A DNA stretch of 64,000 bases from a phage. This document shows, in pieces, positions 1 through 64,000 of this stretch. The notes beneath the pieces are model-generated. The model was not told the DNA's origin. It was given only the letters and a program-made list of their open reading frames with translations, and did no database searches. Position numbers and translations under genes: made by a program. The stretch lies in NCBI GenBank assembly GCA_019338205.1, contig GCA_019338205.1_4761.1; one strand, written 5' to 3'. The first letter of the stretch is position 1. Every line of letters begins with the position of its first letter.

Positions 1-26
1 AATTTATACAAAGATTAAGATAGTAG

Positions 27-55
27 TTGACAATAAGAAATGGGAGTAGTAAAAT
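27..55 (+). promoter_or_regulatory. sigma70-type early promoter with embedded stem-loop (PeSL-like)
   Basis: TTGACA 27-32, 17-nt spacer, TAAAAT 50-55; inverted repeat GGGAGTA 42-48 / TACTCCC 55-61 spans the -10. Confidence 0.55.
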
Positions 56-86
56 ACTCCCATCTAATCAAGAAGGAGAATCAACA

Positions 87-359
87 ATGCGTAAGATGTT
101 TAAATCCGGTGTGGCCTATGTTTTTAAATCTGAGCAAGCACGTAAAGACTTCCTAGAGGATGACTACGAAGGATTGAAAGATACCTACGAAGTCATCAAG
201 AATGGGTTTACTGTTCTTAAAGTGTCACCTATTGGTTATGTAAGTGAAATCTCGGTTGATGGGAAAACATATACCGCTAAAGACTTTGATCCGCGTTGGG
301 AATTTATGCTTCTTCCGTGTGACCGCATTCTGTTTCGTGCTGTTCAATTAGTGAAATGA
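87..359 (+). CDS. hypothetical protein, repeat-domain family member A1 (GFxVLKV...DG.xYT motif)
   Basis: ATG at 87 preceded by AAGGAGAATCAA leader; track ORF 27..359 trimmed to first ATG; paralogous to 374..934, 998..2176, 2231..2725. Confidence 0.65.
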   Translation: MRKMFKSGVAYVFKSEQARKDFLEDDYEGLKDTYEVIKNGFTVLKVSPIGYVSEISVDGKTYTAKDFDPRWEFMLLPCDRILFRAVQLVK

Positions 360-373
360 TAGAGGATTATATT

Positions 374-934
374 ATGGTACAGAAAACATACAAAGTATAT
401 TCGGTTAAGTCACCCAATGACGCTGTTTTTGAACGAGGTCGTTACTATACTTTCCGTAGTGCAGAAACAGTCGCAGAATTTATCAAACGATGTCCGCAAC
501 ATAATAAGTTCTTGTATGACGTGCTTTGTAACGGCTTTAAAGTTCTCACTGTTGATGCGATGGGGCGTGTGTATCTGGTAGAAACTCATGAGTATGAAGG
601 TGCATCTGTTCTGATTGCTGCAAACGAGCGAAAATACTTTAAACGCATCACTAAAAAGCAGTTTGAAGAAATGAAACCAATTAAGAAAGAAGAATCTCTG
701 GAAGATCTGATTAACTTGTTTGCGAAGTCTTCTTTGGTATCATTGACGCTGGAAGATTTTAGCTTTGATAATCAGCTATACTTTAAAAATGCCGATGACT
801 TGAAAGATTTTCTGATTGAGAATAAACCTAAGCTAGAAACCTATATCAAAGGTGAGATTAAGCGCATGGAACATCAAGCAAAATATAGCGCAGATAAAGT
901 AGCTGAACTGAAAGAGATCCAAAGGTCACTTTAA
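374..934 (+). CDS. hypothetical protein, repeat-domain family A2 (domain ends NERKYFKRI, Lys/Glu-rich C-terminal tail)
   Basis: ATG 374 after GAGGATTATATT leader; shares NERKYFKRI and GFKVL motifs with 998..2176. Confidence 0.65.
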   Translation: MVQKTYKVYSVKSPNDAVFERGRYYTFRSAETVAEFIKRCPQHNKFLYDVLCNGFKVLTVDAMGRVYLVETHEYEGASVLIAANERKYFKRITKKQFEEMKPIKKEESLEDLINLFAKSSLVSLTLEDFSFDNQLYFKNADDLKDFLIENKPKLETYIKGEIKRMEHQAKYSADKVAELKEIQRSL

Positions 935-937
935 CGC

Positions 938-966
938 TTGACATGATGAAACGGGAGTAGTAAGAT
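938..966 (+). promoter_or_regulatory. PeSL-like early promoter
   Basis: TTGACA 938-943, TAAGAT 961-966, GGGAGTA/TACTCCC inverted repeat around the -10. Confidence 0.55.
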
Positions 967-997
967 ACTCCCATCTAAACAACGAGAGGATTATATT

Positions 998-2176
998 ATG
1001 GCTAAATTCTTTGAAGGGCATTACTACGCATTCCGTGAAGGCGGTAAAGATGAGTTTCTAGACTTTTCTCGCTATTCAATTACTCTGACCGATACTTCGC
1101 GCCGTGGTCATATTCGGGTTGCTGAAATTGTAGAAAAGGGCTTTAAAGTATTAGAAAAAGATGACCACGGTCATGTTGTTACTATTGAAGCTGGAGATGT
1201 AGTTTATTCCGCTGAGGATATCGTTTATTATTGGGCTACTATGATTATGCACAATGAGCGCAAATACTTTAAACGCATCTCAAAAGAGGCATACGAAGCG
1301 ATGAACAAGAAAGAGGATGCAATGCCGACTTACTTTGAAAAAGGTAAATGTTATTCGTTTACCCCGGAAGGTTTGCAAGAATTTAAGCGATTCTGGGGAG
1401 AGCATGATCCAGAGCACAAAGAAGCCATGAAACTTGTTGATTTTGTCGAATATGGCTTTTTAGTTGAAGAAGAATTGCACGGATCGGCTACCATGATCAC
1501 CGCGAAAGGTGAAACTGTTAAGGCGGATCGTTTTTGTGACCAATGGAATTGCTTGTTTGACGGTAGCGAATTTGAATACTTCGCGGAAATCACGCGAGTT
1601 GAATATGTCCGTATGCAAGAGCGTGGTCAGAGATTTAAAGTAGGCGAACGATACAAGCCAAATCCACATAATTTGCCTCATTGGTTTAATACTGAAACCG
1701 TATCCAGTCATGTTATTGAAATTATTAAAACGCTGGAACATGGATTTAAGGTAACTAAAGTAGATTCTTTCGGAAGTGTTGACGCTGTTGAAGTTGATGG
1801 TGTAGAATATACTCCTAAATCTTTCGGGCTTTGCTGGTATCACCTGATCAGCAATGATGAACGTTATTACTTTGTTGAACTGCCATCTGAACCGGAAGAA
1901 GCACTAGAAGATCATGATCATCTGTCTGAACTGGTTAAGCTGTTTGGTGATCTGCCGGATGGTGTAGGGGTGGCGGTAATGGGTGAAGGTGCTGTTATCC
2001 GAAACCTGAAAGACTTTAAAAAGTTCTTGATTGACATGCTGCCTAAACTTGATGATAATCTCGATAAAGATATTCAGAATCGCAAAGAAATTGTTAAAGA
2101 TACTGAAAAAGAGATCGAAGAGATTCGAGCAATTCGCCAGAAGGTGAAAGCAGTAAAGAAAAAAGTTAGTTCTTGA
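998..2176 (+). CDS. hypothetical protein with three tandem copies of the family repeat domain plus coiled-coil tail
   Basis: 392 aa; internal repeats ending NERKYFKRI / NDERYYFVEL; GFKVLEKDDHG, GFKVTKVDSFG motifs; GAGGATTATATTATG leader. Confidence 0.7.
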   Translation: MAKFFEGHYYAFREGGKDEFLDFSRYSITLTDTSRRGHIRVAEIVEKGFKVLEKDDHGHVVTIEAGDVVYSAEDIVYYWATMIMHNERKYFKRISKEAYEAMNKKEDAMPTYFEKGKCYSFTPEGLQEFKRFWGEHDPEHKEAMKLVDFVEYGFLVEEELHGSATMITAKGETVKADRFCDQWNCLFDGSEFEYFAEITRVEYVRMQERGQRFKVGERYKPNPHNLPHWFNTETVSSHVIEIIKTLEHGFKVTKVDSFGSVDAVEVDGVEYTPKSFGLCWYHLISNDERYYFVELPSEPEEALEDHDHLSELVKLFGDLPDGVGVAVMGEGAVIRNLKDFKKFLIDMLPKLDDNLDKDIQNRKEIVKDTEKEIEEIRAIRQKVKAVKKKVSS

Positions 2177-2200
2177 CATGCGAAGGGAGTATGCTATAAT
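2173..2200 (+). promoter_or_regulatory. PeSL-like early promoter
   Basis: TTGACA 2173-2178, 16-nt spacer, TATAAT 2195-2200, flanked by GGGAGTA/TACTCCC. Confidence 0.6.
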
Positions 2201-2230
2201 ACTCCCACTTAACAACGAGAGGATTATATT

Positions 2231-2725
2231 ATGTGGGTACAAGATGTTTGGTATACTGTAACTAAAGAAAACCTTGACGCATTCAGCGACCAATCTTGCG
2301 CTAATAGCTCAATTGCTGATATTCTTGAAGATGTGTTTGGTGGTGTAGATAAAATTCGTTTTAAAGTTGTTGTTAATTCTATGGGGTGTGTAAAAGACCT
2401 ATATACCGATGATAAAGACCTTGATCTTAAACTTCATCTTCGTATTGATAATGCAAGTCTAGGTTATTGGTTTGAAGATAACGAGTATGAATACTTCACA
2501 CCAGCAATTAAAGTTTTTGCAACTAAACTGGAAGCTGTACTAAATCTCCGACCAATTAATGTTGACGGTTACATTATCAAAAATATTCAGGAGTGGGATT
2601 CATATCTAGATCAGATTATCCGAAATAGTAAGCAGGAAGCCGCTAATAAGAAGCGACAAGAGATCAAACAACTGAAAGCTGAACTGGAAGCGGCGGAAAA
2701 AGAATTAGCAGAACTGGTAAAATAA
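2231..2725 (+). CDS. hypothetical protein, repeat-domain family A4 with coiled-coil C-terminus
   Basis: 164 aa; GAGGATTATATTATG leader; C-terminal KQLKAELEAAEKELAELVK. Confidence 0.65.
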   Translation: MWVQDVWYTVTKENLDAFSDQSCANSSIADILEDVFGGVDKIRFKVVVNSMGCVKDLYTDDKDLDLKLHLRIDNASLGYWFEDNEYEYFTPAIKVFATKLEAVLNLRPINVDGYIIKNIQEWDSYLDQIIRNSKQEAANKKRQEIKQLKAELEAAEKELAELVK

Positions 2726-2733
2726 CTATCAAC

Positions 2734-2758
2734 GAGCGGGAGAAATCCCGCTTTTTCA
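2734..2758 (+). terminator. rho-independent terminator-like hairpin
   Basis: GAGCGGGA-GAAA-TCCCGCT stem-loop followed by TTTTTC. Confidence 0.55.
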
Positions 2759-2769
2759 TAGGTGATACA

Positions 2770-4632
2770 ATGGAAAAACTAATCAAAGACATTACAGAGA
2801 TCGCAACGGGTAAAGAAAACGAAGTAAGCAAAGAGAACGCGAACAAAGACGCGCGAACATTCCCGACACGTCGAGATCTGATTGCTGGTGCTGTGTCTAA
2901 ACAGATTGCTAAAACCGTGTTACCTGAGCACATCTATAAAGCGCATGTAGACGGTGATATTCATTATCATGATATGGATTATGCACCCGCTATGCCGTTT
3001 ACTAACTGCTGTCTTGTTAATCTAAAAGACATGTTAGAGAATGGTTTTAAATTGGGTAGCGCACAAATCGAAAGTCCGAAATCAATCGGCGTTGCTTGTG
3101 CTGTAACCGCTCAAATTATCGCACAGGTGGCAAGTCATCAATATGGCGGGACCACAATTGCAAATATCGATCAGGTGTTAGCGCCGTATGTTGAGAAAAC
3201 ATATCATAAACACCTTGCTGATGCCGAAACCTACGGAATCAAAGCTAATACTCTCTATGCACAAGAGAAGACAGAAAAAGAAACGCTAGACGGATATCAG
3301 GCGTTGGAATATGAGATCAACACTTTGTTCTCTACCAACGGTCAAACACCTTTTGTGACTTTAACCTTTGGTATGGGTACTAGCTGGGAAGAAAAACTGA
3401 TTCAGAAAGCGATCTTGAAAGTTAGAATTAAAGGTTTAGGTAAAGATGGTATAACTCCGGTGTTTCCTAAGCTGGTGATGTTCTTAGAAGAAGGATTAAA
3501 CCTTAAACCGGAAGATCCGAACTACGACATTAAGCAACTTGCATTGGAATGTTCTAGTAAGCGTCTTTACCCTGATTATATCTCTGCGAAGAATAACCGT
3601 AGTATCACCGGATCTAGTGTTCCGGTTAGCCCGATGGGTTGTCGTAGCTTCCTGGGTGTGTGGCATAATGAGAAAGACGAGGAAGTATTAGACGGACGTA
3701 ATAACTTAGGTGTTGTGACTCTGAATCTTCCGCGTATTGCCCTTATTGCCTCGCGTCGTGCTGGTAAAGCGTCTGTAATGCGCAGAATTGAGCTATTCGA
3801 ACAAGAGCTAGCTAATCGTATGCCTATTTGCTTTGATGCGCTCATGAGTCGCGTAGACGCTTTAAAAGGGGCTAAAGCCAATGTTGCTCCGGTGCTGTAT
3901 ACAGAAGGTGCATTTTTCCGTATTCATCAAAACGATGAAATTTTGGAAGTGCTGAAAGATGGTCGCGCTAGTATCTCTCTTGGATATATTGGTTTACATG
4001 AGGTATTGAGCGTCCTGTTTGGTGTTCATCCGTTTGATTCGGAAGATGCGCAGCGATACGGTAAACATATTCTTAAGATCTTGCGTCATTATACTGAAAA
4101 ATGGAAGGATGAAACCGGACTTGGGTTTAGTCTTTACGGTACGCCAGCCGAGAGCCTTTGCTATCGATTTAATCGACTGGATCGAGAGCAATTTGGTATT
4201 GTTAAGGGTGCTACCGATAAAGACTGGTACACTAACTCATTCCACCTTGACGTAGACCGGAAAGTCACACCATTTGAGAAAATCGACTTTGAGAAAGATT
4301 ATCACTGGCTGGCGTCCGGTGGCATGATCTCTTATGTTGAGTTCCCAGACATGAAAAACAACCTGAAAGGTCTTGAAACTGTAGTAGACTATGCAATGGA
4401 TAAATTGCACTACTTCGGTGTTAATACTCCTTCTGATGTATGTCATGTATGCGGATCTAATAAGGAAATGAGAGCGACCGAGTCTGGTTTTGTTTGCCCT
4501 GATTGCGGCAATGACAATCTGGAAAAGATGAATGTTATCCGTCGCGTTAGTGGATATCTTGGATCTGTTGATCTGCGTCCATTTAACCACGGGAAACATT
4601 CCGAGATGGTAAACCGCGTTAAGCACATGTAA
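2770..4632 (+). CDS. nrdD: anaerobic ribonucleoside-triphosphate reductase (class III RNR), uninterrupted
   Basis: 620 aa; C-terminal glycyl-radical motif RVSGYLG and CxxC zinc ribbon (CHVCGS...CPDCG); same position as T4 nrdD. Confidence 0.93.
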   Translation: MEKLIKDITEIATGKENEVSKENANKDARTFPTRRDLIAGAVSKQIAKTVLPEHIYKAHVDGDIHYHDMDYAPAMPFTNCCLVNLKDMLENGFKLGSAQIESPKSIGVACAVTAQIIAQVASHQYGGTTIANIDQVLAPYVEKTYHKHLADAETYGIKANTLYAQEKTEKETLDGYQALEYEINTLFSTNGQTPFVTLTFGMGTSWEEKLIQKAILKVRIKGLGKDGITPVFPKLVMFLEEGLNLKPEDPNYDIKQLALECSSKRLYPDYISAKNNRSITGSSVPVSPMGCRSFLGVWHNEKDEEVLDGRNNLGVVTLNLPRIALIASRRAGKASVMRRIELFEQELANRMPICFDALMSRVDALKGAKANVAPVLYTEGAFFRIHQNDEILEVLKDGRASISLGYIGLHEVLSVLFGVHPFDSEDAQRYGKHILKILRHYTEKWKDETGLGFSLYGTPAESLCYRFNRLDREQFGIVKGATDKDWYTNSFHLDVDRKVTPFEKIDFEKDYHWLASGGMISYVEFPDMKNNLKGLETVVDYAMDKLHYFGVNTPSDVCHVCGSNKEMRATESGFVCPDCGNDNLEKMNVIRRVSGYLGSVDLRPFNHGKHSEMVNRVKHM

Positions 4633-4637
4633 TTTTC

Positions 4638-4669
4638 AGCCGATCCGAAAGGGTCGGCTTTTTCGTTTT
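4638..4669 (+). terminator. rho-independent terminator
   Basis: AGCCGATCCGAAAGGGTCGGCT hairpin followed by TTTTTCGTTTT directly after the nrdD stop. Confidence 0.7.
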
Positions 4670-4675
4670 GGGGTG

Positions 4676-4703
4676 TTGACAACCTGATTAGCTAATGTAT
4701 AAT
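4676..4703 (+). promoter_or_regulatory. sigma70-type early promoter
   Basis: TTGACA 4676-4681, 16-nt spacer, TATAAT 4698-4703. Confidence 0.6.
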
Positions 4704-4732
4704 GCTCACATCGAAAACAACGAGAGGACAAC

Positions 4733-5275
4733 ATGATGATGATGTTTTGTGTACTGAGCAAAGAAGTTAAACTTCGTAAACTGGAAATTGGCGATGGTGT
4801 TGTTGTTAAAATGCACGCTAGCACATTGGCTAGTTTTAATTTAAAGGAAAGTTTTTTTATTAGAGGAACGGTGGTTAATATCTGCTGGAGTCAATGCGAA
4901 GGAATCCGTAGCTTTTGCGTAATTGACGATGATAATAACCTGTATGTGATTCGCTATCATAATAATTCTGTATTGGTCTATACCGACAATTCACGAGAAT
5001 TATATACTCTTGAATTTGTTAAGCGTACTGATTGCGACCTATTTGTTCGTGCTTATGAAGAAGATGGCTGTTTTGCGACTGAAACAGAAACAAATGAATA
5101 TGTTCCTATGGAAGTAGGGGCAGAAATTAAACACAAGATCACGGATCGTATTTTTAAGGTTGTGGCGGTTGCTCATACTCAATTTGTAGCGCAAGCGCCG
5201 GATGAAGAATTTATTATCTACAATATTGGTAATGCAAGTTCTCATTTTCATAATGTACTATATCGCGACCTTTGA
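4733..5275 (+). CDS. hypothetical protein
   Basis: 180-aa ORF with GAGAGGACAAC leader; no recognisable motif. Confidence 0.6.
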   Translation: MMMMFCVLSKEVKLRKLEIGDGVVVKMHASTLASFNLKESFFIRGTVVNICWSQCEGIRSFCVIDDDNNLYVIRYHNNSVLVYTDNSRELYTLEFVKRTDCDLFVRAYEEDGCFATETETNEYVPMEVGAEIKHKITDRIFKVVAVAHTQFVAQAPDEEFIIYNIGNASSHFHNVLYRDL

Positions 5276-5292
5276 TAATGTGTGAGGTGAAT

Positions 5293-5814
5293 ATGAAATC
5301 ATTAAACCGTAAGCGTAAAGCACAACGACACAAAGAACGAGCTAAAAAGATTGCTATTGAACTCTGTGAGCGTGAGGATAGCTATTTGTCTACTGGTCGT
5401 TTGTATACATTCCATGCATTGATTGATGGTAAGCCAGTGTTGCATAATCATGATTGCTTGGCACTGTTTCACGAGATCGAACCAATCCATCGTGAATGTG
5501 ATGACAACAAAGCAAAAGGTCAATATTTCCTTACGTGTTCGTGTGGTCATGCTGGTTGTGCTGGATATTGGGAACCTGTTACTATCCGTGAGAAAAATGA
5601 TACCATTCAATGGGTCGCCCGTACCCGCGATGGTTATGATAAAGGTGCTGATGGTACTGGCGATAACGTAGTTTACTTTAATCGTGATTGGTATTATATG
5701 GCGCGATGTATGATCCTGTTTTATCTTGACTCGATGCCGTATGAATATTTCAGTTTCCAGAATGGGACCGAACTGACAGGGAAGGAATGGTCTGAATACA
5801 TTCGAAAAATTTAA
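5293..5814 (+). CDS. hypothetical Cys/His-rich protein
   Basis: track ORF 5272..5814 trimmed to ATG 5293 after GAGGTGA; contains CSCGHAGCAGYW. Confidence 0.55.
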   Translation: MKSLNRKRKAQRHKERAKKIAIELCEREDSYLSTGRLYTFHALIDGKPVLHNHDCLALFHEIEPIHRECDDNKAKGQYFLTCSCGHAGCAGYWEPVTIREKNDTIQWVARTRDGYDKGADGTGDNVVYFNRDWYYMARCMILFYLDSMPYEYFSFQNGTELTGKEWSEYIRKI

Positions 5815-5823
5815 AATAAATGC

Positions 5824-5852
5824 TTGACGGGGATCGCGAGATCCCCTATACT
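5824..5852 (+). promoter_or_regulatory. PeSL-like early promoter
   Basis: TTGACG 5824-5829, palindrome GGGGATC-GCGA-GATCCCC in the spacer, TATACT 5847-5852. Confidence 0.55.
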
Positions 5853-5894
5853 ATATTCATCAAGACGAGATACAACTTTACAGGAGAATCAAAT

Positions 5895-6047
5895 ATGTGG
5901 ACTTTACTGATTTGGGAAACTGAAAACGCACAAGTAGAAATCCGTGAATACGAATACCTAAGCCCAGCTTATCTATTAGCATCTCGCGGTGGTTACTATA
6001 AAGCGCAGATTGTAAACGAGTTCGGGGTGATTGAATATGAGTTCTGA
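5895..6047 (+). CDS. small hypothetical protein (50 aa)
   Basis: ATG 5895 after AGGAGAATCAAAT leader; track ORF 5820..6047 trimmed; overlaps the nrdG start. Confidence 0.5.
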   Translation: MWTLLIWETENAQVEIREYEYLSPAYLLASRGGYYKAQIVNEFGVIEYEF

Positions 6048-6540
6048 TACATACGGCAAACTACGCTATGCCGATATTAAAGATTGTGATATGGTTAACG
6101 GTGAGGGAGTGAGAGTCTCCCTTTACGTTACCGGATGTTCACACGCATGTGATGGTTGCTTTAATGCTAGCCTACTCAATCCTAAGAACGGGGAACCATT
6201 CACCGATGATACAATGGGATTGATTCTGGATCTGCTTAGACCTGATTTTATTCAGGGGCTAACATTCTTAGGTGGCGATCCACTGTATAAACGCAATTTA
6301 AAGGGTGTACAGCGGATCATCGATGAAGTAAAATCATGGATGCCAAATAAAGATATTTGGCTATGGTCTGGTTATACCCTTGACCAATTGAATGATGAGC
6401 AAAGAAAAATTGTAGAATCAGTTGACATGTTCATTGATGGGCGTTATATTAAAGATATGCCAACGAAGAAGCCGTGGCGGGGGTCTGACAATCAAGTACA
6501 ATACAAGATTGTTAATAGTATTCCAGTGAAAATTATTTGA
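6037..6540 (+). CDS. nrdG: anaerobic RNR activating protein (radical SAM)
   Basis: CxxxCxxC motif CSHACDGC near the N-terminus; about 167 aa; follows nrdD as in T4. Confidence 0.88.
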   Translation: MSSDTYGKLRYADIKDCDMVNGEGVRVSLYVTGCSHACDGCFNASLLNPKNGEPFTDDTMGLILDLLRPDFIQGLTFLGGDPLYKRNLKGVQRIIDEVKSWMPNKDIWLWSGYTLDQLNDEQRKIVESVDMFIDGRYIKDMPTKKPWRGSDNQVQYKIVNSIPVKII

Positions 6541-6550
6541 GGTGATTATT

Positions 6551-7078
6551 ATGAAATGGGAAGTTGGTAAAACTTACAAGATTGAATGCGAAGCGTCGAA
6601 AGCCGAACTAACTAAATTTTCGTCGTCTATTAACAGATGTATTGTTGACTTGTTGGCTGGTCGCCCGTTTAGGGTAGAAGACCTTGACGATGATGGTGAT
6701 GTTAGAGAAATTACTGTTATTGGTAGTAATTTCGACTCTATGACGTTAAAAGAATCCCCTATTGGCTGTTCCGGCGTGTGGTTTTGGTCGGGTGAGCGTC
6801 GTTTCTTTACCGAAGTTACTATTGAACCTAAGATTCCAGATTCGGAAGAAAAAGAAGAAGACCTAACTTTAGAACGCCTGGGTCTGCTTATGGAAGCCTA
6901 CGACATTCAGTTGATCGATAAGATGGGGTTACATAATAGCATTGCCAAAATTACTACCCTAGAAGGTATTAAGAGCGTACTGGATGGTATGCCTAGCCGG
7001 ATCGGTGCTATCCGAGAATACAAACAAACGCGCGACCGTATGATCCAATTAGAATCACGTATCAAAAATGAGAGATGA
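6551..7078 (+). CDS. hypothetical protein, repeat-domain family B1 (MKWEVGKTY... start)
   Basis: ATG 6551; N-terminal MKWEVGKTY shared with 7083 and 7560 ORFs; RPF...DG...W(F)...ERRFF motif; C-terminal coiled coil. Confidence 0.65.
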   Translation: MKWEVGKTYKIECEASKAELTKFSSSINRCIVDLLAGRPFRVEDLDDDGDVREITVIGSNFDSMTLKESPIGCSGVWFWSGERRFFTEVTIEPKIPDSEEKEEDLTLERLGLLMEAYDIQLIDKMGLHNSIAKITTLEGIKSVLDGMPSRIGAIREYKQTRDRMIQLESRIKNER

Positions 7079-7082
7079 TATT

Positions 7083-7547
7083 ATGAAATGGGAAGTTGGT
7101 AAAACCTATGCGTGGAAAGATGTAAAAGATGCAAACCAATTTTTTAAATGGTATGATGTTGATTATTTGAAATATCTGAGATTACCGTTTAAAGTTGCGT
7201 CGGTTGATGCGAAAAAAGGATACGTGCGGTCTGTATATCTTCATGATGGAACTTATATGAGTTCAACCGATGTAGGTCTATCTTGTTGGTTTCTGGATCA
7301 TGACCGTAGCAGATTTGAAGAAATTATTATTCCAGAAGAATCTAAATTAATTGATCTTCTCAAGTTGGCGATGGATAATTATAAAATCCGCTTTGAATGC
7401 AAATCACATGCGGCTATCGGTGCTAACGCATTGCGTCATATCTCCAGTTTTGAAGAGTTGAAAGATTTTCTTGACAAAATGCCGGAAAGAGTGCAAGCTA
7501 TACAGGAAGCAGAGAAAGCATTAAACGAACTTGATAAAATCGGTTAA
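7083..7547 (+). CDS. hypothetical protein, repeat-domain family B2
   Basis: MKWEVGKTYAWKD N-terminus; C-terminal KDFLDKMPERVQAIQEAEKALNELDKIG tail. Confidence 0.65.
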   Translation: MKWEVGKTYAWKDVKDANQFFKWYDVDYLKYLRLPFKVASVDAKKGYVRSVYLHDGTYMSSTDVGLSCWFLDHDRSRFEEIIIPEESKLIDLLKLAMDNYKIRFECKSHAAIGANALRHISSFEELKDFLDKMPERVQAIQEAEKALNELDKIG

Positions 7548-7559
7548 GGGGAATATATT

Positions 7560-8384
7560 ATGAAATGGGAAATTGGTAAAACTTACACCTGGAAAGACGA
7601 AAACGCTAAAACTGAGTTTATTACTAACGGAGAAGGTGTTCTTTCTCCACTTAACAGCGATATTAGTGCAGCTATTGGTGACAAGCCATTTACCATCATC
7701 GAGATCGAGGGTAACGGTTGGATTGATGCAATAGAGCTAGACGGTGTTTATCATACGGCGAAAACTGCTACAGGAAAAGACATTTGGACTGCAACATATT
7801 TCTTTAGTCCATTCGATAGAAAATTCTTTCGTGAAGTTGAAGAAGTTCCCCAGAAATGGGAAGTTGGTAAAACTTATACTTGGAAAGATGTGAATGCTAT
7901 GACAGACTTCTGCCATTATGCTGAAAACGCATCTAACCTTAATTATGTTATTGCACGAGCAATAAATTATAGACCTTTTACTGTTAAAAATGTTCGTCCA
8001 TGTGGGCAAATTGATGTAATTGAAATTGATGGTAAAGACCATACTCTAATGAGCGCAACCGAAGATAGAGACCATAAAGGAACTAGCTGGTTTATTGATT
8101 CTGATAGAAAATTCTTTCGTGAAGTAGAAGAATTGGAAGTTATAACCACTGATTCTAAGATCGTTGGACAGTTGAAACGTCTGTTTAGTAGTCGTTACGG
8201 CCTGACAATGGTTAAATTTGGCGAAGCAAATGAAGGTAAAACCTTTGAACGTTTCGATGATTTCATTGCGGCACTTGACAAGATGGATGAAATCATGCAA
8301 GATCGCCAGAAGATTAAAGACCTTCAAGAAGACATTAAACGTCGTGAAGTTGAATTTTTGATTGGTAAAGAGCGAGGTTGGTAA
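7560..8384 (+). CDS. hypothetical protein with two tandem copies of the family domain
   Basis: MKWEIGKTYTWKD...RKFFREVEEV then QKWEVGKTYTWKD...RKFFREVEEL internal duplication; 274 aa. Confidence 0.7.
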   Translation: MKWEIGKTYTWKDENAKTEFITNGEGVLSPLNSDISAAIGDKPFTIIEIEGNGWIDAIELDGVYHTAKTATGKDIWTATYFFSPFDRKFFREVEEVPQKWEVGKTYTWKDVNAMTDFCHYAENASNLNYVIARAINYRPFTVKNVRPCGQIDVIEIDGKDHTLMSATEDRDHKGTSWFIDSDRKFFREVEELEVITTDSKIVGQLKRLFSSRYGLTMVKFGEANEGKTFERFDDFIAALDKMDEIMQDRQKIKDLQEDIKRREVEFLIGKERGW

Positions 8385-8385
8385 T

Positions 8386-8868
8386 ATGTTTGTTGCTGGC
8401 GTGACCTATCAGTGGAAAGATAAGAAAACGAGAGAAGATTTTGCAAACTTTAGCGTTGCAAATGATGCAATAGCAGAGTTTATAGGCGACCGTCCATTTA
8501 AAGTTATCGCATTTGATCACCATGCATCGGATGTTGATTATGTTTCTGCGATTGAAATTGATGGCACGGTATACACCTGCTGCAATGTTGATGATGTACG
8601 GGAATACGCGCACAACTGGTTTTTGCAATCAGAAGAACGTCATTTTAAAGTGGTATCGGCAGAACTGACCACTGATGCAATGTTGGAACAATTTTTCAAC
8701 AACTACGAAGTTTCTGTACGTCGATACGGTGAAGAGGAAGTATTTAAAATTGATGACTATAATCAGTTTAAACGAGTATTCGCCACTAAGATCCAACGTG
8801 ATATTGAACGCGAGAAGCGCATTAAGGAACTGGAAGAAGAACTAGAAAGATTAAAGGCTGAGAAATGA
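8386..8868 (+). CDS. hypothetical protein, repeat-domain family B4
   Basis: track ORF 8362..8868 trimmed to internal ATG; VTYQWKD...RPFKV...IEIDG.VYT...WF..EERHFKVV; C-terminal ELEEELERLKAEK. Confidence 0.6.
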   Translation: MFVAGVTYQWKDKKTREDFANFSVANDAIAEFIGDRPFKVIAFDHHASDVDYVSAIEIDGTVYTCCNVDDVREYAHNWFLQSEERHFKVVSAELTTDAMLEQFFNNYEVSVRRYGEEEVFKIDDYNQFKRVFATKIQRDIEREKRIKELEEELERLKAEK

Positions 8869-9134
8869 TCGAGATATACGGTATACCGAAAGAGGCTTAT
8901 CATTGTTATGGTTGTATTAGTGCAATGAAGCTACTGGATGATCTGGGTATTCCGTATACACTTAAACCAGTATTCAAGCCGGTCGGGGTTGACATTATTC
9001 CCGACCGTGATATGATTGAAGAACTGGCGGGGAGGCTAAACTCAAAGAGCCTCCGGTTTGTATACCCCCAGATATTCATTGACAACGAGCACATTGGAGG
9101 CTATAAAGAACTGAGGGCGATTTATGATTATTGA
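8865..9134 (+). CDS. glutaredoxin/NrdH-like redoxin
   Basis: 89 aa; CxxC (HCYGC) near the N-terminus; sits between nrdG and gp55 where T4-type phages carry a glutaredoxin. Confidence 0.6.
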   Translation: MIEIYGIPKEAYHCYGCISAMKLLDDLGIPYTLKPVFKPVGVDIIPDRDMIEELAGRLNSKSLRFVYPQIFIDNEHIGGYKELRAIYDY

Positions 9135-9282
9135 GAATTTAGTTTCGGTGTTCATTATTGCTTTATTTGCTATAATGACTTTACCGTTGAAGAAGTGTAA
9201 GCACTGTAACGGAACAGGATTGCGTGGTGATGGGTGTTGCGCTCATTGTCATGGATCTGGTAAAGTAAGTATCATTAAGTAA
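9124..9282 (+). CDS. small membrane-anchored DnaJ-type zinc-finger peptide (about 52 aa), not on the ORF track
   Basis: hand translation MIIENLVSVFIIALFAIMTLPLKKCKHCNGTGLRGDGCCAHCHGSGKVSIIK: hydrophobic N-terminus plus two CxxCxGxG repeats; coordinates approximate. Confidence 0.4.
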   Translation: MIIENLVSVFIIALFAIMTLPLKKCKHCNGTGLRGDGCCAHCHGSGKVSIIK

Positions 9283-9303
9283 TTCTTGAGTGAGGAATAT
9301 ATT

Positions 9304-9591
9304 ATGTTAGTACACAATGCAATCGCACACATGGTTTATTCTCGATTTGGGCGCATGGAAGAAATCAATATTACCGACGCAGATTTAGATCTGATGCAAG
9401 TCGAAGGCCAGACATATCTGAAAAATAACGGCGTGAATATCGGTAAAGCGCGTGTGCGTGAATTGTTAGTTGAATATATTCTCTCTGAATTTGGCATTAG
9501 TGCTTTCGGTGTGAAAGAGATTGCACCTAAGCGCGAAATTTCTGATAAAATGATCAAGAAATGCCAGAAAGCACGACGTAAGGGTTTCTAA
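9304..9591 (+). CDS. hypothetical protein
   Basis: ATG 9304 after GAGGAATATATT; track ORF 9286..9591 trimmed. Confidence 0.55.
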   Translation: MLVHNAIAHMVYSRFGRMEEINITDADLDLMQVEGQTYLKNNGVNIGKARVRELLVEYILSEFGISAFGVKEIAPKREISDKMIKKCQKARRKGF

Positions 9592-11060
9592 TGAAGATTG
9601 AAACATTAATTGCATTGCCAGCGGCGGGGAAAACTGATGCTATACTTTCCCACGTCCTAGAGACAAAAGAAAAAGCGGTTATTGCTTCGCCATCTCGTGT
9701 TTTAAGTGAACAATCTTACAATAAGTTTAAAAGAATGGGCGGTCGTGCTGTCTTGATTGATAGCACAAGACTAAGAAGCCTTAAGACAGTGCAAGCGTCG
9801 ATAATGCAATCAGTTAAAGACGGTGCTGATGTGATATTCATTACACATACAGCGTTATCTAATATGGAACGTTCAAAAATGTTTGGTGAATATGCTCTTT
9901 ACATTGATGAAGTTCCTCAACTGGTTGAATTTAATGAGTATCCGTTTAAGTCTAATCTTGAACTTATCACGAAGCATTGCGAACCAATCGCCGACGAATC
10001 GGAATGCCTACAGAACTTAGTTCTAAAAGACTCTGAGAAGGCCGTTATCAAAGAAAAGATAGAAAGTGCAAAGGATGGTACTGATATGATCGATTCTTCT
10101 CTTAGAGGGCTTTATGAGGCGTTATTAGAGAAGAAAATCAACGTTATGGTAAAACATAACGAAGGACACCGGAAGAATGGGTCGAAAATTGTTTTCTTGA
10201 ACGATAACAAACACGGTACGTGGGGAGACTTTAAAAAGGTTACGATAGCATGTGCAAATCTCTTTGATACATATAGCGGGAAGTATCTACGATACTATGC
10301 AAATTGCGATTTTGTTCCGAGTGCGCTAGAATCCAGACTATATTTCAAAGAGTATAAAAATACAGATAGAGTTAATATCATCCTTATGACGGACTCTGAA
10401 CGATGGTCGCGTCACCAGTCAGAAACAAACAATACCTTTGAACGTCTTGTTGATATGGTTAAAAATGAATGTGGCGATGACTTCATTTATACCGTGAATC
10501 GGGACCGAGAAGCGTGTACAAATGGTATTGGTGAGCGGATACCTTACGGATCTTATGGTCTTAACTCTTACATTCATCATAAAAATGTTGCTGTGATGTT
10601 CAGCTTTAACCCGCAACGATGGGAGATTGATATTTTAAAAGGTCTTGCTAATAGTTGTGATCTCCCGACAAACGAGTTTTTGAAAGCGCGTCATGTGTCT
10701 GATTATCTGGAACCAGCATTTCAATTATGTTTGCGTTGTAACCTGAGAGACAACGAGAGCAAGGAGAATGTTAATCTATATGTTCCTGATTTGGCGTTGG
10801 TAGATTATCTAAAAACGTTTCTACCTGATGCCAATGTAATAACAGACCGAATGATTCCGCTAGAATGTGGTGAGCGTAAAGGGCGAAAATCATTTAAAAA
10901 GATGTTCGATTTTAACGAGCAAGAGAATGCAAGATTTAACGGATTTAAGTACCGCATGAAGAAAAAGGGAAAAACTCTTGATCCGTCTGACGGTGAATCT
11001 GTAGAGATGGTTAGAGTGTGGATAACTAAGCAAAGAAAGTATAATGGTAATGGGGAATAG
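9591..11060 (+). CDS. P-loop NTPase of unknown function (helicase/ATPase-like)
   Basis: 489 aa; Walker A-like ALPAAGKT at residues 9-16 and Walker B-like ALYIDEVPQ about 100 aa later. Confidence 0.7.
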   Translation: MKIETLIALPAAGKTDAILSHVLETKEKAVIASPSRVLSEQSYNKFKRMGGRAVLIDSTRLRSLKTVQASIMQSVKDGADVIFITHTALSNMERSKMFGEYALYIDEVPQLVEFNEYPFKSNLELITKHCEPIADESECLQNLVLKDSEKAVIKEKIESAKDGTDMIDSSLRGLYEALLEKKINVMVKHNEGHRKNGSKIVFLNDNKHGTWGDFKKVTIACANLFDTYSGKYLRYYANCDFVPSALESRLYFKEYKNTDRVNIILMTDSERWSRHQSETNNTFERLVDMVKNECGDDFIYTVNRDREACTNGIGERIPYGSYGLNSYIHHKNVAVMFSFNPQRWEIDILKGLANSCDLPTNEFLKARHVSDYLEPAFQLCLRCNLRDNESKENVNLYVPDLALVDYLKTFLPDANVITDRMIPLECGERKGRKSFKKMFDFNEQENARFNGFKYRMKKKGKTLDPSDGESVEMVRVWITKQRKYNGNGE

Positions 11061-11100
11061 CCCGAAAGGGTTATTTCCTAAATAATAGCGAGGGTGCGAA

Positions 11101-11634
11101 GTGTCTGATTATGTAAACAATAAAGAGCTTTACGAAGAAATTTGCCGTTGGAAACAACAAATTGCAGCAGAAGGTCGGCAAGTTCCAATGAGCGATCAAA
11201 TCGGCCTAGCAATTATGCAAATCTCTAAAAATCTATCACGTCGTTTTAACTTTTCTGGTTATAGTCAAACATGGCGCGAAGAAATGATCGACGACGGAAT
11301 CGAAGCGGCGGTCAAGGGTTTGATTAATTTTGACGAGACAAAGTATAAAAATCCTCATGCTTACATCACGCAAGCGTGCTTTAATGCTTTTGTACAGCGC
11401 ATTAAAAAAGAGAGAACAGCGACAGCCGCAAAATACAAATATTTTGTGCATCATGTATATGACGAACGCGACGCTGATATGTGCCAGATTGCTGATGAGG
11501 CATTCATACAGGACATTTACGATAAAATCAACAACTACGAGGAATCGGTCAATAAACCGAAAGCGCCAAAGGTTGAAGATGTATTGACCGAGGAATTGCC
11601 TAGCCTGGACCAATTTTATGAGATTGAAAATTAA
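11101..11634 (+). CDS. 55: late-transcription sigma factor gp55
   Basis: GTG start; [44 protein letters not shown] match remembered T4 gp55. Confidence 0.92.
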
Positions 11635-11851
11635 CATTTCCCGTTTGCTGGAAGAAGCAGAGTTTGAAACTGACCTTGTGCCGTATTTCGCCAAATTATT
11701 TTTGAGAGATTGCGGCGTTCCGGTGATTATCGATCCGTGCAATATCAAATCACCGGATCTTGAGGTCTTTACGGGTACAATCTCACATAGCTATAATGTA
11801 TCAGAAGATGAATTTTCTTTAATAATTGATTATATCCCAGAAGGAAAATAA
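11618..11851 (+). CDS. hypothetical protein
   Basis: 77-aa ORF overlapping the gp55 3' end. Confidence 0.45.
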
Positions 11852-11852
11852 C

Positions 11853-12140
11853 ATGACTTACGATGAACAGCATGACCAGATTGCAGTGAATGAAGTAGAC
11901 AAAGTACAAGCAGAACTAGAGGCTAAAGCCGCTAAGAAAGCGGAAAAGATCTTGCGTAAGAACTCGCGAGAGATTGCACGCCTTAAGCGGTGGGCTGAAC
12001 AAGCTATCATCGATGATAACCGTGATGCGTATATCTACGCTATCGGAAAGTTACGTGATATCTATAAACAGCCACACACGCCAGAACTGCTTTCTGCTAT
12101 GTGGATTAGTACACGGCAAACGGTATTAAGTATGCTGTAA
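11853..12140 (+). CDS. hypothetical protein
   Basis: ATG 11853 after AAGGAAAATAAC; track ORF 11826..12140 trimmed. Confidence 0.5.
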   Translation: MTYDEQHDQIAVNEVDKVQAELEAKAAKKAEKILRKNSREIARLKRWAEQAIIDDNRDAYIYAIGKLRDIYKQPHTPELLSAMWISTRQTVLSML

Positions 12141-12149
12141 TGGCTTTAT

Positions 12150-12187
12150 AAGGGAGACTCCGAAAGGGGTTTCCCTTTTTATTTTTC
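12150..12187 (+). terminator. possible terminator hairpin
   Basis: imperfect GC stem (AAGGGA...TCCCTT) followed by TTTTTATTTTTC. Confidence 0.4.
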
Positions 12188-12230
12188 TATGATATAGTGA
12201 GAGCATCGAAAACGAAGAGAGGAAGAGACT

Positions 12231-13256
12231 ATGAAAATTTTGCTTTTAGGTGATCTGCATACTGGCATCGGTGGCGATGATCCGTGGGTGCATGAATATA
12301 TTTTAGACACGATCAAGAAAGCGGTTGATTATTCTAAAGAAAACGGTATTAAGATATGGATTCAAACAGGGGATTGGTTTGATTGTCGCAAGGCTATCAC
12401 ACATGAAACCATGAAATTTAACCGTACTAAGGTCATCCCATTACTGGAAGAGGCAGGAATCACCTGTTATATCACGGTCGGGAATCATGATATGTTTAAG
12501 CGCAATAAGATCCAGCCTAACTCGCCGCGTGAAGTGTTAAGCCAGTATGATTGCATTAAGGTTATTGATAAGCCGGAAACAGTTACCTTTGATGGGGTAT
12601 CATTCGACCTGTTCCCGTGGTTTTGTGATGACAATAAATCCGAGGTTTTAGAGTTTATTCAAAATTCATTCAGCGAATATTGTGTAGGCCATTGGGAGTT
12701 GTCCGGCTACTATTTCTATAAAGGGTTAAAATCCGAAGGTTATAGCGCGGACTTCCTCAAGAAATACCGTGAAGTGTTTTCCGGTCACTTTCATACTATC
12801 AGTGATGGCGGTAACGTAACGTATATAGGTACACCATACACACTAACGGCGGGTGACGAAAACGATCCGCGTGGTTTTTGGGTATTCGATACAGATACAC
12901 ACAAAAAGGAGTTTATCCAGAATGACAAAACTTATCATGTGCGTATCACTTACCCGTCAGATGATAAAATCGATGTAGAACGCTTTAAAGGGCTTAGTGT
13001 GCGCCTAATTGCAACGGTCGCTGATAATGGGTTAACTAAGTTAGAAAGCGCGTTAGAGGCCGTTGTACACAAGCTAAAAGTGGTCCATAAGCTGGAGAGT
13101 AGCGCATCACAGGAAACAGGTGTTATTGAAGTTAAAAGCACTATTCAGATGGTCTATGAATATCTGGAAGAACAAAACCTAGAACCGGAAGAACTTGCGG
13201 CAGTTAAGCGTATCTCTGATGAACTTTTAGCCGAAGTAAATAGCGCAAAAAGTTAG
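12231..13256 (+). CDS. 47: recombination nuclease subunit gp47 (Mre11/SbcD-like)
   Basis: MKILLLGDLH, VGNHDM, GHFH phosphoesterase motifs; 341 aa; matches remembered T4 gp47. Confidence 0.92.
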   Translation: MKILLLGDLHTGIGGDDPWVHEYILDTIKKAVDYSKENGIKIWIQTGDWFDCRKAITHETMKFNRTKVIPLLEEAGITCYITVGNHDMFKRNKIQPNSPREVLSQYDCIKVIDKPETVTFDGVSFDLFPWFCDDNKSEVLEFIQNSFSEYCVGHWELSGYYFYKGLKSEGYSADFLKKYREVFSGHFHTISDGGNVTYIGTPYTLTAGDENDPRGFWVFDTDTHKKEFIQNDKTYHVRITYPSDDKIDVERFKGLSVRLIATVADNGLTKLESALEAVVHKLKVVHKLESSASQETGVIEVKSTIQMVYEYLEEQNLEPEELAAVKRISDELLAEVNSAKS

Positions 13257-13285
13257 TTGACGCGGGGAGAAATCCCCGTTATACT
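13257..13285 (+). promoter_or_regulatory. PeSL-like early promoter
   Basis: TTGACG 13257-13262, palindrome CGGGGA-GAAA-TCCCCG in the spacer, TATACT about 13280-13285. Confidence 0.55.
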
Positions 13286-13310
13286 CTCTAAAAATTGATG
13301 GGAGGTTATT

Positions 13311-13562
13311 ATGATTACTGACACACTGAAAGAATTTAACGCAAGTTTAGAGAAGTTTACTAAGATCCGAGTTTTTGAGGTTGTTCGGAATGGTCAACAT
13401 ATGCTATCCTTCCGTTCTAATTACGGGATGTGGACACATGATGAAATTCCTTTCGACCGAGACAATATCACTAGACTGGAACTAGCAACCATCGTATCCC
13501 GTAAGGTTGCTGATATTACCCAGAATGTTATTGCTCGTGGGTCTATGGAGTCTGTACGATGA
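13311..13562 (+). CDS. hypothetical protein
   Basis: 83-aa ORF with GGGAGG RBS. Confidence 0.6.
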   Translation: MITDTLKEFNASLEKFTKIRVFEVVRNGQHMLSFRSNYGMWTHDEIPFDRDNITRLELATIVSRKVADITQNVIARGSMESVR

Positions 13563-13876
13563 AAACACTTGCACAAAAAGTAATGGAATTTAATGCAGCG
13601 TTGCCTATGTTTGCTCGCCGTAAGGGGATCTCCGTTGATGTATGGTATTCCAAAGAGCATGAAGAAGTTCGGATGATGCTCGAAAAGCGACTCACTGACA
13701 CTACCGTTAAGTGTAAGTTTCGCTCTATTCCTCGCGATGAAATAGAATTTGATGAAAGCTATTACTTTACGCTGCGTCATGTGCTGAAACAAGCAATGGA
13801 TGAACTTTTAGAAGACCTGAAACAATATGAGATTGAAGGGGGAACATATTATGAATACGACTATGGTCGCGGCTGA
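13559..13876 (+). CDS. hypothetical protein
   Basis: 105-aa ORF, start overlaps the upstream stop (ATGA). Confidence 0.6.
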   Translation: MKTLAQKVMEFNAALPMFARRKGISVDVWYSKEHEEVRMMLEKRLTDTTVKCKFRSIPRDEIEFDESYYFTLRHVLKQAMDELLEDLKQYEIEGGTYYEYDYGRG

Positions 13877-14423
13877 TCCAGATAAATTGGTAATGCAACA
13901 TTTTATTACGCTGTTGCATAACTACACGATAAAACAATCACATTACAAGAATCCGATTTATGGTTATCTGAAAGCGAATATTTCATCTACGTGGGGTCAG
14001 CCAGTGGTTAAGCTGTATTATGATGATGGTTATCATCGTTATCTTAAAGTGATACATCCACAAGAATTGATGATCAATATGGATATGGGCGTATTTGTAA
14101 AAGACAAAGTAGAATCCATTATTAAGAGTGTGGTTGGTGAATATAATCCGATTGTATATGGTGCTTTCGTACAGTGGAAACAATCCAGCAAGTATTATTT
14201 TCCGAATACTCCATTGACGTTAACAGGTTGGATCTCTGTCATGCATAGTGGGGTATTCCTGGAAGCGTCAGAGACAATGTATAAAGGGTATATTCTCCCA
14301 CATCGACTGGTGAAGTGTGATTATCGCTTGACTGTAGGTGAATTTCGCGATATTCTGGAACAACAAGCGGAAGACCTGCAAGGTGAAATTGAAGAATTTT
14401 TAGAGGAACATAAACTAAAATGA
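13851..14423 (+). CDS. hypothetical protein
   Basis: track ORF 13827..14423 trimmed to ATG after GAAGGGGGAA. Confidence 0.55.
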   Translation: MNTTMVAADPDKLVMQHFITLLHNYTIKQSHYKNPIYGYLKANISSTWGQPVVKLYYDDGYHRYLKVIHPQELMINMDMGVFVKDKVESIIKSVVGEYNPIVYGAFVQWKQSSKYYFPNTPLTLTGWISVMHSGVFLEASETMYKGYILPHRLVKCDYRLTVGEFRDILEQQAEDLQGEIEEFLEEHKLK

Positions 14424-14683
14424 TTCTATCGATGACCTACCTTAGACACAGGGTTATAGAAGGTCTTCGCGAATATCTGGCATTGAATAAAGGGATTTAT
14501 GTTGATCCCTTTATGACATATGATCCTGCGACACTGGATTATGTGATCATGTTGCCAGATCGCAGAGACACATTAGTTAAAGTGAAGGCGGCAAGTGTTT
14601 ACAACATTGATGAAGATGTGTTAGCATTTAATATTATGGAATGTGTGATTGCGGAGTGGATTAATGGCAAAGTTAAATTTTAA
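14420..14683 (+). CDS. hypothetical protein
   Basis: 87-aa ORF with ATGA overlap. Confidence 0.55.
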   Translation: MILSMTYLRHRVIEGLREYLALNKGIYVDPFMTYDPATLDYVIMLPDRRDTLVKVKAASVYNIDEDVLAFNIMECVIAEWINGKVKF

Positions 14684-16346
14684 AACCTTGCGCTATCAAA
14701 ATATAATGAGCGTTGGTGCTGAACCTGTAGAGATTCAGCTAGACGGATTCAAAAAGACACTAATCACTGGCGTTAACGGTGCTGGTAAATCAACAATGAT
14801 CGAGGCGCTTTGCTTTGTGTTGTTCGGTAAACCGTTTCGTAGTATCAAGAAAGGCCAATTGATTAACAGCGTCAACAAAAAGAAACTGTTAGTCGAAGTC
14901 TGGTTTGAACTGGACGGGAAAGAGTTTTATATCAAACGTGGTCAAAAGCCGGAAGTATTCGAAGTGCATCGCGACGGTCAAAAGATCGACGAGAGCGCAA
15001 GCACCAAAGACTTTCAGGAATATTTTGAAGGTATCATAGGCATGAACCTAGCCAGCTTCAAACAGATCGTTGTTTTAGGCACTGCTGGTTATGTTCCGTT
15101 TATGAGTCTTCCGGCAGCGGGTCGCCGTAAACTGGTCGAGGATTTGCTTGATATTGCTACGCTAGGCGAAATGGATAAACTGAATAAAGCGTATGTGCGC
15201 GAGATTACCCAGAATATCCAAATGCAGGAAATGAAAGCTAATCACGTTCAGCAACAAATCAACACTCATAAAAAGTACATAGAAGACGCTAGCAAGGCGA
15301 GTGCCGAGAATCTCCAGCGTTTACAGAATATGTATGATAAAGAGGTGGAATCGGCTAAAGCATTTAAAGCCGAAGAAACTCGCTTGACCGATGAGCTATT
15401 GGCTGTTGTTATGCCGGAAGATCCTAGCGCGGCATTGGCTAAAATTAATACGGCTATCGCACAGATTGGTGCGCAGATCCAGAACTTTGACCGTGTTATT
15501 CATATGCATGAGAAAGGAGGGATCTGTCCTACGTGCACACAACCGATCATTCAGGGTAATGATCAAGCGGTGCGCGAGCAAAAAGCACAAGCAGAACATA
15601 AGCTGTCTCTGATTGACGAGAAGCGCGTAGAATACGCAGAGAAAGCCAATTCTTTCCAGACAGCACAAACTAAGGTCTTGGAAATTAAACGCGCTATAGA
15701 GTCACAGAGAGCTAATTTAACGGCATCTGTAGGTCGGGCTAAACAGATCCAGAAAGCAATTCAGGAATTACAAAAAGAAAGGGTTGACAATTCCGAAGAA
15801 CTTGCTAAACTGGAACACGAACTGGTAGAGATCACTAATGAAAAATCAAAACTAGTTCTTGAAAAATATCACCGTGGATTTGTAACAGAAATGTTGAAGG
15901 ATTCCGGTGTTAAGGCGTCTATCGTCAAGAAATATATTCCATATTTCAATGATCGGATTGCGTATTATCTTGATATCATGGAAGCGGATTATATCTTTAC
16001 GCTAGATGAAGAGTTTAACGAAACAATCAAATCACGGGGGCGTGAATCGTTTTCGTATACATCGTTCAGTCAAGGCGAAAAGGCACGTATTGACCTTGCG
16101 ATGCTCTTTACATGGCGTGATGTTGCTGGTAAAGTATCTGGTACTAATATTTCTTTGTTGGTACTCGACGAAATTTATGATGGGGCTACTGACGTTCAGG
16201 GCGTAAAAGCACTTGATTCCATCATTGACAAGTTAGATGATAACGTGTATATTATCAGCCATCGTGACCATAACCCTGATGATTTTAGCCGTCATCTCAA
16301 GATGGTTAAACGTGGGCGATTCACTGAAATGAATGTTAACATTTGA
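14664..16346 (+). CDS. 46: recombination endonuclease subunit gp46 (Rad50/SbcC-like ATPase)
   Basis: Walker A GVNGAGKST, coiled-coil middle, C-terminal LLVLDE signature; matches remembered T4 gp46; ATG 14664. Confidence 0.92.
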   Translation: MAKLNFKTLRYQNIMSVGAEPVEIQLDGFKKTLITGVNGAGKSTMIEALCFVLFGKPFRSIKKGQLINSVNKKKLLVEVWFELDGKEFYIKRGQKPEVFEVHRDGQKIDESASTKDFQEYFEGIIGMNLASFKQIVVLGTAGYVPFMSLPAAGRRKLVEDLLDIATLGEMDKLNKAYVREITQNIQMQEMKANHVQQQINTHKKYIEDASKASAENLQRLQNMYDKEVESAKAFKAEETRLTDELLAVVMPEDPSAALAKINTAIAQIGAQIQNFDRVIHMHEKGGICPTCTQPIIQGNDQAVREQKAQAEHKLSLIDEKRVEYAEKANSFQTAQTKVLEIKRAIESQRANLTASVGRAKQIQKAIQELQKERVDNSEELAKLEHELVEITNEKSKLVLEKYHRGFVTEMLKDSGVKASIVKKYIPYFNDRIAYYLDIMEADYIFTLDEEFNETIKSRGRESFSYTSFSQGEKARIDLAMLFTWRDVAGKVSGTNISLLVLDEIYDGATDVQGVKALDSIIDKLDDNVYIISHRDHNPDDFSRHLKMVKRGRFTEMNVNI

Positions 16347-16563
16347 CAGAGTAACGCAGCCGGAGTTAGAATTGTATACCTTAATCAATCTATATTCCGG
16401 TGAAGAATATGTAGTTAGTATGGGGGATATGAAAAACAGCATATACAGCGATGCAGACATAACAAAAATGTTGTCTTGTCGTCATCATGAGTTTATGCTG
16501 GTCCCCAACTTTGATAAACTCGATTACCCTGATGCTGGGGTTGCAACAAACTTTAGAACGTGA
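16333..16563 (+). CDS. hypothetical protein
   Basis: 76-aa ORF overlapping the gp46 end; start uncertain. Confidence 0.4.
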   Translation: MLTFDRVTQPELELYTLINLYSGEEYVVSMGDMKNSIYSDADITKMLSCRHHEFMLVPNFDKLDYPDAGVATNFRT

Positions 16564-16569
16564 TATACT
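16541..16569 (+). promoter_or_regulatory. sigma70-type early promoter
   Basis: TTGCAA 16541-16546, 17-nt spacer, TATACT 16564-16569. Confidence 0.5.
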
Positions 16570-16593
16570 GATTTTATTTTGGAGATTAATATT

Positions 16594-16971
16594 ATGACTA
16601 CTTCCGCAAACCTGGCTAAAATTACTGTAGCAGACATTCAGAACAAGAAAACCAGTCTCGAATTTGACCGAGCAATGAACAAGATCCGTAAAGCGTGGGT
16701 ACTACAAATGCCGGAAAGCGAGAAAGCTAAAATGAAGGTTATCCCACAGCAAGCACGCTTTGAACTGTACGCGCATATTGATGATATGGTGCAAAAAGAA
16801 TGGATCGCGGCAATGCGCAAGTATTACGATGATTCAATTGCTAAAGGTGCTAAAACTATTCGAGGTAAAGATATTCTCGAAAAAGGTTATCAGATTGACA
16901 CTGATGAACTGCTGATTGAAGCCGCTAGCGTAGTAGTAACTCGTCTGATCGCAATTGCTGATGGGAAGTGA
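16594..16971 (+). CDS. hypothetical protein at the position of T4 rpbA
   Basis: 125 aa between gp46 and gp45; identity rests on synteny only. Confidence 0.55.
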   Translation: MTTSANLAKITVADIQNKKTSLEFDRAMNKIRKAWVLQMPESEKAKMKVIPQQARFELYAHIDDMVQKEWIAAMRKYYDDSIAKGAKTIRGKDILEKGYQIDTDELLIEAASVVVTRLIAIADGK

Positions 16972-16975
16972 TAGA

Positions 16976-17353
16976 ATGAAACGTATGAGCTTAAAAGAAC
17001 AAATGCTATTCATCCTACAAAATAGTAAATTATGTCATATTCCGTTTGACTATATCAAAGATAATGATGTAATGAACTACCGTCACAGGATAGAGTGTAT
17101 TGAGTGGTATTTTGTCCTAGATAAATTTGTTGATGATGTGATTCGTCGTAAACTTGCGTTTGATGTTCGTGGTGATCTGGTATATCTCGACGGAAAAAAG
17201 ACCGCAAAGAATCCTGTTACTGTCTATGCTCTGCAACAATACTTGACAGCTTACATTGGATTGAAGTATACTCACTCATCCGATAAGGAAGCCGAGAAAA
17301 AATTTATCGAAAGAATGCTAAAGATTCAAAATGAGCACGAAGTAAACCCATAA
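16976..17353 (+). CDS. hypothetical protein
   Basis: track ORF 16955..17353 trimmed to ATG 16976. Confidence 0.55.
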   Translation: MKRMSLKEQMLFILQNSKLCHIPFDYIKDNDVMNYRHRIECIEWYFVLDKFVDDVIRRKLAFDVRGDLVYLDGKKTAKNPVTVYALQQYLTAYIGLKYTHSSDKEAEKKFIERMLKIQNEHEVNP

Positions 17354-17383
17354 TTAATTGATTAACATGATAAAGGTGATTTG

Positions 17384-18070
17384 ATGAAACTGACTAAAGA
17401 AACCATTGCTACCCTGAAAAACTTTTCCGCTATTAACCCAGGTATCATCCTGAAAAAAGGAAACGTCCTGATCACCAAAAACATGACAAACGTTGTATAT
17501 GGTGAAGCGACTCTGAATCAAGAACTGGAACACGAAATTGGGATCTATGATCTTAACTCTTTCTTGGGTATTCTGAATCTGGTAGGCGATGAAGCAGATA
17601 TTACGGTTGATGACCGCACCGGAAACATTCGTGTGTCTAATGATCGTCTGAAAATTAATTATCCTGGTGCTAGTGCTGCCGCCATCGTATCACCGAAAGG
17701 CCGAGTTACTCCACCTGCAAGCGATGTAGATTACGAACTGAGCAACGACGATCTGAAACAGCTTATGAAAATGAGCAATCAGCTTAAAGTGGATCGCCTT
17801 GAATTTCTTCCGATTGATGGTCGTCTGATGATCAAAGGCTGGGAAGAGATTGACAAAAATAATCCGAATGAGATGTTTTGTCTTGATATGGGCGAATATA
17901 CCGGAACCGCAGACTTCCATTTCTTTATTCGTAAAGATAACATGAAACTGGTTGCTACTGACTTCGGCGATTACAAACTTAGCTTCACTCGCCGTAAGGC
18001 TGTATGGCTGGCAAGTGAAACCGTATCTTATATGATCGCGTGTGACCTTGACTCCAGCTACACCGACTAA
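17384..18070 (+). CDS. 45: sliding clamp gp45
   Basis: MKLTKETIATLKNFSAINPGIILK...IYDLNSFLGIL closely matches remembered T4 gp45; 228 aa. Confidence 0.93.
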   Translation: MKLTKETIATLKNFSAINPGIILKKGNVLITKNMTNVVYGEATLNQELEHEIGIYDLNSFLGILNLVGDEADITVDDRTGNIRVSNDRLKINYPGASAAAIVSPKGRVTPPASDVDYELSNDDLKQLMKMSNQLKVDRLEFLPIDGRLMIKGWEEIDKNNPNEMFCLDMGEYTGTADFHFFIRKDNMKLVATDFGDYKLSFTRRKAVWLASETVSYMIACDLDSSYTD

Positions 18071-18082
18071 TATAATGATTGT

Positions 18083-18108
18083 GGGGAGTGTAAATACTCC
18101 CCGTTTTA
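18083..18108 (+). promoter_or_regulatory. PeSL-like stem-loop with T-run (possible terminator/promoter element)
   Basis: GGGGAGT-GTAAAT-ACTCCCC followed by GTTTTA; TATAAT at 18071-18076 just upstream. Confidence 0.4.
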
Positions 18109-18135
18109 ATGATGTAATTTGTGAGAGGTGATTAT

Positions 18136-19110
18136 ATGCTGAGTGTTAATGAAAATGAGTTTCAGTGGGAACAGAAATACCGTCCGAAATCAATTTCTGA
18201 ATGTATTCTGCCGGAAGCAGATAAAAAGATCTTCGCGCAGATTGTTAAGCAAGGCCGAATCCCTTCTATGATCCTGCATAGCCCATCGCCAGGTACTGGT
18301 AAAACAACCGTTGCTAAGGCGCTTTGCGAAGATGTGGGTGTTGATTATCTGTTTGTTAACGGCGCAGATTGTAAGATTGATTTTATCCGCGATGAGATTA
18401 CACGCTTTGCGCAGAGTGTATCACTCGATGAAGAAAAAAGAGAAAAAGGCAAAGTTGTTATTATCGATGAGTATGACCGAGCGGGGCTAGCTGATGCTCA
18501 AAGACACTTGCGTAGTTTCTCTGAGGCATACTCAAACAACGTGACATTCATTATCACAGCAAACGATCTAGAAGGTATTATCCCAGCGTTACGATCTCGA
18601 TTTGACCCCATCACGTTTGGATCTCCGACTAAAGATGATCAGCTTCGCATGATGAAAGAAATGATCGTCCGGTGTAAAGCAATTCTTGATAAAGAAGGTG
18701 TACCAGTAGAAGAAATGCGCGTATTAGCGGAATTGGTTAAGCAGAACTTCCCAGACTTCCGGCGCGTAATGAAACTTTTGGACCGCTACGCTAAACACGG
18801 TAAAATTGATGCTGGCGTATTGAGTATGGTTATCGAAAGTAGCAATACCGAAGTAACCGATGTGGTGGAAGCACTTAAAACTAAACAGTTTGCTAATGTG
18901 CGTAAACTTGCACCACGCTATACCAATACATACGCTCAATTTGTCAAGAAACTTTATAATGAGTTGTATACTCAAGTTAAGCCAGCTTCTATTATTCGTC
19001 TGACCGAGATTATCGGTGAAAATAATCAGATGTTTGCGCACGCGGCTGATAAAGAGATTCACATTGTCTTTTTGTTAATGCAATTAATGGTTGAATTGGA
19101 GTTCGTATAA
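18136..19110 (+). CDS. 44: clamp loader large subunit gp44 (AAA+)
   Basis: EQKYRP, Walker A SPSPGTGKTT, VVIIDEYD; matches remembered T4 gp44. Confidence 0.93.
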   Translation: MLSVNENEFQWEQKYRPKSISECILPEADKKIFAQIVKQGRIPSMILHSPSPGTGKTTVAKALCEDVGVDYLFVNGADCKIDFIRDEITRFAQSVSLDEEKREKGKVVIIDEYDRAGLADAQRHLRSFSEAYSNNVTFIITANDLEGIIPALRSRFDPITFGSPTKDDQLRMMKEMIVRCKAILDKEGVPVEEMRVLAELVKQNFPDFRRVMKLLDRYAKHGKIDAGVLSMVIESSNTEVTDVVEALKTKQFANVRKLAPRYTNTYAQFVKKLYNELYTQVKPASIIRLTEIIGENNQMFAHAADKEIHIVFLLMQLMVELEFV

Positions 19111-19688
19111 TGTTAGGTCAATTTTTCGGTGAAGATGATACACAATTAAACGAGCATGAAATTGCATGGCGCTCTCGTGATTGGGAAAAGGTGTCTGAAT
19201 TAGCGGATACATTCACCGAGAAAACCGACAATGCATTATTTGCTCTGATGGATCATATCACCTTAGATAAACAGCGCGTTAATGTTGGGAACAATTCTGC
19301 ATACAATCAGAGATGGATTAATACCGCTCTTTCCCAGCACGCAGATTGTCTATATAGCGCGTATGTGATGAATTTAATCGGTCATGGCCTCCCAGATCAA
19401 ATGCATTTTGATTATCTCTTACAGAGTATTTCTAAGGGGAAACGATACGGTAAATGGGCTAAAATAACAGAAGAATTGGACCAAAAATTGGTTTTAATGG
19501 CAGTGGCGAAAGCATATTGTGTAAATATGGATGACGCCCGGTTTTATCTCGATTTGGCTAATGAAAAGGGATATATGGACAAGTTATTGAAGCACATTAA
19601 ACCGTATGCGACCGATGAACTTTTGGCGGGTGTTACTAAGAATCAGACAGAAAGGAAACGACTTAAAAAGATTATAGAAAGGTGGTAA
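19110..19688 (+). CDS. 62: clamp loader small subunit gp62
   Basis: DDTQLNEHEIAWRSRDW and GKRYGKWAK match remembered T4 gp62; ATG overlaps the gp44 stop. Confidence 0.9.
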   Translation: MLGQFFGEDDTQLNEHEIAWRSRDWEKVSELADTFTEKTDNALFALMDHITLDKQRVNVGNNSAYNQRWINTALSQHADCLYSAYVMNLIGHGLPDQMHFDYLLQSISKGKRYGKWAKITEELDQKLVLMAVAKAYCVNMDDARFYLDLANEKGYMDKLLKHIKPYATDELLAGVTKNQTERKRLKKIIERW

Positions 19689-19689
19689 A

Positions 19690-20052
19690 ATGATTGAAAT
19701 TAATTTGATTAGTCCTGAAAACTTCCTTAAAATTAAGGAAACTTTAACCCGCTGCGGCATTGCCAACAATCGTGACAAGACACTGTATCAGTCTTGTCAT
19801 ATTCTCCAGAAGAAAGGGCGCTATTACATCGTTCATTTCAAGGAGTTGTTGAAATTAGATGGTCGTAGTGTTAAAATGACGTGGGAAGATGAATTGCGCC
19901 GTAATAACATTGCAAAACTTCTTGCGCAGTGGAATCTATGCACCCTGATTGATAGTGATTTTGAAACTACCGAAGTTAATAATTTCCGTGTACTGTCTTT
20001 TAAACAGAAAGAAGAGTGGACGCTGATCGAGAAATATCAGATCGGGCGATAA
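19690..20052 (+). CDS. regA: translational repressor RegA
   Basis: MIEINLISPENFLKIKETLTRCGIANNRDKTLYQSCHILQKKG nearly identical in pattern to remembered T4 RegA. Confidence 0.93.
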   Translation: MIEINLISPENFLKIKETLTRCGIANNRDKTLYQSCHILQKKGRYYIVHFKELLKLDGRSVKMTWEDELRRNNIAKLLAQWNLCTLIDSDFETTEVNNFRVLSFKQKEEWTLIEKYQIGR

Positions 20053-20073
20053 GATACTGATGGGATAGGGGTA

Positions 20074-20102
20074 TTGACAAACTAAGTCGATTCCCCTATA
20101 AT
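20074..20102 (+). promoter_or_regulatory. sigma70-type early promoter with the -35 inside a stem-loop
   Basis: TTGACA 20074-20079, 17-nt spacer, TATAAT 20097-20102; TAGGGG...CCCCTA inverted repeat flanks the -35. Confidence 0.55.
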
Positions 20103-20134
20103 GAGTGTCTTTCGTAAGTGAAGGAGTTTATATT

Positions 20135-22813
20135 ATGTATTTTCTGTCATGTGAGCGAGTAGGTGATAAGATCTACGAGCGTTATATTGATTATGCTGGA
20201 CAAGAACAAGAGCGTTACGTTGAATATACGCCAACATTATTTCATCATGCCGCGCCTGGTATGGTTACGAATTATAAAGATATCTATGGCAAGCCTTGCA
20301 TTGCTAAAAAATTCCCATCTATGAACGAGGCCAACAAATGGCGTAAAAAGATGGGAGAAATGGGGCAAGAGGCACTAGGGATGGATGATTTTATCATCTC
20401 CTATCTGTCCGATACATATAAAGGCGAGATTCGATATGACCGAAATAAAATCCGTGTAGCGTGGGTTGATATTGAGGTCACTGCCCCAGAATTTCCTAAA
20501 CCAGAAGAAGCGAAATATCCTATCGATGCAATTACGCATTATGATTCCGTACATGATCGTTTCTTTGTATTTGATTTGAAAGGAAAAAACGGTGAAATCT
20601 GGGAAGCAAGCAAGTCTATTCTTCGACCTGATATTGTGGAGCGCGTTGTTTATAACGTTTATGACACAGAAGATGAATTGCTGTTAGAATACATCCGATT
20701 CTTTGAGGAAAACCGACCCGTTGGTTTCACTGGCTGGAACACAGAAACATTCGATATTCCATATATCATTAAGCGTATCAGCAATAAGTTTGGAAGTCGA
20801 ACGGCAAACCGTTTAAGCCCGTGCGGTAAGATTAAATCCCGAATCTCACAGGATGATTTTGGCAACGAGCGTGAAGCATTTACGATCATGGGGATCGAAA
20901 GCCTTGATTATATTGACCTGTACAAGAAATTTAGCTTTACGACTCAACCAACATATGCGTTAGATTATGTTGCTGAATATGAGACAGGAATCGGTAAGGT
21001 TGATTATGATGGTCCGTTAAAGAAATTGCGTGATGACAATCATCAACTTTACATCGATTATAACATCGGCGACGTTGATCGTGTGCTGGCGATTGATAAA
21101 AAGCGTGGATTTATCGATCTTGTGTATAGTCTATGTTTCTATGCAAAGATTAAATTTAACCATGTTTATAACCCGATGAAAGTATGGGATGCTATCATCT
21201 TCGGATCTCTGAAAGCTGAGGGTAAAGTAGTACCGGAAAATAAGATACAGCCTAAGCAGACTTATCCGGGCGCATTCGTAAAAGAACCTGTGCCGAATGC
21301 TTACCGTTGGATGATGAGCTTTGACTTAACAAGTCTGTACCCATCTATTATTCGACAGGTTAATATTTCTCCTGAAACAATCGCTGGATCTTTTGATGCT
21401 GCACCGATGCACGAGTATATCAATAAAACTGCACCACGTCCGAGTGATGAGTATTCTTGCTCGCCTAACGGATGGATGTATAGAAAAGATATTCATGGTA
21501 TCGTACCGATTGAGATTAAAAAGGTATTCGATCAGCGTAAGCAGTACAAAAACATGATGTTGGCATGTGATCGCAATGCTGAACTATGTAAAGCGATTCT
21601 ACACGATGAAAATCATGTTTATGGGGGAACCATTAGCTATAGCGTTGAAGTGCGTCACGACTTTGATGAAGCGTTTAAATCGATGCTTTCTGAATTAAGT
21701 AAAGATGCCTTAGAGAAATTGCTGGAAGAATGTAAAGACGAGTCGATCTTGTGCAATACAAACCAGCTTTCTCGAAAAGTTTTGATTAACTCCCTTTATG
21801 GTGCGTTGGGGAATCCTAAATTCCGTTTTTATGATCTCCGTAACGCTAGTGCGATCACCTTGTTTGGTCAGCTTGCAATTCAGTGGATTGAGCGTAAGAT
21901 TAACGAATACTTAAACGAGCTTTGCGGAACAACCGATTTTGCATATGTTCGTTATTGTGATACTGACTCCGTTTATGTGCTGGTTAACAATGTTGTTGAT
22001 AAGGTTGGCGGGGAAGACCGTTTCGACGATACCGAAAAACTTGTTGACTTCCTTGATAATTTCGGTAAACATCGAATGGAACCGATTATCGACAAAGGAT
22101 ATCGCGAGTTATGCGAGTACATGAACAACTACGAGCACTTGATGTTTATGGACCGCGAGGCAATTGCTGGTCCTCCGTTGAAATCTGCGGGTATCGGTGG
22201 ATTCTGGACTGGTAAAAAGCGTTATGCTCTTAATGTTTGGGATATGGAAGGAACGCGCTTTGCTGAACCTAAGCTAAAAATCATGGGCTTGGAAACGCAA
22301 CGTAGCTCTACACCTAAAGCATGTCAGAAATCACTGAAAGAATGTATTCGCCGTATGTTGCAGGAAGGGGAAGAATCGCTACAGAAATACTACGGTATTT
22401 TTGAGCAAGAATTTAGAAAACTTGACTATCTTGAGGTTGCTGCGGTATCATCTGCAAACAACCTACAGAAATACAGCGATTCAAACGGGTATCCGATTAA
22501 GGGTTGTCCGTATGCGGTTAAGAGTGTATTGTGTTATAATCGTAATGCTCGAAAATTCGGACTAGATCCGATTCGTGAAGGCGAGAAGGTTATGATTGTA
22601 CCGCTTAAAGATCGAAATCCGTTTGGAGAAATCTGTTTTGGTTGGTTGTCTGGTACTCGTATTCCTCCAGAAATTGAATCAGAGGTGTTGAAGTGGTTGG
22701 ACTGGCCTTTGTTGTTTAATAAGACTTTCGTCAAACCACTGGAGAACATTACCACGGCTGCAAAGCTGCAATATGAAAAGGTGGCATCGCTCACGGACCT
22801 GTTTGACATTTAA
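20135..22813 (+). CDS. 43: DNA polymerase gp43 (family B)
   Basis: ATG 20135 after GAAGGAG; exonuclease and polymerase motifs (FDIETT-like DIEVT, SLYPSII, YCDTDS); matches remembered T4 gp43. Confidence 0.95.
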   Translation: MYFLSCERVGDKIYERYIDYAGQEQERYVEYTPTLFHHAAPGMVTNYKDIYGKPCIAKKFPSMNEANKWRKKMGEMGQEALGMDDFIISYLSDTYKGEIRYDRNKIRVAWVDIEVTAPEFPKPEEAKYPIDAITHYDSVHDRFFVFDLKGKNGEIWEASKSILRPDIVERVVYNVYDTEDELLLEYIRFFEENRPVGFTGWNTETFDIPYIIKRISNKFGSRTANRLSPCGKIKSRISQDDFGNEREAFTIMGIESLDYIDLYKKFSFTTQPTYALDYVAEYETGIGKVDYDGPLKKLRDDNHQLYIDYNIGDVDRVLAIDKKRGFIDLVYSLCFYAKIKFNHVYNPMKVWDAIIFGSLKAEGKVVPENKIQPKQTYPGAFVKEPVPNAYRWMMSFDLTSLYPSIIRQVNISPETIAGSFDAAPMHEYINKTAPRPSDEYSCSPNGWMYRKDIHGIVPIEIKKVFDQRKQYKNMMLACDRNAELCKAILHDENHVYGGTISYSVEVRHDFDEAFKSMLSELSKDALEKLLEECKDESILCNTNQLSRKVLINSLYGALGNPKFRFYDLRNASAITLFGQLAIQWIERKINEYLNELCGTTDFAYVRYCDTDSVYVLVNNVVDKVGGEDRFDDTEKLVDFLDNFGKHRMEPIIDKGYRELCEYMNNYEHLMFMDREAIAGPPLKSAGIGGFWTGKKRYALNVWDMEGTRFAEPKLKIMGLETQRSSTPKACQKSLKECIRRMLQEGEESLQKYYGIFEQEFRKLDYLEVAAVSSANNLQKYSDSNGYPIKGCPYAVKSVLCYNRNARKFGLDPIREGEKVMIVPLKDRNPFGEICFGWLSGTRIPPEIESEVLKWLDWPLLFNKTFVKPLENITTAAKLQYEKVASLTDLFDI

Positions 22814-22830
22814 GATAAAGTGTGTATAAT
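22803..22830 (+). promoter_or_regulatory. sigma70-type early promoter overlapping the gp43 3' end
   Basis: TTGACA 22803-22808, 16-nt spacer, TATAAT 22825-22830. Confidence 0.55.
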
Positions 22831-22874
22831 GGCGGGTGTTGGGTTACGATACCCACCAATGTGAGAAATATATT

Positions 22875-23063
22875 ATGAGAGACATTGAAAAGATTAAACG
22901 TGAACGTGAGGAAGGCATAGAGCATTTCAAGAAAGTTCACGGAAATCACAGCAACGAAGTATTTGTGACGATCAATGTTGATGCGATGAAAAAGTTAATT
23001 CAAGAGCACTACAAAGATCGAATAACAATGAAGCAATTAAAGTATTACGGATTAACTGAATAG
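22875..23063 (+). CDS. small hypothetical protein (62 aa)
   Basis: ATG 22875; the only ORF between gp43 and uvsX. Confidence 0.5.
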   Translation: MRDIEKIKREREEGIEHFKKVHGNHSNEVFVTINVDAMKKLIQEHYKDRITMKQLKYYGLTE

Positions 23064-23074
23064 AGGTATTAATA

Positions 23075-24145
23075 ATGTCTGTACTGGAAAAACTGAAAAA
23101 GAACTCTACCCTGAAAACTACTGCGGTACTGTCTAAATCCAGCTTCTTTAACGAAAAAACAAATACTCGCACTAAGATCCCGATGCTGAATATTGCGTTT
23201 TCAGGTGATCTTAAAAAGGGCTTTCAATCTGGTCTGATTTTCTTTGCTGGTCCGTCTAAGCACTTTAAATCAAACATGGGATTAACTTGTGTTAGTGCAT
23301 ACATGAAACAGAATCCTGATGCGGCGTGTTTGTTCTTTGATTCTGAGTTCGGTATTACACCCGCTTATCTTGAATCTATGGGTGTAGATCCTGATCGCGT
23401 GGTGCATGTTCCAATCAAGAACATCGAAGAACTTAAATTTGAAATCATGAACCAGCTTGAGCAAATTACCCGTGAAGATAAAGTGATCATCTTTATTGAC
23501 TCAATCGGTAACTTAGCAAGTAAAAAAGAAGTTGAAGACGCGATTAATGAGAAATCCGCACAGGATATGACGCGAGCGAAAGCACTTAAAGGCTTGTTCC
23601 GTATGGTTACGCCGTATCTGACTATGAATGATATCCCGTGCATCGCTATTAACCACACTTACGAAACGCAAGAAATGTTTAGTAAGACCGTTATGTCCGG
23701 CGGTACGGGCGCGATGTATTCAGCCAATGAAGTTTTCATTATTGGTCGTCGTCAGCAGAAAGAAGGAACCGAAATTACTGGTTATGATTTTATCCTGAAT
23801 GCGGAAAAATCACGAACCGTTAAAGAAAAATCGAAGTTCCCGATTAGCGTAACATTTAGCGGTGGCATCGATCCTTATTCTGGCTTGCTGGAATTGGCTG
23901 TAGAGTTAGGTTGGGTAGTGAAACCGTCAAACGGCTGGTATTCTCGTTCCATCCTGAATACTGAGACCGGAGAGATGGAAACCGAAGAACGCAAGTTCCG
24001 TGCTAAAGAAACCAATAGCATTGAGTTCTGGAAACCACTTCTGACAAACGATAAGTTTAACGAAGCAATCAACGATCATTATAAGCTGGGGCAAGTGATC
24101 AGCGACGAAGCAGTTGACAAAGAAATCGAAGATATGTTAGCATAA
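23075..24145 (+). CDS. uvsX: RecA-like recombinase UvsX
   Basis: Walker A GPSKHFKS-like loop, FDSEFG, and overall match to remembered T4 UvsX. Confidence 0.93.
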   Translation: MSVLEKLKKNSTLKTTAVLSKSSFFNEKTNTRTKIPMLNIAFSGDLKKGFQSGLIFFAGPSKHFKSNMGLTCVSAYMKQNPDAACLFFDSEFGITPAYLESMGVDPDRVVHVPIKNIEELKFEIMNQLEQITREDKVIIFIDSIGNLASKKEVEDAINEKSAQDMTRAKALKGLFRMVTPYLTMNDIPCIAINHTYETQEMFSKTVMSGGTGAMYSANEVFIIGRRQQKEGTEITGYDFILNAEKSRTVKEKSKFPISVTFSGGIDPYSGLLELAVELGWVVKPSNGWYSRSILNTETGEMETEERKFRAKETNSIEFWKPLLTNDKFNEAINDHYKLGQVISDEAVDKEIEDMLA

Positions 24146-24157
24146 CAATGGTAGTAA

Positions 24158-24180
24158 AGGGGCTACGTGCCCCTTTTTCA
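24158..24180 (+). terminator. rho-independent terminator
   Basis: AGGGGC-TACGT-GCCCCT hairpin followed by TTTTTC after the uvsX stop. Confidence 0.65.
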
Positions 24181-24200
24181 TATCTAGAGAGGATTATATT

Positions 24201-24518
24201 ATGGATAAGAAACCAACAAGTTTAGAAGAAGCACACAGCTTGATTCAAGAAGCAATGAAGACAGTTATTCAGGAATTGATAATTGTTGATGAAGAGGGAG
24301 AACATCATATTGTCTATATTCATAATGTTGAATACGATCCAGACACTAAAGGTATTATGGTCGACTACTCCACGCCGTCAGATCGTGATGTGGTATATCC
24401 ACACGTCATTAAGGCGTTAACCGCGCAGATCAAAGAAGCAGAAGAAAAGTTGAAAAAAGAAACTTTCTGGTATAAACTCAAGACCTTTGTTATGCGTGTA
24501 GTTGGGGGCTATGTATGA
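24201..24518 (+). CDS. hypothetical protein at the position of T4 gene 40
   Basis: 105 aa between uvsX and gp41; hydrophobic C-terminus; identity by synteny only. Confidence 0.6.
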   Translation: MDKKPTSLEEAHSLIQEAMKTVIQELIIVDEEGEHHIVYIHNVEYDPDTKGIMVDYSTPSDRDVVYPHVIKALTAQIKEAEEKLKKETFWYKLKTFVMRVVGGYV

Positions 24519-25927
24519 TTAAAACTATCTTTTCACAGTTGATTTACAATGGCGCATTCTTTACGAATGTATGGCCTCACCTTAAAGCGGACTACTTCAC
24601 CGAAGACGAAGAAAAACTGATTTATAAGCTGATTAAAAAGCACGTAGACGAATATTCCAATATTCCTACGCCAACTGCATTACAGATTGCTTTAGACAAG
24701 GAGAGAGGCAATCAGACAACATATGAAGGGGCTAAAACTCTTCTTGATTCGCTTGAGAATACACCGGAAGACCTTGATTGGTTAATGAAGGAAACCGAAA
24801 AATTTATTCGTGACCGCGCTATGTATAATGCAATGTCACGGGCGCTAGAGATTCAGGCGAACGCACAACTACCAAAAGAGAAACAGAATAAGAAATTGCC
24901 GAGTGAGGGTGCTATCCCTGAGATCATGCAGGAAGCACTATCCATTACGTTTGATTCTGATGTAGGTCATGACTGGTTTAATGACTTTGAAAAACGATTC
25001 TTGCTATATCAGACTAAGGCGAATAAGATCCCGTTTAAGCTGCCGATGTTGAATAAAATCACGAAAGGAGGGGCGGAAAGAAAAACGCTAAATGTGTTGC
25101 TTGCTGGTGTAAACGTTGGTAAATCGCTTGGCTTGTGTTCTCTTGCTGCGGATTATATGGAATGTGGTTATGATGTATTGTATATCTCAATGGAGATGGC
25201 AGAGCATGTCGTAGCCAAACGTATCGACGCAAACTTGCTTGACATTACATTAGATGAATTGGATAATGGTAATGTTTCTTTTGCGGAATATTCCGCACGT
25301 ATGAAGCGTGTTAAGAATAAGAAGATCGGGGATCGTCCGGTTGGAAAATTGATGATCAAGCAGTATCCGACTGGTGGCGCAAACTCCAATCACTTTGAGG
25401 CGTTAATGAATGAATTGCGACTCAAGAAACAGTTTAAACCTGATGTTGTGATTGTTGACTATCTGGGGATTTGCGCATCGTCTCGCTTGCGTGTATACTC
25501 TGAAAATAGTTACACACTAGTTAAGGCGATTGCGGAAGAACTGCGAGGATTTTTTGTTAAGTGGGATGTTGTTGGTTGGACTGCGGCACAGACTACCCGC
25601 GAGGGTTGGGATGCTTCCGACCTTAACATGAGTGATACCGCTGAATCAGCAGGTCTTCCGGCTACTGCCGACTTTATGTTGGGTGTTATCGAAACCGAAG
25701 ACCTGGCTAAAATGGGCGTCCAACTCATGAAGCAGATCAAGTCTCGTTACGGTGATAAGAACTATTATTCACGGTTTAACGTTGGTGTGAAGAAAGGCAA
25801 TCAGCGTTGGTATGAAGTACCAAACCAGATCGCAGATCAGGAGAATGCACAAGTTAAACCACAAAGCGCACAGCAAGCCGAGAAACGAGAAAAACTCGAC
25901 GAGCTAGCAAATAACATGACTTTCTAA
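24515..25927 (+). CDS. 41: replicative DNA helicase gp41 (DnaB-like)
   Basis: Walker A LLAGVNVGKS, Walker B VVIVDYLG; 470 aa. Confidence 0.92.
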   Translation: MIKTIFSQLIYNGAFFTNVWPHLKADYFTEDEEKLIYKLIKKHVDEYSNIPTPTALQIALDKERGNQTTYEGAKTLLDSLENTPEDLDWLMKETEKFIRDRAMYNAMSRALEIQANAQLPKEKQNKKLPSEGAIPEIMQEALSITFDSDVGHDWFNDFEKRFLLYQTKANKIPFKLPMLNKITKGGAERKTLNVLLAGVNVGKSLGLCSLAADYMECGYDVLYISMEMAEHVVAKRIDANLLDITLDELDNGNVSFAEYSARMKRVKNKKIGDRPVGKLMIKQYPTGGANSNHFEALMNELRLKKQFKPDVVIVDYLGICASSRLRVYSENSYTLVKAIAEELRGFFVKWDVVGWTAAQTTREGWDASDLNMSDTAESAGLPATADFMLGVIETEDLAKMGVQLMKQIKSRYGDKNYYSRFNVGVKKGNQRWYEVPNQIADQENAQVKPQSAQQAEKREKLDELANNMTF

Positions 25928-25933
25928 TAAAAT

Positions 25934-25949
25934 GCGCCCTACGGGGCGC
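25934..25949. terminator. GC-rich stem-loop after gp41 (T-run only on the minus strand)
   Basis: GCGCCC-TACG-GGGCGC perfect hairpin; A-rich upstream on the plus strand. Confidence 0.35.
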
Positions 25950-25977
25950 TGGTGAATGATTTGATAGGAGATATAAC

Positions 25978-26613
25978 ATGATCGCTAATGCTTTACCGCC
26001 AAAATGGATCGTAAGTCGCTTTTATACTCTCAAGGAAGGTAACGCACCTGATGGTCGTCCGATCCGAGATCTGTTTCTGGAGATGACTACAGCCGAAGCA
26101 CAGTTTTATAATGATCTGACAGACGATAAGCCATTTCTCGTAAATTCGGTGGACCTTGATGGCAATGTCACATCAATCATCACACATGGTGGGGGAGTGA
26201 AAAATATTACTTCTCTGCGTGATCACGGTTGGGAAATTGCTTGTGTATTTCCTGCGGATGTACGCGGATTCTTTGATGAGGTATCTGATATTAAAGTAAA
26301 TGCACTGGAACCATATGACGAGATCCCACCACTGAAAGAAGAAAAAGAGTTGACACCGGAAGATGTAGATAGTACACTACACCCCGACCTATTTAAGAAG
26401 ATTAGCGGTTTATGGACTGTTACCCTGTATCCAACCGCATTAGGTCTAGAATTGGGTATGCCAACTTATTCTGATATTGATAACTGGAATAAGAGCATTG
26501 ATAAAGATGTTGAAAAACAGCGAAATAATGCTAAAATGCAACTTAAAGAGAAACGCAAAGATCTTGAACGACAACTGAAAGAAACAAAACATTTGCTTTC
26601 TACATTCGCTTGA
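25978..26613 (+). CDS. hypothetical protein
   Basis: 211-aa ORF with C-terminal Lys/Glu-rich region. Confidence 0.6.
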   Translation: MIANALPPKWIVSRFYTLKEGNAPDGRPIRDLFLEMTTAEAQFYNDLTDDKPFLVNSVDLDGNVTSIITHGGGVKNITSLRDHGWEIACVFPADVRGFFDEVSDIKVNALEPYDEIPPLKEEKELTPEDVDSTLHPDLFKKISGLWTVTLYPTALGLELGMPTYSDIDNWNKSIDKDVEKQRNNAKMQLKEKRKDLERQLKETKHLLSTFA

Positions 26614-26643
26614 TCTATAATGAAACTCTAAGGAGACTATATT

Positions 26644-27021
26644 ATGAAAAATATGATTACGCCGGAAGATGTAGCATTCAAAACCGCATTCAACGGAGAT
26701 ATTCTTATTTTTATCGACGGTAAACACGCCGGAATGATTGAACCGGAAGGTCGCTGGGGTGTTGCTGAACTATATAACGTGGCGGGTGTAGAAGGTCATA
26801 AAACAGCACTTGTTTTCTTGTCAGATAAAGATCAAATGCGTCGAAAAATTGCTGCGCTCTATAATGAAGCAGTATATTTCTACGAACCGTTTCATCGTAT
26901 TAAAACGATCTCCCGCGTGACTCGAAAAGATGTTAATGCTTGTGTTATCAAGATTGTAGAGAATCAGGATAAACTGACGAAAGACCAGATTGTTGACTTA
27001 CTGAAAGAGATTATTCTATGA
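26644..27021 (+). CDS. hypothetical protein
   Basis: 125-aa ORF with AAGGAGACTATATT leader. Confidence 0.6.
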   Translation: MKNMITPEDVAFKTAFNGDILIFIDGKHAGMIEPEGRWGVAELYNVAGVEGHKTALVFLSDKDQMRRKIAALYNEAVYFYEPFHRIKTISRVTRKDVNACVIKIVENQDKLTKDQIVDLLKEIIL

Positions 27022-27194
27022 TTGGATTTAAACAGTTTGTTGAAGAAAATAAACTCAAAGAAGATATGACCGCTGGCGATGCTGGCGGCAATCCTGAGAA
27101 GATCGCAGCAGGTGAAACGAGCGGATCTATTACCAATCGTGGACCTAGTGTAGCGGGTAAAGAAAAACGCAAAAAGGAGAAAGACGGTGCTTAG
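27018..27194 (+). CDS. small hypothetical protein (58 aa, Gly/Lys-rich), not on the ORF track
   Basis: hand translation MIGFKQFVEENKLKEDMTAGDAGGNPEKIAAGETSGS...; ATGA overlap with the upstream stop. Confidence 0.4.
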   Translation: MIGFKQFVEENKLKEDMTAGDAGGNPEKIAAGETSGSITNRGPSVAGKEKRKKEKDGA

Positions 27195-27201
27195 TATCAT
27201 C

Positions 27202-27345
27202 ATGTTTATCGTTGGCTTGCTGTCCGCTATTGTCGGTGTTGTTGTTTTCGGATTATCTGGACACAAAACAAAAACAGAAAAGTTATCCGAGATCACAATG
27301 TATGTTGGTGTAGTTCTCATTCTGTTGTCGGTGGCGCTTAAATGA
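27202..27345 (+). CDS. small two-helix membrane peptide (47 aa), not on the ORF track
   Basis: hand translation MFIVGLLSAIVGVVVFGLSGHKTKTEKLSEITMYVGVVLILLSVALK; two hydrophobic segments. Confidence 0.45.
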   Translation: MFIVGLLSAIVGVVVFGLSGHKTKTEKLSEITMYVGVVLILLSVALK

Positions 27346-27545
27346 TTACGATGAAATGTCTTAAAAGCACATATGCACTTTTTGAAGCCGGAAAAGAATA
27401 TGAATTTACAGAACTTGATTCGGTAGGCCGTTTTCGTGTATTCTCTTACACATCGCCAGATGGTAGTGTCTACAAATTTGGCTTAGATGAAAACGGAGAG
27501 AATGAAAATGAAAGTGTAGGAACTTTCATGAAATTTGAGCTATAA
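27342..27545 (+). CDS. hypothetical protein
   Basis: 67-aa ORF immediately upstream of gp61. Confidence 0.5.
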   Translation: MITMKCLKSTYALFEAGKEYEFTELDSVGRFRVFSYTSPDGSVYKFGLDENGENENESVGTFMKFEL

Positions 27546-27554
27546 GAGGTTATT

Positions 27555-28583
27555 ATGATTTACTACGCAGATTATGAAATAGCGGAAAAAGCCATATACG
27601 GCGAACGAAATTTTAAACGGTTGCATACTAGCTCATTTACGCTGGTCTGTAGTTGTCCGATCTGCGGTGACTCAAAGAAAAATCATACTCAAGCGCGATT
27701 CCGTATCTATACCTATAAGGATAGTTTGCGTTGCGGCTGTTTCAACTGTAACTACAATCAGCCATTAGGTGAATTTCTCAAACAGTATAAGCCGGACCTA
27801 TTCAGGGAATGGCTTATGGAACGACGGAAGGAACAAGGCGACCACAAGAACACCACGTTCAAGCCACTGAAAAAGGTAGAAAAGCCGGAGATTAAGAAAG
27901 TGCAAACATTGCCTTTCTGCGAGAGATTAGATACTCTTCCGGCTAATCATCCTATAATAAAGTATGTCAGTGATCGCTGTATTCCTCACGATAAATGGGA
28001 TCTTCTGTATTTCACGAGAGAATGGCAAAAGGTAGCAAATCACATTAAGGCTGATACTTTCAAGAATCCACAACCTGAACCGCGTTTAGTGATTCCTATC
28101 TTTAACCGCGAGAACAAGATAGAATCCATTCAGGGGCGAGCATTGAGAAAGGATTACGGAAAGACCAAATATATGACGATTAAAACTCATGAGTTAGCGA
28201 GTAAGGTCTATGGTCTTGAACGCGCCGATCCGAGTAAACCAGTGTATTTCTTAGAAGGTCCGATCGATTCATTGTTTATTGATAACGGGTGTGCAATTAC
28301 TGGCGGTACTTTGGGATTAGATGAAATCCCTTTCCCAGACCAGCGAGTGTTTGTACTTGATGCGGAACCACGGTCTGCCGATACAATGCACCGACTGGAA
28401 AAGTTTATCAATGCAGGGGAAAAGATTGTATTGTGGGACCGTTGCCCGTGGCATTCTAAAGACGTTAACGCCATGATTCAGGACGAGGGCGCTACACGCG
28501 ACCAGATCATGGAATATATCAAAGAGAACACCGTACAAGGTCTGATGGCTAAAATGCGGTTTATGAAATATTGTAAATTTTAA
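27555..28583 (+). CDS. 61: DNA primase gp61
   Basis: 342 aa; N-terminal zinc ribbon CPICGDS...CGCFNC; TOPRIM-like FLEGPIDSLF; same length as T4 gp61. Confidence 0.9.
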   Translation: MIYYADYEIAEKAIYGERNFKRLHTSSFTLVCSCPICGDSKKNHTQARFRIYTYKDSLRCGCFNCNYNQPLGEFLKQYKPDLFREWLMERRKEQGDHKNTTFKPLKKVEKPEIKKVQTLPFCERLDTLPANHPIIKYVSDRCIPHDKWDLLYFTREWQKVANHIKADTFKNPQPEPRLVIPIFNRENKIESIQGRALRKDYGKTKYMTIKTHELASKVYGLERADPSKPVYFLEGPIDSLFIDNGCAITGGTLGLDEIPFPDQRVFVLDAEPRSADTMHRLEKFINAGEKIVLWDRCPWHSKDVNAMIQDEGATRDQIMEYIKENTVQGLMAKMRFMKYCKF

Positions 28584-28597
28584 TTAATGAGGTGAAT

Positions 28598-29116
28598 ATG
28601 TCAGAATTTAATTCTTGTGCTGGTCTGGTTAACGAAAAAGATATTAACGCGGCTATCGCCGCATATCATCACGCGATTGCAGAAGGTAAAGATCCGTTTC
28701 AGGTGATGCTAGAAATGCAAACTGGTTTGCAGGTTGCATTATCCGAAAAATTTGATTGGGTCCCAAATCCAACTAAGCTAGAGACTTGCGGTGAAATGCT
28801 GGATTGGATGCAACGGATGGATGACGCTATCGCAGACGAAACACGAGAGCTTTACACATCGCTGGGTGGAATGTCCAATGGTAAAGATGCAAGTGCAATC
28901 TGGAAAATGTGGAAAAAGAACCACGGAGAAGCGCGAGCGCGTAAATTCTCTGAACTGTCACCGGAAGATCAGCTTGAAGTGAAATTTGAATTTGTGGACG
29001 CGATCCACTTCATTCTGTCAAAGATGATCCCGCTGGGTATTGACGCTCAAGAACTCTTTATTCTGTACTATCTGAAAAATGCTGAAAACTTCGCCCGTCA
29101 AGAACGCGGCTACTAA
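28598..29116 (+). CDS. all-alpha NTP pyrophosphatase (MazG / gp56 dCTPase-dUTPase-like)
   Basis: about 172 aa; acidic motifs ETCGEM...ADETRELY; position downstream of gp61 matches T4 gene 56; family assignment tentative. Confidence 0.5.
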   Translation: MSEFNSCAGLVNEKDINAAIAAYHHAIAEGKDPFQVMLEMQTGLQVALSEKFDWVPNPTKLETCGEMLDWMQRMDDAIADETRELYTSLGGMSNGKDASAIWKMWKKNHGEARARKFSELSPEDQLEVKFEFVDAIHFILSKMIPLGIDAQELFILYYLKNAENFARQERGY

Positions 29117-29123
29117 AAATTAG

Positions 29124-29152
29124 TTGACACTACTCTATAATGGTTTTATTAT
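29124..29152 (+). promoter_or_regulatory. sigma70-type promoter
   Basis: TTGACA 29124-29129, 17-nt spacer, TATTAT 29147-29152. Confidence 0.45.
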
Positions 29153-29153
29153 G

Positions 29154-29185
29154 CCTCCCGTCGAAAGATTGGAGGCTTTTTTATT
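29154..29185 (+). promoter_or_regulatory. leader hairpin that sequesters the RBS, terminator-like
   Basis: GCCTCC...GGAGGC stem whose 3' arm is the Shine-Dalgarno, followed by TTTTTTATT and then ATG 29186. Confidence 0.45.
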
Positions 29186-29689
29186 ATGCAATTTACACCA
29201 GAAGAACTTAACATCATTGATGAAGTGATGAACTCTAAAGAAAATATCGATATGTCGATCCTTAATGGATTGATCGAAAAGACTGAGCGGTTAGTGCATC
29301 ATGAAGCCTTGTATCGCGGTGTGAGCAAAAGAGAAGGCCGTAAGCTGGATACCTTAATTGTTGGTGATTCTTTCGTTGTAGAGCGTCCTATGAGCTTTAC
29401 GCCACTGCAATCAACAGCAGAGGACTTTGCAACCGATGTTTATGCAACAGGAAAGATTATTGCAATAAAACCTACCAAGCCTTGCATGAATTATTACGAA
29501 CATGCTATTGACCGAGTGGTGTCTAAAGAGTATGACAATCCGACTACTCGACTGTCTTTGTATGCTATGTTGGCAGATGAGCGCGAGTGCATATACAAGA
29601 CAGGGACGACCATGATCCTTGATGAGATCGAGGAAGTTTACGCGTGTAATGGCGATCTGATAGAGATTTACAAATTTTCTTTAATTTAA
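29186..29689 (+). CDS. hypothetical protein, possible ADP-ribosyltransferase (ModA/ModB position)
   Basis: 167 aa; YRG ... STA ... EIEE spaced like R-S-E ART motifs; syntenic with T4 modA/modB; weak. Confidence 0.55.
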   Translation: MQFTPEELNIIDEVMNSKENIDMSILNGLIEKTERLVHHEALYRGVSKREGRKLDTLIVGDSFVVERPMSFTPLQSTAEDFATDVYATGKIIAIKPTKPCMNYYEHAIDRVVSKEYDNPTTRLSLYAMLADERECIYKTGTTMILDEIEEVYACNGDLIEIYKFSLI

Positions 29690-29692
29690 GTG

Positions 29693-29721
29693 TTGACAGC
29701 ACAAACCAGATAGACAATAAT
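29693..29721 (+). promoter_or_regulatory. sigma70-type early promoter with conserved ATAATACAC.CATACCAA leader
   Basis: TTGACA 29693-29698, -10 around 29715-29721; leader almost identical to the one at 43039-43075. Confidence 0.5.
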
Positions 29722-29750
29722 ACACCCATACCAACTAAGGAGAATCAATT

Positions 29751-30506
29751 ATGAAACTGTTTGCTTTTAAATCTAACGAAGAATTGGCGCTGGTTGTTTT
29801 CCGTCTGAACTCTATCATGGCTGGCGCTTCACGTCGCAACAAAGACTTCTCTATGAGCTTAGTCACTGTGCGTAACATTTACCGTCAGACTCATTGCGCA
29901 TATTCAGGTGAAGCGTTCGGTGAAGGTGATGATGGACTCTCCTTAGAGCGCATTGATTGCAATCTAGGATATGTTGATGGCAATGTAATTCCGGTTAAAC
30001 TGAAATACAATTCTTTCCGTGGCAATCACACTATCGAATCTCTTAAAGAGATCCAGGAACTAGGAACTAACGGTAAACTTTCTGATGATGAAATTGCCCT
30101 ACGTGCGAAGTACATCGAGTGGATCGAACTTAACGAGAATCGCATCAAAAATCAGGAAATAGCAATCGAAGAAAAGAAGTTAGCAATCGAGCGCCACAAA
30201 AAGCACAACGAACCGGAGAAAGCAGAGGCAGCCGAGCGAGCGATTAAAAATACTCTCTTCCGTATGGAAGAACGTTATCAGAAAATTACAGATCTCAAGC
30301 AAGCCCTTAGCGAAATCAACAAGAAAGAAGAAAAACTTAAGGCTATTGCAAACAATACCGAAGTCGTGCTAAAATATACCAGCGTTTTGATTGAATCTCT
30401 TTCTAAGTATGAGAACTTAACGCCAGCACAAAAAGAACGCGTGAAATACGGGCTTCCGATTGATGCGTCGTGGATTGAATTGATGAAAGCGAAGGTAGGT
30501 TTATAA
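29751..30506 (+). CDS. hypothetical protein with degenerate HNH-like N-terminal region and coiled-coil C-terminus (position of T4 srd)
   Basis: 251 aa; CAYSGEAF...LERIDCNLGYVDGNVIPV...YNSFRG resembles an HNH motif lacking the catalytic His; AAGGAGAATCAATT leader. Confidence 0.6.
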   Translation: MKLFAFKSNEELALVVFRLNSIMAGASRRNKDFSMSLVTVRNIYRQTHCAYSGEAFGEGDDGLSLERIDCNLGYVDGNVIPVKLKYNSFRGNHTIESLKEIQELGTNGKLSDDEIALRAKYIEWIELNENRIKNQEIAIEEKKLAIERHKKHNEPEKAEAAERAIKNTLFRMEERYQKITDLKQALSEINKKEEKLKAIANNTEVVLKYTSVLIESLSKYENLTPAQKERVKYGLPIDASWIELMKAKVGL

Positions 30507-30820
30507 TGCATGTATTTGCTGTATGTTATCGTGATAAAGACGGATTCTTTCAATACTCAGTGGACGCGAAGGGTCGCGTCCTAACTTGCGAAACACATGA
30601 TGCTGCGTTAGCGTCAATGTGTGATCAGATAGATTATTGTGAGAGTCTATTGGCAGGTGAACCGAAATACAAGGTTGTACCTAAACGAAAATTTGGCATA
30701 ATCCGGTCTTCTGAAATTGTTCGGGATGGTATCGAATATAAAATTCCTGAATATGAAAAAGAACGGGTACGGCGAGAACTCAATACTATCTGTGTTCGCA
30801 AGGTGAGGATTTTAGGATAA
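30506..30820 (+). CDS. hypothetical protein
   Basis: 104-aa ORF directly upstream of dda. Confidence 0.55.
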   Translation: MHVFAVCYRDKDGFFQYSVDAKGRVLTCETHDAALASMCDQIDYCESLLAGEPKYKVVPKRKFGIIRSSEIVRDGIEYKIPEYEKERVRRELNTICVRKVRILG

Positions 30821-32211
30821 TGAGCAGAGTATTAACTTTCGATATGTTAACAGACGGACAAAAACATGCTTTTGATGTTCTAATGAAACGCATTGAACAA
30901 AAGAAGCATACAACTGTCCGTGGTGCGGCGGGTACTGGTAAAACCGCAATGATGAAATTCATTGTTCAGGAAATGGTCCGTCGTGGTGTAACTGGTGTGG
31001 TTTTGGCAACGCCTACCCACCAGGCTAAAAAAGTTTTGAGTAAAGCGGTAGGTCGTCAAGCATTTACTTTACATGCACTACTGCGACTAAACCCGACCAA
31101 CTATGAAGATACTCAAGTATTTGAGCAAAAAGATACTCCTAAGCTAGATGATGTTCAGATCATCATTGTTGATGAAGCGAGTATGGTCGATAAGAAACTA
31201 TTTGATATTCTCATGAAGAGTATCAACGGTCGAATTGTTATTATTGCCGTGGGTGATCTGTACCAGTTACGACCAGTTGATCCGAGCGGTGCAACGTCGA
31301 TCTCTCCTTTCTTCACCGATGAAAGGTTTCAGAATGTAGAACTTACAGAGATTAAACGATCTAATGCGCCAATAATTGATGTGGCGACCGCTGTCCGTAA
31401 TGGTAAATGGGTATTCGAAAAGCAGTGCGGTAACGAGGGTGTATTCCATAGCTCAACTCTGCCGGAGTTTATGAAGCATTATTTCGAAACCGTTAAAACG
31501 CCGGAAGACCTTCTAGAAAACCGTATTCTGGCCTACACTAACAAGAGCGTCGAAAAACTCAATGAAATTGTACGTAAGCGCGTTTATAACACCGATGAAC
31601 CAGTGATTGTAGATGAAATTCTGGTTACTCAGGAACCATTGATCGAATATCTGCGAGATGAACGCGGGAAGAAGATTCCCAATGTTATTTTTAACAATGG
31701 TGAGATGATCCGAGTTAAAGAGGTCATCCCGCGTGAATTTACATTACGTTGCACGGGGGTAGATCCGCAACCAGTTTTAGGCTATACTCTGAAAGTGGAA
31801 AGCGTCGATGATGACGAAGACAAAGAAATCCTAAATCAGAAAGTTGGTTTAGATGCAGTCGGAATCACTACAGATAAACCGGATTTAGTAGAAATCAACA
31901 TTCTGACAGAACAACGCCAGAAGAACATTTTCTCTATCTATCTGAATACGGTCGCCGGACAATATCGCGAAATGAAGAAAGAGAATCCAAAATTTAAACC
32001 AGATTGGGATTCCTTCTGGACGATGAAACGTATGTTCTTGAATGTAAAAGCATTACCAGCTTGCACCATTCATAAGTCACAAGGGATCAGCGTAGACCGC
32101 GTGTTCCTGTATACTCCTTGCATGTGTACAGACAATGTTGACTTTGAATTGGCAATGCAGTTATTATATGTGGGTGTTACCCGTGCGCGGTATCGAGTAG
32201 ACTATATTTGA
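30820..32211 (+). CDS. dda: SF1 DNA helicase Dda
   Basis: Walker A GAAGTGKT, IIIVDEASM, FNNGEMIRV, and TPCMCTDNVDFELAMQLLYVGVTRARYRVDYI closely match remembered T4 Dda. Confidence 0.93.
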   Translation: MSRVLTFDMLTDGQKHAFDVLMKRIEQKKHTTVRGAAGTGKTAMMKFIVQEMVRRGVTGVVLATPTHQAKKVLSKAVGRQAFTLHALLRLNPTNYEDTQVFEQKDTPKLDDVQIIIVDEASMVDKKLFDILMKSINGRIVIIAVGDLYQLRPVDPSGATSISPFFTDERFQNVELTEIKRSNAPIIDVATAVRNGKWVFEKQCGNEGVFHSSTLPEFMKHYFETVKTPEDLLENRILAYTNKSVEKLNEIVRKRVYNTDEPVIVDEILVTQEPLIEYLRDERGKKIPNVIFNNGEMIRVKEVIPREFTLRCTGVDPQPVLGYTLKVESVDDDEDKEILNQKVGLDAVGITTDKPDLVEINILTEQRQKNIFSIYLNTVAGQYREMKKENPKFKPDWDSFWTMKRMFLNVKALPACTIHKSQGISVDRVFLYTPCMCTDNVDFELAMQLLYVGVTRARYRVDYI

Positions 32212-32221
32212 GGAAATTATT

Positions 32222-32389
32222 ATGATTATGCGAAGTATCCCAGAATTTGACGAAGTGACGGTACGCCGTCACAATGGAACTGTTACCATGTGTTTTAGTT
32301 GGGGTCATTATGGATGGAACGTATCCGGCGACAGTGAAGCTGAATGTATCAATAAAATGATCGAATATTTCACTAAGCGAGGGTTTTGA
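32222..32389 (+). CDS. small hypothetical protein (55 aa), not on the ORF track
   Basis: hand translation MIMRSIPEFDEVTVRRHNGT...ECINKMIEYFTKRGF; C-terminus lies in the direct repeat. Confidence 0.4.
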   Translation: MIMRSIPEFDEVTVRRHNGTVTMCFSWGHYGWNVSGDSEAECINKMIEYFTKRGF

Positions 32390-32400
32390 TATGGCTAATG
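32343..32400 (+). repeat. direct repeat copy 1 (about 58 bp)
   Basis: TGTATCAATAAAATGATCGAATATTTCACTAAGCGAGGGTTTTGATATGGCTAATG, about 85 percent identical to copy 2. Confidence 0.6.
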
Positions 32401-32567
32401 AAGCCAGAAGAACGAAGAGTTTAGATACGCGGTGTAAGCCAAAAATGACAAACGAACAGTTACAGGATTTTTTGGCTGTAGCTCTTAATTCGTCAAAAAA
32501 ATCTCGTGACTACCAAGCTGTATGTATCAATAAAATACCAGAACATTTCATTAAGCGAGGGTTTTGA
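32391..32567 (+). CDS. small hypothetical protein (58 aa), not on the ORF track
   Basis: hand translation MANEARRTKSLDTRCKPKMTNEQLQDF...VCINKIPEHFIKRGF; C-terminal tail paralogous to the previous ORF. Confidence 0.4.
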   Translation: MANEARRTKSLDTRCKPKMTNEQLQDFLAVALNSSKKSRDYQAVCINKIPEHFIKRGF

Positions 32568-32596
32568 TATGGTTGTTATTAATGATATGGCTAATG
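32519..32596 (+). repeat. direct repeat copy 2
   Basis: TGTATCAATAAAATACCAGAACATTTCATTAAGCGAGGGTTTTGATATGG...ATGGCTAATG. Confidence 0.6.
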
Positions 32597-32811
32597 TAAT
32601 ACATCTACAATCAATTGTCGCGTGGAACCGTCAAAAGATTCATTGTGACTATGCACAACATGTAATTAATTTTAACAACAAAGTACGCGCATACATGGCA
32701 ACGGACCGACTGTTAACCGATAATTACGGTAACGGGATTATTGATTGTAGCGGTTTCATTCTGGATAAAAACGATCTGGAGTTGTTCCGGCATATCGCGG
32801 AGGATATTTAA
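32569..32811 (+). CDS. hypothetical protein
   Basis: track ORF 32506..32811 trimmed to ATG 32569 (MVVINDMANV...). Confidence 0.5.
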   Translation: MVVINDMANVIHLQSIVAWNRQKIHCDYAQHVINFNNKVRAYMATDRLLTDNYGNGIIDCSGFILDKNDLELFRHIAEDI

Positions 32812-32812
32812 A

Positions 32813-33481
32813 ATGCTTCCAGTGGATTTAATGATTGACTTTGAAAGTTTAGGTTATCCGCCTGATGGGGCGGTTATCAATATGGCGGCAATCGGATTTA
32901 AAGAAGATCCGCACAATCCACCTACATTTAAAGAACTGATTGACAATTCCTTTCTGGTAAAATTTGATATTCCTTCCCAGAAAGGTGTAAGGGTGTTTGA
33001 TCATGGTGTGGTTGAATGGTGGAAGAATACCGCCTCAGAAGGCATGAGAAAGCAATTAATCACAAATGGTACGGAAGTATCAACTAAAGAAGGTTTAGCG
33101 CGTTTTAACGCATTCTGTGAAGCCGTAGGAGTAGATCCGGTTAAATCCGTATTGTGGTCACGCGGTAATGCGTTTGATATTCCGTTACTAGTTGATATGA
33201 TCCGCCGTGCACACAATACACGAGAGACGTTCAGCCTTGAGCCTGTGCGATTCTGGAATATCCGAGATGTTCGCACCGCCATTGAGCGTACATTGATGCA
33301 TCGCGGGATGTGTGAGTGTCCGTTACCAATGGGTACGCTAGATGGTTTTATCGCACATGATGCAATTCATGATTGCGCTCGCGATATTCTTATGCTAATC
33401 TATGCACAACGTTATGCTATGGGTCTGGAAGACCTACCAGAAAATCCAGATCCAAATTCAGTTAAGAAACAAAGGGGATAA
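32813..33481 (+). CDS. dexA: exonuclease A (DEDD family)
   Basis: DFESLGYP, WSRGNAFDIPLL, GTLDGFIAHDAIHDCARDILM, YAMGLED match remembered T4 DexA; ATG 32813. Confidence 0.92.
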   Translation: MLPVDLMIDFESLGYPPDGAVINMAAIGFKEDPHNPPTFKELIDNSFLVKFDIPSQKGVRVFDHGVVEWWKNTASEGMRKQLITNGTEVSTKEGLARFNAFCEAVGVDPVKSVLWSRGNAFDIPLLVDMIRRAHNTRETFSLEPVRFWNIRDVRTAIERTLMHRGMCECPLPMGTLDGFIAHDAIHDCARDILMLIYAQRYAMGLEDLPENPDPNSVKKQRG

Positions 33482-33482
33482 T

Positions 33483-33656
33483 ATGCCATTATACGATTAT
33501 TCTTGTGAAGAACACGGTCAATTTCAGAAAATCCGCAAAATTTCCGAGCGTGAAAAGGCAGAATGCCCTGAATGTGGTAAAGAATGCAAACAGGGATTAA
33601 CTGCCCCGCGCGGGATTAATGGCGGGTACTATGATAAAAATGTGCGCGTGTCATGA
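33483..33656 (+). CDS. FmdB-type zinc-ribbon protein (57 aa)
   Basis: MPLYDYSCEEHGQF...CPECGKECKQ; track ORF 33402..33656 trimmed to ATG. Confidence 0.5.
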   Translation: MPLYDYSCEEHGQFQKIRKISEREKAECPECGKECKQGLTAPRGINGGYYDKNVRVS

Positions 33657-33665
33657 GTCATATAC

Positions 33666-33694
33666 TTGACAATCACTCAATTTTTAATATGATT
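33666..33694 (+). promoter_or_regulatory. possible sigma70-type promoter upstream of gp39
   Basis: TTGACA 33666-33671, weak -10 (TATGAT) about 17 nt downstream. Confidence 0.3.
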
Positions 33695-33755
33695 GTTGCA
33701 GCCGTCTTTGTGGCGGTTGCAGTAAGTTATGGTTATGTTATGAAGAGGTTTAATA

Positions 33756-35579
33756 ATGAGTGAGTTCCGCATTTTATCGGATCGTGAACATGTTCTTAAG
33801 CGTGCAGGAATGTACATAGGATCAACAACTTACGAAGAACATCAACGTTTCCTGTTCGGTAAATGGACAAAAATTTCATATGTTCCTGGACTGGTTAAAA
33901 TCATTGATGAGATCATCGACAACTCTGTAGACGAGGCGATTCGCACTAATTTTGAATTTGCCAATGTGATTAGCGTCGATATCCAAAACAATATTGTTAC
34001 GGTAACAGACAATGGTCGCGGTATTCCTCAACATATGGTTACTACCCCAGAGGGCACGCAGATTCCGCAACCTGTAGCCGCATGGACACGAACAAAAGCA
34101 GGGTCTAACTTTGATGATACCAATCGATTAACGCAAGGGATGAACGGTGTGGGGTCGTCGTTGTCAAATTTCTTTAGCGATTGGTTTACTGGTGTGACCT
34201 GTGACGGCGAAACAGAAATGACCGTTCAATGTACAAACGGTGCTGAAAATATCACATGGTCATCGAAACCATCAAAATTGAAGGGAACAAAGGTTACATT
34301 TTGCCCAGACTTCGACCACTTCGAAGGTTATATGATGGACAACTCTGTTTTAGATATTGTTCATGATCGTCTGCAATCATTGAGCGTAATATTTCCTAAG
34401 ATCACGTTTAAGTTTAATGGTAAACGTATTGTTAGTAAGTTCAAGGATTATGCTAAACTATACAATGATGATCCGTTTGTCATTGAAGATAAAAACTTTT
34501 CACTTGCCCTAGTTCCGGCGGTCGAGGGAGAAGGTTTTAAATCAGTATCCTTTGCTAACGGTCTGTTTACCAAAAACGGGGGAACACACGTTGATTATGT
34601 GACAGATGATCTTTGTGAAGAGATTGTAAAACGAATCAAGAAAGAATATAAGGTTGATGTTACTAAAGCTGCGGTTAAATCTGGATTGACCTGTATTCTT
34701 ATTGTTCGTGAATTGCCTAACCTTCGTTTTGATTCACAGACAAAAGAACGCTTGACTAACCCGACTGGTGATATCAAGCGTCATATTGATCTTGATTTTA
34801 AAAAGCTGGCTAAAGTCATTGCTAAGAAAGAAAACATTATCATGCCTATTATTGCTGTAGTCCTGGCACGCAAAGAGGCAGCAGATAAAGCGGCAGCGAC
34901 TAAAGCAGCAAAGGCAGCAAAACGGGCTAAGGTAGCAAAACACGTTAAAGCTAACCTTATTGGAACTGACGCAGAAACTACCCTGTTTTTGACGGAAGGT
35001 GATTCCGCGATCAACTATCTGATCTCTGTACGTGATCAAGATTTACATGGCGGTTTCCCGTTGCGAGGTAAAACTCTTACAACGTGGGAACAACCGGAGG
35101 CAAAGATCGTTAAGAACGCCGAAATTTTTAACATCATGGCGATCACTGGCTTGCAATTTGGTGTTGATGCATTGGAAGTTATGCAATACAAAAATATTGC
35201 GATTATGACCGACGCTGATACTGACGGGATCGGGTCTATTAAACCTAGTCTGATCTCTTTCTTTGCACGTTGGCCTGAATTGTTCGAAGATGGACGAATC
35301 CGGTTTATCAAAACACCTATTATCATTGCTGAACCAAAGAAAGGTGGTGATGTTCGATGGTATTATGACCTAGAAGATTTCGAGAACGACCGAGATAATA
35401 TCAAAGGTTACAACATTCGATATATCAAAGGTTTAGCATCGCTCACAGAATCAGACTATCATCGCGTGATCAACGATCCTGTCATGGAGATCATCACGTT
35501 ACCGGAAAACTATAAAGAGCTATTCGATTTGCTCTATAGTGAAGATGCAGATCAGCGCAAAATTTGGATGCAATCATAA
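33756..35579 (+). CDS. 39: DNA topoisomerase II large subunit, unsplit gp39+gp60 (GyrB-like)
   Basis: 607 aa; GHKL ATPase motifs (DNGRGIP, GMNGVGSS) and TOPRIM (LTEGDSA, MTDADTDG); the C-terminal 150 aa correspond to T4 gp60. Confidence 0.93.
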   Translation: MSEFRILSDREHVLKRAGMYIGSTTYEEHQRFLFGKWTKISYVPGLVKIIDEIIDNSVDEAIRTNFEFANVISVDIQNNIVTVTDNGRGIPQHMVTTPEGTQIPQPVAAWTRTKAGSNFDDTNRLTQGMNGVGSSLSNFFSDWFTGVTCDGETEMTVQCTNGAENITWSSKPSKLKGTKVTFCPDFDHFEGYMMDNSVLDIVHDRLQSLSVIFPKITFKFNGKRIVSKFKDYAKLYNDDPFVIEDKNFSLALVPAVEGEGFKSVSFANGLFTKNGGTHVDYVTDDLCEEIVKRIKKEYKVDVTKAAVKSGLTCILIVRELPNLRFDSQTKERLTNPTGDIKRHIDLDFKKLAKVIAKKENIIMPIIAVVLARKEAADKAAATKAAKAAKRAKVAKHVKANLIGTDAETTLFLTEGDSAINYLISVRDQDLHGGFPLRGKTLTTWEQPEAKIVKNAEIFNIMAITGLQFGVDALEVMQYKNIAIMTDADTDGIGSIKPSLISFFARWPELFEDGRIRFIKTPIIIAEPKKGGDVRWYYDLEDFENDRDNIKGYNIRYIKGLASLTESDYHRVINDPVMEIITLPENYKELFDLLYSEDADQRKIWMQS

Positions 35580-35582
35580 CAC

Positions 35583-35630
35583 TTGACATACAAGGGAGAT
35601 TCTCTATAATGGGAGTCTCCCTTTTCTTTT
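35583..35630 (+). promoter_or_regulatory. PeSL-like early promoter with terminator-like T-run
   Basis: TTGACA 35583-35588, TATAAT 35605-35610 inside the loop of GGGAGA...TCTCCC, followed by TTTTCTTTT. Confidence 0.55.
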
Positions 35631-35644
35631 ATGAGGATTTAATA

Positions 35645-35944
35645 ATGAGCAAAAAGAATAACATGATGATGAGTATGGCAAAGTTCATGGAAGCAGACCT
35701 GATCAAAAATACAGTACAGCATGAACGCCAGCGCGAAGCCGCAGTGATTGCAGAACAAGGTTTTCAGGTTATTCACAATCCACCTAAAGATACGATTAAA
35801 TCGAAATACAGAGACGATCTGAAAGACCATGAAGTACGGGAACTGGTTAATGATCTGCATGACATTGCCATCAAATATCATGGTTATCAGTGCTTACGAG
35901 AACTGATCGCAGAGCGAGTAATGGATGCATTGAAAAAAGATTAA
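35645..35944 (+). CDS. hypothetical protein
   Basis: track ORF 35564..35944 trimmed to ATG after GAGGATTTAATA. Confidence 0.55.
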   Translation: MSKKNNMMMSMAKFMEADLIKNTVQHERQREAAVIAEQGFQVIHNPPKDTIKSKYRDDLKDHEVRELVNDLHDIAIKYHGYQCLRELIAERVMDALKKD

Positions 35945-35951
35945 AAATCTG

Positions 35952-35980
35952 TTGACACTGGACCGGGGATATATCATAAT
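35952..35980 (+). promoter_or_regulatory. PeSL-like early promoter
   Basis: TTGACA 35952-35957, CATAAT 35975-35980 inside the GGGGA...TCCCC inverted repeat. Confidence 0.55.
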
Positions 35981-36010
35981 GTCCCCATCGAAAACAAAAG
36001 GTTGACTTAT

Positions 36011-36205
36011 ATGAAACCGTTTAAGAATGAAGAAACTCAAAAATTTTGTGAAAAAATTGCAGAAATCTACTTGACAGGGGAGAAGGAAAAAGCTAATATT
36101 ATGTTCAATAAGTCAGTTTCCATGATGAAAGTAGCACGCTGGGAACTGATCGCAATGCAAGACCAAATTCGTTATCTAGTAACAAAGGAGAATCAAAATG
36201 CGTAA
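36011..36205 (+). CDS. small hypothetical protein
   Basis: ATG 36011; 64 aa. Confidence 0.5.
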   Translation: MKPFKNEETQKFCEKIAEIYLTGEKEKANIMFNKSVSMMKVARWELIAMQDQIRYLVTKENQNA

Positions 36206-36392
36206 CCATTACATCGAACTGGCAAGCCGTAAAGTTTCAGACCTGAAAGGCGTAATTGCTTACTATGAAGAAGTCCTGAAAAACAAAATTGCTGATTGGG
36301 AACGTAAAGAATACAGCAAGTGCTTAGAGAAAAGCCGCGCTGAACTGGTTGACGCAGAAGCCCATCTGCAATGGGTGATTGAAAATGTATAA
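36198..36392 (+). CDS. small hypothetical protein
   Basis: 64 aa; AAGGAGAATCAAA leader. Confidence 0.55.
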   Translation: MRNHYIELASRKVSDLKGVIAYYEEVLKNKIADWERKEYSKCLEKSRAELVDAEAHLQWVIENV

Positions 36393-36402
36393 GGAGTAGA
36401 AA

Positions 36403-36660
36403 ATGAGTCGAAGTTTTGATTTTCTGATCGCCAAGTGTCATCGAGAAAAGAAATCGATGGACCTGTTTATGGAGTGTTTGAGGTATGAATATGCGCATCT
36501 TCGTAAACACAAAATTGACCCGCAGGTTTCCTACGAAAACATCAAGAAATATGCGAAAGAAGTGATTGACAACGATTGCACCGTGACATATAATGCGTTT
36601 ATTGATTTATGGGCTTGGGATGTAATCTACGCAGAGATGGACAAAGAAGATTTTAATTAA
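36403..36660 (+). CDS. small hypothetical protein
   Basis: 85 aa; AAGGAGTAGAAA leader. Confidence 0.55.
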   Translation: MSRSFDFLIAKCHREKKSMDLFMECLRYEYAHLRKHKIDPQVSYENIKKYAKEVIDNDCTVTYNAFIDLWAWDVIYAEMDKEDFN

Positions 36661-36674
36661 GTGAGGATCATATT

Positions 36675-38783
36675 ATGAAAATGCATATTGATAATGAAGA
36701 AGTATTTGGCAGTGACTTGAGCGGTGCGGTTGATTTTTCACTGAAAGCAAGTAGCAAGGCTTTTATGGTGCTTTCTAAGAACACTTATCAATATTGTGAG
36801 CGTGCTTGCGTCCGTGAGTATTCGTGCAATGCTACCGACACTCACAAAGAAGCCGGAACCTTAGATCGTCCGTTTGATATTCATTTACCGACTGCAATCG
36901 AACCGTATTTTTCTGTGCGTGATTATGGTACGGGTATTCCGTCTAAGAAAGAATTAGAACAACTGTTTACGGTTTACTTTGAATCAACAAAAGACCAGAC
37001 TAATGATTATATCGGATCTTTTGGTTTAGGTGCGAAGTCTGCTTATAGCTATACTGACAACTTTACAATCGTAAACTACTACAATGGTCGCGCTTATGGC
37101 TTTACTGCATTTGTGCAAAACTCTATGCCGAAAATGGTGCAGATTTTCGACGAACCGACCTATGAAGACAACGGTCTGAAAATCACTATTCCGGTGAAAG
37201 AAAAAGACATTCAGACATGGCATCGAGAAGCACAATTTGTACTTCGTCATTTTGGGGAACACAAACCTAATATCAATGCAATCGAAATTAATTATTTCCC
37301 TAGCTTTGATAATTATTATGTTTGCAATGGGCGTGATAACGATTCCTATGTAGTATATGCAATCATGGGTAAGATCCAGTATCCGATCCCGTATGAATAT
37401 GTTCGCGGAACATGGTTAGAAGCTGTAAACCGCCAGCACCAGACCATTTACATTAATTTTGAGTTGGGTGATCTGGACCTGATGCCATCGCGTGAAGAAG
37501 TTCACTTGTCAATTGAGACTAAAGCGAACATCGAAAAACGCATTGCAGAAATCAATGAAATGATGTTGGAAAAGGTTAAAGAAAAGATCGCCAACATTAA
37601 AACAGAGCGTAAACTTGCTCAATTTATGAGCGAGTATTCATCGACGCAACGCAATATTATTAGCAAGATGGGTAAGATCGGACAATGGGACGATCCGGTA
37701 GCAATCTATAATAAGTTTGTGAATGCGGGTAAAGATTCGCCTAATGACGTAGAAGGTCAGGTGTATACTCTGTATCGTACTCGTCACACAATCAGTAAAT
37801 TGCGCCCTGCTTTCGTTAGCAGTCAATACAACATTACGCATTTTGTATGGATGCATAAAGAAGATATTATGTGTCTTATTGATGATACCGATAAACCGAA
37901 ACTGCGTGCACTGACTCTTAACGGCATGGTCCAGGAATACGGCATCAATAAAAAGGTACTTGTGTTCCGTCAGCGCAACGAAAAACATATGGAGACTTTC
38001 GAGTACATCAAACAGTATTATGATGATTCTGAAATGACCGTGATTAAAGTGTCTGAGGCCGATGATCTGCGTGCTAAAGCAGTTAAACCGGAGAAGACCG
38101 AGCGTACACAACGTGAAGCGACTCCTAAGCTGCCTAACGTGTATATTATGGAAAAGATTGGTGACAGTTGGCATAAAACCAGCCATCACATGAAAGCGGC
38201 AGAGATTCGCGAGTTATCAGGCTTGCACATGTTCCGCGTGGGTGATGCATTCGAAAGCCGTAGCCGTCAATCGATCTATAATGAAAATACATTACACACG
38301 GCGCTTGACTACTTCGGGGTAACAAAGTATATTATTACACGTAACGAGACACAAAAATATCTCGTTGACGAACAATTGGAATGTGCGCTAGAATTTGTTC
38401 GCGGTAAGCTGGCTGGTCTGGCTAAGAAGGTTAAGACCAATCATCTGGGGTATGGCGAATATCTGGGTGTGATCACTATGTTGTTTCATGACGATGAATT
38501 AGAACGCTGTATTCCAGAATTTATTGACAGACTGTACGGTCGTCATTATAATAAAGAGGTTTCCAAGTTACTCCTTCGTACTCGTTGGATTATGGACGAA
38601 GAAACTAAAAAGATCTGTGATGAAAAATTCACGGCAGCAAACGAACGAATTAAAGCAGTTTGTGCGAAGTTTAAAGAGAATAGCCCGTTACTGTATGATA
38701 TTGTAGATAACTGGTATCGTATTCTGCATAACGACAAACGCGCACAAGACTTTATGAAACTGGTTAAGAATGTTAAATTTTAA
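36675..38783 (+). CDS. rIIA: RIIA protein (GHKL ATPase-like, lysis inhibition / membrane integrity)
   Basis: 702 aa; DYGTGIP and DYIGSFGLGAKSAYSYTDNFTIVNYYNG match the remembered T4 RIIA ATPase-like core. Confidence 0.88.
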   Translation: MKMHIDNEEVFGSDLSGAVDFSLKASSKAFMVLSKNTYQYCERACVREYSCNATDTHKEAGTLDRPFDIHLPTAIEPYFSVRDYGTGIPSKKELEQLFTVYFESTKDQTNDYIGSFGLGAKSAYSYTDNFTIVNYYNGRAYGFTAFVQNSMPKMVQIFDEPTYEDNGLKITIPVKEKDIQTWHREAQFVLRHFGEHKPNINAIEINYFPSFDNYYVCNGRDNDSYVVYAIMGKIQYPIPYEYVRGTWLEAVNRQHQTIYINFELGDLDLMPSREEVHLSIETKANIEKRIAEINEMMLEKVKEKIANIKTERKLAQFMSEYSSTQRNIISKMGKIGQWDDPVAIYNKFVNAGKDSPNDVEGQVYTLYRTRHTISKLRPAFVSSQYNITHFVWMHKEDIMCLIDDTDKPKLRALTLNGMVQEYGINKKVLVFRQRNEKHMETFEYIKQYYDDSEMTVIKVSEADDLRAKAVKPEKTERTQREATPKLPNVYIMEKIGDSWHKTSHHMKAAEIRELSGLHMFRVGDAFESRSRQSIYNENTLHTALDYFGVTKYIITRNETQKYLVDEQLECALEFVRGKLAGLAKKVKTNHLGYGEYLGVITMLFHDDELERCIPEFIDRLYGRHYNKEVSKLLLRTRWIMDEETKKICDEKFTAANERIKAVCAKFKENSPLLYDIVDNWYRILHNDKRAQDFMKLVKNVKF

Positions 38784-38793
38784 GAGGTGATAT

Positions 38794-38919
38794 TATGACT
38801 AAACTGACCGCTATCCAGAAAGAAACCATCCGTAAACAATACGCTCGCGGCTTGACTAAAGGCGAACTGGCACGAATCTATAATGTATCAGACCGCACAA
38901 TCCGCAAGGTTGTCGAAGC
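38794..38919 (+). CDS. small helix-turn-helix protein (about 41 aa) paralogous to the RIIB N-terminus, not on the ORF track
   Basis: hand translation MTKLTAIQKETIRKQYARGLTKGELARIYNVSDRTIRKVVEAK; strong RBS AAGAGGTGATATT; coordinates approximate. Confidence 0.45.
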
Positions 38920-38988
38920 AAAATAATTCTGGTATAATGATGTGAATCGGGCGGCGATAGTCGCCCAACTAATAGAGGAATGAATACT

Positions 38989-39981
38989 ATGACTAAAGCA
39001 AAAATCACCGTCTCTGACCGTAACGTTCAATGCCTGGATTCTGAAAAACAAATCAAACTGGCTAAACAGTGGGGCGAAGGTAAGTTTACTACCCGCGAAG
39101 CACTTGCGGCAGCATTTGGGGTATCTCGTCGTACTGCCTCCCGTGTATTACTGATTCAGAAAGACGCAGTAGCGGAAGGTCGCAAGGCACTAGAAAAACG
39201 TAAAGCACGCCGTAAAACCAGTAAAGGAAAAGGCGGTGAACGCGCAAAAAAGCCCGTGACTACTTCCTCAAAAATCGTAGCAATAGCCTCAACTAAGTTT
39301 ATTACTATTACATGTGGTGACATTGTTTATACTGCTGATCCGTCGCATGTTAACTTTAATGAAGCACTGGAAGCGATTAAACATAATGATTTCATCAAAG
39401 CTATTACGCTGATTGACATTAAGAAAGCGGTTGAAGTATATTATCACGGCGCTTTCCGTATCGAAAATGGTATTGTGTATTATCATAATATTGTTCTTGA
39501 TAATAATCTGACTCGTCGAGTTGTGGAGTCGATTAAAGAGAATAAGCCATATACGCACTATCTGAACTTCTTTGAGAAGTGCAAGAAAAACCCTAGCCGT
39601 AAGGCCGTAGATCGTCTATTTGACTTCTTAGAGCACAACGACATTGAGATCGTGGAAGATGGTTGTTTCTATGCATGGAAACGTGTTGATGTTGATTATA
39701 AAGATTTCTTTACGCATACGTTTGATAATAGCCCAGGTCGCACGGTTAAAATGAAGCGTAAAGACGTGGACCCAGATGATGATCGCACTTGCTCTAATGG
39801 CCTCCACGTTGCAGCGAAACACTATATTCCGCACTATGGCGGTGGACGAGGCCGAATCATTAAATGTAAAGTTGATCCGCGTCACGTTGTAAGTATCCCG
39901 AAAGATTATGCGAATGCCAAAATGCGCTGTCATCGTTACTATGTGGTTGAAGATGTAACCGAAGGTTTTAGCCATTACTAA
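38989..39981 (+). CDS. rIIB: RIIB protein
   Basis: RLFDFLEHNDIEIVEDGCFYAWKRV...CSNGLHV...KVDPRHVVSIPKDYANAKMRCHRYYVVEDVTEGF matches remembered T4 RIIB; start taken at second ATG. Confidence 0.9.
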   Translation: MTKAKITVSDRNVQCLDSEKQIKLAKQWGEGKFTTREALAAAFGVSRRTASRVLLIQKDAVAEGRKALEKRKARRKTSKGKGGERAKKPVTTSSKIVAIASTKFITITCGDIVYTADPSHVNFNEALEAIKHNDFIKAITLIDIKKAVEVYYHGAFRIENGIVYYHNIVLDNNLTRRVVESIKENKPYTHYLNFFEKCKKNPSRKAVDRLFDFLEHNDIEIVEDGCFYAWKRVDVDYKDFFTHTFDNSPGRTVKMKRKDVDPDDDRTCSNGLHVAAKHYIPHYGGGRGRIIKCKVDPRHVVSIPKDYANAKMRCHRYYVVEDVTEGFSHY

Positions 39982-39995
39982 CAGAGGAATTAATT

Positions 39996-40313
39996 ATGGT
40001 TGATATGAAAGTTACTTGCGAAAGTGCACATGTTGAAGTAGAACAGGTAGCATATCCATCTCGACGCGTTACGGTGACTTTAGACGATGTGGATCTGGCT
40101 AATAATGTTACCGTTGAAGATATCGTTAATGAGTATGATCATAGCGAACTGCTAGATGCAATCCCTGAACATGTTGTTATTCAGCACGTAGTAAGCAATA
40201 ATGATCCATCGACTTTCATTAAAGAATATGGCGCTGATGAAATGCTCGATGAAATTGGTGAAAAGATTGTTATTGCATGGCTTGAAAACAACGGCTATAC
40301 TGTAGAACAATAA
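39996..40313 (+). CDS. hypothetical acidic protein
   Basis: 105 aa, strongly acidic; AGAGGAATTAATT leader. Confidence 0.6.
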   Translation: MVDMKVTCESAHVEVEQVAYPSRRVTVTLDDVDLANNVTVEDIVNEYDHSELLDAIPEHVVIQHVVSNNDPSTFIKEYGADEMLDEIGEKIVIAWLENNGYTVEQ

Positions 40314-40318
40314 TAAAC

Positions 40319-40343
40319 ATAGGCCGCGCAAAGCGGCCTTTCT
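40319..40343 (+). terminator. rho-independent terminator
   Basis: AGGCCGC-GCAAA-GCGGCCT hairpin followed by TTCTT. Confidence 0.6.
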
Positions 40344-40358
40344 TAGAGGGAATACATT

Positions 40359-40652
40359 ATGACGGTCACGATTATTACCAAATACGACGACGAAAATGTG
40401 ATTTACGGTGATGTGGTTGTTGTTCACGGTCGTAGCATGAAAGTTACTGGTAATTGTAAAGATGGTGCTATTATTTGCGGTGAATTGGTGAGAACCGTCA
40501 ATCCTATCACCGACGAACAAAAGCGAGTCATTATCAGAAAACTTAAAGACAGTGGATATTGTAACGTTGTGGTGATTCAGGAAAAATTTGAAGTAGGCCA
40601 CTTATACACAAATCAGAAAACAATTCCGGTATCAATGGTTAAAGGCGGTTAA
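40359..40652 (+). CDS. hypothetical protein
   Basis: 97 aa; GAGGGAATACATT leader. Confidence 0.6.
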   Translation: MTVTIITKYDDENVIYGDVVVVHGRSMKVTGNCKDGAIICGELVRTVNPITDEQKRVIIRKLKDSGYCNVVVIQEKFEVGHLYTNQKTIPVSMVKGG

Positions 40653-40654
40653 TA

Positions 40655-41017
40655 ATGCTAGGTCATTCTAAAATAGAAGATTGCTCATTCAGAGCAATGA
40701 AAGATGATTTTTCGGTCCTGTACGCGTCTATCCGAGAGTTGTTTGTAGATTTTAAGCAATTCAGAGAATACAAAGGCGTTAAGATGCGGGAGTGGGTATT
40801 CTGGCCTTTCTATATCATTACTCTGTTTTCTATGGTATTTTGTTTTGTCGGGATCACTATCGCTAGCTTTGTTACTTGCGTTTTCTTGATTATCCGGTGT
40901 ATCATGTTTGCTTTGATTGCTGCCCCGTTTATTGTGTCAATCCTTCCGTTAAAATGGCTATTGGATTGGGCTGATAAATCTGATAAAGTAAAGAATGTGA
41001 TTTGTAAGCGTGTATGA
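40655..41017 (+). CDS. predicted integral membrane protein
   Basis: 120 aa with two or three hydrophobic helices (FYIITLFSMVFCFVGITIASFV, IMFALIAAPFIVSILPL); adjacent to gp52. Confidence 0.6.
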   Translation: MLGHSKIEDCSFRAMKDDFSVLYASIRELFVDFKQFREYKGVKMREWVFWPFYIITLFSMVFCFVGITIASFVTCVFLIIRCIMFALIAAPFIVSILPLKWLLDWADKSDKVKNVICKRV

Positions 41018-41024
41018 GGTGAAG

Positions 41025-42371
41025 ATGAATAAATCAGTTACTTACCGCAGCCTTGAAAGCATTGTACATAATGAAGCTAAGGAATATGCGATCTATTCCG
41101 CCGAGGAACGCGGTATTCCTCAATTAGTAGATGGTCTTAAACCAGTGCAACGCTTTGTTATGGAATGCGCTTTGCAAAAGAGTAAAGGCGACCGTAAGAA
41201 ATTCCGTAAGATGGCAGATATTGGATCTGGTGTTGCTGAGTTGGGTTATCACCACGGGGAAACTAATGCCGTAGAAGCCGGATCACTCATGGCGAATACA
41301 TGGAGCAATAATACTCCACTGCTTGACGGTCAAGGTAACTTCGGATCGCGTTTAGTCCAGAAAGCGGGTGCGGCACGTTATATTTTTGCTCGTGTGCATG
41401 AAAACTTCTTTAAAATCTATAAAGATATGAATTGCGCACCTAAGCACGAAGATCTGGAACACATCCCGCCAGCGTTCTACTTGCCAGTTGTGCCAATGGT
41501 ATTGGCTAATGGTATTAGTGGTATTGCTACAGGGTATAAAACTGACATTTTACCGCATTCACTGGAAAGCCTCATTGAATGCACAGAGCTAGCACTTGCC
41601 GGAAAACTGGATAAAGAACCTAGTGTTCAATTCCCGAAATTCACGGGTAAAGTTATCCCGCGAGATGATCGCGATGGTGTGATTCTTGAGGGTACATATG
41701 AACTAAACGGCAAGACTAAGCTGACAATATCAGAAGTTCCTTATAAGTTCGACCGTGAAGAATATGTAGCGGTACTGGATGCACTGGAAGAAAAAGATCT
41801 GATTGTATCGTATAATGACCGTTGCTCTAAGGATGGATTCAGATTTGAAGTAACACTGAAACGCGATTATTTCAAAAGCGAAGATGAATCCGCTCGACAT
41901 GAGCAAATCATGAAGGATTTTAAACTAACACAGTTAGTAGCCCAGAATATCGTAGTGGTTAATGAACGTGGTTTAGTAGAAGTATTCGAGAAAGCGAGCG
42001 ATCTGATCCGTCGATTCGTCGAAATCCGATTAGGGTATGTCGATAAGCGCATTGAATTGATGCAAGCGGAAACGCTGGAAGCATACAATTATGCAATGGC
42101 TAAAGCCGAATTTATCGATCGCGTAATTAAGGGCGAAATCGAGCTACAGGGAAAGAAAAAGGCCGAGGTAATGCAATCCATCAATGGACATGAAAAACTG
42201 CGTCCATACGCCGATAAGCTAGTTTCTATGCCATTGTATAGCGTTACTCAAGAAGAGTATGATCGACTGGTCAAAGATGCCGAGAAACATCATAGTGAAT
42301 ATGAGTATTGGACAAAGACGACCGCAATGAAGGAATATAAGAAAGATCTTAAAGAACTTAAGAAGGGTTGA
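41025..42371 (+). CDS. 52: DNA topoisomerase II medium subunit gp52 (GyrA-like)
   Basis: PVQRFV, GYHHGE, DGQGNFGS, RYIFAR with active-site Tyr region; matches remembered T4 gp52. Confidence 0.93.
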   Translation: MNKSVTYRSLESIVHNEAKEYAIYSAEERGIPQLVDGLKPVQRFVMECALQKSKGDRKKFRKMADIGSGVAELGYHHGETNAVEAGSLMANTWSNNTPLLDGQGNFGSRLVQKAGAARYIFARVHENFFKIYKDMNCAPKHEDLEHIPPAFYLPVVPMVLANGISGIATGYKTDILPHSLESLIECTELALAGKLDKEPSVQFPKFTGKVIPRDDRDGVILEGTYELNGKTKLTISEVPYKFDREEYVAVLDALEEKDLIVSYNDRCSKDGFRFEVTLKRDYFKSEDESARHEQIMKDFKLTQLVAQNIVVVNERGLVEVFEKASDLIRRFVEIRLGYVDKRIELMQAETLEAYNYAMAKAEFIDRVIKGEIELQGKKKAEVMQSINGHEKLRPYADKLVSMPLYSVTQEEYDRLVKDAEKHHSEYEYWTKTTAMKEYKKDLKELKKG

Positions 42372-42577
42372 TTATGAAAGAATATCCAGAAGGCGGTTAT
42401 GTGGCTTTCGTGTACAACAATAAAAAGATTGTGCCAATGGTCGTTGAGACTATGGAAGAAGCCAACCGGATCACTATTGAATCTCTGAATAAGTTAGCAG
42501 AGATAACAAACACACCAGAACACAGAGCAACGATAGACTATTTGATGAAAGAATTTTTGGAGGGAAAGTATGACTGA
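42368..42577 (+). CDS. hypothetical protein
   Basis: 69 aa; ATGA overlap with gp52. Confidence 0.55.
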   Translation: MIMKEYPEGGYVAFVYNNKKIVPMVVETMEEANRITIESLNKLAEITNTPEHRATIDYLMKEFLEGKYD

Positions 42578-42965
42578 ACGACGCATTACTTCAAATGGTT
42601 TGGGTACTCATCATGCCTGGATGGTTGACCCAGACAAAAATCCTTATAAACTTTACGATACAACGATTAAACCGTGGAATAATGGCGTATGGAAAACACC
42701 ACCCACAACAGCACCTATTATGACTGATCCGCAACCGATTAGCCCTATGGCGGAACCAGTACAGATTAAGCCGTTACCTTACCAGATAACAACGAATAGC
42801 ATCGCCAACAAACAAGAAAATGATATTGATATGATCTACGAGATGATTAAACTTTGGCGTGATGTTTATCTGGGCGTTCTCTGCAACACAGATAAAAGTG
42901 CACATGCGGCAGCGGTACTGGCATCTCATGCGGTAGACGAAGCCAAAAAGAAATTTAGTAAGTAA
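42570..42965 (+). CDS. hypothetical protein
   Basis: 131 aa. Confidence 0.55.
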   Translation: MTERRITSNGLGTHHAWMVDPDKNPYKLYDTTIKPWNNGVWKTPPTTAPIMTDPQPISPMAEPVQIKPLPYQITTNSIANKQENDIDMIYEMIKLWRDVYLGVLCNTDKSAHAAAVLASHAVDEAKKKFSK

Positions 42966-42974
42966 CTGATTATT

Positions 42975-43006
42975 AAGCCGATCCTTGTGGTCGGCTTTTT
43001 TATTTT
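42975..43006 (+). terminator. rho-independent terminator
   Basis: AAGCCGATCCTTGTGGTCGGCTT hairpin followed by TTTTTTATTTT. Confidence 0.75.
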
Positions 43007-43015
43007 AAAAAGTTG

Positions 43016-43044
43016 TTGACTTCACGAATCCAGCCTCGCATAAT
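43016..43044 (+). promoter_or_regulatory. sigma70-type early promoter with conserved ATAATACAC.CATACCAA leader
   Basis: TTGACT 43016-43021, 17-nt spacer, CATAAT 43039-43044. Confidence 0.55.
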
Positions 43045-43075
43045 ACACACATACCAAACAAAAGGAGAATCAAAG

Positions 43076-43348
43076 ATGAGCAACGAAAACAGCAAAGTGT
43101 TAGCAATTGCAAATAAAGTAGGTTACTGGAAATGCTGGGATGATATGGAGAAATTAGGCGGTCGCTATCTCGATAACTTAGAGTTGCATTATTGCCAAGC
43201 GCGTAATGCAGAAGTTGCGGGAGTAGCAATCGAAGATATTCCGTCTAAGGTCTTCGGATTCTCTAAAGATGATACTTTAGAATATGTTTTCAAGGCTGTT
43301 ATGGATCAAGCATGGGAAGACGCAGAGACACGCGCTCTTGATTGGTGA
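43076..43348 (+). CDS. hypothetical protein
   Basis: ATG 43076 after AAAGGAGAATCAAAG; 90 aa. Confidence 0.6.
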   Translation: MSNENSKVLAIANKVGYWKCWDDMEKLGGRYLDNLELHYCQARNAEVAGVAIEDIPSKVFGFSKDDTLEYVFKAVMDQAWEDAETRALDW

Positions 43349-43352
43349 TAAT

Positions 43353-43514
43353 ATGAACTGGTATAAAATTTGGAAAAATCAGGTGGAGGCTTATCTAGGG
43401 TATAAGCCCACCGACGAAGAATTACTTGAAGCAATGTACGAAGACGGACTAAATCCGAAAGTAGCCGCGCAAGAATACGCGGAATGGGTGAAGGTCGAAA
43501 ATAATTTAAAATAG
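43353..43514 (+). CDS. small hypothetical protein (53 aa)
   Basis: track ORF 43284..43514 trimmed to ATG 43353. Confidence 0.45.
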   Translation: MNWYKIWKNQVEAYLGYKPTDEELLEAMYEDGLNPKVAAQEYAEWVKVENNLK

Positions 43515-43517
43515 TTG

Positions 43518-43546
43518 TTGACGTAAAGAAACGGGAGTAGTAATAT
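43518..43546 (+). promoter_or_regulatory. PeSL-like early promoter
   Basis: TTGACG 43518-43523, TAATAT 43541-43546, GGGAGTA/TACTCCC inverted repeat. Confidence 0.55.
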
Positions 43547-43578
43547 ACTCCCATACCAAACGAAAGAAGGAGAATCAC

Positions 43579-43791
43579 ATGAAATCTAGTGAGCAAGTAG
43601 TGACTGAATTTATGAGCTACGAAGGAAACCGCATCTTTGGACGTTCTCAAGTTCGCGAGATCGTAGAAGAAGTTGCGGGAGAGTTTGCGGAATCTGGTCA
43701 CGTTATCACGCAAGAACGTAAAGAAGAAGCAGTAAGCCAGATCATGGCTATGCAGAAAATGCGTATTAATGCACGAGCGGGTAAAAATTAA
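43579..43791 (+). CDS. hypothetical protein
   Basis: 70 aa; GAAGGAGAATCAC leader. Confidence 0.6.
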   Translation: MKSSEQVVTEFMSYEGNRIFGRSQVREIVEEVAGEFAESGHVITQERKEEAVSQIMAMQKMRINARAGKN

Positions 43792-43801
43792 AAAATAGTT
43801 G

Positions 43802-43830
43802 TTGACAGGGGATCGGCGATCCCCTATACT
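43802..43830 (+). promoter_or_regulatory. PeSL-like early promoter
   Basis: TTGACA 43802-43807, palindrome GGGGATC-GGC-GATCCCC in the spacer, TATACT 43825-43830. Confidence 0.55.
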
Positions 43831-43861
43831 AAACTCATCAAGACAACGAAGGAGAATCAAA

Positions 43862-44017
43862 ATGAAACATACTCACAAATTAATGGTTAAATTTTAAGGC
43901 GCTAAAGGATATGAACGTTACGGTGTATTCTTCTCTGAGGATGATGCATGGAATGCTGGTCTGGCAACGTTCGCCGAGCACAACAACATTGAAGACTTTA
44001 CTGTAGAAGAAATTTAA
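43862..44017 (+). pseudogene. small ORF interrupted by an in-frame TAA after codon 11 (nonsense allele or readthrough candidate)
   Basis: ATG 43862 with AAGGAGAATCAAA RBS; MKHTHKLMVKF, then TAA at about 43895-43897, then 39 further in-frame sense codons to a stop at about 44015-44017. Confidence 0.4.
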
Positions 44018-44024
44018 AAAGTAG

Positions 44025-44053
44025 TTGACACCGGATTAAGGGAGTAGTAAGAT
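44025..44053 (+). promoter_or_regulatory. PeSL-like early promoter
   Basis: TTGACA 44025-44030, TAAGAT 44048-44053, GGGAGTA/TACTCCC inverted repeat. Confidence 0.55.
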
Positions 44054-44087
44054 ACTCCCATCAAGACAAAACACTGAGGAATATATT

Positions 44088-44846
44088 ATGAAAAACATTA
44101 TCGCTGCTATCGTTCTTTCTGCTACTGCTTTCGGTGCTAACGCTGCGTCCTTTGATTGCGCTAAAGCTACTACCAAATCAGAGAAGTTTATTTGTGCTAA
44201 TGAGTCTATCTCCGCACTGGACTCTAAACTTCATGAAGTGTATGTTAAGGCTGTTAAGATTGATCCGTCTCTGAAACAAGAGCAACGAAACTGGAATAAA
44301 ACTGTTCGTGATACAATGATCAATATCGGGCAGATTCAGCCACTGGAGGCTGTATACAACGCTCAAATCCAAAACTTGATGAATGTATTACCTAAAGAAG
44401 AAACCGCGTCAGAAAGCGATTCAGAGACTTCTGCGAAGGTTGAAGAAGAACAACCGAAACAGGAAGCAAAAGTGGTAGAAGAACCGAAGGTCGAAACTTT
44501 TACCTATCAATGCACTGTTCGCTATGAGTGGAGTATTAAAGATGGAATTTCTACCAAAATTAAAGAAGCGCCACTGTATGCCAAATATGGAAATCAACCA
44601 GGAGATCTTAAAGTAACCATTAAAAATGGGAAGATGGTTGATTTTGTATACATTGATGAATACAACGTACACAAAGCAAACGTACAAGAAACCGTTATGA
44701 CTAAAGGCGGGTTTTATAAGAATGTTGGCAAGAAAGATCTATATGAATACTCCGTTTTCGAACCAAACGACGGAACTATTCGATTTGAAAAACGTCATCC
44801 TACATTCGGTGGAGCAATTGATGTAGATCAATACGTTTGCAAGTAA
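44088..44846 (+). CDS. secreted protein with LprI/DUF1311-like N-terminal domain
   Basis: signal peptide MKNIIAAIVLSATAFGANA; SFDCAKATTKSEKFIC...LDSKL..VY...QRNW...RD pattern typical of DUF1311; acidic linker; 252 aa. Confidence 0.7.
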   Translation: MKNIIAAIVLSATAFGANAASFDCAKATTKSEKFICANESISALDSKLHEVYVKAVKIDPSLKQEQRNWNKTVRDTMINIGQIQPLEAVYNAQIQNLMNVLPKEETASESDSETSAKVEEEQPKQEAKVVEEPKVETFTYQCTVRYEWSIKDGISTKIKEAPLYAKYGNQPGDLKVTIKNGKMVDFVYIDEYNVHKANVQETVMTKGGFYKNVGKKDLYEYSVFEPNDGTIRFEKRHPTFGGAIDVDQYVCK

Positions 44847-44857
44847 GAGGTTAAATT

Positions 44858-45145
44858 ATGCAATTCAATAACATGAAGATTACAAAAGATTGGTGGAAGG
44901 CGATGCAAGATACTCCAGAAACCAAATTGAATGAGACCACAACAACAATACAAGTTGATTACGAAGATCCGAAAGACATATACAGAGAGATTTTAATCAG
45001 AGAGCTTATAAAAGCTGGAAACTATCAAACACCAGATGGCCTTATTGACATGATGGTTAAAGGTCTGTATAGTGGTAAAAATCCAGATATTTTACCGTGG
45101 TACGAGGGATATTTTAAAACATATCGTGACCACAACCGAAAATAA
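44858..45145 (+). CDS. hypothetical protein
   Basis: 95 aa. Confidence 0.55.
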   Translation: MQFNNMKITKDWWKAMQDTPETKLNETTTTIQVDYEDPKDIYREILIRELIKAGNYQTPDGLIDMMVKGLYSGKNPDILPWYEGYFKTYRDHNRK

Positions 45146-45168
45146 GTTGTTGACGTGAGGATTATATT

Positions 45169-45360
45169 ATGGTAATTTTTAATCGTGATGGTATCATAGT
45201 TCGGCAACATCCATTCCTTGAATACTATCAGGTTGAACAATGGGGATATGGGGATTGCTCGCGCTCATACGGTCAAAGCTGGGGATACCGTACAGTTTTT
45301 GAATCAACTAATATTGACAAAATACGACAGAAAGTTTTAGAACTTCTGAACGATAAGTGA
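45169..45360 (+). CDS. hypothetical protein
   Basis: 63 aa; GAGGATTATATTATG leader directly after a TTGACG remnant. Confidence 0.5.
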   Translation: MVIFNRDGIIVRQHPFLEYYQVEQWGYGDCSRSYGQSWGYRTVFESTNIDKIRQKVLELLNDK

Positions 45361-45370
45361 GGATTGCATC

Positions 45371-45739
45371 ATGGAAATTCAAAACAATTACGAAAAATGT
45401 GTTATTATCAATGATCTGCAACGTCAATTGCATCATTACGAAACCGATTATAAAACATCAACAAAAACCGGAAAGTTGAAAGTGTGGGAAGTCTGGTATA
45501 ACCGAAACTATCTGGGAAGCATCCACAAACTTGATCGCAGTGATGTTTATACAATGCATGTAGGCGCTTGTGGTGAATCGGATGTAGCATCTAATTTCAT
45601 GGAAGCACTTGCATTCTATGTAGAATATCTGGTAGACTATATCGAGTTGGAAGAGGAAGTGGTAGAATTGCTTCCTCCACCGGAAGAAGCGCCGGAAGCA
45701 ACGATCCTGAAAGCATTAAAGAAAATCTTTGTTAAGTGA
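45371..45739 (+). CDS. hypothetical protein
   Basis: 122 aa. Confidence 0.55.
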   Translation: MEIQNNYEKCVIINDLQRQLHHYETDYKTSTKTGKLKVWEVWYNRNYLGSIHKLDRSDVYTMHVGACGESDVASNFMEALAFYVEYLVDYIELEEEVVELLPPPEEAPEATILKALKKIFVK

Positions 45740-45747
45740 GGTGAACT

Positions 45748-46080
45748 ATGAAAAATGTACTGATTGTGTGGGAACTGATTCCAGAAACTACTGAATTATA
45801 CATGGTACAGGTTGATAATAAAGAATTTGAAATTCTGAAACGCGTCAACTGCAAATATATTAACATTGATGACATAACCCCAGAAATGGACTATGTAAAC
45901 TATGCTCTCATGCAGCCTAGTTGGATTATGGATGAAACTAAAGCAGACGCCGAATCGCTGGGTGTACCGGAAGAAGTATTAGCGAAATGGCATCAATTCA
46001 AAGTTGAAATAAAGGAGGGCGAACCGTTTATTCCTAGCGGTATGATCGATGCGGTGATCGTAACAGGTTTTCATCTGTAA
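45748..46080 (+). CDS. hypothetical protein
   Basis: 110 aa. Confidence 0.55.
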   Translation: MKNVLIVWELIPETTELYMVQVDNKEFEILKRVNCKYINIDDITPEMDYVNYALMQPSWIMDETKADAESLGVPEEVLAKWHQFKVEIKEGEPFIPSGMIDAVIVTGFHL

Positions 46081-46092
46081 GGAGATTATACA

Positions 46093-46425
46093 ATGTTTAA
46101 CTATGACAAATATGAATCATGGAAAGCGACCGAATTGAAAGAGGCAGCGCGGTTAATCACACCGCGTCTTTATCCGGTGCTGTTTAGCGCCGATAAAGTA
46201 ACAAGGGAAGTCAACGAGGCGCTATCGGTTTTAGGCTATCTGATCGATAAAGTAGAGAAAACATCGGTATTCACAAATAGCGTAGAATATACACGGTATC
46301 GAGTGTTTTTAGATTCCTTGCTCGTTGTCATTAAGGCACTAAATGATCATAACTACACCATGAACATGACGAAAATAATCGACGAAGCAAGAATTATGAC
46401 AGAGAATATTTTCGGTAAATTTTGA
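46093..46425 (+). CDS. hypothetical protein, paralog of 46540..46863
   Basis: 110 aa; C-terminus ...ARIMTENIFGKF versus ...ARKLAENVYGKF in the next gene. Confidence 0.55.
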   Translation: MFNYDKYESWKATELKEAARLITPRLYPVLFSADKVTREVNEALSVLGYLIDKVEKTSVFTNSVEYTRYRVFLDSLLVVIKALNDHNYTMNMTKIIDEARIMTENIFGKF

Positions 46426-46428
46426 TTA

Positions 46429-46554
46429 TGAAAGATGATGAATCATTGAAAATTGCACTGGTTATGTTATTACACTGTATAGAATTAGCAAACCACGAAA
46501 AAATGTTGAAACAACAGCGTGAAATTATGAGAGGTGATTATGATCGAGTTTGAA
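46429..46554 (+). CDS. possible small ORF (about 41 aa), not on the ORF track
   Basis: hand translation MKDDESLKIALVMLLHCIELANHEKMLKQQREIMRGDYDRV; coordinates approximate. Confidence 0.3.
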
Positions 46555-46863
46555 ATTGACAACTTTCACGAAAAAGCAGAAGACATAACCAAAATTTTGA
46601 TTAGTCGAGGTGCATATAATACTAAAGATATTATAAAAGAAGTTAATGTAGCGATGGACGCGATCCGAAATGAATTTAAACATATTTCAGAGATTGGAGA
46701 AAATGGTCATCTTGAAGATGTTGAGCTGGTAGCACTGCGACGCTATTACTTCTTTGTTGATTGCATCATTGATCTAGCTAAAAATTATAGTCATTACATG
46801 AAAGATATTGTAAAAGATGCACGTAAGCTGGCAGAGAATGTTTACGGGAAGTTTCCAGAATGA
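46540..46863 (+). CDS. hypothetical protein, paralog of 46093..46425
   Basis: track ORF 46534..46863 trimmed to ATG. Confidence 0.55.
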   Translation: MIEFEIDNFHEKAEDITKILISRGAYNTKDIIKEVNVAMDAIRNEFKHISEIGENGHLEDVELVALRRYYFFVDCIIDLAKNYSHYMKDIVKDARKLAENVYGKFPE

Positions 46864-47108
46864 AATTAGAACAAGCGATTGTATACTTTGAGATGGGCTA
46901 TGATATTGCTCGTGTAGAGTGGGAAGATGGTGATTTTGTCCGATTGATTGATCTTCCAGAAACAGCTATTGCACTGGTCAAAGTAGAAAACGGCATACAA
47001 CGCAATTACGCGTTTTCTGACGAAGACAAACAAGCCGATGACTGGTACGCTACATGTTTTCATCATACAGCGTCAAAATGCGATTCAGGCGCGTCTATGC
47101 GTCAATAA
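46860..47108 (+). CDS. DUF2829-like small protein (candidate Tad2-type anti-defence sponge)
   Basis: 82 aa; N-terminal MKLEQAIVYFEMGYDIARVEW and C-terminal YAFSDEDKQADDWY fit my recollection of the DUF2829 pattern. Confidence 0.5.
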   Translation: MKLEQAIVYFEMGYDIARVEWEDGDFVRLIDLPETAIALVKVENGIQRNYAFSDEDKQADDWYATCFHHTASKCDSGASMRQ

Positions 47109-47140
47109 AAAAGAAGGGGAGGCCGAAAGGCTTCCCCTTT
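47106..47140. terminator. bidirectional terminator at the convergence of the plus-strand early cluster and the minus-strand late operon
   Basis: AAGGGGAGGCCGAAAGGCTTCCCCTT hairpin; A-run upstream gives a T-run on the minus strand directly after holin t. Confidence 0.7.
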
Positions 47141-47143
47141 AAG

Positions 47144-47800
47144 TTATCTAATCCTTCCGAGGATTCTGGCAGATTGATTGCAAAGAGTATCTAAATTCTC
47201 AATGTCAATATCCGGTTTATTCTTCCATGCAATGGAGATACTACCAGAATAGACATTGTCGAGATTGAATATAGGACAAGAATACATAACCCCTATATCG
47301 ATACTCTCTAATTTCTTTTCTCTTGATGGAATATACTGGAAATCTTTATCGGTAAAATAGGATTTACCTAAAAGATGCCTACGATATTCTTCACTCGTTT
47401 TATTGATAGGGAATCCGCCTAAATTCTTTTCGTCGATCGTATGAGGTAGCTTTCCTTCATATGCCACCAAATCAACAAAATAGTTTAGGTTTTTCGGACG
47501 AAAACTAAAAACAGCAGAAAAATCGGCATCAGCCGACACATGAACTATCTGTAACTGCTCCTGTGCTGCATTATCAAAATTGCGGTCTTTCTCTACCTGG
47601 AGAACGTGAGCATAAGTCTCATAACGAGTCTCTTTATAAAGCGCAAATAACTCGTTTTTACTATAAACGACAAATGCTAATATAGACAACACGACGGCAG
47701 CAAAAACACGAAGTACGAGCAACTCCGTGCTTTTAGTTGTGAAAATAGCGCGCAGGACATTTGAGATAGCAAAGTCTTTCCCTTTTTCAGAAACTTGCAT
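47144..47800 (-). CDS. t: holin T
   Basis: 218 aa, same length as T4 T; LEQLQIVHVSADADFSAVFSFRPKNLNYFVDLVAYEGKLP and CNQSARILGR match remembered T4 holin; N-terminal transmembrane segment. Confidence 0.93.
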   Translation of the reverse strand: MQVSEKGKDFAISNVLRAIFTTKSTELLVLRVFAAVVLSILAFVVYSKNELFALYKETRYETYAHVLQVEKDRNFDNAAQEQLQIVHVSADADFSAVFSFRPKNLNYFVDLVAYEGKLPHTIDEKNLGGFPINKTSEEYRRHLLGKSYFTDKDFQYIPSREKKLESIDIGVMYSCPIFNLDNVYSGSISIAWKNKPDIDIENLDTLCNQSARILGRIR

Positions 47801-47833
47801 ATAATGCCCTAAGATAACTATGACAGTGTACTC

Positions 47834-48073
47834 TTATTTAGGTACTTGACTATCACTAGGTTTATCTTGCTCGTTGCTATCTTCTGACTGATCTTTATTA
47901 AACTCCTTATAAAGTTCTTCCACAAAACGATCATCAATTGGCGTATTGGTATAAGCCGCAAGACGACGAGCGCAATAGAAGAAAATTTTAGTGAGCATCT
48001 TTTCACTAATTAACTTTGACAATAGTTTCATTCCGAAATTAGACAAAGCACCAATGACGATATTATAGACCAT
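47834..48073 (-). CDS. hypothetical protein with hydrophobic N-terminus
   Basis: 79 aa; strong RBS AAGGAGAAACGGCT before the ATG; between the Gly-rich ORFs and holin. Confidence 0.6.
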   Translation of the reverse strand: MVYNIVIGALSNFGMKLLSKLISEKMLTKIFFYCARRLAAYTNTPIDDRFVEELYKEFNKDQSEDSNEQDKPSDSQVPK

Positions 48074-48126
48074 AGCCGTTTCTCCTTAGTAGTTCCCTTC
48101 CCTGGGAGTTTTCCTTAATTCTTTTT

Positions 48127-48429
48127 TTAACGGTTGCTCAAGCGTCTATAACGAAGATGGGAAATACCCCTGTTTGTAGTTACCGTGATCGTTACTCCCT
48201 GCGGCACAATACAAGAATGGATCTGTCCCCAATCATGACCCTTATGACTTCCAGACACACAGAAGCCATGCAAAAGCAATTCTGAGTCACCACCGCCACC
48301 ACCAGAAGAACTAGCACCAAATGAAACCGTACCGAAAGCGTCGGCTGTCCAACCGTTAGGAATATCAAACCATCCCTGATTCGCTTTACCGGCTTTATTG
48401 TCTAAAACTCCATACACCCAATATCCCAT
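48127..48429 (-). CDS. glycine-rich small protein, paralog 3 of 3
   Basis: 100 aa; W.DIPNGW motif and GGGGG run; tightly packed with its paralogs. Confidence 0.6.
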   Translation of the reverse strand: MGYWVYGVLDNKAGKANQGWFDIPNGWTADAFGTVSFGASSSGGGGGDSELLLHGFCVSGSHKGHDWGQIHSCIVPQGVTITVTTNRGISHLRYRRLSNR

Positions 48430-48734
48430 TAATGCATTCTCCTAAATTGGAAGTGGTTTAAACTTCCTTTACCAATACTAAAACTGACAGTAGCGCCAGC
48501 ACCAACTAAAGAACTTGCTCCCCAACTTCCTGCATTACCAGCGTGATGACCTGATTCGAGAGTACCGTTTACATATAATTCTGCGTCCAGGTCACCACCG
48601 CCACCAACGGCTTCGGCATGAACAGACACAATACCGCATGAATCAGCCACCCAACCATTAGGGATACCAAACCACCCACCATTAGCATAAATGCTAATAG
48701 CATTAGCCATTCTTCCCGCAACCCATCCAGCCAT
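48429..48734 (-). CDS. glycine-rich small protein, paralog 2 of 3
   Basis: 101 aa; GGWFGIPNGWVADSCG, GGGGD. Confidence 0.6.
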   Translation of the reverse strand: MAGWVAGRMANAISIYANGGWFGIPNGWVADSCGIVSVHAEAVGGGGDLDAELYVNGTLESGHHAGNAGSWGASSLVGAGATVSFSIGKGSLNHFQFRRMH

Positions 48735-48736
48735 AA

Positions 48737-49033
48737 TTAAAACTCCATAAATTTAAAGTATTCAATACCACCGCCACCACCATGACCAAAGGTGACAGTA
48801 CATCCAGCAGGAACAAACGCATTAACCGTAAATCCCCAATCCCCACCACCACGACGACGCGCGGCGACCACACCGTCAACGGAAATATGAATATCACCCC
48901 AAACATCACGAGCGGTATGCCGCAAAACGGCAACACCAGCACGACCGGGGACATATCCATTAGGAATGTCAAATACATGCCATTTTACAGCATCGATTTT
49001 AGTTCCTTGTTCATTACTTACCCAATAGCCCAT
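48737..49033 (-). CDS. glycine-rich small protein, paralog 1 of 3
   Basis: 98 aa; FDIPNGYVP, GGGGG near the C-terminus; immediately downstream of gp37. Confidence 0.6.
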   Translation of the reverse strand: MGYWVSNEQGTKIDAVKWHVFDIPNGYVPGRAGVAVLRHTARDVWGDIHISVDGVVAARRRGGGDWGFTVNAFVPAGCTVTFGHGGGGGIEYFKFMEF

Positions 49034-49039
49034 TTAAAA

Positions 49040-49062
49040 TCCTTAGCGGGGATTTCTCCCCG
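49040..49062 (-). promoter_or_regulatory. intercistronic stem-loop
   Basis: perfect inverted repeat AGCGGGGA-N-TCCCCGCT between gp37 and the first Gly-rich ORF. Confidence 0.5.
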
Positions 49063-49071
49063 CTATTTAAA

Positions 49072-52000
49072 TTAACCAAATAATTTTGCTTCAATTGCAG
49101 CAAGACGATCATGAAGAATTTTATTTTCTTCTTTCAGACGGTTATTTTCTTCTTTAAGAAGTGCGATTTCTTCGGTGTGTTCGTTGATTGCCGCAGTATT
49201 TAAACCAATTACACCGTTATAGTTCAAACGAAGTAGAGCTTCGCCATCAGGGTCACCTTCAACTAATTCTGGTAAAATAGCTTGAACTTCTTGAGCAATT
49301 AAACCGGCGTTAGGTTCCCATTTCTGATTGCCTTCTTCATCTAGGCCTCGCTTCTGCATATAAGTGTAACCATTAATTTTGGAAAGCCTCTCAGAAGCAT
49401 TTTCAAATTTAACAAGGTCTTTTTTAACACGAATATCAGAACGAACATAAACATCGCGGACATATGTGGAATAGGAATCGCTTTGTTGGATTAAATGACC
49501 AAAAGAAATAATAGCTCTTCCGTGTTCAGTCCACAGAGCACCAGTGGTATCCCAAAGACCTTCATGGAGATGGTAAGCGGACGACCATGAAGCAATATGC
49601 ATTCCATTTGCAACCATATTGATTCGGCCGTCACCACCATGAACTAATCCAGTATCATTATCACCAATAACAACACATGCGCCTGTCCATACAGGGTCAC
49701 CTCCACCAGCTGATACTCTTACTCCAGCTTTAACCATGTCAGGAACGTACATGTTTCCATTATGGTGGAATTCGAAGACAGCTTGCGGATCAGAACCATT
49801 TTCCTGGTTACCTACACGAATAATACCTTGTGCCCAGTTATTAGGAATGCGTCGCATACCAAAATCAACGCCAGAAAAATATCCTTCGTTAGTAATACCA
49901 GATTTTCCTTTAATAATAGGGTAATAGCAGTCATTACCGACATAACCAAAATCCACAAATATAGGAGCTTCTTGACGCCATTGATTTCCCCAATCGCCGG
50001 CCTGGTGTGCGATCCATTGTGTACCGTTTATATGAAGGCGGTCTCTATTAAAATTAAATGTTCCTTGTCCTTGAGGAGAAAGCGATATTTCGCCGTTATT
50101 TGTTATGTATACAGCGCCTTGTGTAATGTAACTGTAAAAGCCTAGACCATTGTCACCACCGCCTTTGCCTATATACCAGTTACCTGTACCGTCTATGTCA
50201 CCACGAATATGCAAAGAATTACTAGCAGTTGTTGATAATACAATAGAATCACCCGGACGTTTAATAATCAATCTACCTTCGGATTCAACTTCACCAAAAA
50301 ATTTAGTCTTAATTGCACCAGTCGCTAAAGTACGTTCAGTGGAAAAATGAACGCCTTTGCTATCTTCTAACTGGATGATGTTATCACGAGCATTATTACT
50401 ATCACCCCAATGGTTAAATTTAAAATAATCTCGTGATCCTAAACGTCCGGCGTCAAAAATCATCAAGCCTTTCATGTTAATATCACCACCAAAAAATGCG
50501 GTGAGAGAATCACATTTTAATTTTAAAACGTTAGCACGACTAGTACCACCTAAAGAAACATCACCAGTGCTAAATTCATAACTGAAAGGTCTATTTGTAT
50601 TAAAGTTTCCATCTTTATCATTTTCGTCGGTGGAAAGAATATAAAGACGCGAGCTATCAGCACGGAAAATTGTACCAAAATTTCCGCCATACATACGGAA
50701 AGCATTAGCTGGGCGGAATTTAACTTCTGCGTTAAAAGTTGTAGTTGATTTAAACGTGGTTGCAGCACCGAAGTTAACTGCACCATTAAAATCTTGTTGA
50801 GCTGTCCATGTATGGCGACCATCTTCAAGAACAACACGACGAACTCTGCAACTTCTATTTCCCGGATTACCAGCAACACGAACGACAAAATAACGGTAGT
50901 TATTTTGTGTCACAGTACCGCGCCAAACCTGAACAGTACGCCCTGTGCTAGTGTGTTCGCTAGGACCGACGGAAAACAGAATCAAGTTTTCATCAATCGT
51001 GCCCCAATCCATATTTTCTGGCATGTTCTTTATTTTGTTCAAAGGAACGCTAAACATACTACCGGGGACAAAATCAAAAGTTTGCCAATCTAACTCTGTT
51101 AATTTAGATTTAACACCACCCATACCCAAAGTAATTGGCATAGAATAGGACGTATATACTTCGTACCAATTGCCCCAGATGTTATTTGTCATCGCACGTT
51201 CAAACACGCGAGATCGCGTAGTTTCACCCGTTCCTGCGGTAGTGAAACGTTGGAAAATAGCGCCGCCGGAAGCACGCTGTTTAACCTCAAGCAATCCGGT
51301 CATCTCAACCGGAACACCTTCTGCAACTGGACGGTTAATAACGGCATCAGTGCCTAAAATATTATATAAGCCAGGAGAACGAAAATTATTAAGATCCCCG
51401 TCATAAAATGTGCTGGGAGTAACCATGCCTACTTGTTGCCACGGTCCCCAATTCGGAGCTTCTGGATCCCATGCACCAGCAAGACAACGAACATATACAA
51501 CACCCATTCGGGTAGTATAACGTTGCGTGCGAGAATAGTTACCACCTTCATAAATTTCTAAAAGACCTTGCGCGAGACCACCTTCTTCTGGGTAATTTCG
51601 AGAAAATGATGCAATGGAACTTGAACTATTTCGCCATAACCCAAAATGAGAAGCATCACCTAAAGTATTCAAGTCTAGTGTAGTTGATAGTGGACGTGTG
51701 CCAGTTTGAATATTGCGCCACGGACCCCATGGACCATCTACGCCATTCCATTTCGCGGACAAAGAACGGATATAAACGTTACCAGACCGAACCGTATAAC
51801 GCTGAGTGCCAGCAAATTGACCAGCCACAAATACTTCTAATACACCTACAGCATTCTCTTCTGGGAATTTATTTGCTGGCTGCGCATTTGTTGAAGTTGA
51901 TTTAGACCAAACGCCAGTAAATTTACCAGTAGGTCCATAATTATCTAAATTTGCATCAGATGGCAACTCACCGCGAAAGTGTCCCAAAGTAATTACATTA

Positions 52001-52134
52001 TTGCTGTCATCTTTTGTATATAGTTCTCGATCCGCTAGGTTAATAGCAAGTTCACCCGGAGTTAGAATATTCGCATCCGGCTTGCGACCTGCCGTACTTG
52101 TTCTTTTAAATTGGATTCTCTGTAAATCTGCCAT
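49072..52134 (-). CDS. 37: long tail fibre distal subunit gp37 with C-terminal intramolecular chaperone domain
   Basis: N-terminus MADLQRIQFKRTSTAGRKP...GELAINL...TKDDS matches remembered T4 gp37; C-terminal 150 aa look like the self-cleaving chaperone of tailspike/endosialidase proteins (SDIRVKKDL...NAGLIAQEVQAILPELV...). Confidence 0.9.
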   Translation of the reverse strand: MADLQRIQFKRTSTAGRKPDANILTPGELAINLADRELYTKDDSNNVITLGHFRGELPSDANLDNYGPTGKFTGVWSKSTSTNAQPANKFPEENAVGVLEVFVAGQFAGTQRYTVRSGNVYIRSLSAKWNGVDGPWGPWRNIQTGTRPLSTTLDLNTLGDASHFGLWRNSSSSIASFSRNYPEEGGLAQGLLEIYEGGNYSRTQRYTTRMGVVYVRCLAGAWDPEAPNWGPWQQVGMVTPSTFYDGDLNNFRSPGLYNILGTDAVINRPVAEGVPVEMTGLLEVKQRASGGAIFQRFTTAGTGETTRSRVFERAMTNNIWGNWYEVYTSYSMPITLGMGGVKSKLTELDWQTFDFVPGSMFSVPLNKIKNMPENMDWGTIDENLILFSVGPSEHTSTGRTVQVWRGTVTQNNYRYFVVRVAGNPGNRSCRVRRVVLEDGRHTWTAQQDFNGAVNFGAATTFKSTTTFNAEVKFRPANAFRMYGGNFGTIFRADSSRLYILSTDENDKDGNFNTNRPFSYEFSTGDVSLGGTSRANVLKLKCDSLTAFFGGDINMKGLMIFDAGRLGSRDYFKFNHWGDSNNARDNIIQLEDSKGVHFSTERTLATGAIKTKFFGEVESEGRLIIKRPGDSIVLSTTASNSLHIRGDIDGTGNWYIGKGGGDNGLGFYSYITQGAVYITNNGEISLSPQGQGTFNFNRDRLHINGTQWIAHQAGDWGNQWRQEAPIFVDFGYVGNDCYYPIIKGKSGITNEGYFSGVDFGMRRIPNNWAQGIIRVGNQENGSDPQAVFEFHHNGNMYVPDMVKAGVRVSAGGGDPVWTGACVVIGDNDTGLVHGGDGRINMVANGMHIASWSSAYHLHEGLWDTTGALWTEHGRAIISFGHLIQQSDSYSTYVRDVYVRSDIRVKKDLVKFENASERLSKINGYTYMQKRGLDEEGNQKWEPNAGLIAQEVQAILPELVEGDPDGEALLRLNYNGVIGLNTAAINEHTEEIALLKEENNRLKEENKILHDRLAAIEAKLFG

Positions 52135-52171
52135 TTTATAAAATCCTTAACGGTTGTTAGAATAATATTAT

Positions 52172-52196
52172 TTAGAAAAGCGGGGATTATCCCCGC
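52172..52196 (-). terminator. stem-loop with T-run between gp36 and gp37
   Basis: AGCGGGGA-TAA-TCCCCGCT hairpin followed by TTTTCT on the minus strand; TAAATAAT late-promoter-like motif downstream. Confidence 0.45.
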
Positions 52197-52201
52197 TAGA
52201 A

Positions 52202-53692
52202 TTAGAAAGTACCAAAATCAATTACCGCATTAAGCGGAACCGCGCCAACTTCGGCAGGGGTAGGTTTGTGTCCTTCGTGGTATAATTCAAATGTATCGGT
52301 GTCCTGAGTATTGTTGCGTGATTTAACGAAAATAATTTTAGAATCATGTGTGATGCCTAGTTTCTCGTGCGCTTTAATATCACTAACACGATGAATCATT
52401 GCTGTGCCATCTAAGCTATTAAGTCCAGCGTAGCAATTATCACCATTATAGTTAGCTTTTGCGGTACGAACGCCGTTTGCAGCGGGAACTGTCAAAGCAC
52501 CTCTCATGGTATCGCCAGTAACATTAACATAGCGAGCATCAGCCAATTTACGGTTATCTACATAGTTCCATGCAGTCCATGATTCATTAGAACAAGAACG
52601 CCAGCACATCGGATGATCAATAGATTCAGGATAGTATACCTGAACAATTCGACGAGTACCGACCGCATCTTCTGGGCGATATACCATCAAAACGCCGTTA
52701 TAATAGCTATCAGACGGTTTATTAGTACCTGATCCAGCATTTTCCACACGATAGATACCGCGATTAATAAGAGTGTTCCAATCAACGTTTCCAATGATTG
52801 TTGGATTTGCTACCATTGATTTTTTCTCAAAGTAGCTCAAACGAACCAATTCATTAGGACCAGCAGGATCGTTTGTCGCCAACATTCTAGGCGCTTGCAA
52901 GTTACCTTCCATAATATCACCAGCACGTTTAACCTGTGCATCATTGGTGACATTGCCTAGCCCAACATCGGCTTTAGTTGGTTTATTGTTGGTGTGATAA
53001 AAACGACCTTCTCTGCCATTAACAAAAATGGTAGGCTCATCTTTACTTCGGAAGACCAACGTATCAAGAACGTTACCATAATAGATCTTAGTCGCATCAA
53101 AATTAATTAAATCACGTTCCCTTGCAATTAATTTCGAATCAACCGATAGTTTAACAGTGACAGTGTTTAAATTATATGTTCCTGTGAGAGTATCACCGCG
53201 ACGAGACACCAAATCTAAATCATTATTCGTTGGTTTATTAACAGGGCTATAGACGCGTTGACCTGTGTCTTTAATGGTTGTCCCTTCGATAGTCCCTTTA
53301 GACTTAAATTCGCCCGTTGTGGTGTCAATATACGCCATAATAACGCCATCACGGGCATTAACAAAGCCGATTGACTTCCATGAATGCAAACCCCAGCTTA
53401 CGCCGTCAAAATTAGCAGCGTCGCTCTGACCTTTAAAGATACCATTCTTTTTGGTTTCTCCAGCCGATGCGCTACCTACGCTTAAACCTTCCTCGAAATG
53501 AACTTGCTTTTGAAATGTGCCACCTTCGGATGCACTAACAGCATCAAAATCGGTAGCCGAAGGTCTATCAAAAGCGGTATAGATTTTATGACCTTTGTAG
53601 AAAAGCTGATCCCCCGCTGGCTGGATCGTCAAGTTTCCTTGCGTCCAAATGGGAGATCCACCTACAGTAGATCCATATTTCAAATCTGCCAT
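52202..53692 (-). CDS. 36: long tail fibre subunit gp36 (enlarged relative to T4)
   Basis: N-terminus MADLKYGSTVGGSPIWTQGN matches remembered T4 gp36; 496 aa. Confidence 0.85.
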   Translation of the reverse strand: MADLKYGSTVGGSPIWTQGNLTIQPAGDQLFYKGHKIYTAFDRPSATDFDAVSASEGGTFQKQVHFEEGLSVGSASAGETKKNGIFKGQSDAANFDGVSWGLHSWKSIGFVNARDGVIMAYIDTTTGEFKSKGTIEGTTIKDTGQRVYSPVNKPTNNDLDLVSRRGDTLTGTYNLNTVTVKLSVDSKLIARERDLINFDATKIYYGNVLDTLVFRSKDEPTIFVNGREGRFYHTNNKPTKADVGLGNVTNDAQVKRAGDIMEGNLQAPRMLATNDPAGPNELVRLSYFEKKSMVANPTIIGNVDWNTLINRGIYRVENAGSGTNKPSDSYYNGVLMVYRPEDAVGTRRIVQVYYPESIDHPMCWRSCSNESWTAWNYVDNRKLADARYVNVTGDTMRGALTVPAANGVRTAKANYNGDNCYAGLNSLDGTAMIHRVSDIKAHEKLGITHDSKIIFVKSRNNTQDTDTFELYHEGHKPTPAEVGAVPLNAVIDFGTF

Positions 53693-53725
53693 AAAGTAAC
53701 CTCAAAAATTAGTTATAGTTCCGAG

Positions 53726-53733
53726 TATTTATA
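53726..53733 (-). promoter_or_regulatory. T4-type late promoter (TATAAATA)
   Basis: TATAAATA on the minus strand about 33 nt upstream of the gp36 ATG. Confidence 0.6.
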
Positions 53734-53849
53734 GAATGTTAACAAAATATCGCTTCGCGACGTGCCGTAGGCACTGACTAATTTTTAACCGAAACAAACT
53801 TTTCTATATTCTAAAGATCTTTCTTCGTTTTGGTTACATTTTAACCAAC

Positions 53850-53884
53850 TGTATAAAAATAAAGCCGACCACATGGATCGGCTT
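53850..53884 (-). terminator. rho-independent terminator after gp35
   Basis: AAGCCGA(T)CCATGTGGTCGGCTT hairpin followed by TATTTTTAT on the minus strand. Confidence 0.6.
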
Positions 53885-53894
53885 GTTAAAAATG

Positions 53895-55034
53895 TTAATC
53901 AACATCGAACTCTTTAAAGTTGTTGGATGTGATGTGTTTATTATCTCTAGGAAGTTTAAGAAGACTCATTACAGGGTTAGTAAAATCACCGTTATCCTGA
54001 ATATGAGTTGTTCTAACACCATTAACACCAAATGAAGTAGGACCAGTAGTTTTGACGACTCCACTGATCGGCGTTATTAGTATGTTTCTAATTTTAACAA
54101 TACCTTCATTTGAGTTGGTTGGATATCTGATACAACCAGTTACTACACTATCGACACCTTCCGGCACGGTATAGACGGCTTCAAACTTTTCCCATTGGTC
54201 TTTTTTGCTGGCATTGTATCGAACACCAGTTTTATATTGTCCATCGGTGAAGTAGTTGTGATAGAAACGCGCTGTTACGTTGGCTGCGGCTGCGGCACTA
54301 TCACGGAACAATTCAAATGATAATGATAGTTTGTCACCTGCCTTTATGTTAAAATATTCAAGTGGTGCGCTGATCTCATCATGAGGCCATTGTATTAGCT
54401 CGAAATGTTCGGCATCTTCACTAACATACTCAACCGGATAATCTAAAAATCGTTGTGGTGTTCCTGTTATAGCAAGATCATCTATAGTATCATAGACTTT
54501 CTCAATTTGTATAGATGAATCTTGTCCTTCCCCGTGGGTCGCTTGCATCCCTTCGCACACAATTTTACCCATTTTAGTAGAATAAATTGCTGCATAGGAT
54601 ACACGAGGCATTTGCTGTAGCAAAATGTGATTCGGGAATGATACAGATCCCATCTTAGAAAATACAACATCACTTATCGGATCTGCAAACAATTCTCCAT
54701 GCGTTGCCATCGCAATGATATAGTCACCTTTCAGCAAAGAAAGATAATCACGCATTGCCAAAACAGCACCGCGACCATAGAATACCTTTTCTTCGTGTAG
54801 TTGTCCAGTTGGAGTAAGAACTTTAAAATTTAGGCCATTTTCATAGCCAGTGCCAACGATCTCCACTCCATTAAATCTAATCCTTGCTGGTTTGGTAGAA
54901 TCCGCATTAGATCCGCGAACTTCCAGCTTATACATCACAGAGTTATTTTCTGAAATGCTGGTAAATGTCGCAGAGTCTTCGTCGAAATGCGCAAACCTAA
55001 TTCCAGTGTTGCGTAATTCTATATCTTGTGTCAT
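53895..55034 (-). CDS. 35: long tail fibre hinge protein at the gp35 position
   Basis: 379 aa between gp34 and gp36; assignment by synteny and size. Confidence 0.7.
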   Translation of the reverse strand: MTQDIELRNTGIRFAHFDEDSATFTSISENNSVMYKLEVRGSNADSTKPARIRFNGVEIVGTGYENGLNFKVLTPTGQLHEEKVFYGRGAVLAMRDYLSLLKGDYIIAMATHGELFADPISDVVFSKMGSVSFPNHILLQQMPRVSYAAIYSTKMGKIVCEGMQATHGEGQDSSIQIEKVYDTIDDLAITGTPQRFLDYPVEYVSEDAEHFELIQWPHDEISAPLEYFNIKAGDKLSLSFELFRDSAAAAANVTARFYHNYFTDGQYKTGVRYNASKKDQWEKFEAVYTVPEGVDSVVTGCIRYPTNSNEGIVKIRNILITPISGVVKTTGPTSFGVNGVRTTHIQDNGDFTNPVMSLLKLPRDNKHITSNNFKEFDVD

Positions 55035-55068
55035 AATAACCCCATAGGGGGACTTTCGCCCCCTTTAA

Positions 55069-58000
55069 TTAGTCTTCCCAGATAAAGTCTACGGTACGAG
55101 TCAGATTATTGGCGATGATTTTAACATTACCAACTTTGATCCAATCACGAACCGTCATAGAGTTCATTAAACCACCTTCTGCAACTACTGCCCCGATTTC
55201 CTGAGCGGTAGGCTTATTCTGTTTGGTGTAAATTTCACCCCATGCGGTCCATTGACCACCAGTACCGGAACGGATATAATGTTTATGAGTACCATCGGGG
55301 GACCAAAGCTGGGTAAGCCCGTCCGCGTCAGTACCCCATTGCATCAGAGTACCGTTTTTCTTCTCTGGATAAGTTTCTTTGATGTTCTGGGTAGAAACGC
55401 GCATATTCCAGAAACCGATGTTACCAATTGCTGGTGCAGTAGTAGCGATCGCTTCATGCTTAACTGATACAATAGACGCATTATCCATAATCAATTTACC
55501 AGTCATTGTATCACCAGCATTCTTAACAAACTGACGATTAAGAACTTCGTCTGCGTTTCCTGCGTGGACGATCTGATATTTCTGTCCGGCAATCTCTGTA
55601 GTAAGCGTCTGATAACCTGCTTTGATGTTAACACTTCCACCGTGACCGATATTCAGCATACCATCTGGGGAACGAGTCATTGCCGGATTAGACTGGTCAA
55701 CAATGTATAAACCGCCTTGTTTCGCATACAGGTTGCGACCTGCAATAAAGTCTCTATATGCTGTCGCGTCGCCATTGTGTTTCATAGCAAAGGCGTAATG
55801 CTCAACGACTCCACCATCATTGATTTTACCGAAAGCGATAGCATCACTATCAACAACTTGCGCTGTTCCAGTACCACCAACGATAATAGACCATGAGTTT
55901 TTCATGCCTTCCGATGCGGTTGTGCCATGCAGAGTAATTCCGGTGTGTCCGTCAACTCCACGCTCACCCAACACCAGATGACCATTACTCGGATCATCAG
56001 TAGAGTTCTTAGTCACAGACAGAGTTTCAAAGGAACCAGATTTTAAACAATCTAAATCGCCCTTCACGTTAACGTTTTTATTAAACGTGTAATTGCTCTC
56101 AATGGTCTGGTCAATGTCTCTACGCGCCCATTTAGCGGCCTCTACGTCACCCAATTTCAAACTATTCTGAGCGGTTGCCATCTTAGGTAAGAAATTAGCA
56201 AGTGCGTAGTTTAATCCTTTAGGGGTAACAGCAATTCCGTCATGCTGGTAGTTTCCTAGTTCTTGAGTAGAACCTTGCAGATTGTCACCAACAAAACAGT
56301 TTTCCTGAGTAGCAACTTTCAAGAAACCACGACGAGCTTCGGTTGCTTTCCATGTATCCTCTGTCTGAACAACATATTTGAAGTTCTTCGGAGAAATTGC
56401 TACATTAGCCAGTGTACCAGCCACGGTTTCGGCTTGAGTACCAACGCGGATAATACCTTCTTTACCTTCGGTGGCCTTTTTGCCTTGCAGCTTTTTAGGA
56501 GTGATGATTGTAGTATCATCTTGACCAACATCCGTAAGCTGAGTAGTAGCAACTTTAGCGACACCTTTTGTGTCTTCGGTTGCATCAAGACCTCTGATCA
56601 TGATACCTTGCCACAAGTCACCAGTAAGGTTAAGCCCCTGAGTCGGGTCTACTTTCAAACGCTGTGCATTCTCAAAGAAGGTTTTAATCTTCAATGGGGT
56701 AGAAATGCGAGCATCGTCACGACCTGCGTCAAACTCTTCTTGAGTTGCAATTTCTGCTAAACCATGTAAAGTTTCCGTTGCGCGGCGAGTATGCAGCTTT
56801 TTAGGCGTGATGATATGGTTATCACTTTGACCTAAGTTTGTTTCTTCCTGAGTTGCAATTTCAGCGATACCAGTACGCGATTCGGTAGCAGTACGTTTCG
56901 TTAGCGTGCGAGTCGTGATTAGTAAAGCATCTTGCGGGGTTGATTCTGTAGCCCCTTGCACTTCCGCGTCAGTTGCCAGATACCCAACACCACGGGAAGT
57001 TTCGGTCGCCTTAACTTCGTTGATGTTTTGCGGAGTAACGATTTTAGCGTGGTCATTGATGTTATAGATCCCTGTACCAGCTTCACCCCTTAGAGCGGCA
57101 GCATTACCGCCTACCTGAACAATTTCAGCGATACCAGCAAGATCCTCTGACGCTCGACGCTCTTCTAACTTCTTAGGAGTGATTGCGCGGGTATCGTCTA
57201 AACCTTCGTTGGTTTCATGTTGAGTTGCAATTTCCATCACACCACGACGGTCTTCGGTAGCAACACAGTCATTTAACTTTTTAGGTGTAACGATAACATC
57301 ATCCAGGAAGCTGGAACCAGTATCTTGATGCGTTTCCGCTTGAGTTGCAATGCGAGCAATACCGCGTCGAGTTTCGTTGGCTGTTTTATTAGCCAGAACC
57401 TTTGGAGTCACCGCAACTTCGTCGCTAGGATTCTCTTCATGGTTTTTATTCGTTTCAGTCTGGGTAGCCAGTGCAATTACACCAACACGATCTTTACGAG
57501 TCGGATCTACTCGTTCTACAATCGGGTGAGCATGTGCCACCAACCAGTATTTCTTACCATCATCACCTTCTGAATAAGAGAACTCCAGATAAGGTACATA
57601 ATCATTTGCAGCGTTGAAAGACAATTCAGATACTCCCGTCCATGTATCGGTCCCATTGAATGGGTACTCGCTACGCTTAGGAAACTGAACCGTGTTTTTC
57701 TGCATAAGGATTTTTGTATCCTCTTCTGAGGTAATGATTCGGCAAGTCTGGTTTCCGCGCATATACTGCATAGAAACTTGAATACGATCACCCGGCTCGA
57801 CATTGGTCGGTAAAGTCAAGGTAACATCACGATCACCAAATACTGCAACATAGCTATTAGGGGATAAGCGAGTATCACTAATGATAGGATTCAAGCGAAC
57901 AGACTGATCACCATCCCACAAACGCCATAAGTTTTCCGGTTTGTCAAATATGAATACACCATGACCGCTACGCTTACCAACAATTTCTTTTACCCCGAAA

Positions 58001-58809
58001 GTACCGATCGATTGTTCTTGCGCACCTTCATGCACTTTTACCGTAACATGGTTGGTTGCAGTCAATCCGTCAAGATCGGTAGTCTGGATCATATCACCGT
58101 TATTAGCAAACTTAGGAAGCATCAAAACAATGTTACCCAAAGAACTACGGCGGAATACCTGATCACCGTTTTGCATCTGGATCGGGTCGATAGATGGTTG
58201 TGCATATACCCCGCGTGGCTCCGTTCCCGTCTGGTAAACGTGCCAGCGATTGCGAACAAAAATGAAGTAGTTCATTGCATAAGGGGTAGTACAGTACCAT
58301 TTGCGGTTGTTTACCACACCATTATGATAGAACTCATGACCAACCGAAAGGAACGATAACTCATTAACACCGCACTTGCCACCGATATCTTTTACTGTTA
58401 TAGTGTCGCCCTCTACAGGATTAGTAGGCATTGAGAATGTCAAGTTTGCAAACTGACAGTCCGCTGCGATATAGTCACCGGACTTTAAAGGAGTATCGCC
58501 GGAAGTTGCTGCAACATAATCCCAACGTGGGTCCGTGCGCAGTGCTTGCCATTTAGTCGGGTCAAAGTCACCTGCTGGTTTTGCGATATCTTCTTTTGCA
58601 TAATACGGACGGTTTTGATAGATTGTAGTGCCGTATTGATCATAACCGCGAGTTGTGTCATACTGAGTAATACCATTATGGTAATTGAAAAATTCAACGT
58701 TGACCGCATCCGTTGATGTGTTTTTATCTGCGTATGCTACATTGACGACCTTTTCATTACCAGCGTCAAAGCCAAAGGTGGCCTTGAAATGTTGAGAAAA
58801 ATCTGCCAT
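55069..58809 (-). CDS. 34: long tail fibre proximal subunit gp34
   Basis: 1246 aa; repeated ...ETRRGIARIATQAE... / ...TPKKL... modules and FPKRSEYP...YVPYLEFSY match remembered T4 gp34. Confidence 0.93.
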   Translation of the reverse strand: MADFSQHFKATFGFDAGNEKVVNVAYADKNTSTDAVNVEFFNYHNGITQYDTTRGYDQYGTTIYQNRPYYAKEDIAKPAGDFDPTKWQALRTDPRWDYVAATSGDTPLKSGDYIAADCQFANLTFSMPTNPVEGDTITVKDIGGKCGVNELSFLSVGHEFYHNGVVNNRKWYCTTPYAMNYFIFVRNRWHVYQTGTEPRGVYAQPSIDPIQMQNGDQVFRRSSLGNIVLMLPKFANNGDMIQTTDLDGLTATNHVTVKVHEGAQEQSIGTFGVKEIVGKRSGHGVFIFDKPENLWRLWDGDQSVRLNPIISDTRLSPNSYVAVFGDRDVTLTLPTNVEPGDRIQVSMQYMRGNQTCRIITSEEDTKILMQKNTVQFPKRSEYPFNGTDTWTGVSELSFNAANDYVPYLEFSYSEGDDGKKYWLVAHAHPIVERVDPTRKDRVGVIALATQTETNKNHEENPSDEVAVTPKVLANKTANETRRGIARIATQAETHQDTGSSFLDDVIVTPKKLNDCVATEDRRGVMEIATQHETNEGLDDTRAITPKKLEERRASEDLAGIAEIVQVGGNAAALRGEAGTGIYNINDHAKIVTPQNINEVKATETSRGVGYLATDAEVQGATESTPQDALLITTRTLTKRTATESRTGIAEIATQEETNLGQSDNHIITPKKLHTRRATETLHGLAEIATQEEFDAGRDDARISTPLKIKTFFENAQRLKVDPTQGLNLTGDLWQGIMIRGLDATEDTKGVAKVATTQLTDVGQDDTTIITPKKLQGKKATEGKEGIIRVGTQAETVAGTLANVAISPKNFKYVVQTEDTWKATEARRGFLKVATQENCFVGDNLQGSTQELGNYQHDGIAVTPKGLNYALANFLPKMATAQNSLKLGDVEAAKWARRDIDQTIESNYTFNKNVNVKGDLDCLKSGSFETLSVTKNSTDDPSNGHLVLGERGVDGHTGITLHGTTASEGMKNSWSIIVGGTGTAQVVDSDAIAFGKINDGGVVEHYAFAMKHNGDATAYRDFIAGRNLYAKQGGLYIVDQSNPAMTRSPDGMLNIGHGGSVNIKAGYQTLTTEIAGQKYQIVHAGNADEVLNRQFVKNAGDTMTGKLIMDNASIVSVKHEAIATTAPAIGNIGFWNMRVSTQNIKETYPEKKNGTLMQWGTDADGLTQLWSPDGTHKHYIRSGTGGQWTAWGEIYTKQNKPTAQEIGAVVAEGGLMNSMTVRDWIKVGNVKIIANNLTRTVDFIWED

Positions 58810-58843
58810 TATTGGGTCTCCTGTTATAATATGAAATTATTTA

Positions 58844-59425
58844 TTGTGTGAGGTGTTTGTTGTGGCAAAAACAAAATTTTGGGATATCGAGACACAGAAA
58901 GCGATAAAAGGTAGATTCTATCATGTCGATGGAATATTATACCATTTAAAGGATTCTGTAGCTGCTGGATTCCGAAAAGAAGGGTCCATATACAAAAAAG
59001 GTGATGTGGTAAGGGTATGTCTCCATAAAGAAGGATATTTATACTTTACATTTTACAACAATGATCATAAACTTAATCTGTTTGTACATAGAGTTGTCTG
59101 GTTTTTAGAGTATGGTACTCAGGTTGAACGAATAGATCACATAGACCAAGACAAAACTAACAATAGACCGTCAAACATGAGAGAAGCAACCGAACAGCAA
59201 AATCAGTTTAACGTCTCAAAGAAAAAGGCTTGCCATAGCAAATATAAAGGTGTATCATTATCACCAAGCAAGAAAAAGCCGTGGAAGGCGTATATTGTTA
59301 TCAATCGAAAGAATATACATCTAGGATACTTTGAGACAGAAGTTGAGGCGGCTAAGGCTTATGACCGTGCAGCACATGAAATAGTTGGCGAGTATGCTTA
59401 TTTAAATTTTCCAAAAAGAGGATGA
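58844..59425 (+). mobile_element. free-standing HNH homing endonuclease with C-terminal AP2 DNA-binding domain
   Basis: HNH motif HRVVWFLEYGTQVERIDHIDQDKTNNRPSNM; AP2 motif YKGVSLSPSKKKPWKAYIVINRKNIHLGYFETEVEAAKAYDRAA; TTG/GTG start, exact start uncertain. Confidence 0.85.
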
Positions 59426-59431
59426 TATATT

Positions 59432-59617
59432 ATGGTTAAAGTTGATTTGTCGGACGGTGCAAAATGGGTAGTTGACAGAATCCCTGATAGGGATTATAAT
59501 TATTTCCGTGCCGAATTAAACAATGCAATTCTGCGAGTTATGGAGAAGTACGGGTATGATCGTGAAGTATCTAACTCGTTTGGCGAATATGTTGTTGTGA
59601 GAGTGGAGAGAACTTAA
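59432..59617 (+). CDS. small hypothetical protein
   Basis: 61 aa; AAGAGGATGATATATT leader. Confidence 0.55.
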   Translation: MVKVDLSDGAKWVVDRIPDRDYNYFRAELNNAILRVMEKYGYDREVSNSFGEYVVVRVERT

Positions 59618-59619
59618 TT

Positions 59620-60567
59620 ATGACGTATAACCCGTTTACAAAAACTACCGCTACACTTAATGATTTCTTTGATGATCCAGAAGATAAACTACCGGAAGGT
59701 GTGCATTTGATTGATATGTCGCAGCTTATGATTGCTACTATCTCGCATACCTTTAAACCGGAAGATCCTATTAATGAAGGCATGATCCGTCATCTTATCC
59801 TTGACACCATGCGTTATAATATGACAAAATTCAAAGAGCAATACCCAATTACGGTACTTGCCTTTGATTCAAGTAAAGGTTACTGGCGACGTGATATCGC
59901 CCCTTACTATAAACGCAACCGTAAGGAAAAACGAGACGCAGATCCGCGTGATTGGGAGATGATCTTTGCTGCGATCAATAAGATCACCGAAGAGTTTAAA
60001 GAGAACATGCCTTATCACGTTATTAAGGTTGACAAAGTTGAAGCAGATGATATAATCGCTGTATTAACTAAAAAGTTTTCTGTCGAAGGTCGCCAGGTGC
60101 TGATCAACTCAGGTGATGGTGACTACACACAGTTGCACAAATACAAAAACGTGAAACAGTGGTCGCCAGTACAGAAAGCGTGGAAGAAATGCAAATATGG
60201 TAGCCCTTACAAAGACCTTATGGTAAAATGTGTTAAGGGTGACGCAAAAGACGGTGTAGCTTCTATCAAGTGCCGTAGTGATTTCATTATCTCACGACTG
60301 GAAGGGGAACGAGCTAAACCAATTGCAACCAAATGGTTAGAGCAAATTTTCGATGCCGAAGATCCAAAGTCTTTGATGACAGAGGAAGAAGCAAGACGTT
60401 TTGACGAAAACCGAGAACTTATTGATTTCGAATTTATTCCCGATAACATCGAATATGAAATTTTGTTAGCATGGGAAAAATCTAAACCAGCACCACGCGG
60501 TAAAATTTATAACTATTTTGTAACAAATGCGTTAGTTAAAATGTTGCAGAAAATTGGTGAGTTCTAA
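59620..60567 (+). CDS. rnh: RNase H (5'-3' flap exonuclease)
   Basis: GYWRRD, FSVEGRQVLINSGDGDYTQLHKYKNVKQWSP, GDAKDGVASIK, LIDFEFIPDNI match remembered T4 RNase H. Confidence 0.93.
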   Translation: MTYNPFTKTTATLNDFFDDPEDKLPEGVHLIDMSQLMIATISHTFKPEDPINEGMIRHLILDTMRYNMTKFKEQYPITVLAFDSSKGYWRRDIAPYYKRNRKEKRDADPRDWEMIFAAINKITEEFKENMPYHVIKVDKVEADDIIAVLTKKFSVEGRQVLINSGDGDYTQLHKYKNVKQWSPVQKAWKKCKYGSPYKDLMVKCVKGDAKDGVASIKCRSDFIISRLEGERAKPIATKWLEQIFDAEDPKSLMTEEEARRFDENRELIDFEFIPDNIEYEILLAWEKSKPAPRGKIYNYFVTNALVKMLQKIGEF

Positions 60568-60577
60568 GGGTTGACAT

Positions 60578-61174
60578 ATGAAAGAACTTGAATTAAAATA
60601 CTATGCACACTCACAAATTGGCGTCGAAACAATCTGTGATTTGTGGGTAGCAATGTATGACGGGTACAATCTAGTAGATCGTGCTAACACTCTAAAACAC
60701 GAATTTTATTATGATACCGAAGATCATGCACTACGTCGAAAAGGAATTTATGCTCGACTTGACGTTAATAGATCATTGATCATGGTCAAAATAGGTGATA
60801 GTGAATCTGGACTCTTCAACCGAGAAGAAATTACTTTTTCAACAACGGATGATTTCTATCACTATGTTGATAGTCTAGGCGTAAACTACGACCTTATCGT
60901 TCCTTTACTTCAAGTAATGACATACCGCAAGTCATTGACACTTGACCTTGAGGGTGCTATAGTGGAAATGTGCAAAGACACTTTCTATTATTGCAAAGTC
61001 GGCGAAAGAATGGGAGAGGCTCACTATGAACTTGAGTTCGAGTTAAAATCAGGTGATGAAAAAGCACTTGACATTATCCGAGAAATGATGCTAGAATATG
61101 TTGGTGACGATTTAAGTCCTAGCGAAATTTCAAAAGCTGAACGTGGTTTTCAATTAATGACGAAAGAGGGTTAA
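60578..61174 (+). CDS. CYTH-like (triphosphate tunnel metalloenzyme) domain protein
   Basis: N-terminal ExExK (MKELELKYY), Arg-rich strand LRRKGIYARLD, C-terminal YELEFELK; 198 aa; family assignment from motifs only. Confidence 0.7.
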   Translation: MKELELKYYAHSQIGVETICDLWVAMYDGYNLVDRANTLKHEFYYDTEDHALRRKGIYARLDVNRSLIMVKIGDSESGLFNREEITFSTTDDFYHYVDSLGVNYDLIVPLLQVMTYRKSLTLDLEGAIVEMCKDTFYYCKVGERMGEAHYELEFELKSGDEKALDIIREMMLEYVGDDLSPSEISKAERGFQLMTKEG

Positions 61175-61178
61175 TATT

Positions 61179-61454
61179 ATGACTGAACAGAAAAAAGAAA
61201 AAGTAGTATTTGACGAAGCAGTGCACGGAAATACCCTGGCACAACTGATTAAAGAAGCCAGCGATCAGAAAACCATTCAAGAAGCATACGGCGATAAGAT
61301 CAAAGAGATCAAACAGCGTGCTAAAGAAGAATTAGGCGTAGATGGTAAAATGTGGGGCATTCTGTTTAAACTGTATCACCAGCAACAGCGCGAAACCTTC
61401 GAAGCAGAACGCGATGAAGCTGTAGAACTCTATGATCGGGTGTTCAATGCTTAA
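61179..61454 (+). CDS. hypothetical protein at the position of T4 dsbA
   Basis: 91 aa between rnh and gp33; assignment by synteny and size. Confidence 0.6.
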   Translation: MTEQKKEKVVFDEAVHGNTLAQLIKEASDQKTIQEAYGDKIKEIKQRAKEELGVDGKMWGILFKLYHQQQRETFEAERDEAVELYDRVFNA

Positions 61455-61701
61455 TGAACATGCGGTAAAAGCCGCGAACAAAACAGCAAACGGTCTTGCA
61501 ATAGAAAAACTGGTTGTTGAAGAGGGATTGACTTATCTTGAAGCGACAACGCAGTTTGTAGAGGAAAACTCTATCGAATATGGTCACTATCAGAAGTATA
61601 TTCCGGTGTCCATTATTGACAAGATCACACAAGAATGTATAGTAAATAGAACGCTCAGGAAGGGAGTGATCGACGAACCGACCAACACTCTCGATATTTA
61701 A
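61447..61701 (+). CDS. 33: late transcription co-activator gp33
   Basis: IEKLVVEEGLTYLEATTQFVEENSIE matches remembered T4 gp33 (EKMVEEFGMSYLEATTAFLEENSIP). Confidence 0.85.
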   Translation: MLNEHAVKAANKTANGLAIEKLVVEEGLTYLEATTQFVEENSIEYGHYQKYIPVSIIDKITQECIVNRTLRKGVIDEPTNTLDI

Positions 61702-61710
61702 GGGGTATGT

Positions 61711-62391
61711 ATGATCAGAAACCGTCTTCCTCCAGATCCAGATATGCGAATTAATGCTAAATCTGTGTATATGTTATATTGCATGATGAAAGCTCACATG
61801 AACGGGCGTTATGATTGCGTAAAATACAATTGGAGGATGCGGTTGTCTGATGCCGCATTCAATAAACGCAGAGATAAGTATTATTTCGCAAAATTAGCGG
61901 AAAAGTACAATCTAAGAGAATTATACTTCCTATTCCTAAGCAATCTGGTAGCTAATACCGATGCATGGGTAGGTGAAATCACTGATGTTGACGCATACGG
62001 CTTTTATATGGAATACATAGGAAAGATAACCGATGCAGCAACACGATTTGACGATGACATTAAAAGTCTGGTATACTTCTCCGAGAAACGCGGGGTTACT
62101 CTTAAAGAGCTAATTACATACAATCCCGCAACCGAAACTAGCGGTATCTTTAAACTACTGCAAAATCGGATTATATCGTTTGAGTCGTTTATGTTGTTGG
62201 ATAGCTTTCTAAATATAATCGATGAACACGACAAGGTAGCCAAAGACTTGATTTGGCAAACTTATAGTGTTAAAATGAAGGCGTACAAGAAACTACTTGT
62301 TATTGACGCCGCAAAAGCAAGAGCATTATTTGTTAAAGTAGTTAAAGAGTGTAAAGAAATATCTCAATTAAAAGCCGAAACAAATAGTTGA
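61711..62391 (+). CDS. 59: helicase loader gp59
   Basis: YMLYCMMKAHMNGRYDCVKYNW...YYFAKLAEKYNLRELYFLF matches remembered T4 gp59. Confidence 0.9.
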   Translation: MIRNRLPPDPDMRINAKSVYMLYCMMKAHMNGRYDCVKYNWRMRLSDAAFNKRRDKYYFAKLAEKYNLRELYFLFLSNLVANTDAWVGEITDVDAYGFYMEYIGKITDAATRFDDDIKSLVYFSEKRGVTLKELITYNPATETSGIFKLLQNRIISFESFMLLDSFLNIIDEHDKVAKDLIWQTYSVKMKAYKKLLVIDAAKARALFVKVVKECKEISQLKAETNS

Positions 62392-62415
62392 CAAGTAAAC
62401 TTAAATCTGTATAAT
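62388..62415 (+). promoter_or_regulatory. sigma70-type promoter upstream of gene 32
   Basis: TTGACA 62388-62393, 16-nt spacer, TATAAT 62410-62415. Confidence 0.6.
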
Positions 62416-62451
62416 AGTCTAGTAAATTAATCAAAAGAAGGAATAGTGAAT

Positions 62452-63420
62452 ATGTTTAAACGCCAAGATTCTTCCAAACTGCAAGCTCAACTGGCCGCAC
62501 TGAAAGGTGGCAACGGTTTCTCCAAAGAAGATCCGAAAGAGTGGAAGATTAAGACTGATGCAGCAGGTAACGGTGAAGCCCTGATTCGCTTCCTGCCGTC
62601 TAAGACAGAAGACGGTCTGCCGATTGTGAAACTGGTAAACCATTCCTTCAAAGTTAATGGTAAATGGTATTGGGAAAACTGCTCCAGCACCCACGGTGAT
62701 TTTGATTCTTGCCCTGTGTGCAAATATATTAACGAAAAAGATCTGTACAATACCGATAAAACAGAATGGCAACTGATTAAGCGTAAAGCCTCTTACTACG
62801 CAAATATTCTGGTACTGAAAGATCCTCAAGCACCAGAAAATGAAGGTAAGGTATTCAAATTCCGCTTCGGTCAGAAAATTTATGATAAGATCGTTGCAAT
62901 GGTGAACGTGAATACCGACATGGGCGAAGTTCCGGTAGATGTAACTTGTGTGTTCTCCGGTGCTAACTTCCTCCTGAAAGCTAAGAAGGTTGATAAACAC
63001 CAGAACTATGATGATTCTCGTTTCATGCAGCAATCACAGCTTCCGAAAATTGAAGACGAAGCATATCAGAAATATCTGATGGAAAACATGGTTGATCTGA
63101 GTGAGATTGTAGCGCCTAGCCAGTTTAAACCGTTCGATGAACTGGAAACCAAATTTAAGAAAACTATGGGCGTTTCTATGGTAGCTGGTGCTGCGGCTTC
63201 CAGTGCTGCGGCAGCGATTAACAGCCAGCTTGACGATTTTGACGCACAGATGAATGCATTCGATTCTGGTATGACCGCAGCTAGCACTGTAGTTGGTATT
63301 AACGCAGCTAGCACGGCGTTAGATTCTTCCGCTGATGACCTGATGGCATCTCTGGACCTGGGTGGCGGTACTTCCTCCGCTTCTGATCTGGATGATCTTG
63401 ACGCTCTGTTAGGGATGTAA
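62452..63420 (+). CDS. 32: single-stranded DNA-binding protein gp32
   Basis: MFKRQDSS...[10 protein letters not shown]...[20 protein letters not shown]...[12 protein letters not shown] and acidic C-terminus match remembered T4 gp32; ATG 62452. Confidence 0.95.
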
Positions 63421-63430
63421 TGAATTTTAC

Positions 63431-63458
63431 AGCCTCCCTCCGGGGAGGCTTTTTTATT
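63431..63458 (+). terminator. rho-independent terminator after gene 32
   Basis: AGCCTCCC-TCCG-GGGAGGCT hairpin followed by TTTTTTATT. Confidence 0.75.
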
Positions 63459-63481
63459 GCCTAAAATTTTATGAAAAGGTG

Positions 63482-63509
63482 TTGACATGCTTATGTGGTA
63501 ATGTATAAT
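63482..63509 (+). promoter_or_regulatory. sigma70-type early promoter
   Basis: TTGACA 63482-63487, 16-nt spacer, TATAAT 63504-63509. Confidence 0.6.
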
Positions 63510-63539
63510 GCACACATCGAAACAATGGAGGATAAAAAT

Positions 63540-64000
63540 ATGTTAGTACGTCAAGCGCATGAAATTGAATGGACTAAGGAGAAACATAATTGTAGAGCGA
63601 AAAGCCCAACAGATTTTTATGGTAAAATTTTAGAAATATGTAAAACAGAAAATTTAGTTTTTGTCGGCTTTGTTGGTGAGTGGAAAGGATGCCGCACAAA
63701 AATAAAACTTAGCTGCAAACACGGTCATGAATGGATATCTTCCATATTACATTTTGTGTATCAAAATACTCGCTGTCCTGTATGTGTTGGTAGATTGTCT
63801 ATCGACGATAGAATGATACAGATTAATCAAGTTTGCAATTCTTTAGGTTATGTAATAATTAAGATCCACGAAGAATGGAAAAACACAGAAACTAAAATTG
63901 ATGTTAAATGTTTATGTGATTATATATGGACAACAACAATACATAGAGTCATACATGGGACTACAGGTTGCAGAAAGTGTGCTACATATGGATACAATAC
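63540..64000 (+). CDS. Cys/His-rich repeat protein, partial (runs off the window end); possible free-standing endonuclease
   Basis: ATG about 63540 after GGAGGATAAAAAT; two repeated modules C.HGHEW...CPVCVG and KCLCDYIW...GCRKC; 3' end not in window. Confidence 0.45.
   Translation, partial: MLVRQAHEIEWTKEKHNCRAKSPTDFYGKILEICKTENLVFVGFVGEWKGCRTKIKLSCKHGHEWISSILHFVYQNTRCPVCVGRLSIDDRMIQINQVCNSLGYVIIKIHEEWKNTETKIDVKCLCDYIWTTTIHRVIHGTTGCRKCATYGYN

Follow-up and report, generated by a model that had tools for sequence, protein, structure and literature searches.

Gene content and architecture of the locus

The DNA analysed here, a stretch of 64,000 nucleotides referred to below as the window, belongs to an RB49-like coliphage of the genus Krischvirus. 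A sequence-only reading had described eight ORFs sharing a domain repeated at least 11 times, and all eight are present on the plus strand at the positions listed in Table 1, where they are labelled A to H. In phage RB49 they are the annotated coding sequences RB49p060-057 and RB49p051-048. Gene C has been named 'frd.2' in GenBank since the RB49 record, and two of the genes carry the RefSeq label 'goF mRNA metabolism modulator'. A ninth member, located between gene 41 (helicase) and gene 61 (primase), was detected with a profile of the 11 domain units (E 1.3e-7) and has a BFVD match named Dc2, which brings the window total to nine family genes and 12 domain copies. The stop codon of gene H overlaps the start of nrdH.

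Table 1. Positions of family genes, promoter cassettes, repeats and neighbouring genes in the window
Feature	Position	Strand	Description
PeSL-type early-promoter and stem-loop cassette	27-67	+	upstream of A; 11/12 promoter matches; folding z-score -4.3
Gene A	87-359	+	90 aa; one GoF-like beta-barrel domain (about 93-353), no C-terminal tail; orthologue RB49p060
Gene B	374-934	+	186 aa; 17-aa leader, one domain (about 422-676), C-terminal module ending in Lys/Glu-rich helix
PeSL-type promoter and stem-loop cassette	938-978	+	upstream of C; z -3.5
Gene C (frd.2 in RB49)	998-2176	+	392 aa; three tandem domains (1001-1306, 1328-1621, 1628-1912), then C-terminal module and Lys/Glu-rich helix
PeSL-type promoter and stem-loop cassette	2173-2212	+	upstream of D; 12/12 consensus matches; z -5.1
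Gene D	2231-2725	+	164 aa; one divergent domain (2231-2533), Lys/Glu-rich helical tail
nrdD (non-family)	2770-4632	+
nrdD terminator	4638-4659	+
Strong promoter	4676-4703	+
Three genes, function unknown	4733-5275, 5293-5814, 5895-6047	+
nrdG (non-family)	6037-6540	+
First of four near-identical direct repeats, 26-32 nt	6547-6578	+	ribosome-binding site and first codons (MKWEVGKTY)
Gene E	6551-7078	+	175 aa; one domain (6551-6829), E/F/G/H-type C-terminal module with helical tail
Gene F	7083-7547	+	154 aa; one domain (7083-7352), E/F/G/H-type C-terminal module
Gene G	7560-8384	+	274 aa; two tandem domains (7560-7850, 7851-8144), E/F/G/H-type C-terminal module, long helix
30-nt direct repeat (family D8)	7815-7844	+	97% identical to 8103-8132; encodes DRKFFREVEE closing each G domain
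Gene H	8386-8868	+	160 aa; one domain (8386-8676), E/F/G/H-type C-terminal module
Ninth member (RB49 'Dc2')	25978-26613	+	211 aa; one domain (26002-26307), acidic linker, Lys/Glu-rich tail

The domain is joined through a linker to a C-terminal region that varies between the window proteins and includes more than one type of module. The Lys/Glu-rich tails ascribed to all eight proteins were recovered as a predicted helix at the end of every protein except that of gene A, which is the bare domain. Within these helices, hydrophobic residues occupy 0.50-0.67 of the a/d heptad positions, compared to 0.29-0.40 overall.

Significance of the shared domain

The 11 units of genes A to H align over about 95 residues, with Y10, F21, F44 and F90 nearly invariant. 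Pairwise identity among units is low (14-50%), and none of the family proteins matched a Pfam model at E <= 1, including FRD2 (PF03197) and FeoA (PF04023). Both observations would suit an explanation in which small unrelated ORFs resemble each other through composition or by chance and no real family exists. However, all-against-all BLASTP gave E-values down to 4e-11, and in a leave-one-protein-out test, where a profile of the other proteins' units was run against the 614 six-frame ORFs of the window, every family protein was found at E 6e-33 to 5e-6 while the best non-family ORF stood at E >= 0.015. Values for single-domain proteins were 1.5e-15 (A), 4.5e-14 (B), 5e-6 (D), 3e-14 (E), 1.3e-13 (F) and 4e-12 (H). 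The three copies claimed for ORF 998-2176 and the two for ORF 7560-8384 are each significant in the same test (i-E 7e-10, 3.9e-4 and 3.6e-9; 3e-15 and 1e-17), and phrog_622 independently matches three and two stretches of these proteins. The PHROG profiles, the confident and consistent structure model described below, and a database search with a 12-unit window profile also speak against chance; among 1.84 billion proteins that profile retrieved only short phage-sized proteins and six long repetitive ones, 115 clusters in all. Chance similarity is refuted by the BLASTP, window-only profile, large-database and leave-one-out results, and we give it a negligible probability. As had been proposed, the ORFs are genuine paralogues, some with the domain repeated in tandem, and lie in a plastic region of a T4-type phage genome.

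[quoted passage not shown]

The domain, which the initial reading did not recognise, is already known: profile, PHROG and AlphaFold2 fold evidence identify it as the N-terminal small beta-barrel domain of the T4 GoF/Frd.2/MotB.1 family, first defined in 2025 from three T4 proteins and described as having an 'LSm-like fold' (Kim et al. 2025, PMC12152347). A window-only profile, made from the 11 units, matched T4 GoF at E 2e-11, T4 Frd.2 at E 2e-4 and, weakly, T4 MotB.1 at E 0.01; MotB.1 orthologues were recovered by a mixed profile. The 115 clusters include the T4 GoF cluster representative P0211 (65% identical to GoF) and the Frd.2 relative P0229. Additionally, phrog_622 takes in both T4 GoF (5e-38) and Frd.2 (4e-46) and matches C (1e-20), G (8e-19), E (5e-11) and, more weakly, A. 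Matches were also obtained to phrog_16115 (A), phrog_8944 (B; 'goF mRNA metabolism modulator'), phrog_15067 (D) and phrog_5347 (E). The best explanation is that the eight ORFs and the ninth gene are, with high probability, an expanded set of paralogues within this family.

T4 GoF (comC-alpha; 141 aa) is a small, acidic, early protein whose N-terminal barrel of about 90 residues is homologous to the window domains and is likewise followed by an acidic linker and a small C-terminal module. It has one domain and, unlike the tailed window proteins, no Lys/Glu-rich helical tail, and its C-terminal module bears no detectable similarity to the window modules. Its gene lies near gene 39 in T4, while the equivalent RB49 position is empty. 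T4 Frd.2 (128 aa; PF03197 FRD2) also has a single domain, homologous to those of the window, and aligns by BLASTP (E 5.7e-4) to the third copy of P0056, a close gene C orthologue (88% identical), which accounts for the name frd.2 given to RB49 gene 058. In T4, frd.2 is located beside frd/td and nrdA; RB49 has no family member at the frd/td-equivalent position. MotB.1 (119 aa), placed in the same family by Kim et al. 2025 (PMC12152347), is the most distant branch and differs at its C-terminus, which is MotB-like (PF17613) in longer orthologues.

The family was stated to be confined to the Tevenvirinae (Kim et al. 2025, PMC12152347). Because Krischvirus is part of the Straboviridae yet stands outside the Tevenvirinae, the family is wider than the title of that paper states. 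Absent from that report are the three-fold expansion relative to T4, proteins with two and three tandem domains, the Lys/Glu-rich helical tails, and a multi-domain cluster beside nrdD in an unrelated phage contig, L012.

Predicted fold and surface properties

An AlphaFold2 model of the second domain of gene G (pLDDT 89.3, pTM 0.81) is predicted as a bent five-stranded antiparallel beta-barrel, in agreement with the family fold. Foldseek against viral models returned 76 matches from T4-type phages (E <= 1e-3), including one with the name GoF; the named matches were almost all from T4-type phages of enterobacteria and Aeromonas, with one in phage phAPEC8. The nearest solved folds are the SH3-like barrels of FeoA and IdeR, a likeness also reported for the 'LSm-like' family by Kim et al. 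2025 (PMC12152347), and other structural neighbours are SH3-like, Tudor and KOW domains. The resemblance to FeoA and the DtxR/IdeR/SloR SH3-like domains (CATH 2.30.30.90) is one of fold only: identity to the window domain is just 7-18%, metal-binding histidines are lacking, and neither the FeoA model of Pfam (E <= 1) nor a PDB sequence search with the window domain gave a match.

In the full-length model of gene G (pTM 0.42) both domains are confident, while the C-terminal module is of low confidence, residues 191-229 falling below pLDDT 50 before a 40-residue helix (232-271). That terminal helix is modelled with modest confidence and as a monomer.

Hfq, Sm and LSm proteins have a small bent five-stranded antiparallel beta-sheet in common with the window domain, and the published name 'LSm-like' together with the mRNA effect of GoF(D25Y) points toward them. 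However, Sm topology (an N-terminal helix followed by five strands) is not seen and the nearest neighbours are not Sm or Hfq. Positions conserved across 139 family domains are hydrophobic core residues and N32, E86 and E92; no conserved basic residue was found among the 139, and 10 of the 12 window copies are net negative (pI 4.4-6.5), only A and B (pI 8.7 for B) being basic. The window domains show neither the topology of Sm/LSm/Hfq proper nor its conserved RNA-binding residues or basic surface. Their acidity and the lack of a conserved basic residue make it less likely that the family has an RNA-binding surface in common.

Promoter cassettes and repeated sequences

Directly upstream of A, C and D are intergenic elements of the PeSL (promoter-early stem-loop) class known from phages RB49 and phi1, for which nrdD was named as an associated locus (Arbiol et al. 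2010, PMC2839356). As in those phages, a strong sigma-70 consensus promoter (10-12 of 12 matches, called solely by consensus matching) is overlapped at the -10 box by a stable stem-loop (-12.5 to -16.2 kcal/mol, z -3.5 to -5.1); for gene A, the -10 hexamer is spanned by the stem GGGAGTA/TACTCCC. The cassettes of genes C and D have a leader and ribosome-binding site in common (975-1000 for C; repeat families D3 and D4). At 4676-4715 a copy with the promoter lacks the stem-loop (z -0.1), and a further sigma-70 consensus promoter precedes E within the 3' end of nrdG. PeSL are regulatory and recombination elements and differ in this from the protein family itself.

The E-H block has no PeSL cassettes between its genes, which instead have repeated coding 5' ends in common. 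The four 26-32-nt repeats, the remaining three starting at 7079, 7556 and 7847, mark the 5' ends of E, F and the first and second domains of G (families D1 and D2; 81-97% identity). They are likely the substrates for deletion of gene E in phage KFS-EC and for one-domain G variants such as P0001. In another one-domain variant, P0003, the junction falls inside the DRKFFREVEE motif.

Variation and selection

The initial reading had taken the expansion to suggest a diversifying function. Allele class, gene content and domain number do vary; however, pooled dN/dS of family orthologues among nine Krischvirus genomes is 0.15-0.44, well below 1 and above the 0.04-0.07 of nrdD, nrdG and nrdH, which reflects relaxed purifying selection and not positive selection. 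Alleles of B, D, F and H are just 62-77% identical, beside nrd genes that are at least 97.8% identical: the window allele of B is only 70-77% identical to other sampled Krischvirus alleles, and D, F and H each have two allele classes (62, 64 and 69% identical, respectively). For gene C, a database of 5.8 billion proteins contained orthologues of at least 84% identity only. The two domains of gene G are 50% identical to each other, and one-domain versions of G occur in related phages. Of the eight genes, A, B and E are missing from KFS-EC, which keeps nrdD and nrdG. Among 59 related genomes, 58 have a nearly intact array. The turnover of genes and domains is probably driven by the short repeated 5' ends and promoter cassettes; the family has expanded, and continues to be reshuffled, through homologous recombination between these sequences and the repeated domain ends.

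The location of eight of the nine genes around nrdD, nrdG and nrdH could indicate accessory factors of anaerobic nucleotide metabolism acting with NrdD, NrdG and NrdH. The contig L012 would agree with this, as at least five multi-domain members are located directly upstream of segE and nrdD, and so would T4 frd.2 with its neighbours frd, td and nrdA. However, T4 has goF and motB.1 at other places, by genes 39 and motB, the ninth window gene is between genes 41 and 61, KFS-EC dispenses with three family genes while retaining nrdD and nrdG, and the nrd genes evolve far more slowly than the family genes. PeSL cassettes and mobile endonucleases are known to make nrdD a hotspot in its own right, so the shared location may mean no more than that insertions are tolerated there. 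We consider a role in nucleotide metabolism very unlikely.

Possible functions of the family

GoF has been a puzzle since the 1970s: goF mutants rescue T4 on rho-defective hosts, yet we know of no activity of the wild-type protein. Homology, fold, architecture and copy number are demonstrated in this analysis, as are the patterns of selection and recombination. On function, the family's one experimental lead is that GoF(D25Y), a T4 mutant protein, stabilises mRNA. This mutant lengthens the half-life of a reporter RNA with the gene 41 leader, post-transcriptionally and independently of Hfq, while wild-type GoF and MotB.1 had no clear effect on the reporter. In T4, GoF is made early and in abundance, and on gels both GoF and MotB.1 run as monomer plus dimer.

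We tentatively propose that the window proteins are oligomeric adaptors acting on RNA metabolism after transcription, where they may protect or re-route particular phage or host mRNAs. Their genes would probably be transcribed early from strong sigma-70-type promoters, three of them PeSL cassettes. Each protein has one, two or three SH3-like barrels of about 95 residues, followed in all but A by the linker, C-terminal module and Lys/Glu-rich helix, and this helix probably drives self-association. Barrel loops may touch RNA or, more likely for the acidic copies, bind a host RNA-processing protein, with different paralogues possibly directed at different targets. The lack of a clear effect of the wild-type proteins, the acidity, the lack of a conserved basic residue, the generic fold, the consensus-based promoters and the modest helix confidence were counted against the RNA mechanism, and not against the family assignment.

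SH3-like barrels serve protein-protein contacts as often as nucleic acids. The paralogues may instead be protein-binding inhibitors or decoys against host factors, anti-phage defence proteins included, with the barrel as a variable binding surface, the coiled-coil tail supplying avidity and the expansion reflecting an arms race. Mostly acidic copies without a conserved basic residue would suit such a role, as would structural neighbours that are typical protein-interaction modules. The genes are moreover apparently early and accessory, differ in presence and absence, show deep allele dimorphism and dN/dS above that of neighbouring enzymes, and lie amid PeSL cassettes, by which genes of unknown function are shuffled. 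However, no family member has a known link to a defence system, every gene has a dN/dS below 0.45 and so no overall signal of positive selection, the array is nearly intact across related genomes, and the family's one functional datum concerns mRNA. Such a role would fall within the host-interaction or anti-defence function suggested by the initial reading, and we regard it as possible, at a probability only slightly below that of the RNA mechanism.

A further reading starts from the sites at which the two suppressor mutations of goF, D25Y and G84R, fall. In domains C1, E, G2 and H the native residue equivalent to D25 is aromatic and that equivalent to G84 is Lys or Arg, and on this basis the tandem-domain members could be natural, constitutively active counterparts of GoF(D25Y). 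Association of the three- and two-domain proteins by way of their coiled-coil tails (3x2 or 2x3) would then give Hfq-like six-barrel platforms able to bind selected mRNAs and stabilise them. For GoF itself, no confident AlphaFold3 model of a hexamer was reported (Kim et al. 2025, PMC12152347). We regard this platform as improbable; if true, it would be a phage-encoded RNA-chaperone system made from covalently linked barrels.

Implications for the GoF/Frd.2 family

The window proteins are further members of a known, poorly understood family, in an unusually large set. 'GoF/Frd.2-family protein' is a suitable annotation for the eight 'hypothetical proteins', and the label 'mRNA metabolism modulators' should not be used as though established. 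The set extends the family beyond the Tevenvirinae, and multi-domain forms recur in an unrelated phage, again beside nrdD. With nine members and 12 domain copies, an RB49-type genome provides a much richer natural set for experiments, offering covalent two- and three-domain forms as well as copies whose native residues are of the types that the two suppressor mutations introduce into GoF.

Genomic setting

Over its first 9.2 kb the window is 90-99% identical in nucleotide sequence to 59 phage records, every one from an RB49-like coliphage of the genus Krischvirus, which lies inside Straboviridae and outside the subfamily Tevenvirinae. The gene order of the locus is gp49, four ORFs, nrdD, three ORFs, nrdG, four ORFs and nrdH, all on the + strand. 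The two groups of four ORFs, here called A to D and E to H, are the annotated coding sequences RB49p060-057 and RB49p051-048. Two of the eight carry the RefSeq label 'goF mRNA metabolism modulator', and C has been named frd.2 since the original RB49 record. The array is conserved overall, with at least 80% of the region covered in 58 of the 59 related genomes.

Two genes of unknown function between nrdD and nrdG, at 4733-5275 (phrog_14838) and 5293-5814 (phrog_8242), are not members of the family; their allele dimorphism among Krischviruses (71% and 47% amino-acid identity) is deeper than that of the family genes. A homing-endonuclease gene splits nrdD in phage JSE (locus L005, 3070-5692), while nrdD of the window (2770-4632) is intact. 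Just upstream of gene 55, the late sigma factor gene, a 489-aa ORF (9591-11060; phrog_2467, unknown function) carries a P-loop-like GKT motif close to the N-terminus.

Family genes, promoters and promoter cassettes in the window
Feature	Position	Strand	Remark
A	87-359	+	
B	374-934	+	
C	998-2176	+	three domains
D	2231-2725	+	
E	6551-7078	+	
F	7083-7547	+	
G	7560-8384	+	two domains
H	8386-8868	+	
Ninth member (RB49 'Dc2')	25978-26613		between helicase gene 41 and primase gene 61
Sigma-70 consensus promoter	27-55	+	directly upstream of A
Sigma-70 consensus promoter	938-966	+	directly upstream of C
Sigma-70 consensus promoter	2173-2200	+	directly upstream of D; 12/12 consensus matches
Sigma-70 consensus promoter	6422-6450	+	within the 3' end of nrdG, ahead of E
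Cassette of A	27-67		
Cassette of C	938-978		
Cassette of D	2173-2212		
Further cassette copy	4676-4715		promoter kept, without a stable stem-loop

The repeated domain and its identity

The eleven domain units that the sequence-only reading had counted in the eight ORFs were confirmed. Their alignment spans about 95 residues and contains the motifs seen in that reading, which can be written as (K)(W/F)exGktY, then a short helix with a conserved Phe, followed by (P)FkV..vd..G.V..I and E(R)(K)(Y/F)F.E(V). BLASTP among the family proteins gave E values down to 4e-11. As a guard against circularity, profiles were built from the units of the other proteins only and run on all 614 six-frame ORFs of the window. 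These leave-one-out profiles recovered every protein with E values from 6e-33 to 5e-6, against 0.015 or above for the best unrelated ORF, so that the motif similarity is significant; each of the copies in C and G was recovered individually. PHROG profiles, which are independent of our alignments, agree, matching C at three stretches and G at two. The Lys/Glu-rich tails ascribed to the whole set were found in all of the ORFs except A, which is a bare domain.

A profile search also revealed the ninth family protein, Dc2, which the sequence-only reading had missed. The same profiles found no further members in RB49 positions 1-141,000, and the window represents the rest of the genome. Because the two together cover the whole genome, an RB49-type genome holds nine family genes with twelve domain copies. 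All but one of the nine genes sit around nrdD-nrdG.

A Pfam scan of the eight proteins and the ninth gave nothing above noise, and the FRD2 model does not reach them. The domain had not been recognised in the sequence-only reading, but profile matches and phrog_622 identify it: it is the domain of the T4 GoF/Frd.2/MotB.1 family, described by Kim et al. 2025 (PMC12152347). T4 GoF and Frd.2 both belong to phrog_622, which matches C, G and E with E values from 1e-20 to 5e-11. When a profile made from the window only was compared with the T4 proteins, GoF was matched at E 2e-11, Frd.2 at 2e-4 and MotB.1 at 0.01, and the motif fit is visible by eye in translated T4 goF. The 12-unit window profile, run with no word index against 1.84 billion representative proteins, matched only 115 clusters at E <= 1e-3, among them the T4 GoF cluster representative (65% identical to GoF) and one Frd.2 relative. 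Six long proteins (900-1700 aa) from this search were taken as unrelated repeats, with only about 30 profile positions matched, repeatedly.

Predicted structure and C-terminal parts

AlphaFold2 modelled the second repeat of G confidently from 43 aligned sequences (pLDDT 89.3, pTM 0.81); strand 1 leads through two helices into strands 2-4, and a loop containing short helices precedes strand 5. Neither a Foldseek search of the PDB with this model (FeoA first, E 0.14) nor a search of PDB chains with the sequence profile (best E 0.26) found a significant solved relative. Hfq/Sm proteins were not at the top of either structural-neighbour list, and for this reason 'SH3-like, FeoA-like barrel' is a safer label than 'LSm'. 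Against predicted viral structures, Foldseek returned 76 matches at E <= 1e-3, one named GoF and one Dc2, the named ones almost all from T4-type phages of Escherichia, Edwardsiella, Proteus, Pectobacterium, Morganella, Klebsiella, Citrobacter, Enterobacter and Aeromonas; several phages contributed more than one matching protein. By sequence, fold, fold-space neighbours, architecture and phage range, which comprise every feature of membership that could be tested, the window proteins belong to the GoF/Frd.2/MotB.1 family. They differ in the tested features from Sm/Hfq proteins proper and, as a sequence family, from FeoA.

In the full-length model of G both barrels are confident, the C-terminal module is poorly defined and the terminal helix spans 40 residues; with a pTM of 0.42, the model gives no confident packing of these parts. 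One C-terminal domain common to all members was not supported, since clear homology in this part is limited to the module of E, F, G and H. The C-terminal part of C matches this module marginally (E 0.002), and BLASTP aligns B with C from the third domain through the C-terminal module. No C-terminal similarity was detectable in D, the ninth protein or the T4 proteins. Within the tails, the hydrophobic fraction at the a/d heptad positions is 0.50-0.67 versus 0.29-0.40 overall, a pattern that fits a coiled coil but does not prove one. T4 GoF and MotB.1 migrate partly as dimers (T4 literature).

Promoter cassettes

The promoters of A, C and D lie in a common cassette of about 60 nt, in which the -10 box is covered by a GGGAGTA/TACTCCC stem-loop. 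Folding of the cassettes upstream of these three genes exceeds that of shuffled controls (z -3.5 to -5.1), and those of C and D also have a leader and ribosome-binding site in common. Rfam detected no RNA families within window positions 1-9300. The A, C and D cassettes are promoter-early stem-loop (PeSL) elements known from RB49 and phi1, where PeSLs are strong early promoters with a terminator-like stem-loop and are also recombination sites; nrdD is listed as a PeSL-associated locus (Arbiol et al. 2010, PMC2839356).

Gain, loss and replacement of family genes

In the E-H block four nearly exact repeats (6547, 7079, 7556 and 7847) cover a ribosome-binding site and the first nine codons, and a 30-nt stretch at the end of each G domain is 97% identical between its two copies (7815-7844 and 8103-8132). 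One-domain versions of G, whose junctions lie in one or the other repeat, occur in related phages and are the products expected of repeat recombination. The precise loss of E in phage KFS-EC is likely to be such a product too; A and B have also been lost from that phage.

Selection was examined by pooled Nei-Gojobori dN/dS over nine closely related, recombining Krischvirus genomes. The family genes gave 0.15-0.44 versus 0.04-0.07 for nrdD, nrdG and nrdH. Positive selection at the level of whole genes was rejected, as the pooled dN/dS is below 0.45 for each gene. The values indicate relaxed purifying selection, and the 'diversifying' function proposed from the sequence finds partial support only. 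B, D, F and H each fall into two allele classes with 62-77% amino-acid identity, amid nrd genes that are at least 97.8% identical, and the two classes account for the high dS of these four genes. The pattern is one of cassette-like allele replacement.

Comparison with T4 and other phages

The chromosomal locations of the family differ between the genera of T4 and RB49. In RB49 (loci L011, 5021-5971, and L014, 38437-41000) there is no member between 39.2 and dexA, the T4 goF/motB.1 site, nor between frd and gene 32, the T4 frd.2 site. Between gene 41 and gene 61 (window 25978-27545), RB49-type phages carry three additional ORFs, of which Dc2 is the first; in T4 these two genes are presumably adjacent. 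That Dc2 adjoins gene 41 is curious, given that T4 GoF(D25Y) acts on the gene 41 transcript. T4 MotB.1 (119 aa; T4 locus L003, 2792-3151) is shorter than most of its orthologues (P0032-P0052, 143-166 aa), and it may be truncated, because the additional C-terminal residues of the longer orthologues match the final part of the Pfam MotB model (PF17613).

An unrelated metagenomic phage contig (L012, 3887-9566) carries at least five consecutive family members with two or three domains, lying immediately upstream of segE and nrdD; megablast of this locus against the phage collection found no close relative. From this array, tandem-domain forms and linkage to nrdD recur outside Krischvirus. The gene directly upstream of nrdD in this contig is of the SegE endonuclease type. 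While the placement of these multi-domain members would favour a family role tied to anaerobic ribonucleotide reduction, we regard such a role as very improbable: the T4 members are located elsewhere, and KFS-EC has kept its nrd genes with three family genes missing.

Relative to Kim et al. 2025 (PMC12152347), the new elements are the size of the set (nine genes versus three in T4), the covalent two- and three-domain forms (two domains in about 15 and three in 2 of the 115 clusters of the representative search), the Lys/Glu-rich tails, the occurrence of the family beyond Tevenvirinae, the recurrent nrdD-adjacent position, and the way in which genes and domains are gained and lost through repeats. 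[quoted passage not shown] The set in the window is a modest architectural variation on a known family.

Possible function and the goF suppressor positions

The direct evidence on function is from T4 only, through the literature. T4 GoF is an abundant early protein that is dispensable in the laboratory (T4 literature). GoF D25Y, and not the wild type or MotB.1, lengthens the half-life of RNA with the gene 41 leader, independently of Hfq (PMC12152347). Net charge is negative in 10 of the 12 window copies (pI 4.4-6.5), only A and B being basic. Across 139 family domains, conservation falls on core hydrophobics and on Asn32, Glu86 and Glu92, with no conserved basic residue. Our charge and conservation analyses temper an RNA-binding reading. 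Because of this, we tentatively propose that the proteins may be early, self-associating adaptors acting on post-transcriptional RNA metabolism, for which a host RNA-processing protein would be a likelier contact than a common RNA-binding face. The main rival, in which the family proteins are protein-binding inhibitors of host or defence factors, is only slightly less probable than this model.

In an evolution experiment in a gut-on-a-chip, a T4 goF allele with 21 bp deleted in frame from its acidic linker reached 72% frequency, with no one-step growth phenotype detected (PMC9271167). The D25Y site lies three residues after the conserved Phe and the G84R site two before the invariant Phe, in unambiguous alignment. 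An aromatic residue stands at the D25 equivalent in 6 of the 12 window copies versus 14% of 124 other family domains, and Lys/Arg at the G84 equivalent in 6 of 12 versus 30% family-wide; four window copies combine both (C1, the first domain of C; E; G2, the second domain of G; and H). That D25Y and G84R restore a family consensus was rejected as a general statement. With family-wide frequencies of only 14% and 30%, both sites are variable surface positions rather than a consensus lost by GoF. The residue pattern at the two positions is a useful lead in choosing natural paralogues for GoF(D25Y)-like activity.

Follow-up and report, generated by a model that had tools for sequence, protein, structure and literature searches.

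Ten sigma70-type promoters in this phage DNA carry an inverted repeat across or near the -10 hexamer, which raises the question of whether they form a real family and, if so, what the repeats do. The window, that is, the whole stretch of 64,000 nucleotides analysed, is a segment of a Krischvirus (RB49/phi1 group), sharing 96-98% identity with phi1, GEC-3S, G2248 and 56 other Krischvirus records; phi1 is collinear with positions 1-38783 at 96.7%. We consider it very probable (about 0.88) that the ten elements are the promoter-early stem-loops (PeSLs) of RB49/phi1-type T4-like phages, explained in three steps: promoter, hairpin and recombination. The PeSL finding is real and already published, and hence not new.

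Each of the ten coordinates of the original prediction had a sigma70 promoter close to consensus that contains an inverted repeat:

27-86, plus strand: PeSL class A (hairpin over the -10); TTGACA 27-32, -10 TAAAAT 50-55, hairpin ATGGGAGTA/TACTCCCAT 40-63 (RNA -13.8 kcal/mol, z -4.5), Shine-Dalgarno AAGGAGAATCA, ATG 87.
938-997, plus strand: PeSL class A; TTGACA, N17, TAAGAT, hairpin GGGAGTA/TACTCCC 953-972, ahead of a frd.2/goF-like gene (ATG 998).
2173-2230, plus strand: PeSL class A; TTGACA (the -35 contains the TGA stop of the gene upstream), N16, TATAAT, hairpin GGGAGTAT/ATACTCCC 2185-2206.
5824-5894, plus strand: PeSL class B (hairpin fills the spacer); TTGACG, GGGGATC-GCGA-GATCCCC 5829-5846, TATACT, ATG 5895.
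13257-13310, plus strand: PeSL class B, beginning immediately 3' of the gp47 stop; TTGACG, hairpin GCGGGGA-GAAA-TCCCCGT 13262-13279, TATACT, ATG 13311.
35583-35644, plus strand: PeSL located after the topoisomerase gene; 13-bp hairpin AAGGGAGATTCTC/GGGAGTCTCCCTT 35592-35623 (RNA -21.3 kcal/mol) with TATAAT in the loop, then TTTTCTTTT.
35952-36010, plus strand: PeSL, class A-like; TTGACA, N17, CATAAT, hairpin GGGGATAT/ATGTCCCC 35965-35986 with one U.G pair, ATG 36011.
43518-43578, plus strand: PeSL class A; TTGACG, N17, TAATAT, hairpin 43533-43552.
43802-43861, plus strand: PeSL class B; TTGACA, hairpin AGGGGATC-GGC-GATCCCCT 43807-43825, TATACT; the ORF downstream has a nonsense codon.
44025-44087, plus strand: PeSL class A; TTGACA, N17, TAAGAT, hairpin 44040-44059.

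These promoter-hairpin elements are confirmed as real and far beyond chance. The exact palindrome GGGAGTA-N-TACTCCC occurred five times (42, 953, 2185, 43533, 44040) and GGGGATC-N-GATCCCC twice (5829, 43808), with 0 expected for either in 100 shuffles. A genome-wide motif search had been proposed as a check; in the window, TTGAC[AG]-N16/17-TAnnnT matched 35 times on the plus strand and 0 times on the minus strand, against 2.7 +/- 1.6 in shuffles. Of 21 intergenic promoters, 10 had a strong hairpin (z <= -2.4), as against one among 33 promoter-like sites inside genes (Fisher p = 1.3e-4). All ten elements form RNA hairpins (-11.9 to -21.3 kcal/mol, z -2.1 to -4.5) with about twice the stability of the corresponding DNA hairpins (-4.3 to -7.5 kcal/mol), and the G-rich arm is 5' in every one.

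The uniform architecture originally described was overstated with regard to hairpin placement and the -35. The predicted spacer of 16-17 nt was borne out (17 nt at eight sites, 16 nt at two), but TTGACA, claimed for all, is present at six and replaced by TTGACG at four (among them 5824, 13257 and 43518). The -10 hexamers are TAAAAT, TAAGAT, TATAAT, TATACT, CATAAT and TAATAT. The -10 lies within the stem-loop, as claimed, at seven sites; in the other three (5824, 13257, 43802) the -35/-10 spacer holds the hairpin, whose 3' end stops 5-6 nt short of the last base of the -10 hexamer, whereas in class A it lies 6-8 nt beyond the -10. Likewise, the two stem sequences given for the family account for seven sites and not for 13257, 35583 and 35952, which have other stems. 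The downstream genes are mostly small ORFs of no assigned function (9/10), as had been stated.

"At least ten" was a sound lower bound, since at least seven further members, missed at first reading, were found in the window:

4638-4732, plus strand: 4676 element, hairpin upstream of the -35; terminator hairpin 4638-4659 and T-run, TTGACA-N16-TATAAT 4676-4703, ATG 4733.
18048-18135, plus strand: 18048 element, hairpin downstream of the -10; TTGACT-N17-TATAAT 18048-18076, GGGGAGT-GTAAAT-ACTCCCC 18083-18102, then GTTTTAA; GEC-3S annotates a terminator there.
20065-20134, plus strand: 20074 element, 5' of the gp43 DNA polymerase gene; arms ATAGGGG 20065-20071 and CCCCTAT 20093-20099 (z -2.7) surround the -35 (20074) and extend into the -10 TATAAT 20097-20102.
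22803-22874, plus strand: 22803 element, 3' of gp43; TTGACA-N16-TATAAT 22803-22830, hairpin 22834-22854 downstream of the -10.
29124-29185, plus strand: 29124 element; TTGACA-N17-TATTAT, immediately followed by a canonical terminator GCCTCCCGTC-GAAA-GATTGGAGGC 29153-29176 and T6, with the Shine-Dalgarno of the next gene within the 3' arm.
42976-43075, plus strand: 43016 element, hairpin upstream; terminator hairpin 42976-42996 and T-run, TTGACT-N17-CATAAT 43016-43044, shared 5'UTR and Shine-Dalgarno, ATG 43076.
63431-63539, plus strand: 63482 element, a paralogue of the 4676 element; terminator 63431-63450 and T-run, TTGACA-N16-TATAAT 63482-63509.

Promoter annotations exist in the GEC-3S record for the orthologues of 27, 2173, 4676, 5824, 13257, 20074 and 22803. 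The exact class A motif was found in only three IMG/VR contigs, one of 150 kb.

PeSLs were defined by Arbiol et al. 2010 (PMC2839356) and Comeau et al. 2014 (PMC4122927) as intergenic elements with TTGACA-N17-TATAAT, an AT-rich upstream tract, a Gn-loop-Cn stem and a Shine-Dalgarno at the 3' end. Five hairpin positions are allowed, phi1 has 52 copies, and g43 and nrdD are flanked by them (PMC2839356, PMC4122927). The hairpin most commonly overlaps the -10 or lies between the -35 and -10 (PMC2839356), and both placements are present in the window. The suggested likeness to RB49-group cassettes therefore stands: the window is from a Krischvirus, its elements agree with the published definition, and 43802 (TTGACAGGGGATCGGCGATCCCCTATACT) differs from phi1 PeSL206/205 (TTGACAGGGGATCACCGATCCCCTATACT) between -35 and -10 in the 3-nt loop only, with identical -35 hexamer, 7-bp stem arms and TATACT -10. 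The 43802 arms are also those of the phi1 ORF212/210 intergenic element, taken to be the paper's PeSL211/210. The tested phi1 elements read TTGACAGGGGATC-NNN-GATCCCC, and the same arms recur in the window at 43802 and 5824. Promoter activity of PeSL206/205 was shown by reporter, mini-circles were also shown, and the GGGGATC stem-loop of PeSL211/210, the only stem-loop type tested for termination, cut downstream lacZ to the rrnB T1 level in a reporter context (PMC2839356). Nolan et al. report that the early-promoter consensus of RB49 is consistent with the 5' ends mapped by Desplats et al. 2002.

We propose that, early in infection, unmodified host sigma70 RNA polymerase would initiate at TTGAC(A/G)-N16/17-TAnnnT, aided by the AT-rich upstream tract, and transcription would reach the small downstream gene by way of a 5'UTR and Shine-Dalgarno common to the elements (AGGAGAATCA or GAGGATTATATTATG). 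The Gn-loop-Cn arms would be placed in sequence not read by sigma70, which in class B is the spacer and in class A the spacer end and discriminator, with the AT-rich -10 as loop. With the transcription start predicted about 7 nt past the -10, the element's own transcript should in every case lack the complete hairpin, because the hairpin lies wholly at or upstream of the start in nine elements and the start falls inside the 3' arm in the tenth (35583). The hairpin would thus form only in read-through RNA from the upstream cassette, where its most probable effect is to terminate or attenuate transcription and to cap the 3' end, so that adjacent cassettes are insulated from each other and polymerases still elongating do not pass over the next promoter.

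Several features point to a function at the RNA level. The sense strand contains G.U pairs at 35583, 35952 and 13257, GNRA tetraloops (GCGA, GAAA) top two class B stems, and in 12 of 17 elements the sense strand folds more stably than the antisense strand (p = 0.017). Among orthologues, whose divergence is low (96-98% identity), pairing was kept at 27 (A to G, giving U.G) and in phi1 at 44025 (C to T, giving G.U), 35952 alternates between U.G and U-A, and one change, C to A at 43518 in RB49, broke a pair (G.A). Among the ten, a canonical U-tract follows the hairpin at 35583 only; the other nine have no U-tract, with 1-6 U in the 12 nt that follow, and are therefore not canonical intrinsic terminators. 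We infer that termination nevertheless occurs at them, and that class A hairpins attenuate transcription.

The lack of a U-tract in 9/10 also suits a different role, which we regard as unlikely: the hairpins in read-through RNA could be 3'-end protectors or processing barriers rather than terminators, setting each cassette's mRNA half-life by blocking 3' exonucleases or by defining RegB/RNase cleavage products through GGAG in the 5' arm. The RNA-level signs would be equal to those for attenuation, the class A and 35583 arms contain GGAG, as does the shared Shine-Dalgarno, and the genus encodes a RegB-like endoribonuclease (GEC-3S annotation). However, the lowering of lacZ to the rrnB T1 level by the GGGGATC stem-loop (PMC2839356) fits termination or attenuation better, though a polar stability effect is possible, and GGAG within a stable stem would presumably be a poor target for a single-strand nuclease.

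It is quite improbable that the repeats act instead as double-stranded DNA sites for a dimeric protein, either an early-promoter repressor or a protein of cassette-exchange recombination. A dyad over the -10 or spacer is a classic operator layout, and here dyads do overlap core promoter elements. RB49-type phages lack MotA and middle promoters, which leaves early shut-off without explanation, and the original authors speculated on a recombination protein binding GGGG...CCCC. An almost invariant 24-nt block, next to variable spacers, is common to the five class A copies and could reflect sequence-specific recognition or gene conversion, not selection on structure alone. Against this, there are at least five unrelated stem sequences, loops that measure 3-6 nt in the original ten and reach some 21 nt at 20074, and five dyad positions relative to the promoter, so that one DNA-binding protein cannot read all of them. 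Moreover, the G.U pairs noted above (A.C on the opposite strand) break the dyad symmetry, and neither the G-arm-first order in 10/10 nor the greater sense-strand stability is expected of a symmetric duplex site; nor do we know of a candidate protein. That the hairpins are functionless and passively inherited from a few duplicated promoter units is scarcely credible: paralogues are indeed very similar (five class A, three class B, the pair 4676/63482), but pairing and Gn...Cn polarity are kept across different stems, hairpins favour intergenic promoters over intragenic look-alikes, wobble changes preserve pairing in orthologues, and a reporter effect is published (PMC2839356).

The third step of the PeSL explanation is recombination. 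A block of about 60-100 bp (AT tract, -35, stem, -10, UTR, Shine-Dalgarno), repeated about 17-20 times in the window, may provide short homology patches through which the phage recombination machinery would delete, insert or swap promoter-plus-gene cassettes; such recombination is probably passive and homologous. The cassette shuffling and boundary comparison put forward in the original prediction were followed up by mapping breakpoints between the window and eight relatives in the 34-48.5 kb region, and the map supports shuffling. Six of nine gene-content breakpoints (indel events) adjoin PeSLs (binomial p about 1e-6) and three lie away from them. Of the PeSL-adjacent events, one is a homing-endonuclease insertion, with a mechanism of its own. 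Loss of ORF263 left chimeric 43802/44025 PeSLs with two distinct junctions, in the AAAAA tract in AV108 and MIZ4 and after TTGACA in LF73P4; 44025 is the recombination partner of 43802 in these three and in FL15. FL04, SSG23 and LF73P4 have one more ORF, together with an additional class A PeSL, and six relatives have an insertion of about 500 bp in the AT-rich tract directly 5' of the 43518 element. All four presence/absence combinations of ORF263.1 and ORF263 occur at the locus across the compared relatives, the window lacking ORF263.1 and having ORF263 inactivated (43-44.1 kb). PeSLs, strong early promoters placed ahead of small accessory genes, mark the sites of gain and loss of those genes.

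Compared with known systems, the window elements show no difference in kind from RB49/phi1 coliphage PeSLs (PMC2839356), which belong to the same genus, lie at orthologous positions and share the promoter consensus, AT-rich tract, Gn-loop-Cn stem, hairpin placements, 3' Shine-Dalgarno and link to ORFans and indels; the window has its own cassette complement, and 9/10 of its hairpins are without U-tracts. PeSLs of T4/PST and KVP40/nt-1 (PMC4122927) similarly combine promoter and stem-loop at gene junctions of hyperplastic regions with differential ORFs, but have TTTACW...TAYWAT with AGNA-loop-TCNT and TTGYVH...TAWWAT with A3-4G3-loop-C3T3-4, respectively; the window elements are of the RB49/phi1 type (TTGACA...TATAAT, Gn-loop-Cn stem). 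Lambdoid morons (Hendrix et al. 2000, discussed in PMC2839356) are also lone accessory genes with their own promoter and terminator between resident genes. Their regulatory sequences, however, do not form conserved linkers and are not considered to bring about mobility, whereas in PeSLs recombination takes place at the repeated promoter/hairpin block itself. Integron gene cassettes resemble PeSLs in forming promoter-served arrays of small exchangeable genes, and circular cassette intermediates have been reported for PeSLs. Unlike integrons, PeSLs have no known integrase or attC-type site; each cassette carries its own promoter, and exchange is presumed to be homologous.

The window carried promoter-early stem-loop (PeSL) elements at all ten positions singled out by the original prediction, named here by the first base of the -35 (27, 938, 2173, 5824, 13257, 35583, 35952, 43518, 43802 and 44025). 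The evidence supports their membership of the PeSL family, and with it the earlier interpretation. Every site had a near-consensus sigma70 promoter: TTGAC[AG] was followed after 16-17 nt by TAnnnT or CATAAT, with four or more of six positions matching. The predicted spacer stood (17 nt at eight sites, 16 nt at two), but TTGACA was present at only six sites, the other four having TTGACG. The -10 had been placed within the stem-loop throughout. This was true of seven sites (class A, hairpin over the -10), but at 5824, 13257 and 43802 the hairpin filled the spacer between -35 and -10 (class B). The G-run arm was the 5′ arm at all ten. The 25 nt 5′ of the -35 had an AT content of 56-80%, averaging about 72%, compared with 59.5% across the window. 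All sites were intergenic, with an ATG 54-71 nt past the start of the -35, preceded by the Shine-Dalgarno (SD) sequence AGGAGAATCA or GAGGATTATATT. The stop codon of the upstream gene lay 0-12 nt 5′ of the -35, or within it at 2173. At 2173-2178, 16343-16348 and 62388-62393 the TGA stop of the upstream gene (a frd.2-like gene, gp46 and the gene preceding a gene-32-like ORF) is the TGA within the -35 TTGACA, so that coding and promoter signals are packed together to an extreme degree.

A 24-nt class A block, GGGAGTAGTAANATACTCCCAT, was nearly invariant in four copies (27, 938, 43518 and 44025); 2173 was a fifth variant with a different loop, and a further copy travels with an extra cassette in FL04-type relatives. 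Three sites had stem types of their own:

13257, stem GCGGGGA-GAAA-TCCCCGT
35583, 13-bp stem
35952, stem GGGGATAT/ATGTCCCC

The genome-wide motif search proposed with the prediction was run on the window and found the repeats far above shuffled sequences: GGGAGTA-N-TACTCCC occurred five times and GGGGATC-N-GATCCCC twice, with zero expected in each case. RNA folding of the 49-nt elements returned the expected hairpin in all ten (-11.9 to -21.3 kcal/mol, z -2.1 to -4.5). Strong hairpins (z ≤ -2.4) accompanied 10 of the 21 TTGACN promoter-like sites that lay between genes and 1 of the 33 within genes (Fisher p = 1.3e-4). The pattern TTGAC[AG]-N16/17-TAnnnT had 35 occurrences on the + strand and none on the - strand (dinucleotide shuffles, 2.7 ± 1.6). 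About half of the 35 sites sat within early genes and lacked hairpins; the block of late tail-fibre genes (47-59 kb) had none of the sites. The + strand excess suggests either many internal sense-oriented early promoters or coding-strand bias. Scanning the window with Rfam at gathering scores gave no RNA family match. Only 3 IMG/VR contigs, one of them 150 kb long, contained the class A motif in exact form together with its -35 (25 bases). A looser scan for GGGAGTA-N4-10-TACTCCC, with unrelated contigs among the matches listed, was uninformative, since we estimate that in so large a collection chance alone would produce a 14-base palindrome.

In the window, the opening 6 kb and the 35-47.5 kb region each matched 59 phage records at 90-99% identity, all from Krischvirus, the genus of T4-like coliphages to which RB49 and phi1 belong. 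The closest match was vB_EcoM_G2248 (97.9%), with phi1 and GEC-3S at about 96%. Positions 1-38783 were collinear with phi1 1-38778 (reverse strand) at 96.7%, without a large indel. The likeness to RB49-group PeSL cassettes noted at the outset was thus to the window's own phage group, RB49/phi1, and it extends to every sequence-level feature of a PeSL. In phi1 and RB49, PeSLs were described as repeated motifs with a sigma70-consensus promoter, an AT-rich tract 5′ of the -35 that includes the upstream stop codon, and a stable, often polyG...polyC stem-loop in one of five positions, most commonly between the -35 and -10 or over the -10; an SD and start codon form the 3′ end (PMC2839356, Arbiol et al. 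2010). Comeau et al. 2014 (PMC4122927) give the RB49/phi1 type as TTGACA-N17-TATAAT plus a Gn-loop-Cn stem. RB49 has neither motA nor middle promoters (Nolan et al. 2006), and the same authors describe its early-promoter consensus as agreeing with the 5′-end mapping of Desplats et al. 2002.

Two phi1 elements link the window directly to published reporter experiments. PeSL206/205 (TTGACAGGGGATCACCGATCCCCTATACT) had a promoter activity of about 13,000 Miller units, and the stem-loop of PeSL211/210 cut lacZ as much as rrnB T1 (PMC2839356). Site 43802 (TTGACAGGGGATCGGCGATCCCCTATACT) and 5824, which has the same stem arms, have TTGAC(A/G)GGGGATC-loop-GATCCCC-TATACT in common with PeSL206/205, so these class B elements equal the tested promoter element apart from the loop. 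Their stem arms are also those of the phi1 ORF212/210 intergenic element (TTGACAGGGGATCGGTGATCCCCTTATAAT), taken to be the paper's PeSL211/210. The experimentally tested PeSLs include no class A elements. In the GEC-3S record, promoters were independently annotated at the orthologues of 27, 2173, 4676, 5824, 13257, 20074 and 22803. As the family was published in 2010 from the same phage genus, the elements were already known. The original observation stands, with small corrections.

Beyond the ten, seven additional composites of promoter and hairpin were found in the window:

4638-4732, + strand, hairpin 5′ of the -35 (at 4676), canonical terminator
18048-18135, + strand, hairpin just 3′ of the -10
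20065-20134, + strand, arms enclose the -35 (at 20074) and extend into the -10
22803-22874, + strand, hairpin just 3′ of the -10, 3′ of the polymerase gene
29124-29185, + strand, hairpin just 3′ of the -10
42976-43075, + strand, hairpin 5′ of the -35 (at 43016), canonical terminator
63431-63539, + strand, hairpin 5′ of the -35 (at 63482), canonical terminator

Elements 20074 and 22803 flank the gp43 DNA polymerase gene, and nrdD lies between 2173 and 4676. Three promoters with the family hexamers (29693, 33666 and 62388), the first also with the family 5′UTR, had no hairpin. The resulting 17-20 elements per 64 kb agree with the 52 PeSLs in the 164-kb phi1 genome, which lie chiefly in hyperplastic regions before ORFans and also flank g43 and nrdD (PMC2839356).

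Two of these composites had further features. At 29124-29188, a canonical terminator (29153-29176 plus T6) begins directly past the -10 of promoter 29124, and its 3′ arm holds the GGAGG SD of a modB-like gene (ATG at 29186). Transcripts from promoter 29124 would begin partway through the 5′ arm, with the SD accessible, and read-through transcripts would sequester it. The hairpin past the polymerase gene (22831-22857) has a C.A mismatch in the window, with C-G and a longer stem in phi1 and GEC-3S.

Three candidates were left out of the family as uncertain. Site 8989 lies inside the nrdH coding sequence, where a 9-bp GC-rich stem (CGGTCGGGG...CCCGACCG, 8980-9007) spans TTGACA-N16-TATGAT; it may be a PeSL-like element within the gene or have arisen by chance. 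Site 24114 is promoter-like, and its own transcript would include the uvsX terminator. Site 59472 has reversed arm polarity and falls within an ORF of 61 aa, which precedes one of 315 aa (59620-60567); a perfect TTGACA-N17-TATAAT at 59472-59500 encloses the spacer hairpin AATCCCT-GAT-AGGGATT, with the C-run first. In addition, TTGACG at 45131-45160 follows the usual AAGTTG and is joined straight to the SD GAGGATTATATTATG without a -10, and looks like a truncated PeSL. At the phi1 counterpart (L002 6646-6726) there is a perfect tandem repeat of 27 bp, three times over (AAGTACAACCGAAAATAAGTTGTTGAC).

Several features point to a role of the hairpins in sense-strand RNA, of which they show signs. 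As RNA they were about twice as stable as DNA, the DNA folds of the ten having about half the stability, and the sense fold was more stable than the antisense in 12 of 17 elements (Wilcoxon p = 0.017). Sense-strand G.U pairs were present at 35583 (two), 35952 and 13257, and two class B stems were capped by GNRA tetraloops (GCGA and GAAA). The orthologous stems of ten relatives differed at only some 6 positions, and these changes mostly retained pairing through wobble: an A to G change at 27 gave U.G in phi1 and GEC-3S, a C to T change at phi1 44025 gave G.U, and the 35952 orthologues alternated between U.G and U-A. The exception was a G.A at RB49 43518. The comparison was confined to orthologues, since paralogous elements had been chosen by their hairpins and covariation among them would be circular.

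In class A the 3′ end of the hairpin lay 6-8 nt beyond the -10, and in class B it fell 5-6 nt short of the last base of the -10. At 35583 the distance beyond the -10 was 13 nt, which puts the predicted start (assumed about 7 nt past the -10) within the 3′ arm. The transcript of an element itself would thus hold no complete hairpin; only read-through RNA from the upstream cassette would. The arms would fill promoter positions that sigma70 does not read (spacer and discriminator), with the AT-rich -10 as loop, and we infer that two signals are overprinted within a minimal intergenic space.

Among the ten, a canonical intrinsic terminator, with a GC-rich hairpin and an immediate U-tract, was found only at 35583; four of the seven further composites had one too (4638, 29153, 42976 and 63431). 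No U-tract followed the hairpin at the nine remaining sites of the ten (1-6 U in the next 12 nt). As most hairpins depart from the canonical form, the published "terminator" label, which is based on a single tested stem type, is an extrapolation for these. From the sequences, attenuation or 3′-end protection would be the honest wording for their role. RNA stabiliser or processing elements fit the missing U-tracts as well. A DNA operator for a dimeric protein would suit both the overlap of the dyad with the core promoter and the constancy of the class A block, but at least five unrelated stems, loops of variable length and position, the G.U pairs and the strand polarity of the arms rank it low. 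It is very improbable that the class A block is the recognition site of a putative phage protein catalysing cassette excision and insertion, or shutting promoters off; PeSL shuffling would then be integron-like and site-specific, not passive homologous recombination. Passive inheritance of the hairpins is contradicted by the contrast between intergenic and intragenic sites and by pairing retained across differing stem sequences.

Small ORFs of unknown function had been proposed downstream of most elements, and the PeSL preference for ORFans and plastic genes was seen here: nine of the ten downstream genes were of unknown function and the remaining one belonged to the goF/frd.2 family. The gene under PeSL 44025 (44088-44846), one of these nine, encodes a 252-aa product with a weak match to the LprI (lysozyme inhibitor) domain (PF07007, E = 1.4e-5); in phi1 and AV108 a different sequence stands in place of the product's C-terminal part (breakpoints 44489/44828). 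Under PeSL 43802, the homologue of the phi1 cassette gene ORF263 (43862-44017) is interrupted at codon 12 by a TAA stop (43895-43897; GAA in phi1), and the gene is inactivated in the window phage. The 90-aa product of the first cassette (87-359) and the 392-aa Frd.2/GoF-like product of 998-2176 have a repeated domain in common (phrog_622, 5347 and 16115), which suggests paralogous modules spread as adjacent cassettes.

The claim that PeSLs delimit mobile cassettes was borne out by the comparison of cassette boundaries that had been called for. We compared 34-48.5 kb of the window with phi1, RB49, LF73P4, FL15, AV108, SSG23, MIZ4 and FL04 and found nine distinct gene-content events, six of which adjoined PeSLs (binomial p ~1e-6, given that about 5% of the region is PeSL sequence). 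These six, by breakpoints in the window, were:

35551/35583, homing-endonuclease gene directly 5′ of PeSL 35583 in FL15 (same-size insertion in LF73P4)
35993/36186, ORF past PeSL 35952 absent in FL15
43043/43079, extra ORF and extra class A PeSL, with the junction in the shared 5′UTR/SD, in FL04, SSG23 and LF73P4
43496/43511, insertion of about 500 bp in the AT tract 5′ of PeSL 43518 in six relatives
43781/43788, ORF263.1 present 5′ of PeSL 43802 in phi1
43801-43813/44010, ORF263 absent in AV108, MIZ4, LF73P4 and FL15

The three remaining events lay away from PeSLs, at 44489/44828, 45074/45132 and 46083-46425/46738. With the ORF absent in FL15, PeSL 35952 drives the next gene directly. The FL15 homing-endonuclease gene (L004 1582-2145) has the topoisomerase large-subunit gene on one side and PeSL 35583 on the other; the LF73P4 insertion (L003 ~1552-2142) equals it in size and junction, and the window has none.

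Loss of ORF263 left a chimeric 43802/44025 PeSL in AV108, MIZ4 and LF73P4. The junction lay in an AAAAA tract in AV108 and MIZ4 and past TTGACA in LF73P4, and these two different junctions imply at least two independent exchanges. In FL15, ORF263.1, another cassette gene, was fused directly to a 44025-type PeSL. All four combinations of presence and absence of ORF263.1 and ORF263 occurred among the window and the eight relatives.

PeSLs are among the few concrete mechanisms proposed for accessory-gene shuffling in large lytic phages with transcription units kept intact, and encapsidated cassette mini-circles have been reported for the RB49/phi1 type. The window itself contributes little besides one more PeSL-bearing genome. 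The added value lies in a longer list of members, the caveat on non-canonical termination and a multi-genome breakpoint map. Eight more genomes give independent support in that gene gain and loss at 43-44.1 kb recurs at PeSLs with differing crossover points, and the map reproduces the model of Arbiol et al. with more genomes (PMC2839356).

Follow-up and report, generated by a model that had tools for sequence, protein, structure and literature searches.

The open reading frame (ORF) at positions 9124..9282 of the phage DNA analysed here, which we call zf, is by its pattern of conservation a genuine conserved gene of RB49-like (Krischvirus) phages. Its product is most likely a membrane-anchored protein with a small zinc ribbon, and our confidence in this architecture and in the zinc-ribbon assignment is high. 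The best overall explanation we can offer is that zf is an early gene, that its membrane-anchored zinc ribbon has the N-out/C-in orientation and that it serves as a partner-binding module. Taken as a whole, this explanation has about an even chance of being correct.

Genomic location and annotation of the zf gene

The window, i.e. the whole stretch of DNA that was analysed (64,000 nucleotides), is DNA of the Krischvirus type, from an RB49/ECD7-like relative of the T-even phages. The ~2-kb stretch around the zf ORF is 99.5% identical to Escherichia phage ECD7 and shows 93% identity or more to 59 phage records, of which almost all are from Krischvirus. Features of the locus are listed in Table 1.

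Table 1. Features of the zf locus. Positions refer to the window; the last column gives protein identity between the window and the relative L036.
Feature	Position	Strand	Basis or remark	Identity to L036
nrdG	upstream of the run of small genes	+	local gene order	
Run of paralogous small genes	between nrdG and the nrdH-like glutaredoxin gene	+		
nrdH-like glutaredoxin, 89 aa, CYGC active site	8865..9134	+	Pfam Glutaredoxin at threshold, PHROG 22	93%
Early sigma-70 promoter, near-consensus, TTGACA-16-TATGAT with TG extension	8989..9016	+	within the glutaredoxin ORF	
Second promoter-like site, TTGACA-17-TATAAA, status uncertain	9079..9107	+	ends 16 nt before ATG	
Shine-Dalgarno sequence GAGGG, within the last glutaredoxin codons	9113..9117	+	GAGG core ends 7 nt before ATG	
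Hypervariable cassette	9118..9288	+	window-by-window nucleotide alignment to L036	
zf (predicted 52-aa zinc-ribbon microprotein)	9124..9282	+	ORF, annotated orthologues, PHROG 3931, synteny, dN/dS	43%
Predicted transmembrane helix core, residues 6-22	9139..9189	+	hydropathy, flank charges (10 members), AlphaFold helix 2-19	
First predicted zinc knuckle CKHCNGTG, residues 25-32	9196..9219	+	invariant Cys/Gly; aligned to DnaJ and anti-TRAP	
Cys38 and second predicted zinc knuckle CAHCHGSG, residues 39-46	9235..9261 (knuckle alone 9238-9261)	+		
gp55.2-like gene, DUF7570	9304..9591	+		99%
Helicase-like gene, 489 aa	9591..11060	+		99%
gp55, late sigma factor	11101..11634	+		99%

The zf ORF has 52 codons between the ATG at 9124 and the stop codon at 9280-9282 (MIIENLVSVFIIALFAIMTLPLKKCKHCNGTGLRGDGCCAHCHGSGKVSIIK). 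Its start overlaps the stop of the glutaredoxin gene by 11 nt (ATGATTATTGA), and the two genes are read in different frames. A sequence-only reading of this DNA had proposed an unannotated peptide of about 52 aa overlapping the glutaredoxin stop, with a hydrophobic N-terminus followed by the repeats CKHCNGTG and CCAHCHGSG. The ORF and its overlap are as described there. The hydrophobic core covers residues 6-22 with a mean Kyte-Doolittle value of 2.65, and the repeats lie at residues 25-32 and 39-46 with Cys38 directly before the second one. The word unannotated has to be corrected, however. RB49 (RB49p046, NP_891617.1), ECD7 (ECD7_00048), Makalu_002 and W115 all have this ORF annotated as a CDS, and it belongs to PHROG 3931 (E=4.4e-10, 40.5 bits, residues 9-48 against profile positions 16-56 of 59). 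The label is either 'hypothetical' or, as in Makalu_002 and W115, 'putative membrane protein'. Four GenBank records (E26, Sf20, 011D4 and KMB43) have no CDS under the match.

It could be argued that the stretch between nrdH and 55.2 is open by chance and that zf has no product, as it is very short and has been omitted from a few deposited annotations. Several observations speak against this. Within the 64-kb window, translated in all six frames, the pair in zf accounts for every intact CxxCxGxG motif, while in shuffled windows (n=200) single motifs occur 0.18 times per window and the pair never. Across genera and two phage lineages the family retains 32-48% identity with invariant Cys and Gly residues. 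The dN/dS of zf against four relatives is 0.16-0.47, i.e. below 1, and the MI(I/T)E start of the protein is conserved. A spurious ORF is thus already refuted by the conservation pattern, and we consider its probability negligible. The sequence-only reading was to be abandoned if conservation and a translation signal were lacking. Neither is the case, because the gene is conserved in Krischvirus-like contigs and in Ounavirinae and, at the sequence level, both the Shine-Dalgarno sequence and the start codon are conserved.

The gene order nrdH-zf-55.2-helicase-gp55 is strict in the 59 isolates and in diverged metagenomic relatives. Specifically, zf occupies the slot between nrdH and 55.2 in every recovered Krischvirus-like contig, even where the glutaredoxin is 57-66% identical, and an overlap of 8-11 nt with the nrdH stop is found in all of these contigs except L035.

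Expression signals

A Shine-Dalgarno sequence precedes zf in all relatives. In the relative L037 it reads AAGGAG despite the differing glutaredoxin residues that it overlaps. The -10 element of the promoter at 8989..9016 ends 107 nt upstream of the zf ATG. Diverged relatives have a promoter at the same place, ~105-120 nt upstream of the gene, despite amino-acid changes in the overlapping protein: in L038 it is TTGACT-16-TACAAT and in L037 TTGACA-17-TATAAT, a perfect 12/12 match to the consensus. Using TTGACA-N16-18-TATAAT with at least 11 of 12 positions matched as the criterion, we found 33 near-consensus sigma-70 sites on the + strand of the window and none on the - strand, as compared to 1.4 per strand in shuffled sequences. 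These sites are therefore taken to be the early promoters of the phage. The second promoter-like site in front of zf overlaps the coding stretch FIDNEHIGGYK, which is highly conserved, and its status is therefore uncertain. Within tens of kilobases of zf there is no T4-type late promoter (TATAAATA). RNA around the nrdH/zf overlap is predicted to fold like shuffled sequences (z=-0.33).

The promoter together with the other signals suggests that zf is very probably expressed early. Host RNA polymerase would probably transcribe it from the sigma-70 promoter within nrdH, in addition to read-through. Translation would start from the GAGG Shine-Dalgarno sequence and may be coupled to the termination of nrdH.

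Orthologues and limits of the family

Orthologues of zf are present in Ounavirinae, namely in Felixounavirus, in a diverged Felix-like contig and in Kolesnikvirus. They are 54-58 aa long, have the same layout and are 32-45% identical. Their gene is always located between a gene for a 111-113 aa protein (gp003) and rIIA, a position that is kept although rIIA identity goes down to 36%. The 111-113 aa protein has no Pfam match and no CxxC, and no homologue of it was found in the 64-kb window. The 'hypothetical proteins' of the PHROG 3931, RB49p046 and Felixounavirus gp002 type make up the family to which zf itself belongs, some of them misnamed 'DnaJ' or 'heat shock'. Members of PHROG 3931 share the anchor, both knuckles and the extra cysteine.

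A word-indexed protein search returned only three near-identical proteins; the diverged alleles were reached by an exhaustive HMM search. Scanning metagenomes added loci of the Krischvirus and Felix types only. Among 185,579 bacterial and archaeal genomes no relative was found with the pattern GCC[PA][HI]CxG[SQT]G, so the family looks phage-restricted. Matches in cyanophage S-RIM2, Pbunavirus, a Ralstonia phage and contig L011 are larger soluble proteins with only the motif in common and were placed outside the family. Regarding T4, we compared the translated nrdH-55 and rIIB-52 regions. There is no T4 counterpart at the zf position in the nrdH-55 region, and the small T4 proteins considered (55.1-55.8, Ac, 52.1, motA.1 and ndd.3/4) all lack the motifs. 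This also rules out T4 Ac as a possible homologue. In the literature searched we found no experimental data on any member of the family, no work on its function in Krischvirus or Felixounavirus and no functional description of a membrane-anchored phage version with a single zinc centre.

Predicted structure and topology of the zf protein

The zf protein would be a 52-residue single-pass inner-membrane protein with an acidic N-terminal tail, one transmembrane helix (residues ~5-22) and a C-terminal domain of ~28 residues. In alignments of 13 family members the residues C25, C28, G30, G32, C39, C42, G44 and G46 are invariant and E4 and K47 are nearly so. G37 and C38 are invariant in the seven-sequence Krischvirus/Felix core alignment (A4). 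E4 is invariant in the same alignment and nearly invariant in alignment A5. The linker between the knuckles has six residues, without gaps relative to anti-TRAP, and a further six residues follow the second knuckle up to the end of the protein. Both the sequence and the length of the hydrophobic segment differ between members (one allele has three additional residues), while its strong hydrophobicity is retained.

By homology to DnaJ and anti-TRAP, C25, C28, C39 and C42 would bind one Zn2+ ion and form a small β-hairpin zinc ribbon. A profile of 13 sequences matches both halves of the cysteine-rich (CR) domain of E. coli DnaJ (1EXK) with E=4.5e-12 and B. licheniformis anti-TRAP (3LCZ) with E=8e-6, the latter gapless and with identical spacing. 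The paired knuckles and the profile match place the predicted domain in the DnaJ-CR/anti-TRAP class of zinc ribbons. AlphaFold2, run with the family alignment, predicts a helix at residues 2-19 followed by short strands or small hairpins, with a moderate mean pLDDT of 72. The best Foldseek matches in the PDB are again anti-TRAP and the DnaJ CR domain (rmsd 1.0-1.5 Å over ~30 residues, 30-31 for anti-TRAP); their E values of 0.5-5 are not statistically significant for a domain of this size. All Pfam matches of the single sequence (GRXCR1-2_C, DUF5351, zf-AtTam37 and DnaJ_CXXCXGXG) are below threshold. Searches for known defence or anti-defence proteins gave no PADLOC match at E<=0.1 and a Pfam Gad1 score of 12 bits against a cut-off of 27.

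The fifth cysteine, C38, is conserved and has no role in the model proposed here; DnaJ and anti-TRAP have no equivalent of it.

The N-terminal tail has four to five residues with the conserved acidic E4 and no K or R. All ten core members have no K/R before the helix and one to three after it. According to the positive-inside rule the protein would therefore be oriented N-out/C-in, with the zinc ribbon in the cytoplasm, where cysteines stay reduced. The opposite orientation, N-in/C-out, would make the hydrophobic segment a signal-anchor and the cysteine-rich part a disulfide-bonded periplasmic domain, which could act in superinfection exclusion, lysis timing or envelope modification in the manner of T4 Sp, Imm and RI. 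Small early membrane proteins of T-even phages, such as T4 Imm, Sp and RI, do often act in the envelope, and the Ounavirinae orthologue adjoins rIIA/rIIB. Distant small proteins that have the same motif pair (P0015, P0026 and P0030) have basic N-termini or signal-peptide-like leaders, so the pair can serve outside the cytoplasm too. However, in the core members the charge distribution runs opposite to that expected for a periplasmic domain (10/10), the n-region is acidic and thereby unlike a Sec signal peptide, and the geometry of the knuckle pair matches that of zinc-binding cytoplasmic domains. Moreover, T4 Ac, 55.8 and other small membrane proteins of T4 are not homologous to zf. We consider the periplasmic orientation very unlikely.

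Comparison with other CxxCxGxG proteins

The sequence-only reading had taken the repeats for those of the DnaJ zinc-finger domain. Its structural part, a membrane anchor combined with two DnaJ-type CxxCxGxG repeats, agrees with the profile comparison and the AlphaFold model, but the protein is not a DnaJ chaperone. What zf shares with the CR domain of type I DnaJ/Hsp40 proteins (1EXK; PF00684) is a CxxCxGxG knuckle followed by a short basic β strand (GKV, GRV or GQV). DnaJ has four such repeats that form two interleaved zinc centres, in a protein of ~376 aa that also contains a J domain, a G/F region and domains for client binding. By contrast, zf has two repeats, can form a single zinc centre at most, lacks a J domain and is predicted to be anchored in the membrane. 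Two orthologues, in phages Mushroom and Rouille, have been labelled 'heat shock protein, DnaJ-like' or 'chaperone protein DnaJ', and the motif similarity to the DnaJ CR domain could be read as evidence for a DnaJ-type heat-shock co-chaperone. The score of Pfam PF00684 (DnaJ_CXXCXGXG), however, is 14.6 bits against a gathering cut-off of 32.7, and the NCBIfam DnaJ models, which have cut-offs of 338-619, give 12-19 bits. A J domain was absent from Pfam matches at E<=1, there is no HPD motif and 52 residues leave no room for the 70-residue J domain. With two of four repeats the protein has one zinc centre at most. Lacking the J domain, the G/F region and the client-binding domains, the zf protein is not DnaJ. 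A co-chaperone of this type is highly improbable, and calling the Ounavirinae orthologues 'heat shock protein' or 'chaperone protein DnaJ' over-states the evidence, as judged from the domain content.

Anti-TRAP (AT, RtpA) of B. subtilis and B. licheniformis (2BX9, 3LCZ) is similar to zf in being a free-standing microprotein of ~53 residues in which a single zinc ribbon, built from two CxxCxGxG motifs, is the only folded part. In the gapless alignment, anti-TRAP residues 10-35 are matched by profile positions 26-51. Anti-TRAP differs in being soluble: its C-terminal helix trimerises and it has no transmembrane segment, in contrast to the predicted N-terminal transmembrane helix of zf. It is without the fifth cysteine and it is a regulator of the bacterial trp operon, not a phage protein. 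The NCBIfam model RtpA (NF058604) scores 13.4 bits against a cut-off of 65 (E=0.064), which leaves the zf protein outside the RtpA family. Previously it has been shown that anti-TRAP is a stoichiometric protein inhibitor which requires zinc and is not a chaperone (PMC2896485). Its inhibition of TRAP works through direct binding.

An architectural parallel to the predicted topology comes from the membrane-anchored DnaJ-like zinc-finger proteins of plants. One of them, Arabidopsis FIP, has a membrane anchor and two CXXCXGXG motifs that face the stroma, and its binding partner is the membrane protease FtsH5 (PMC5915565). Like FIP (At5g02160), zf is predicted to have a hydrophobic anchor and a C-terminal C4 finger with two CXXCXGXG motifs and no J domain, and the stromal side of FIP is equivalent to the cytoplasmic side predicted for zf. 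FIP is, however, a much longer chloroplast protein with a transit peptide, and the likeness put forward here is one of architecture and motifs.

Probable exchange of zf alleles

Nucleotide identity between the window and L036 falls from ~90-100% to ~50-70% at 9118, just before the start codon of zf, and is back to 100% at 9289-9302, the ribosome binding site of 55.2. The protein identities are given in Table 1. A milder form of the same pattern is seen with the alleles P0003 (80% identical) and P0004 (71% identical), for which the flanks are 96-98% identical. As identity drops sharply between near-identical flanks, zf behaves as a swappable cassette. Within zf dS is 0.5-0.8, a level that most flanks do not reach, and dN/dS exceeds the flank values 3- to 10-fold. 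The simplest reading is that recombination in the conserved flanks has put diverged alleles in the place of zf, in addition to a fast rate of amino-acid change. What the alleles retain is the Cys/Gly scaffold, together with the hydrophobic helix and the GK-x-S-I strand at the C-terminus. All cultured isolates (59/59) have the allele type of the window. Alternative alleles were met only in metagenome assemblies, where P0004 is common (107 blocks of the index of the collection). No neighbouring gene co-varies with the zf allele; the 160-aa gene and the helicase-like gene vary independently.

Cassette replacement and fast amino-acid change fit a gene of host interaction, i.e. an arms-race gene. 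Most of the divergence between alleles sits in the transmembrane segment, a bias that may stem from weak constraint and not from an arms race.

The location of zf next to the glutaredoxin gene raises the question whether the protein has a thiol-redox role, as the sequence-only reading had also suggested. In such a case the cysteine-rich domain with Cys38 would be a membrane-bound thiol-disulfide or redox-switch element that is reduced or sensed by the co-translated NrdH-like glutaredoxin. Two kinds of proteins can serve as models: plant DnaJ-like zinc-finger proteins with disulfide-isomerase activity and the animal proteins GRXCR1/2, which combine a glutaredoxin domain and a CxxCxGxG tail in one chain. 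The overlap with the glutaredoxin stop that is maintained outside L035 agrees with this role, and so does the invariance of the fifth cysteine beside the second knuckle in the core family. The C-terminal domain of GRXCR1/2 (PF23733, GRXCR1-2_C) gives a weak match at the motif level (17.6 bits, E=0.0036), which covers 12 residues and is under the 26-bit cut-off. Here, in contrast to GRXCR1/2, the glutaredoxin has its own ORF, which overlaps that of zf in a different frame. A glutaredoxin-zf fusion by frameshifting, which GRXCR1 brought to mind, was considered and rejected on inspection of the sequence: zf is in the +1 frame relative to nrdH, the SD-like GAGGG is located 14 nt upstream of the TGA, and neither a slippery codon nor a properly spaced stimulator is present. 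Two further observations speak against a redox role. In Ounavirinae zf follows the unrelated 111-113 aa protein without CxxC and precedes rIIA, and no redoxin gene is beside it. In Krischvirus-like phages zf has been replaced independently of the glutaredoxin (43-80% identity as compared to 93-97%). A redox role is therefore a distinctly unlikely explanation.

Possible function of the zf protein

Under the explanation that we prefer, the zinc ribbon at the cytoplasmic face of the membrane would bind, sequester or inhibit an inner-membrane partner, most likely a host protein. By analogy, the action may be stoichiometric, like that of the 53-aa anti-TRAP on TRAP and of plant FIP on FtsH5, and zf would not act as a J-protein co-chaperone. 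Early timing, phage restriction and allele turnover make a host target likelier than a phage target. We put forward a membrane-tethered binder or inhibitor of a host protein tentatively, as a possibility that falls somewhat short of an even chance. FtsH, DnaK-linked processes and membrane-bound defence effectors can be named as candidate targets only. A more specific version, suggested by anti-TRAP, is a tethered inhibitor that neutralises, early in infection, a host inner-membrane-associated protein (e.g. FtsH or an abortive-infection or defence effector) and whose alleles are swapped to track host variation; in this detail the idea is unlikely to be right. The sequence-only reading had guessed at interaction with host chaperone substrates. 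This guess is not supported by the tests made: the protein has no J domain and a single possible zinc centre, and the precedent of anti-TRAP is that of an inhibitor.

PHROG 3931 as a catalogued phage family and the DnaJ-CR/anti-TRAP class of zinc ribbons are already known. Against this background zf is no categorical surprise and can be regarded as a solid and tractable candidate for a host-interaction microprotein. Small membrane proteins of phages are often skipped in annotation and rarely studied, and several of them control host takeover, exclusion or lysis. The zf family has a minimal and easily mutated architecture, predicted to be one helix and one zinc hairpin. It is conserved in Krischvirus and Felixounavirus, two major groups among the coliphages and Salmonella phages employed in therapy and typing. 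If a host membrane factor is inhibited, zf would be a compact new tool and a new example of a zinc-ribbon inhibitor outside Bacillus anti-TRAP. If the protein is indeed a tethered inhibitor, it would represent a new class of phage counter-host microproteins. With regard to annotation, our analysis sets right the 'DnaJ / heat shock protein' names found in deposited genomes.

The fifth cysteine and the names of related peptides

The zinc-ribbon peptide has a fifth cysteine, Cys38, which does not vary across the aligned core Krischvirus/Felix sequences; in Kolesnikvirus it occurs close by, as GCVC. Both DnaJ and anti-TRAP differ from the peptide in lacking this residue. The single-zinc model, in which C25, C28, C39 and C42 bind one Zn2+, assigns no role to Cys38.

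The Ounavirinae orthologues, those of Mushroom and Rouille, are 54–58 aa peptides without a J domain. The DnaJ and heat shock names under which they were deposited are over-annotation, which can propagate. Rouille also encodes a ProQ/FinO-domain RNA chaperone (2179..2631, Pfam E=1.7e-18); in Kolesnikvirus this is the second gene upstream of the one for the zinc-ribbon peptide.

The 102-aa soluble protein of L011 has the same knuckle motif in a different architecture, inside a replication module. Its contig is AT-rich and 152 kb long (IMG/VR), and the flanking genes are clamp-loader-like and primase-like.

Coordinates of the features discussed (positions in the window unless a phage or contig is named)
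Feature	Position	Size	Remarks
Four consecutive paralogous ORFs	6542..8868	178, 159, 274, 160–168 aa	Common N-terminal module
Cys38, fifth cysteine (GCC)	9235..9237		Directly before second knuckle
Helicase-like gene	9591..11060	489 aa	PHROG 2467; weak DEAD match
Example sigma-70 sites (+)	2173, 4676, 20074, 22803, 35583, 36566		Consensus match at least 11/12
Further example sigma-70 sites (+)	38524, 59472, 60029, 62388, 63482		Consensus match at least 11/12
Orthologue, Salmonella phage Mushroom	2986..3162		'heat shock protein, DnaJ-like'
Orthologue, Erwinia phage Rouille	2971..3135		'chaperone protein DnaJ'
Soluble protein, L011	2977..3285	102 aa	Four CxxC(x)G-type knuckles, first CKHCNGTG

Genomic surroundings

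The module shared by the four paralogues upstream of the peptide is MKWE(V/I)GKTYxWKD, present in two copies in the 274-aa member. All four match PHROG 5347 and, weakly, goF-like mRNA-metabolism modulators. Their identity to relatives ranges from 70% to 91% and changes independently of adjoining genes.

Downstream, the helicase-like gene is mosaic, being 99% identical in the related contigs L036 and L003 versus only 68–70% in L034 and L040, where the adjoining late sigma factor gene, gp55, keeps 97–99%; dS of the helicase-like gene is saturated in the L034/L040 comparison.

Across the whole window (1..64000) the plus strand contains 33 sigma-70 consensus matches (TTGACA-N16-18-TATAAT, at least 11 of 12 positions) versus none on the minus strand; about 1.4 per strand are expected in shuffled sequence by the same criterion. 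Many of the 33 lie in coding sequence. The set is likely to consist of early promoters, densely placed and all in one direction.
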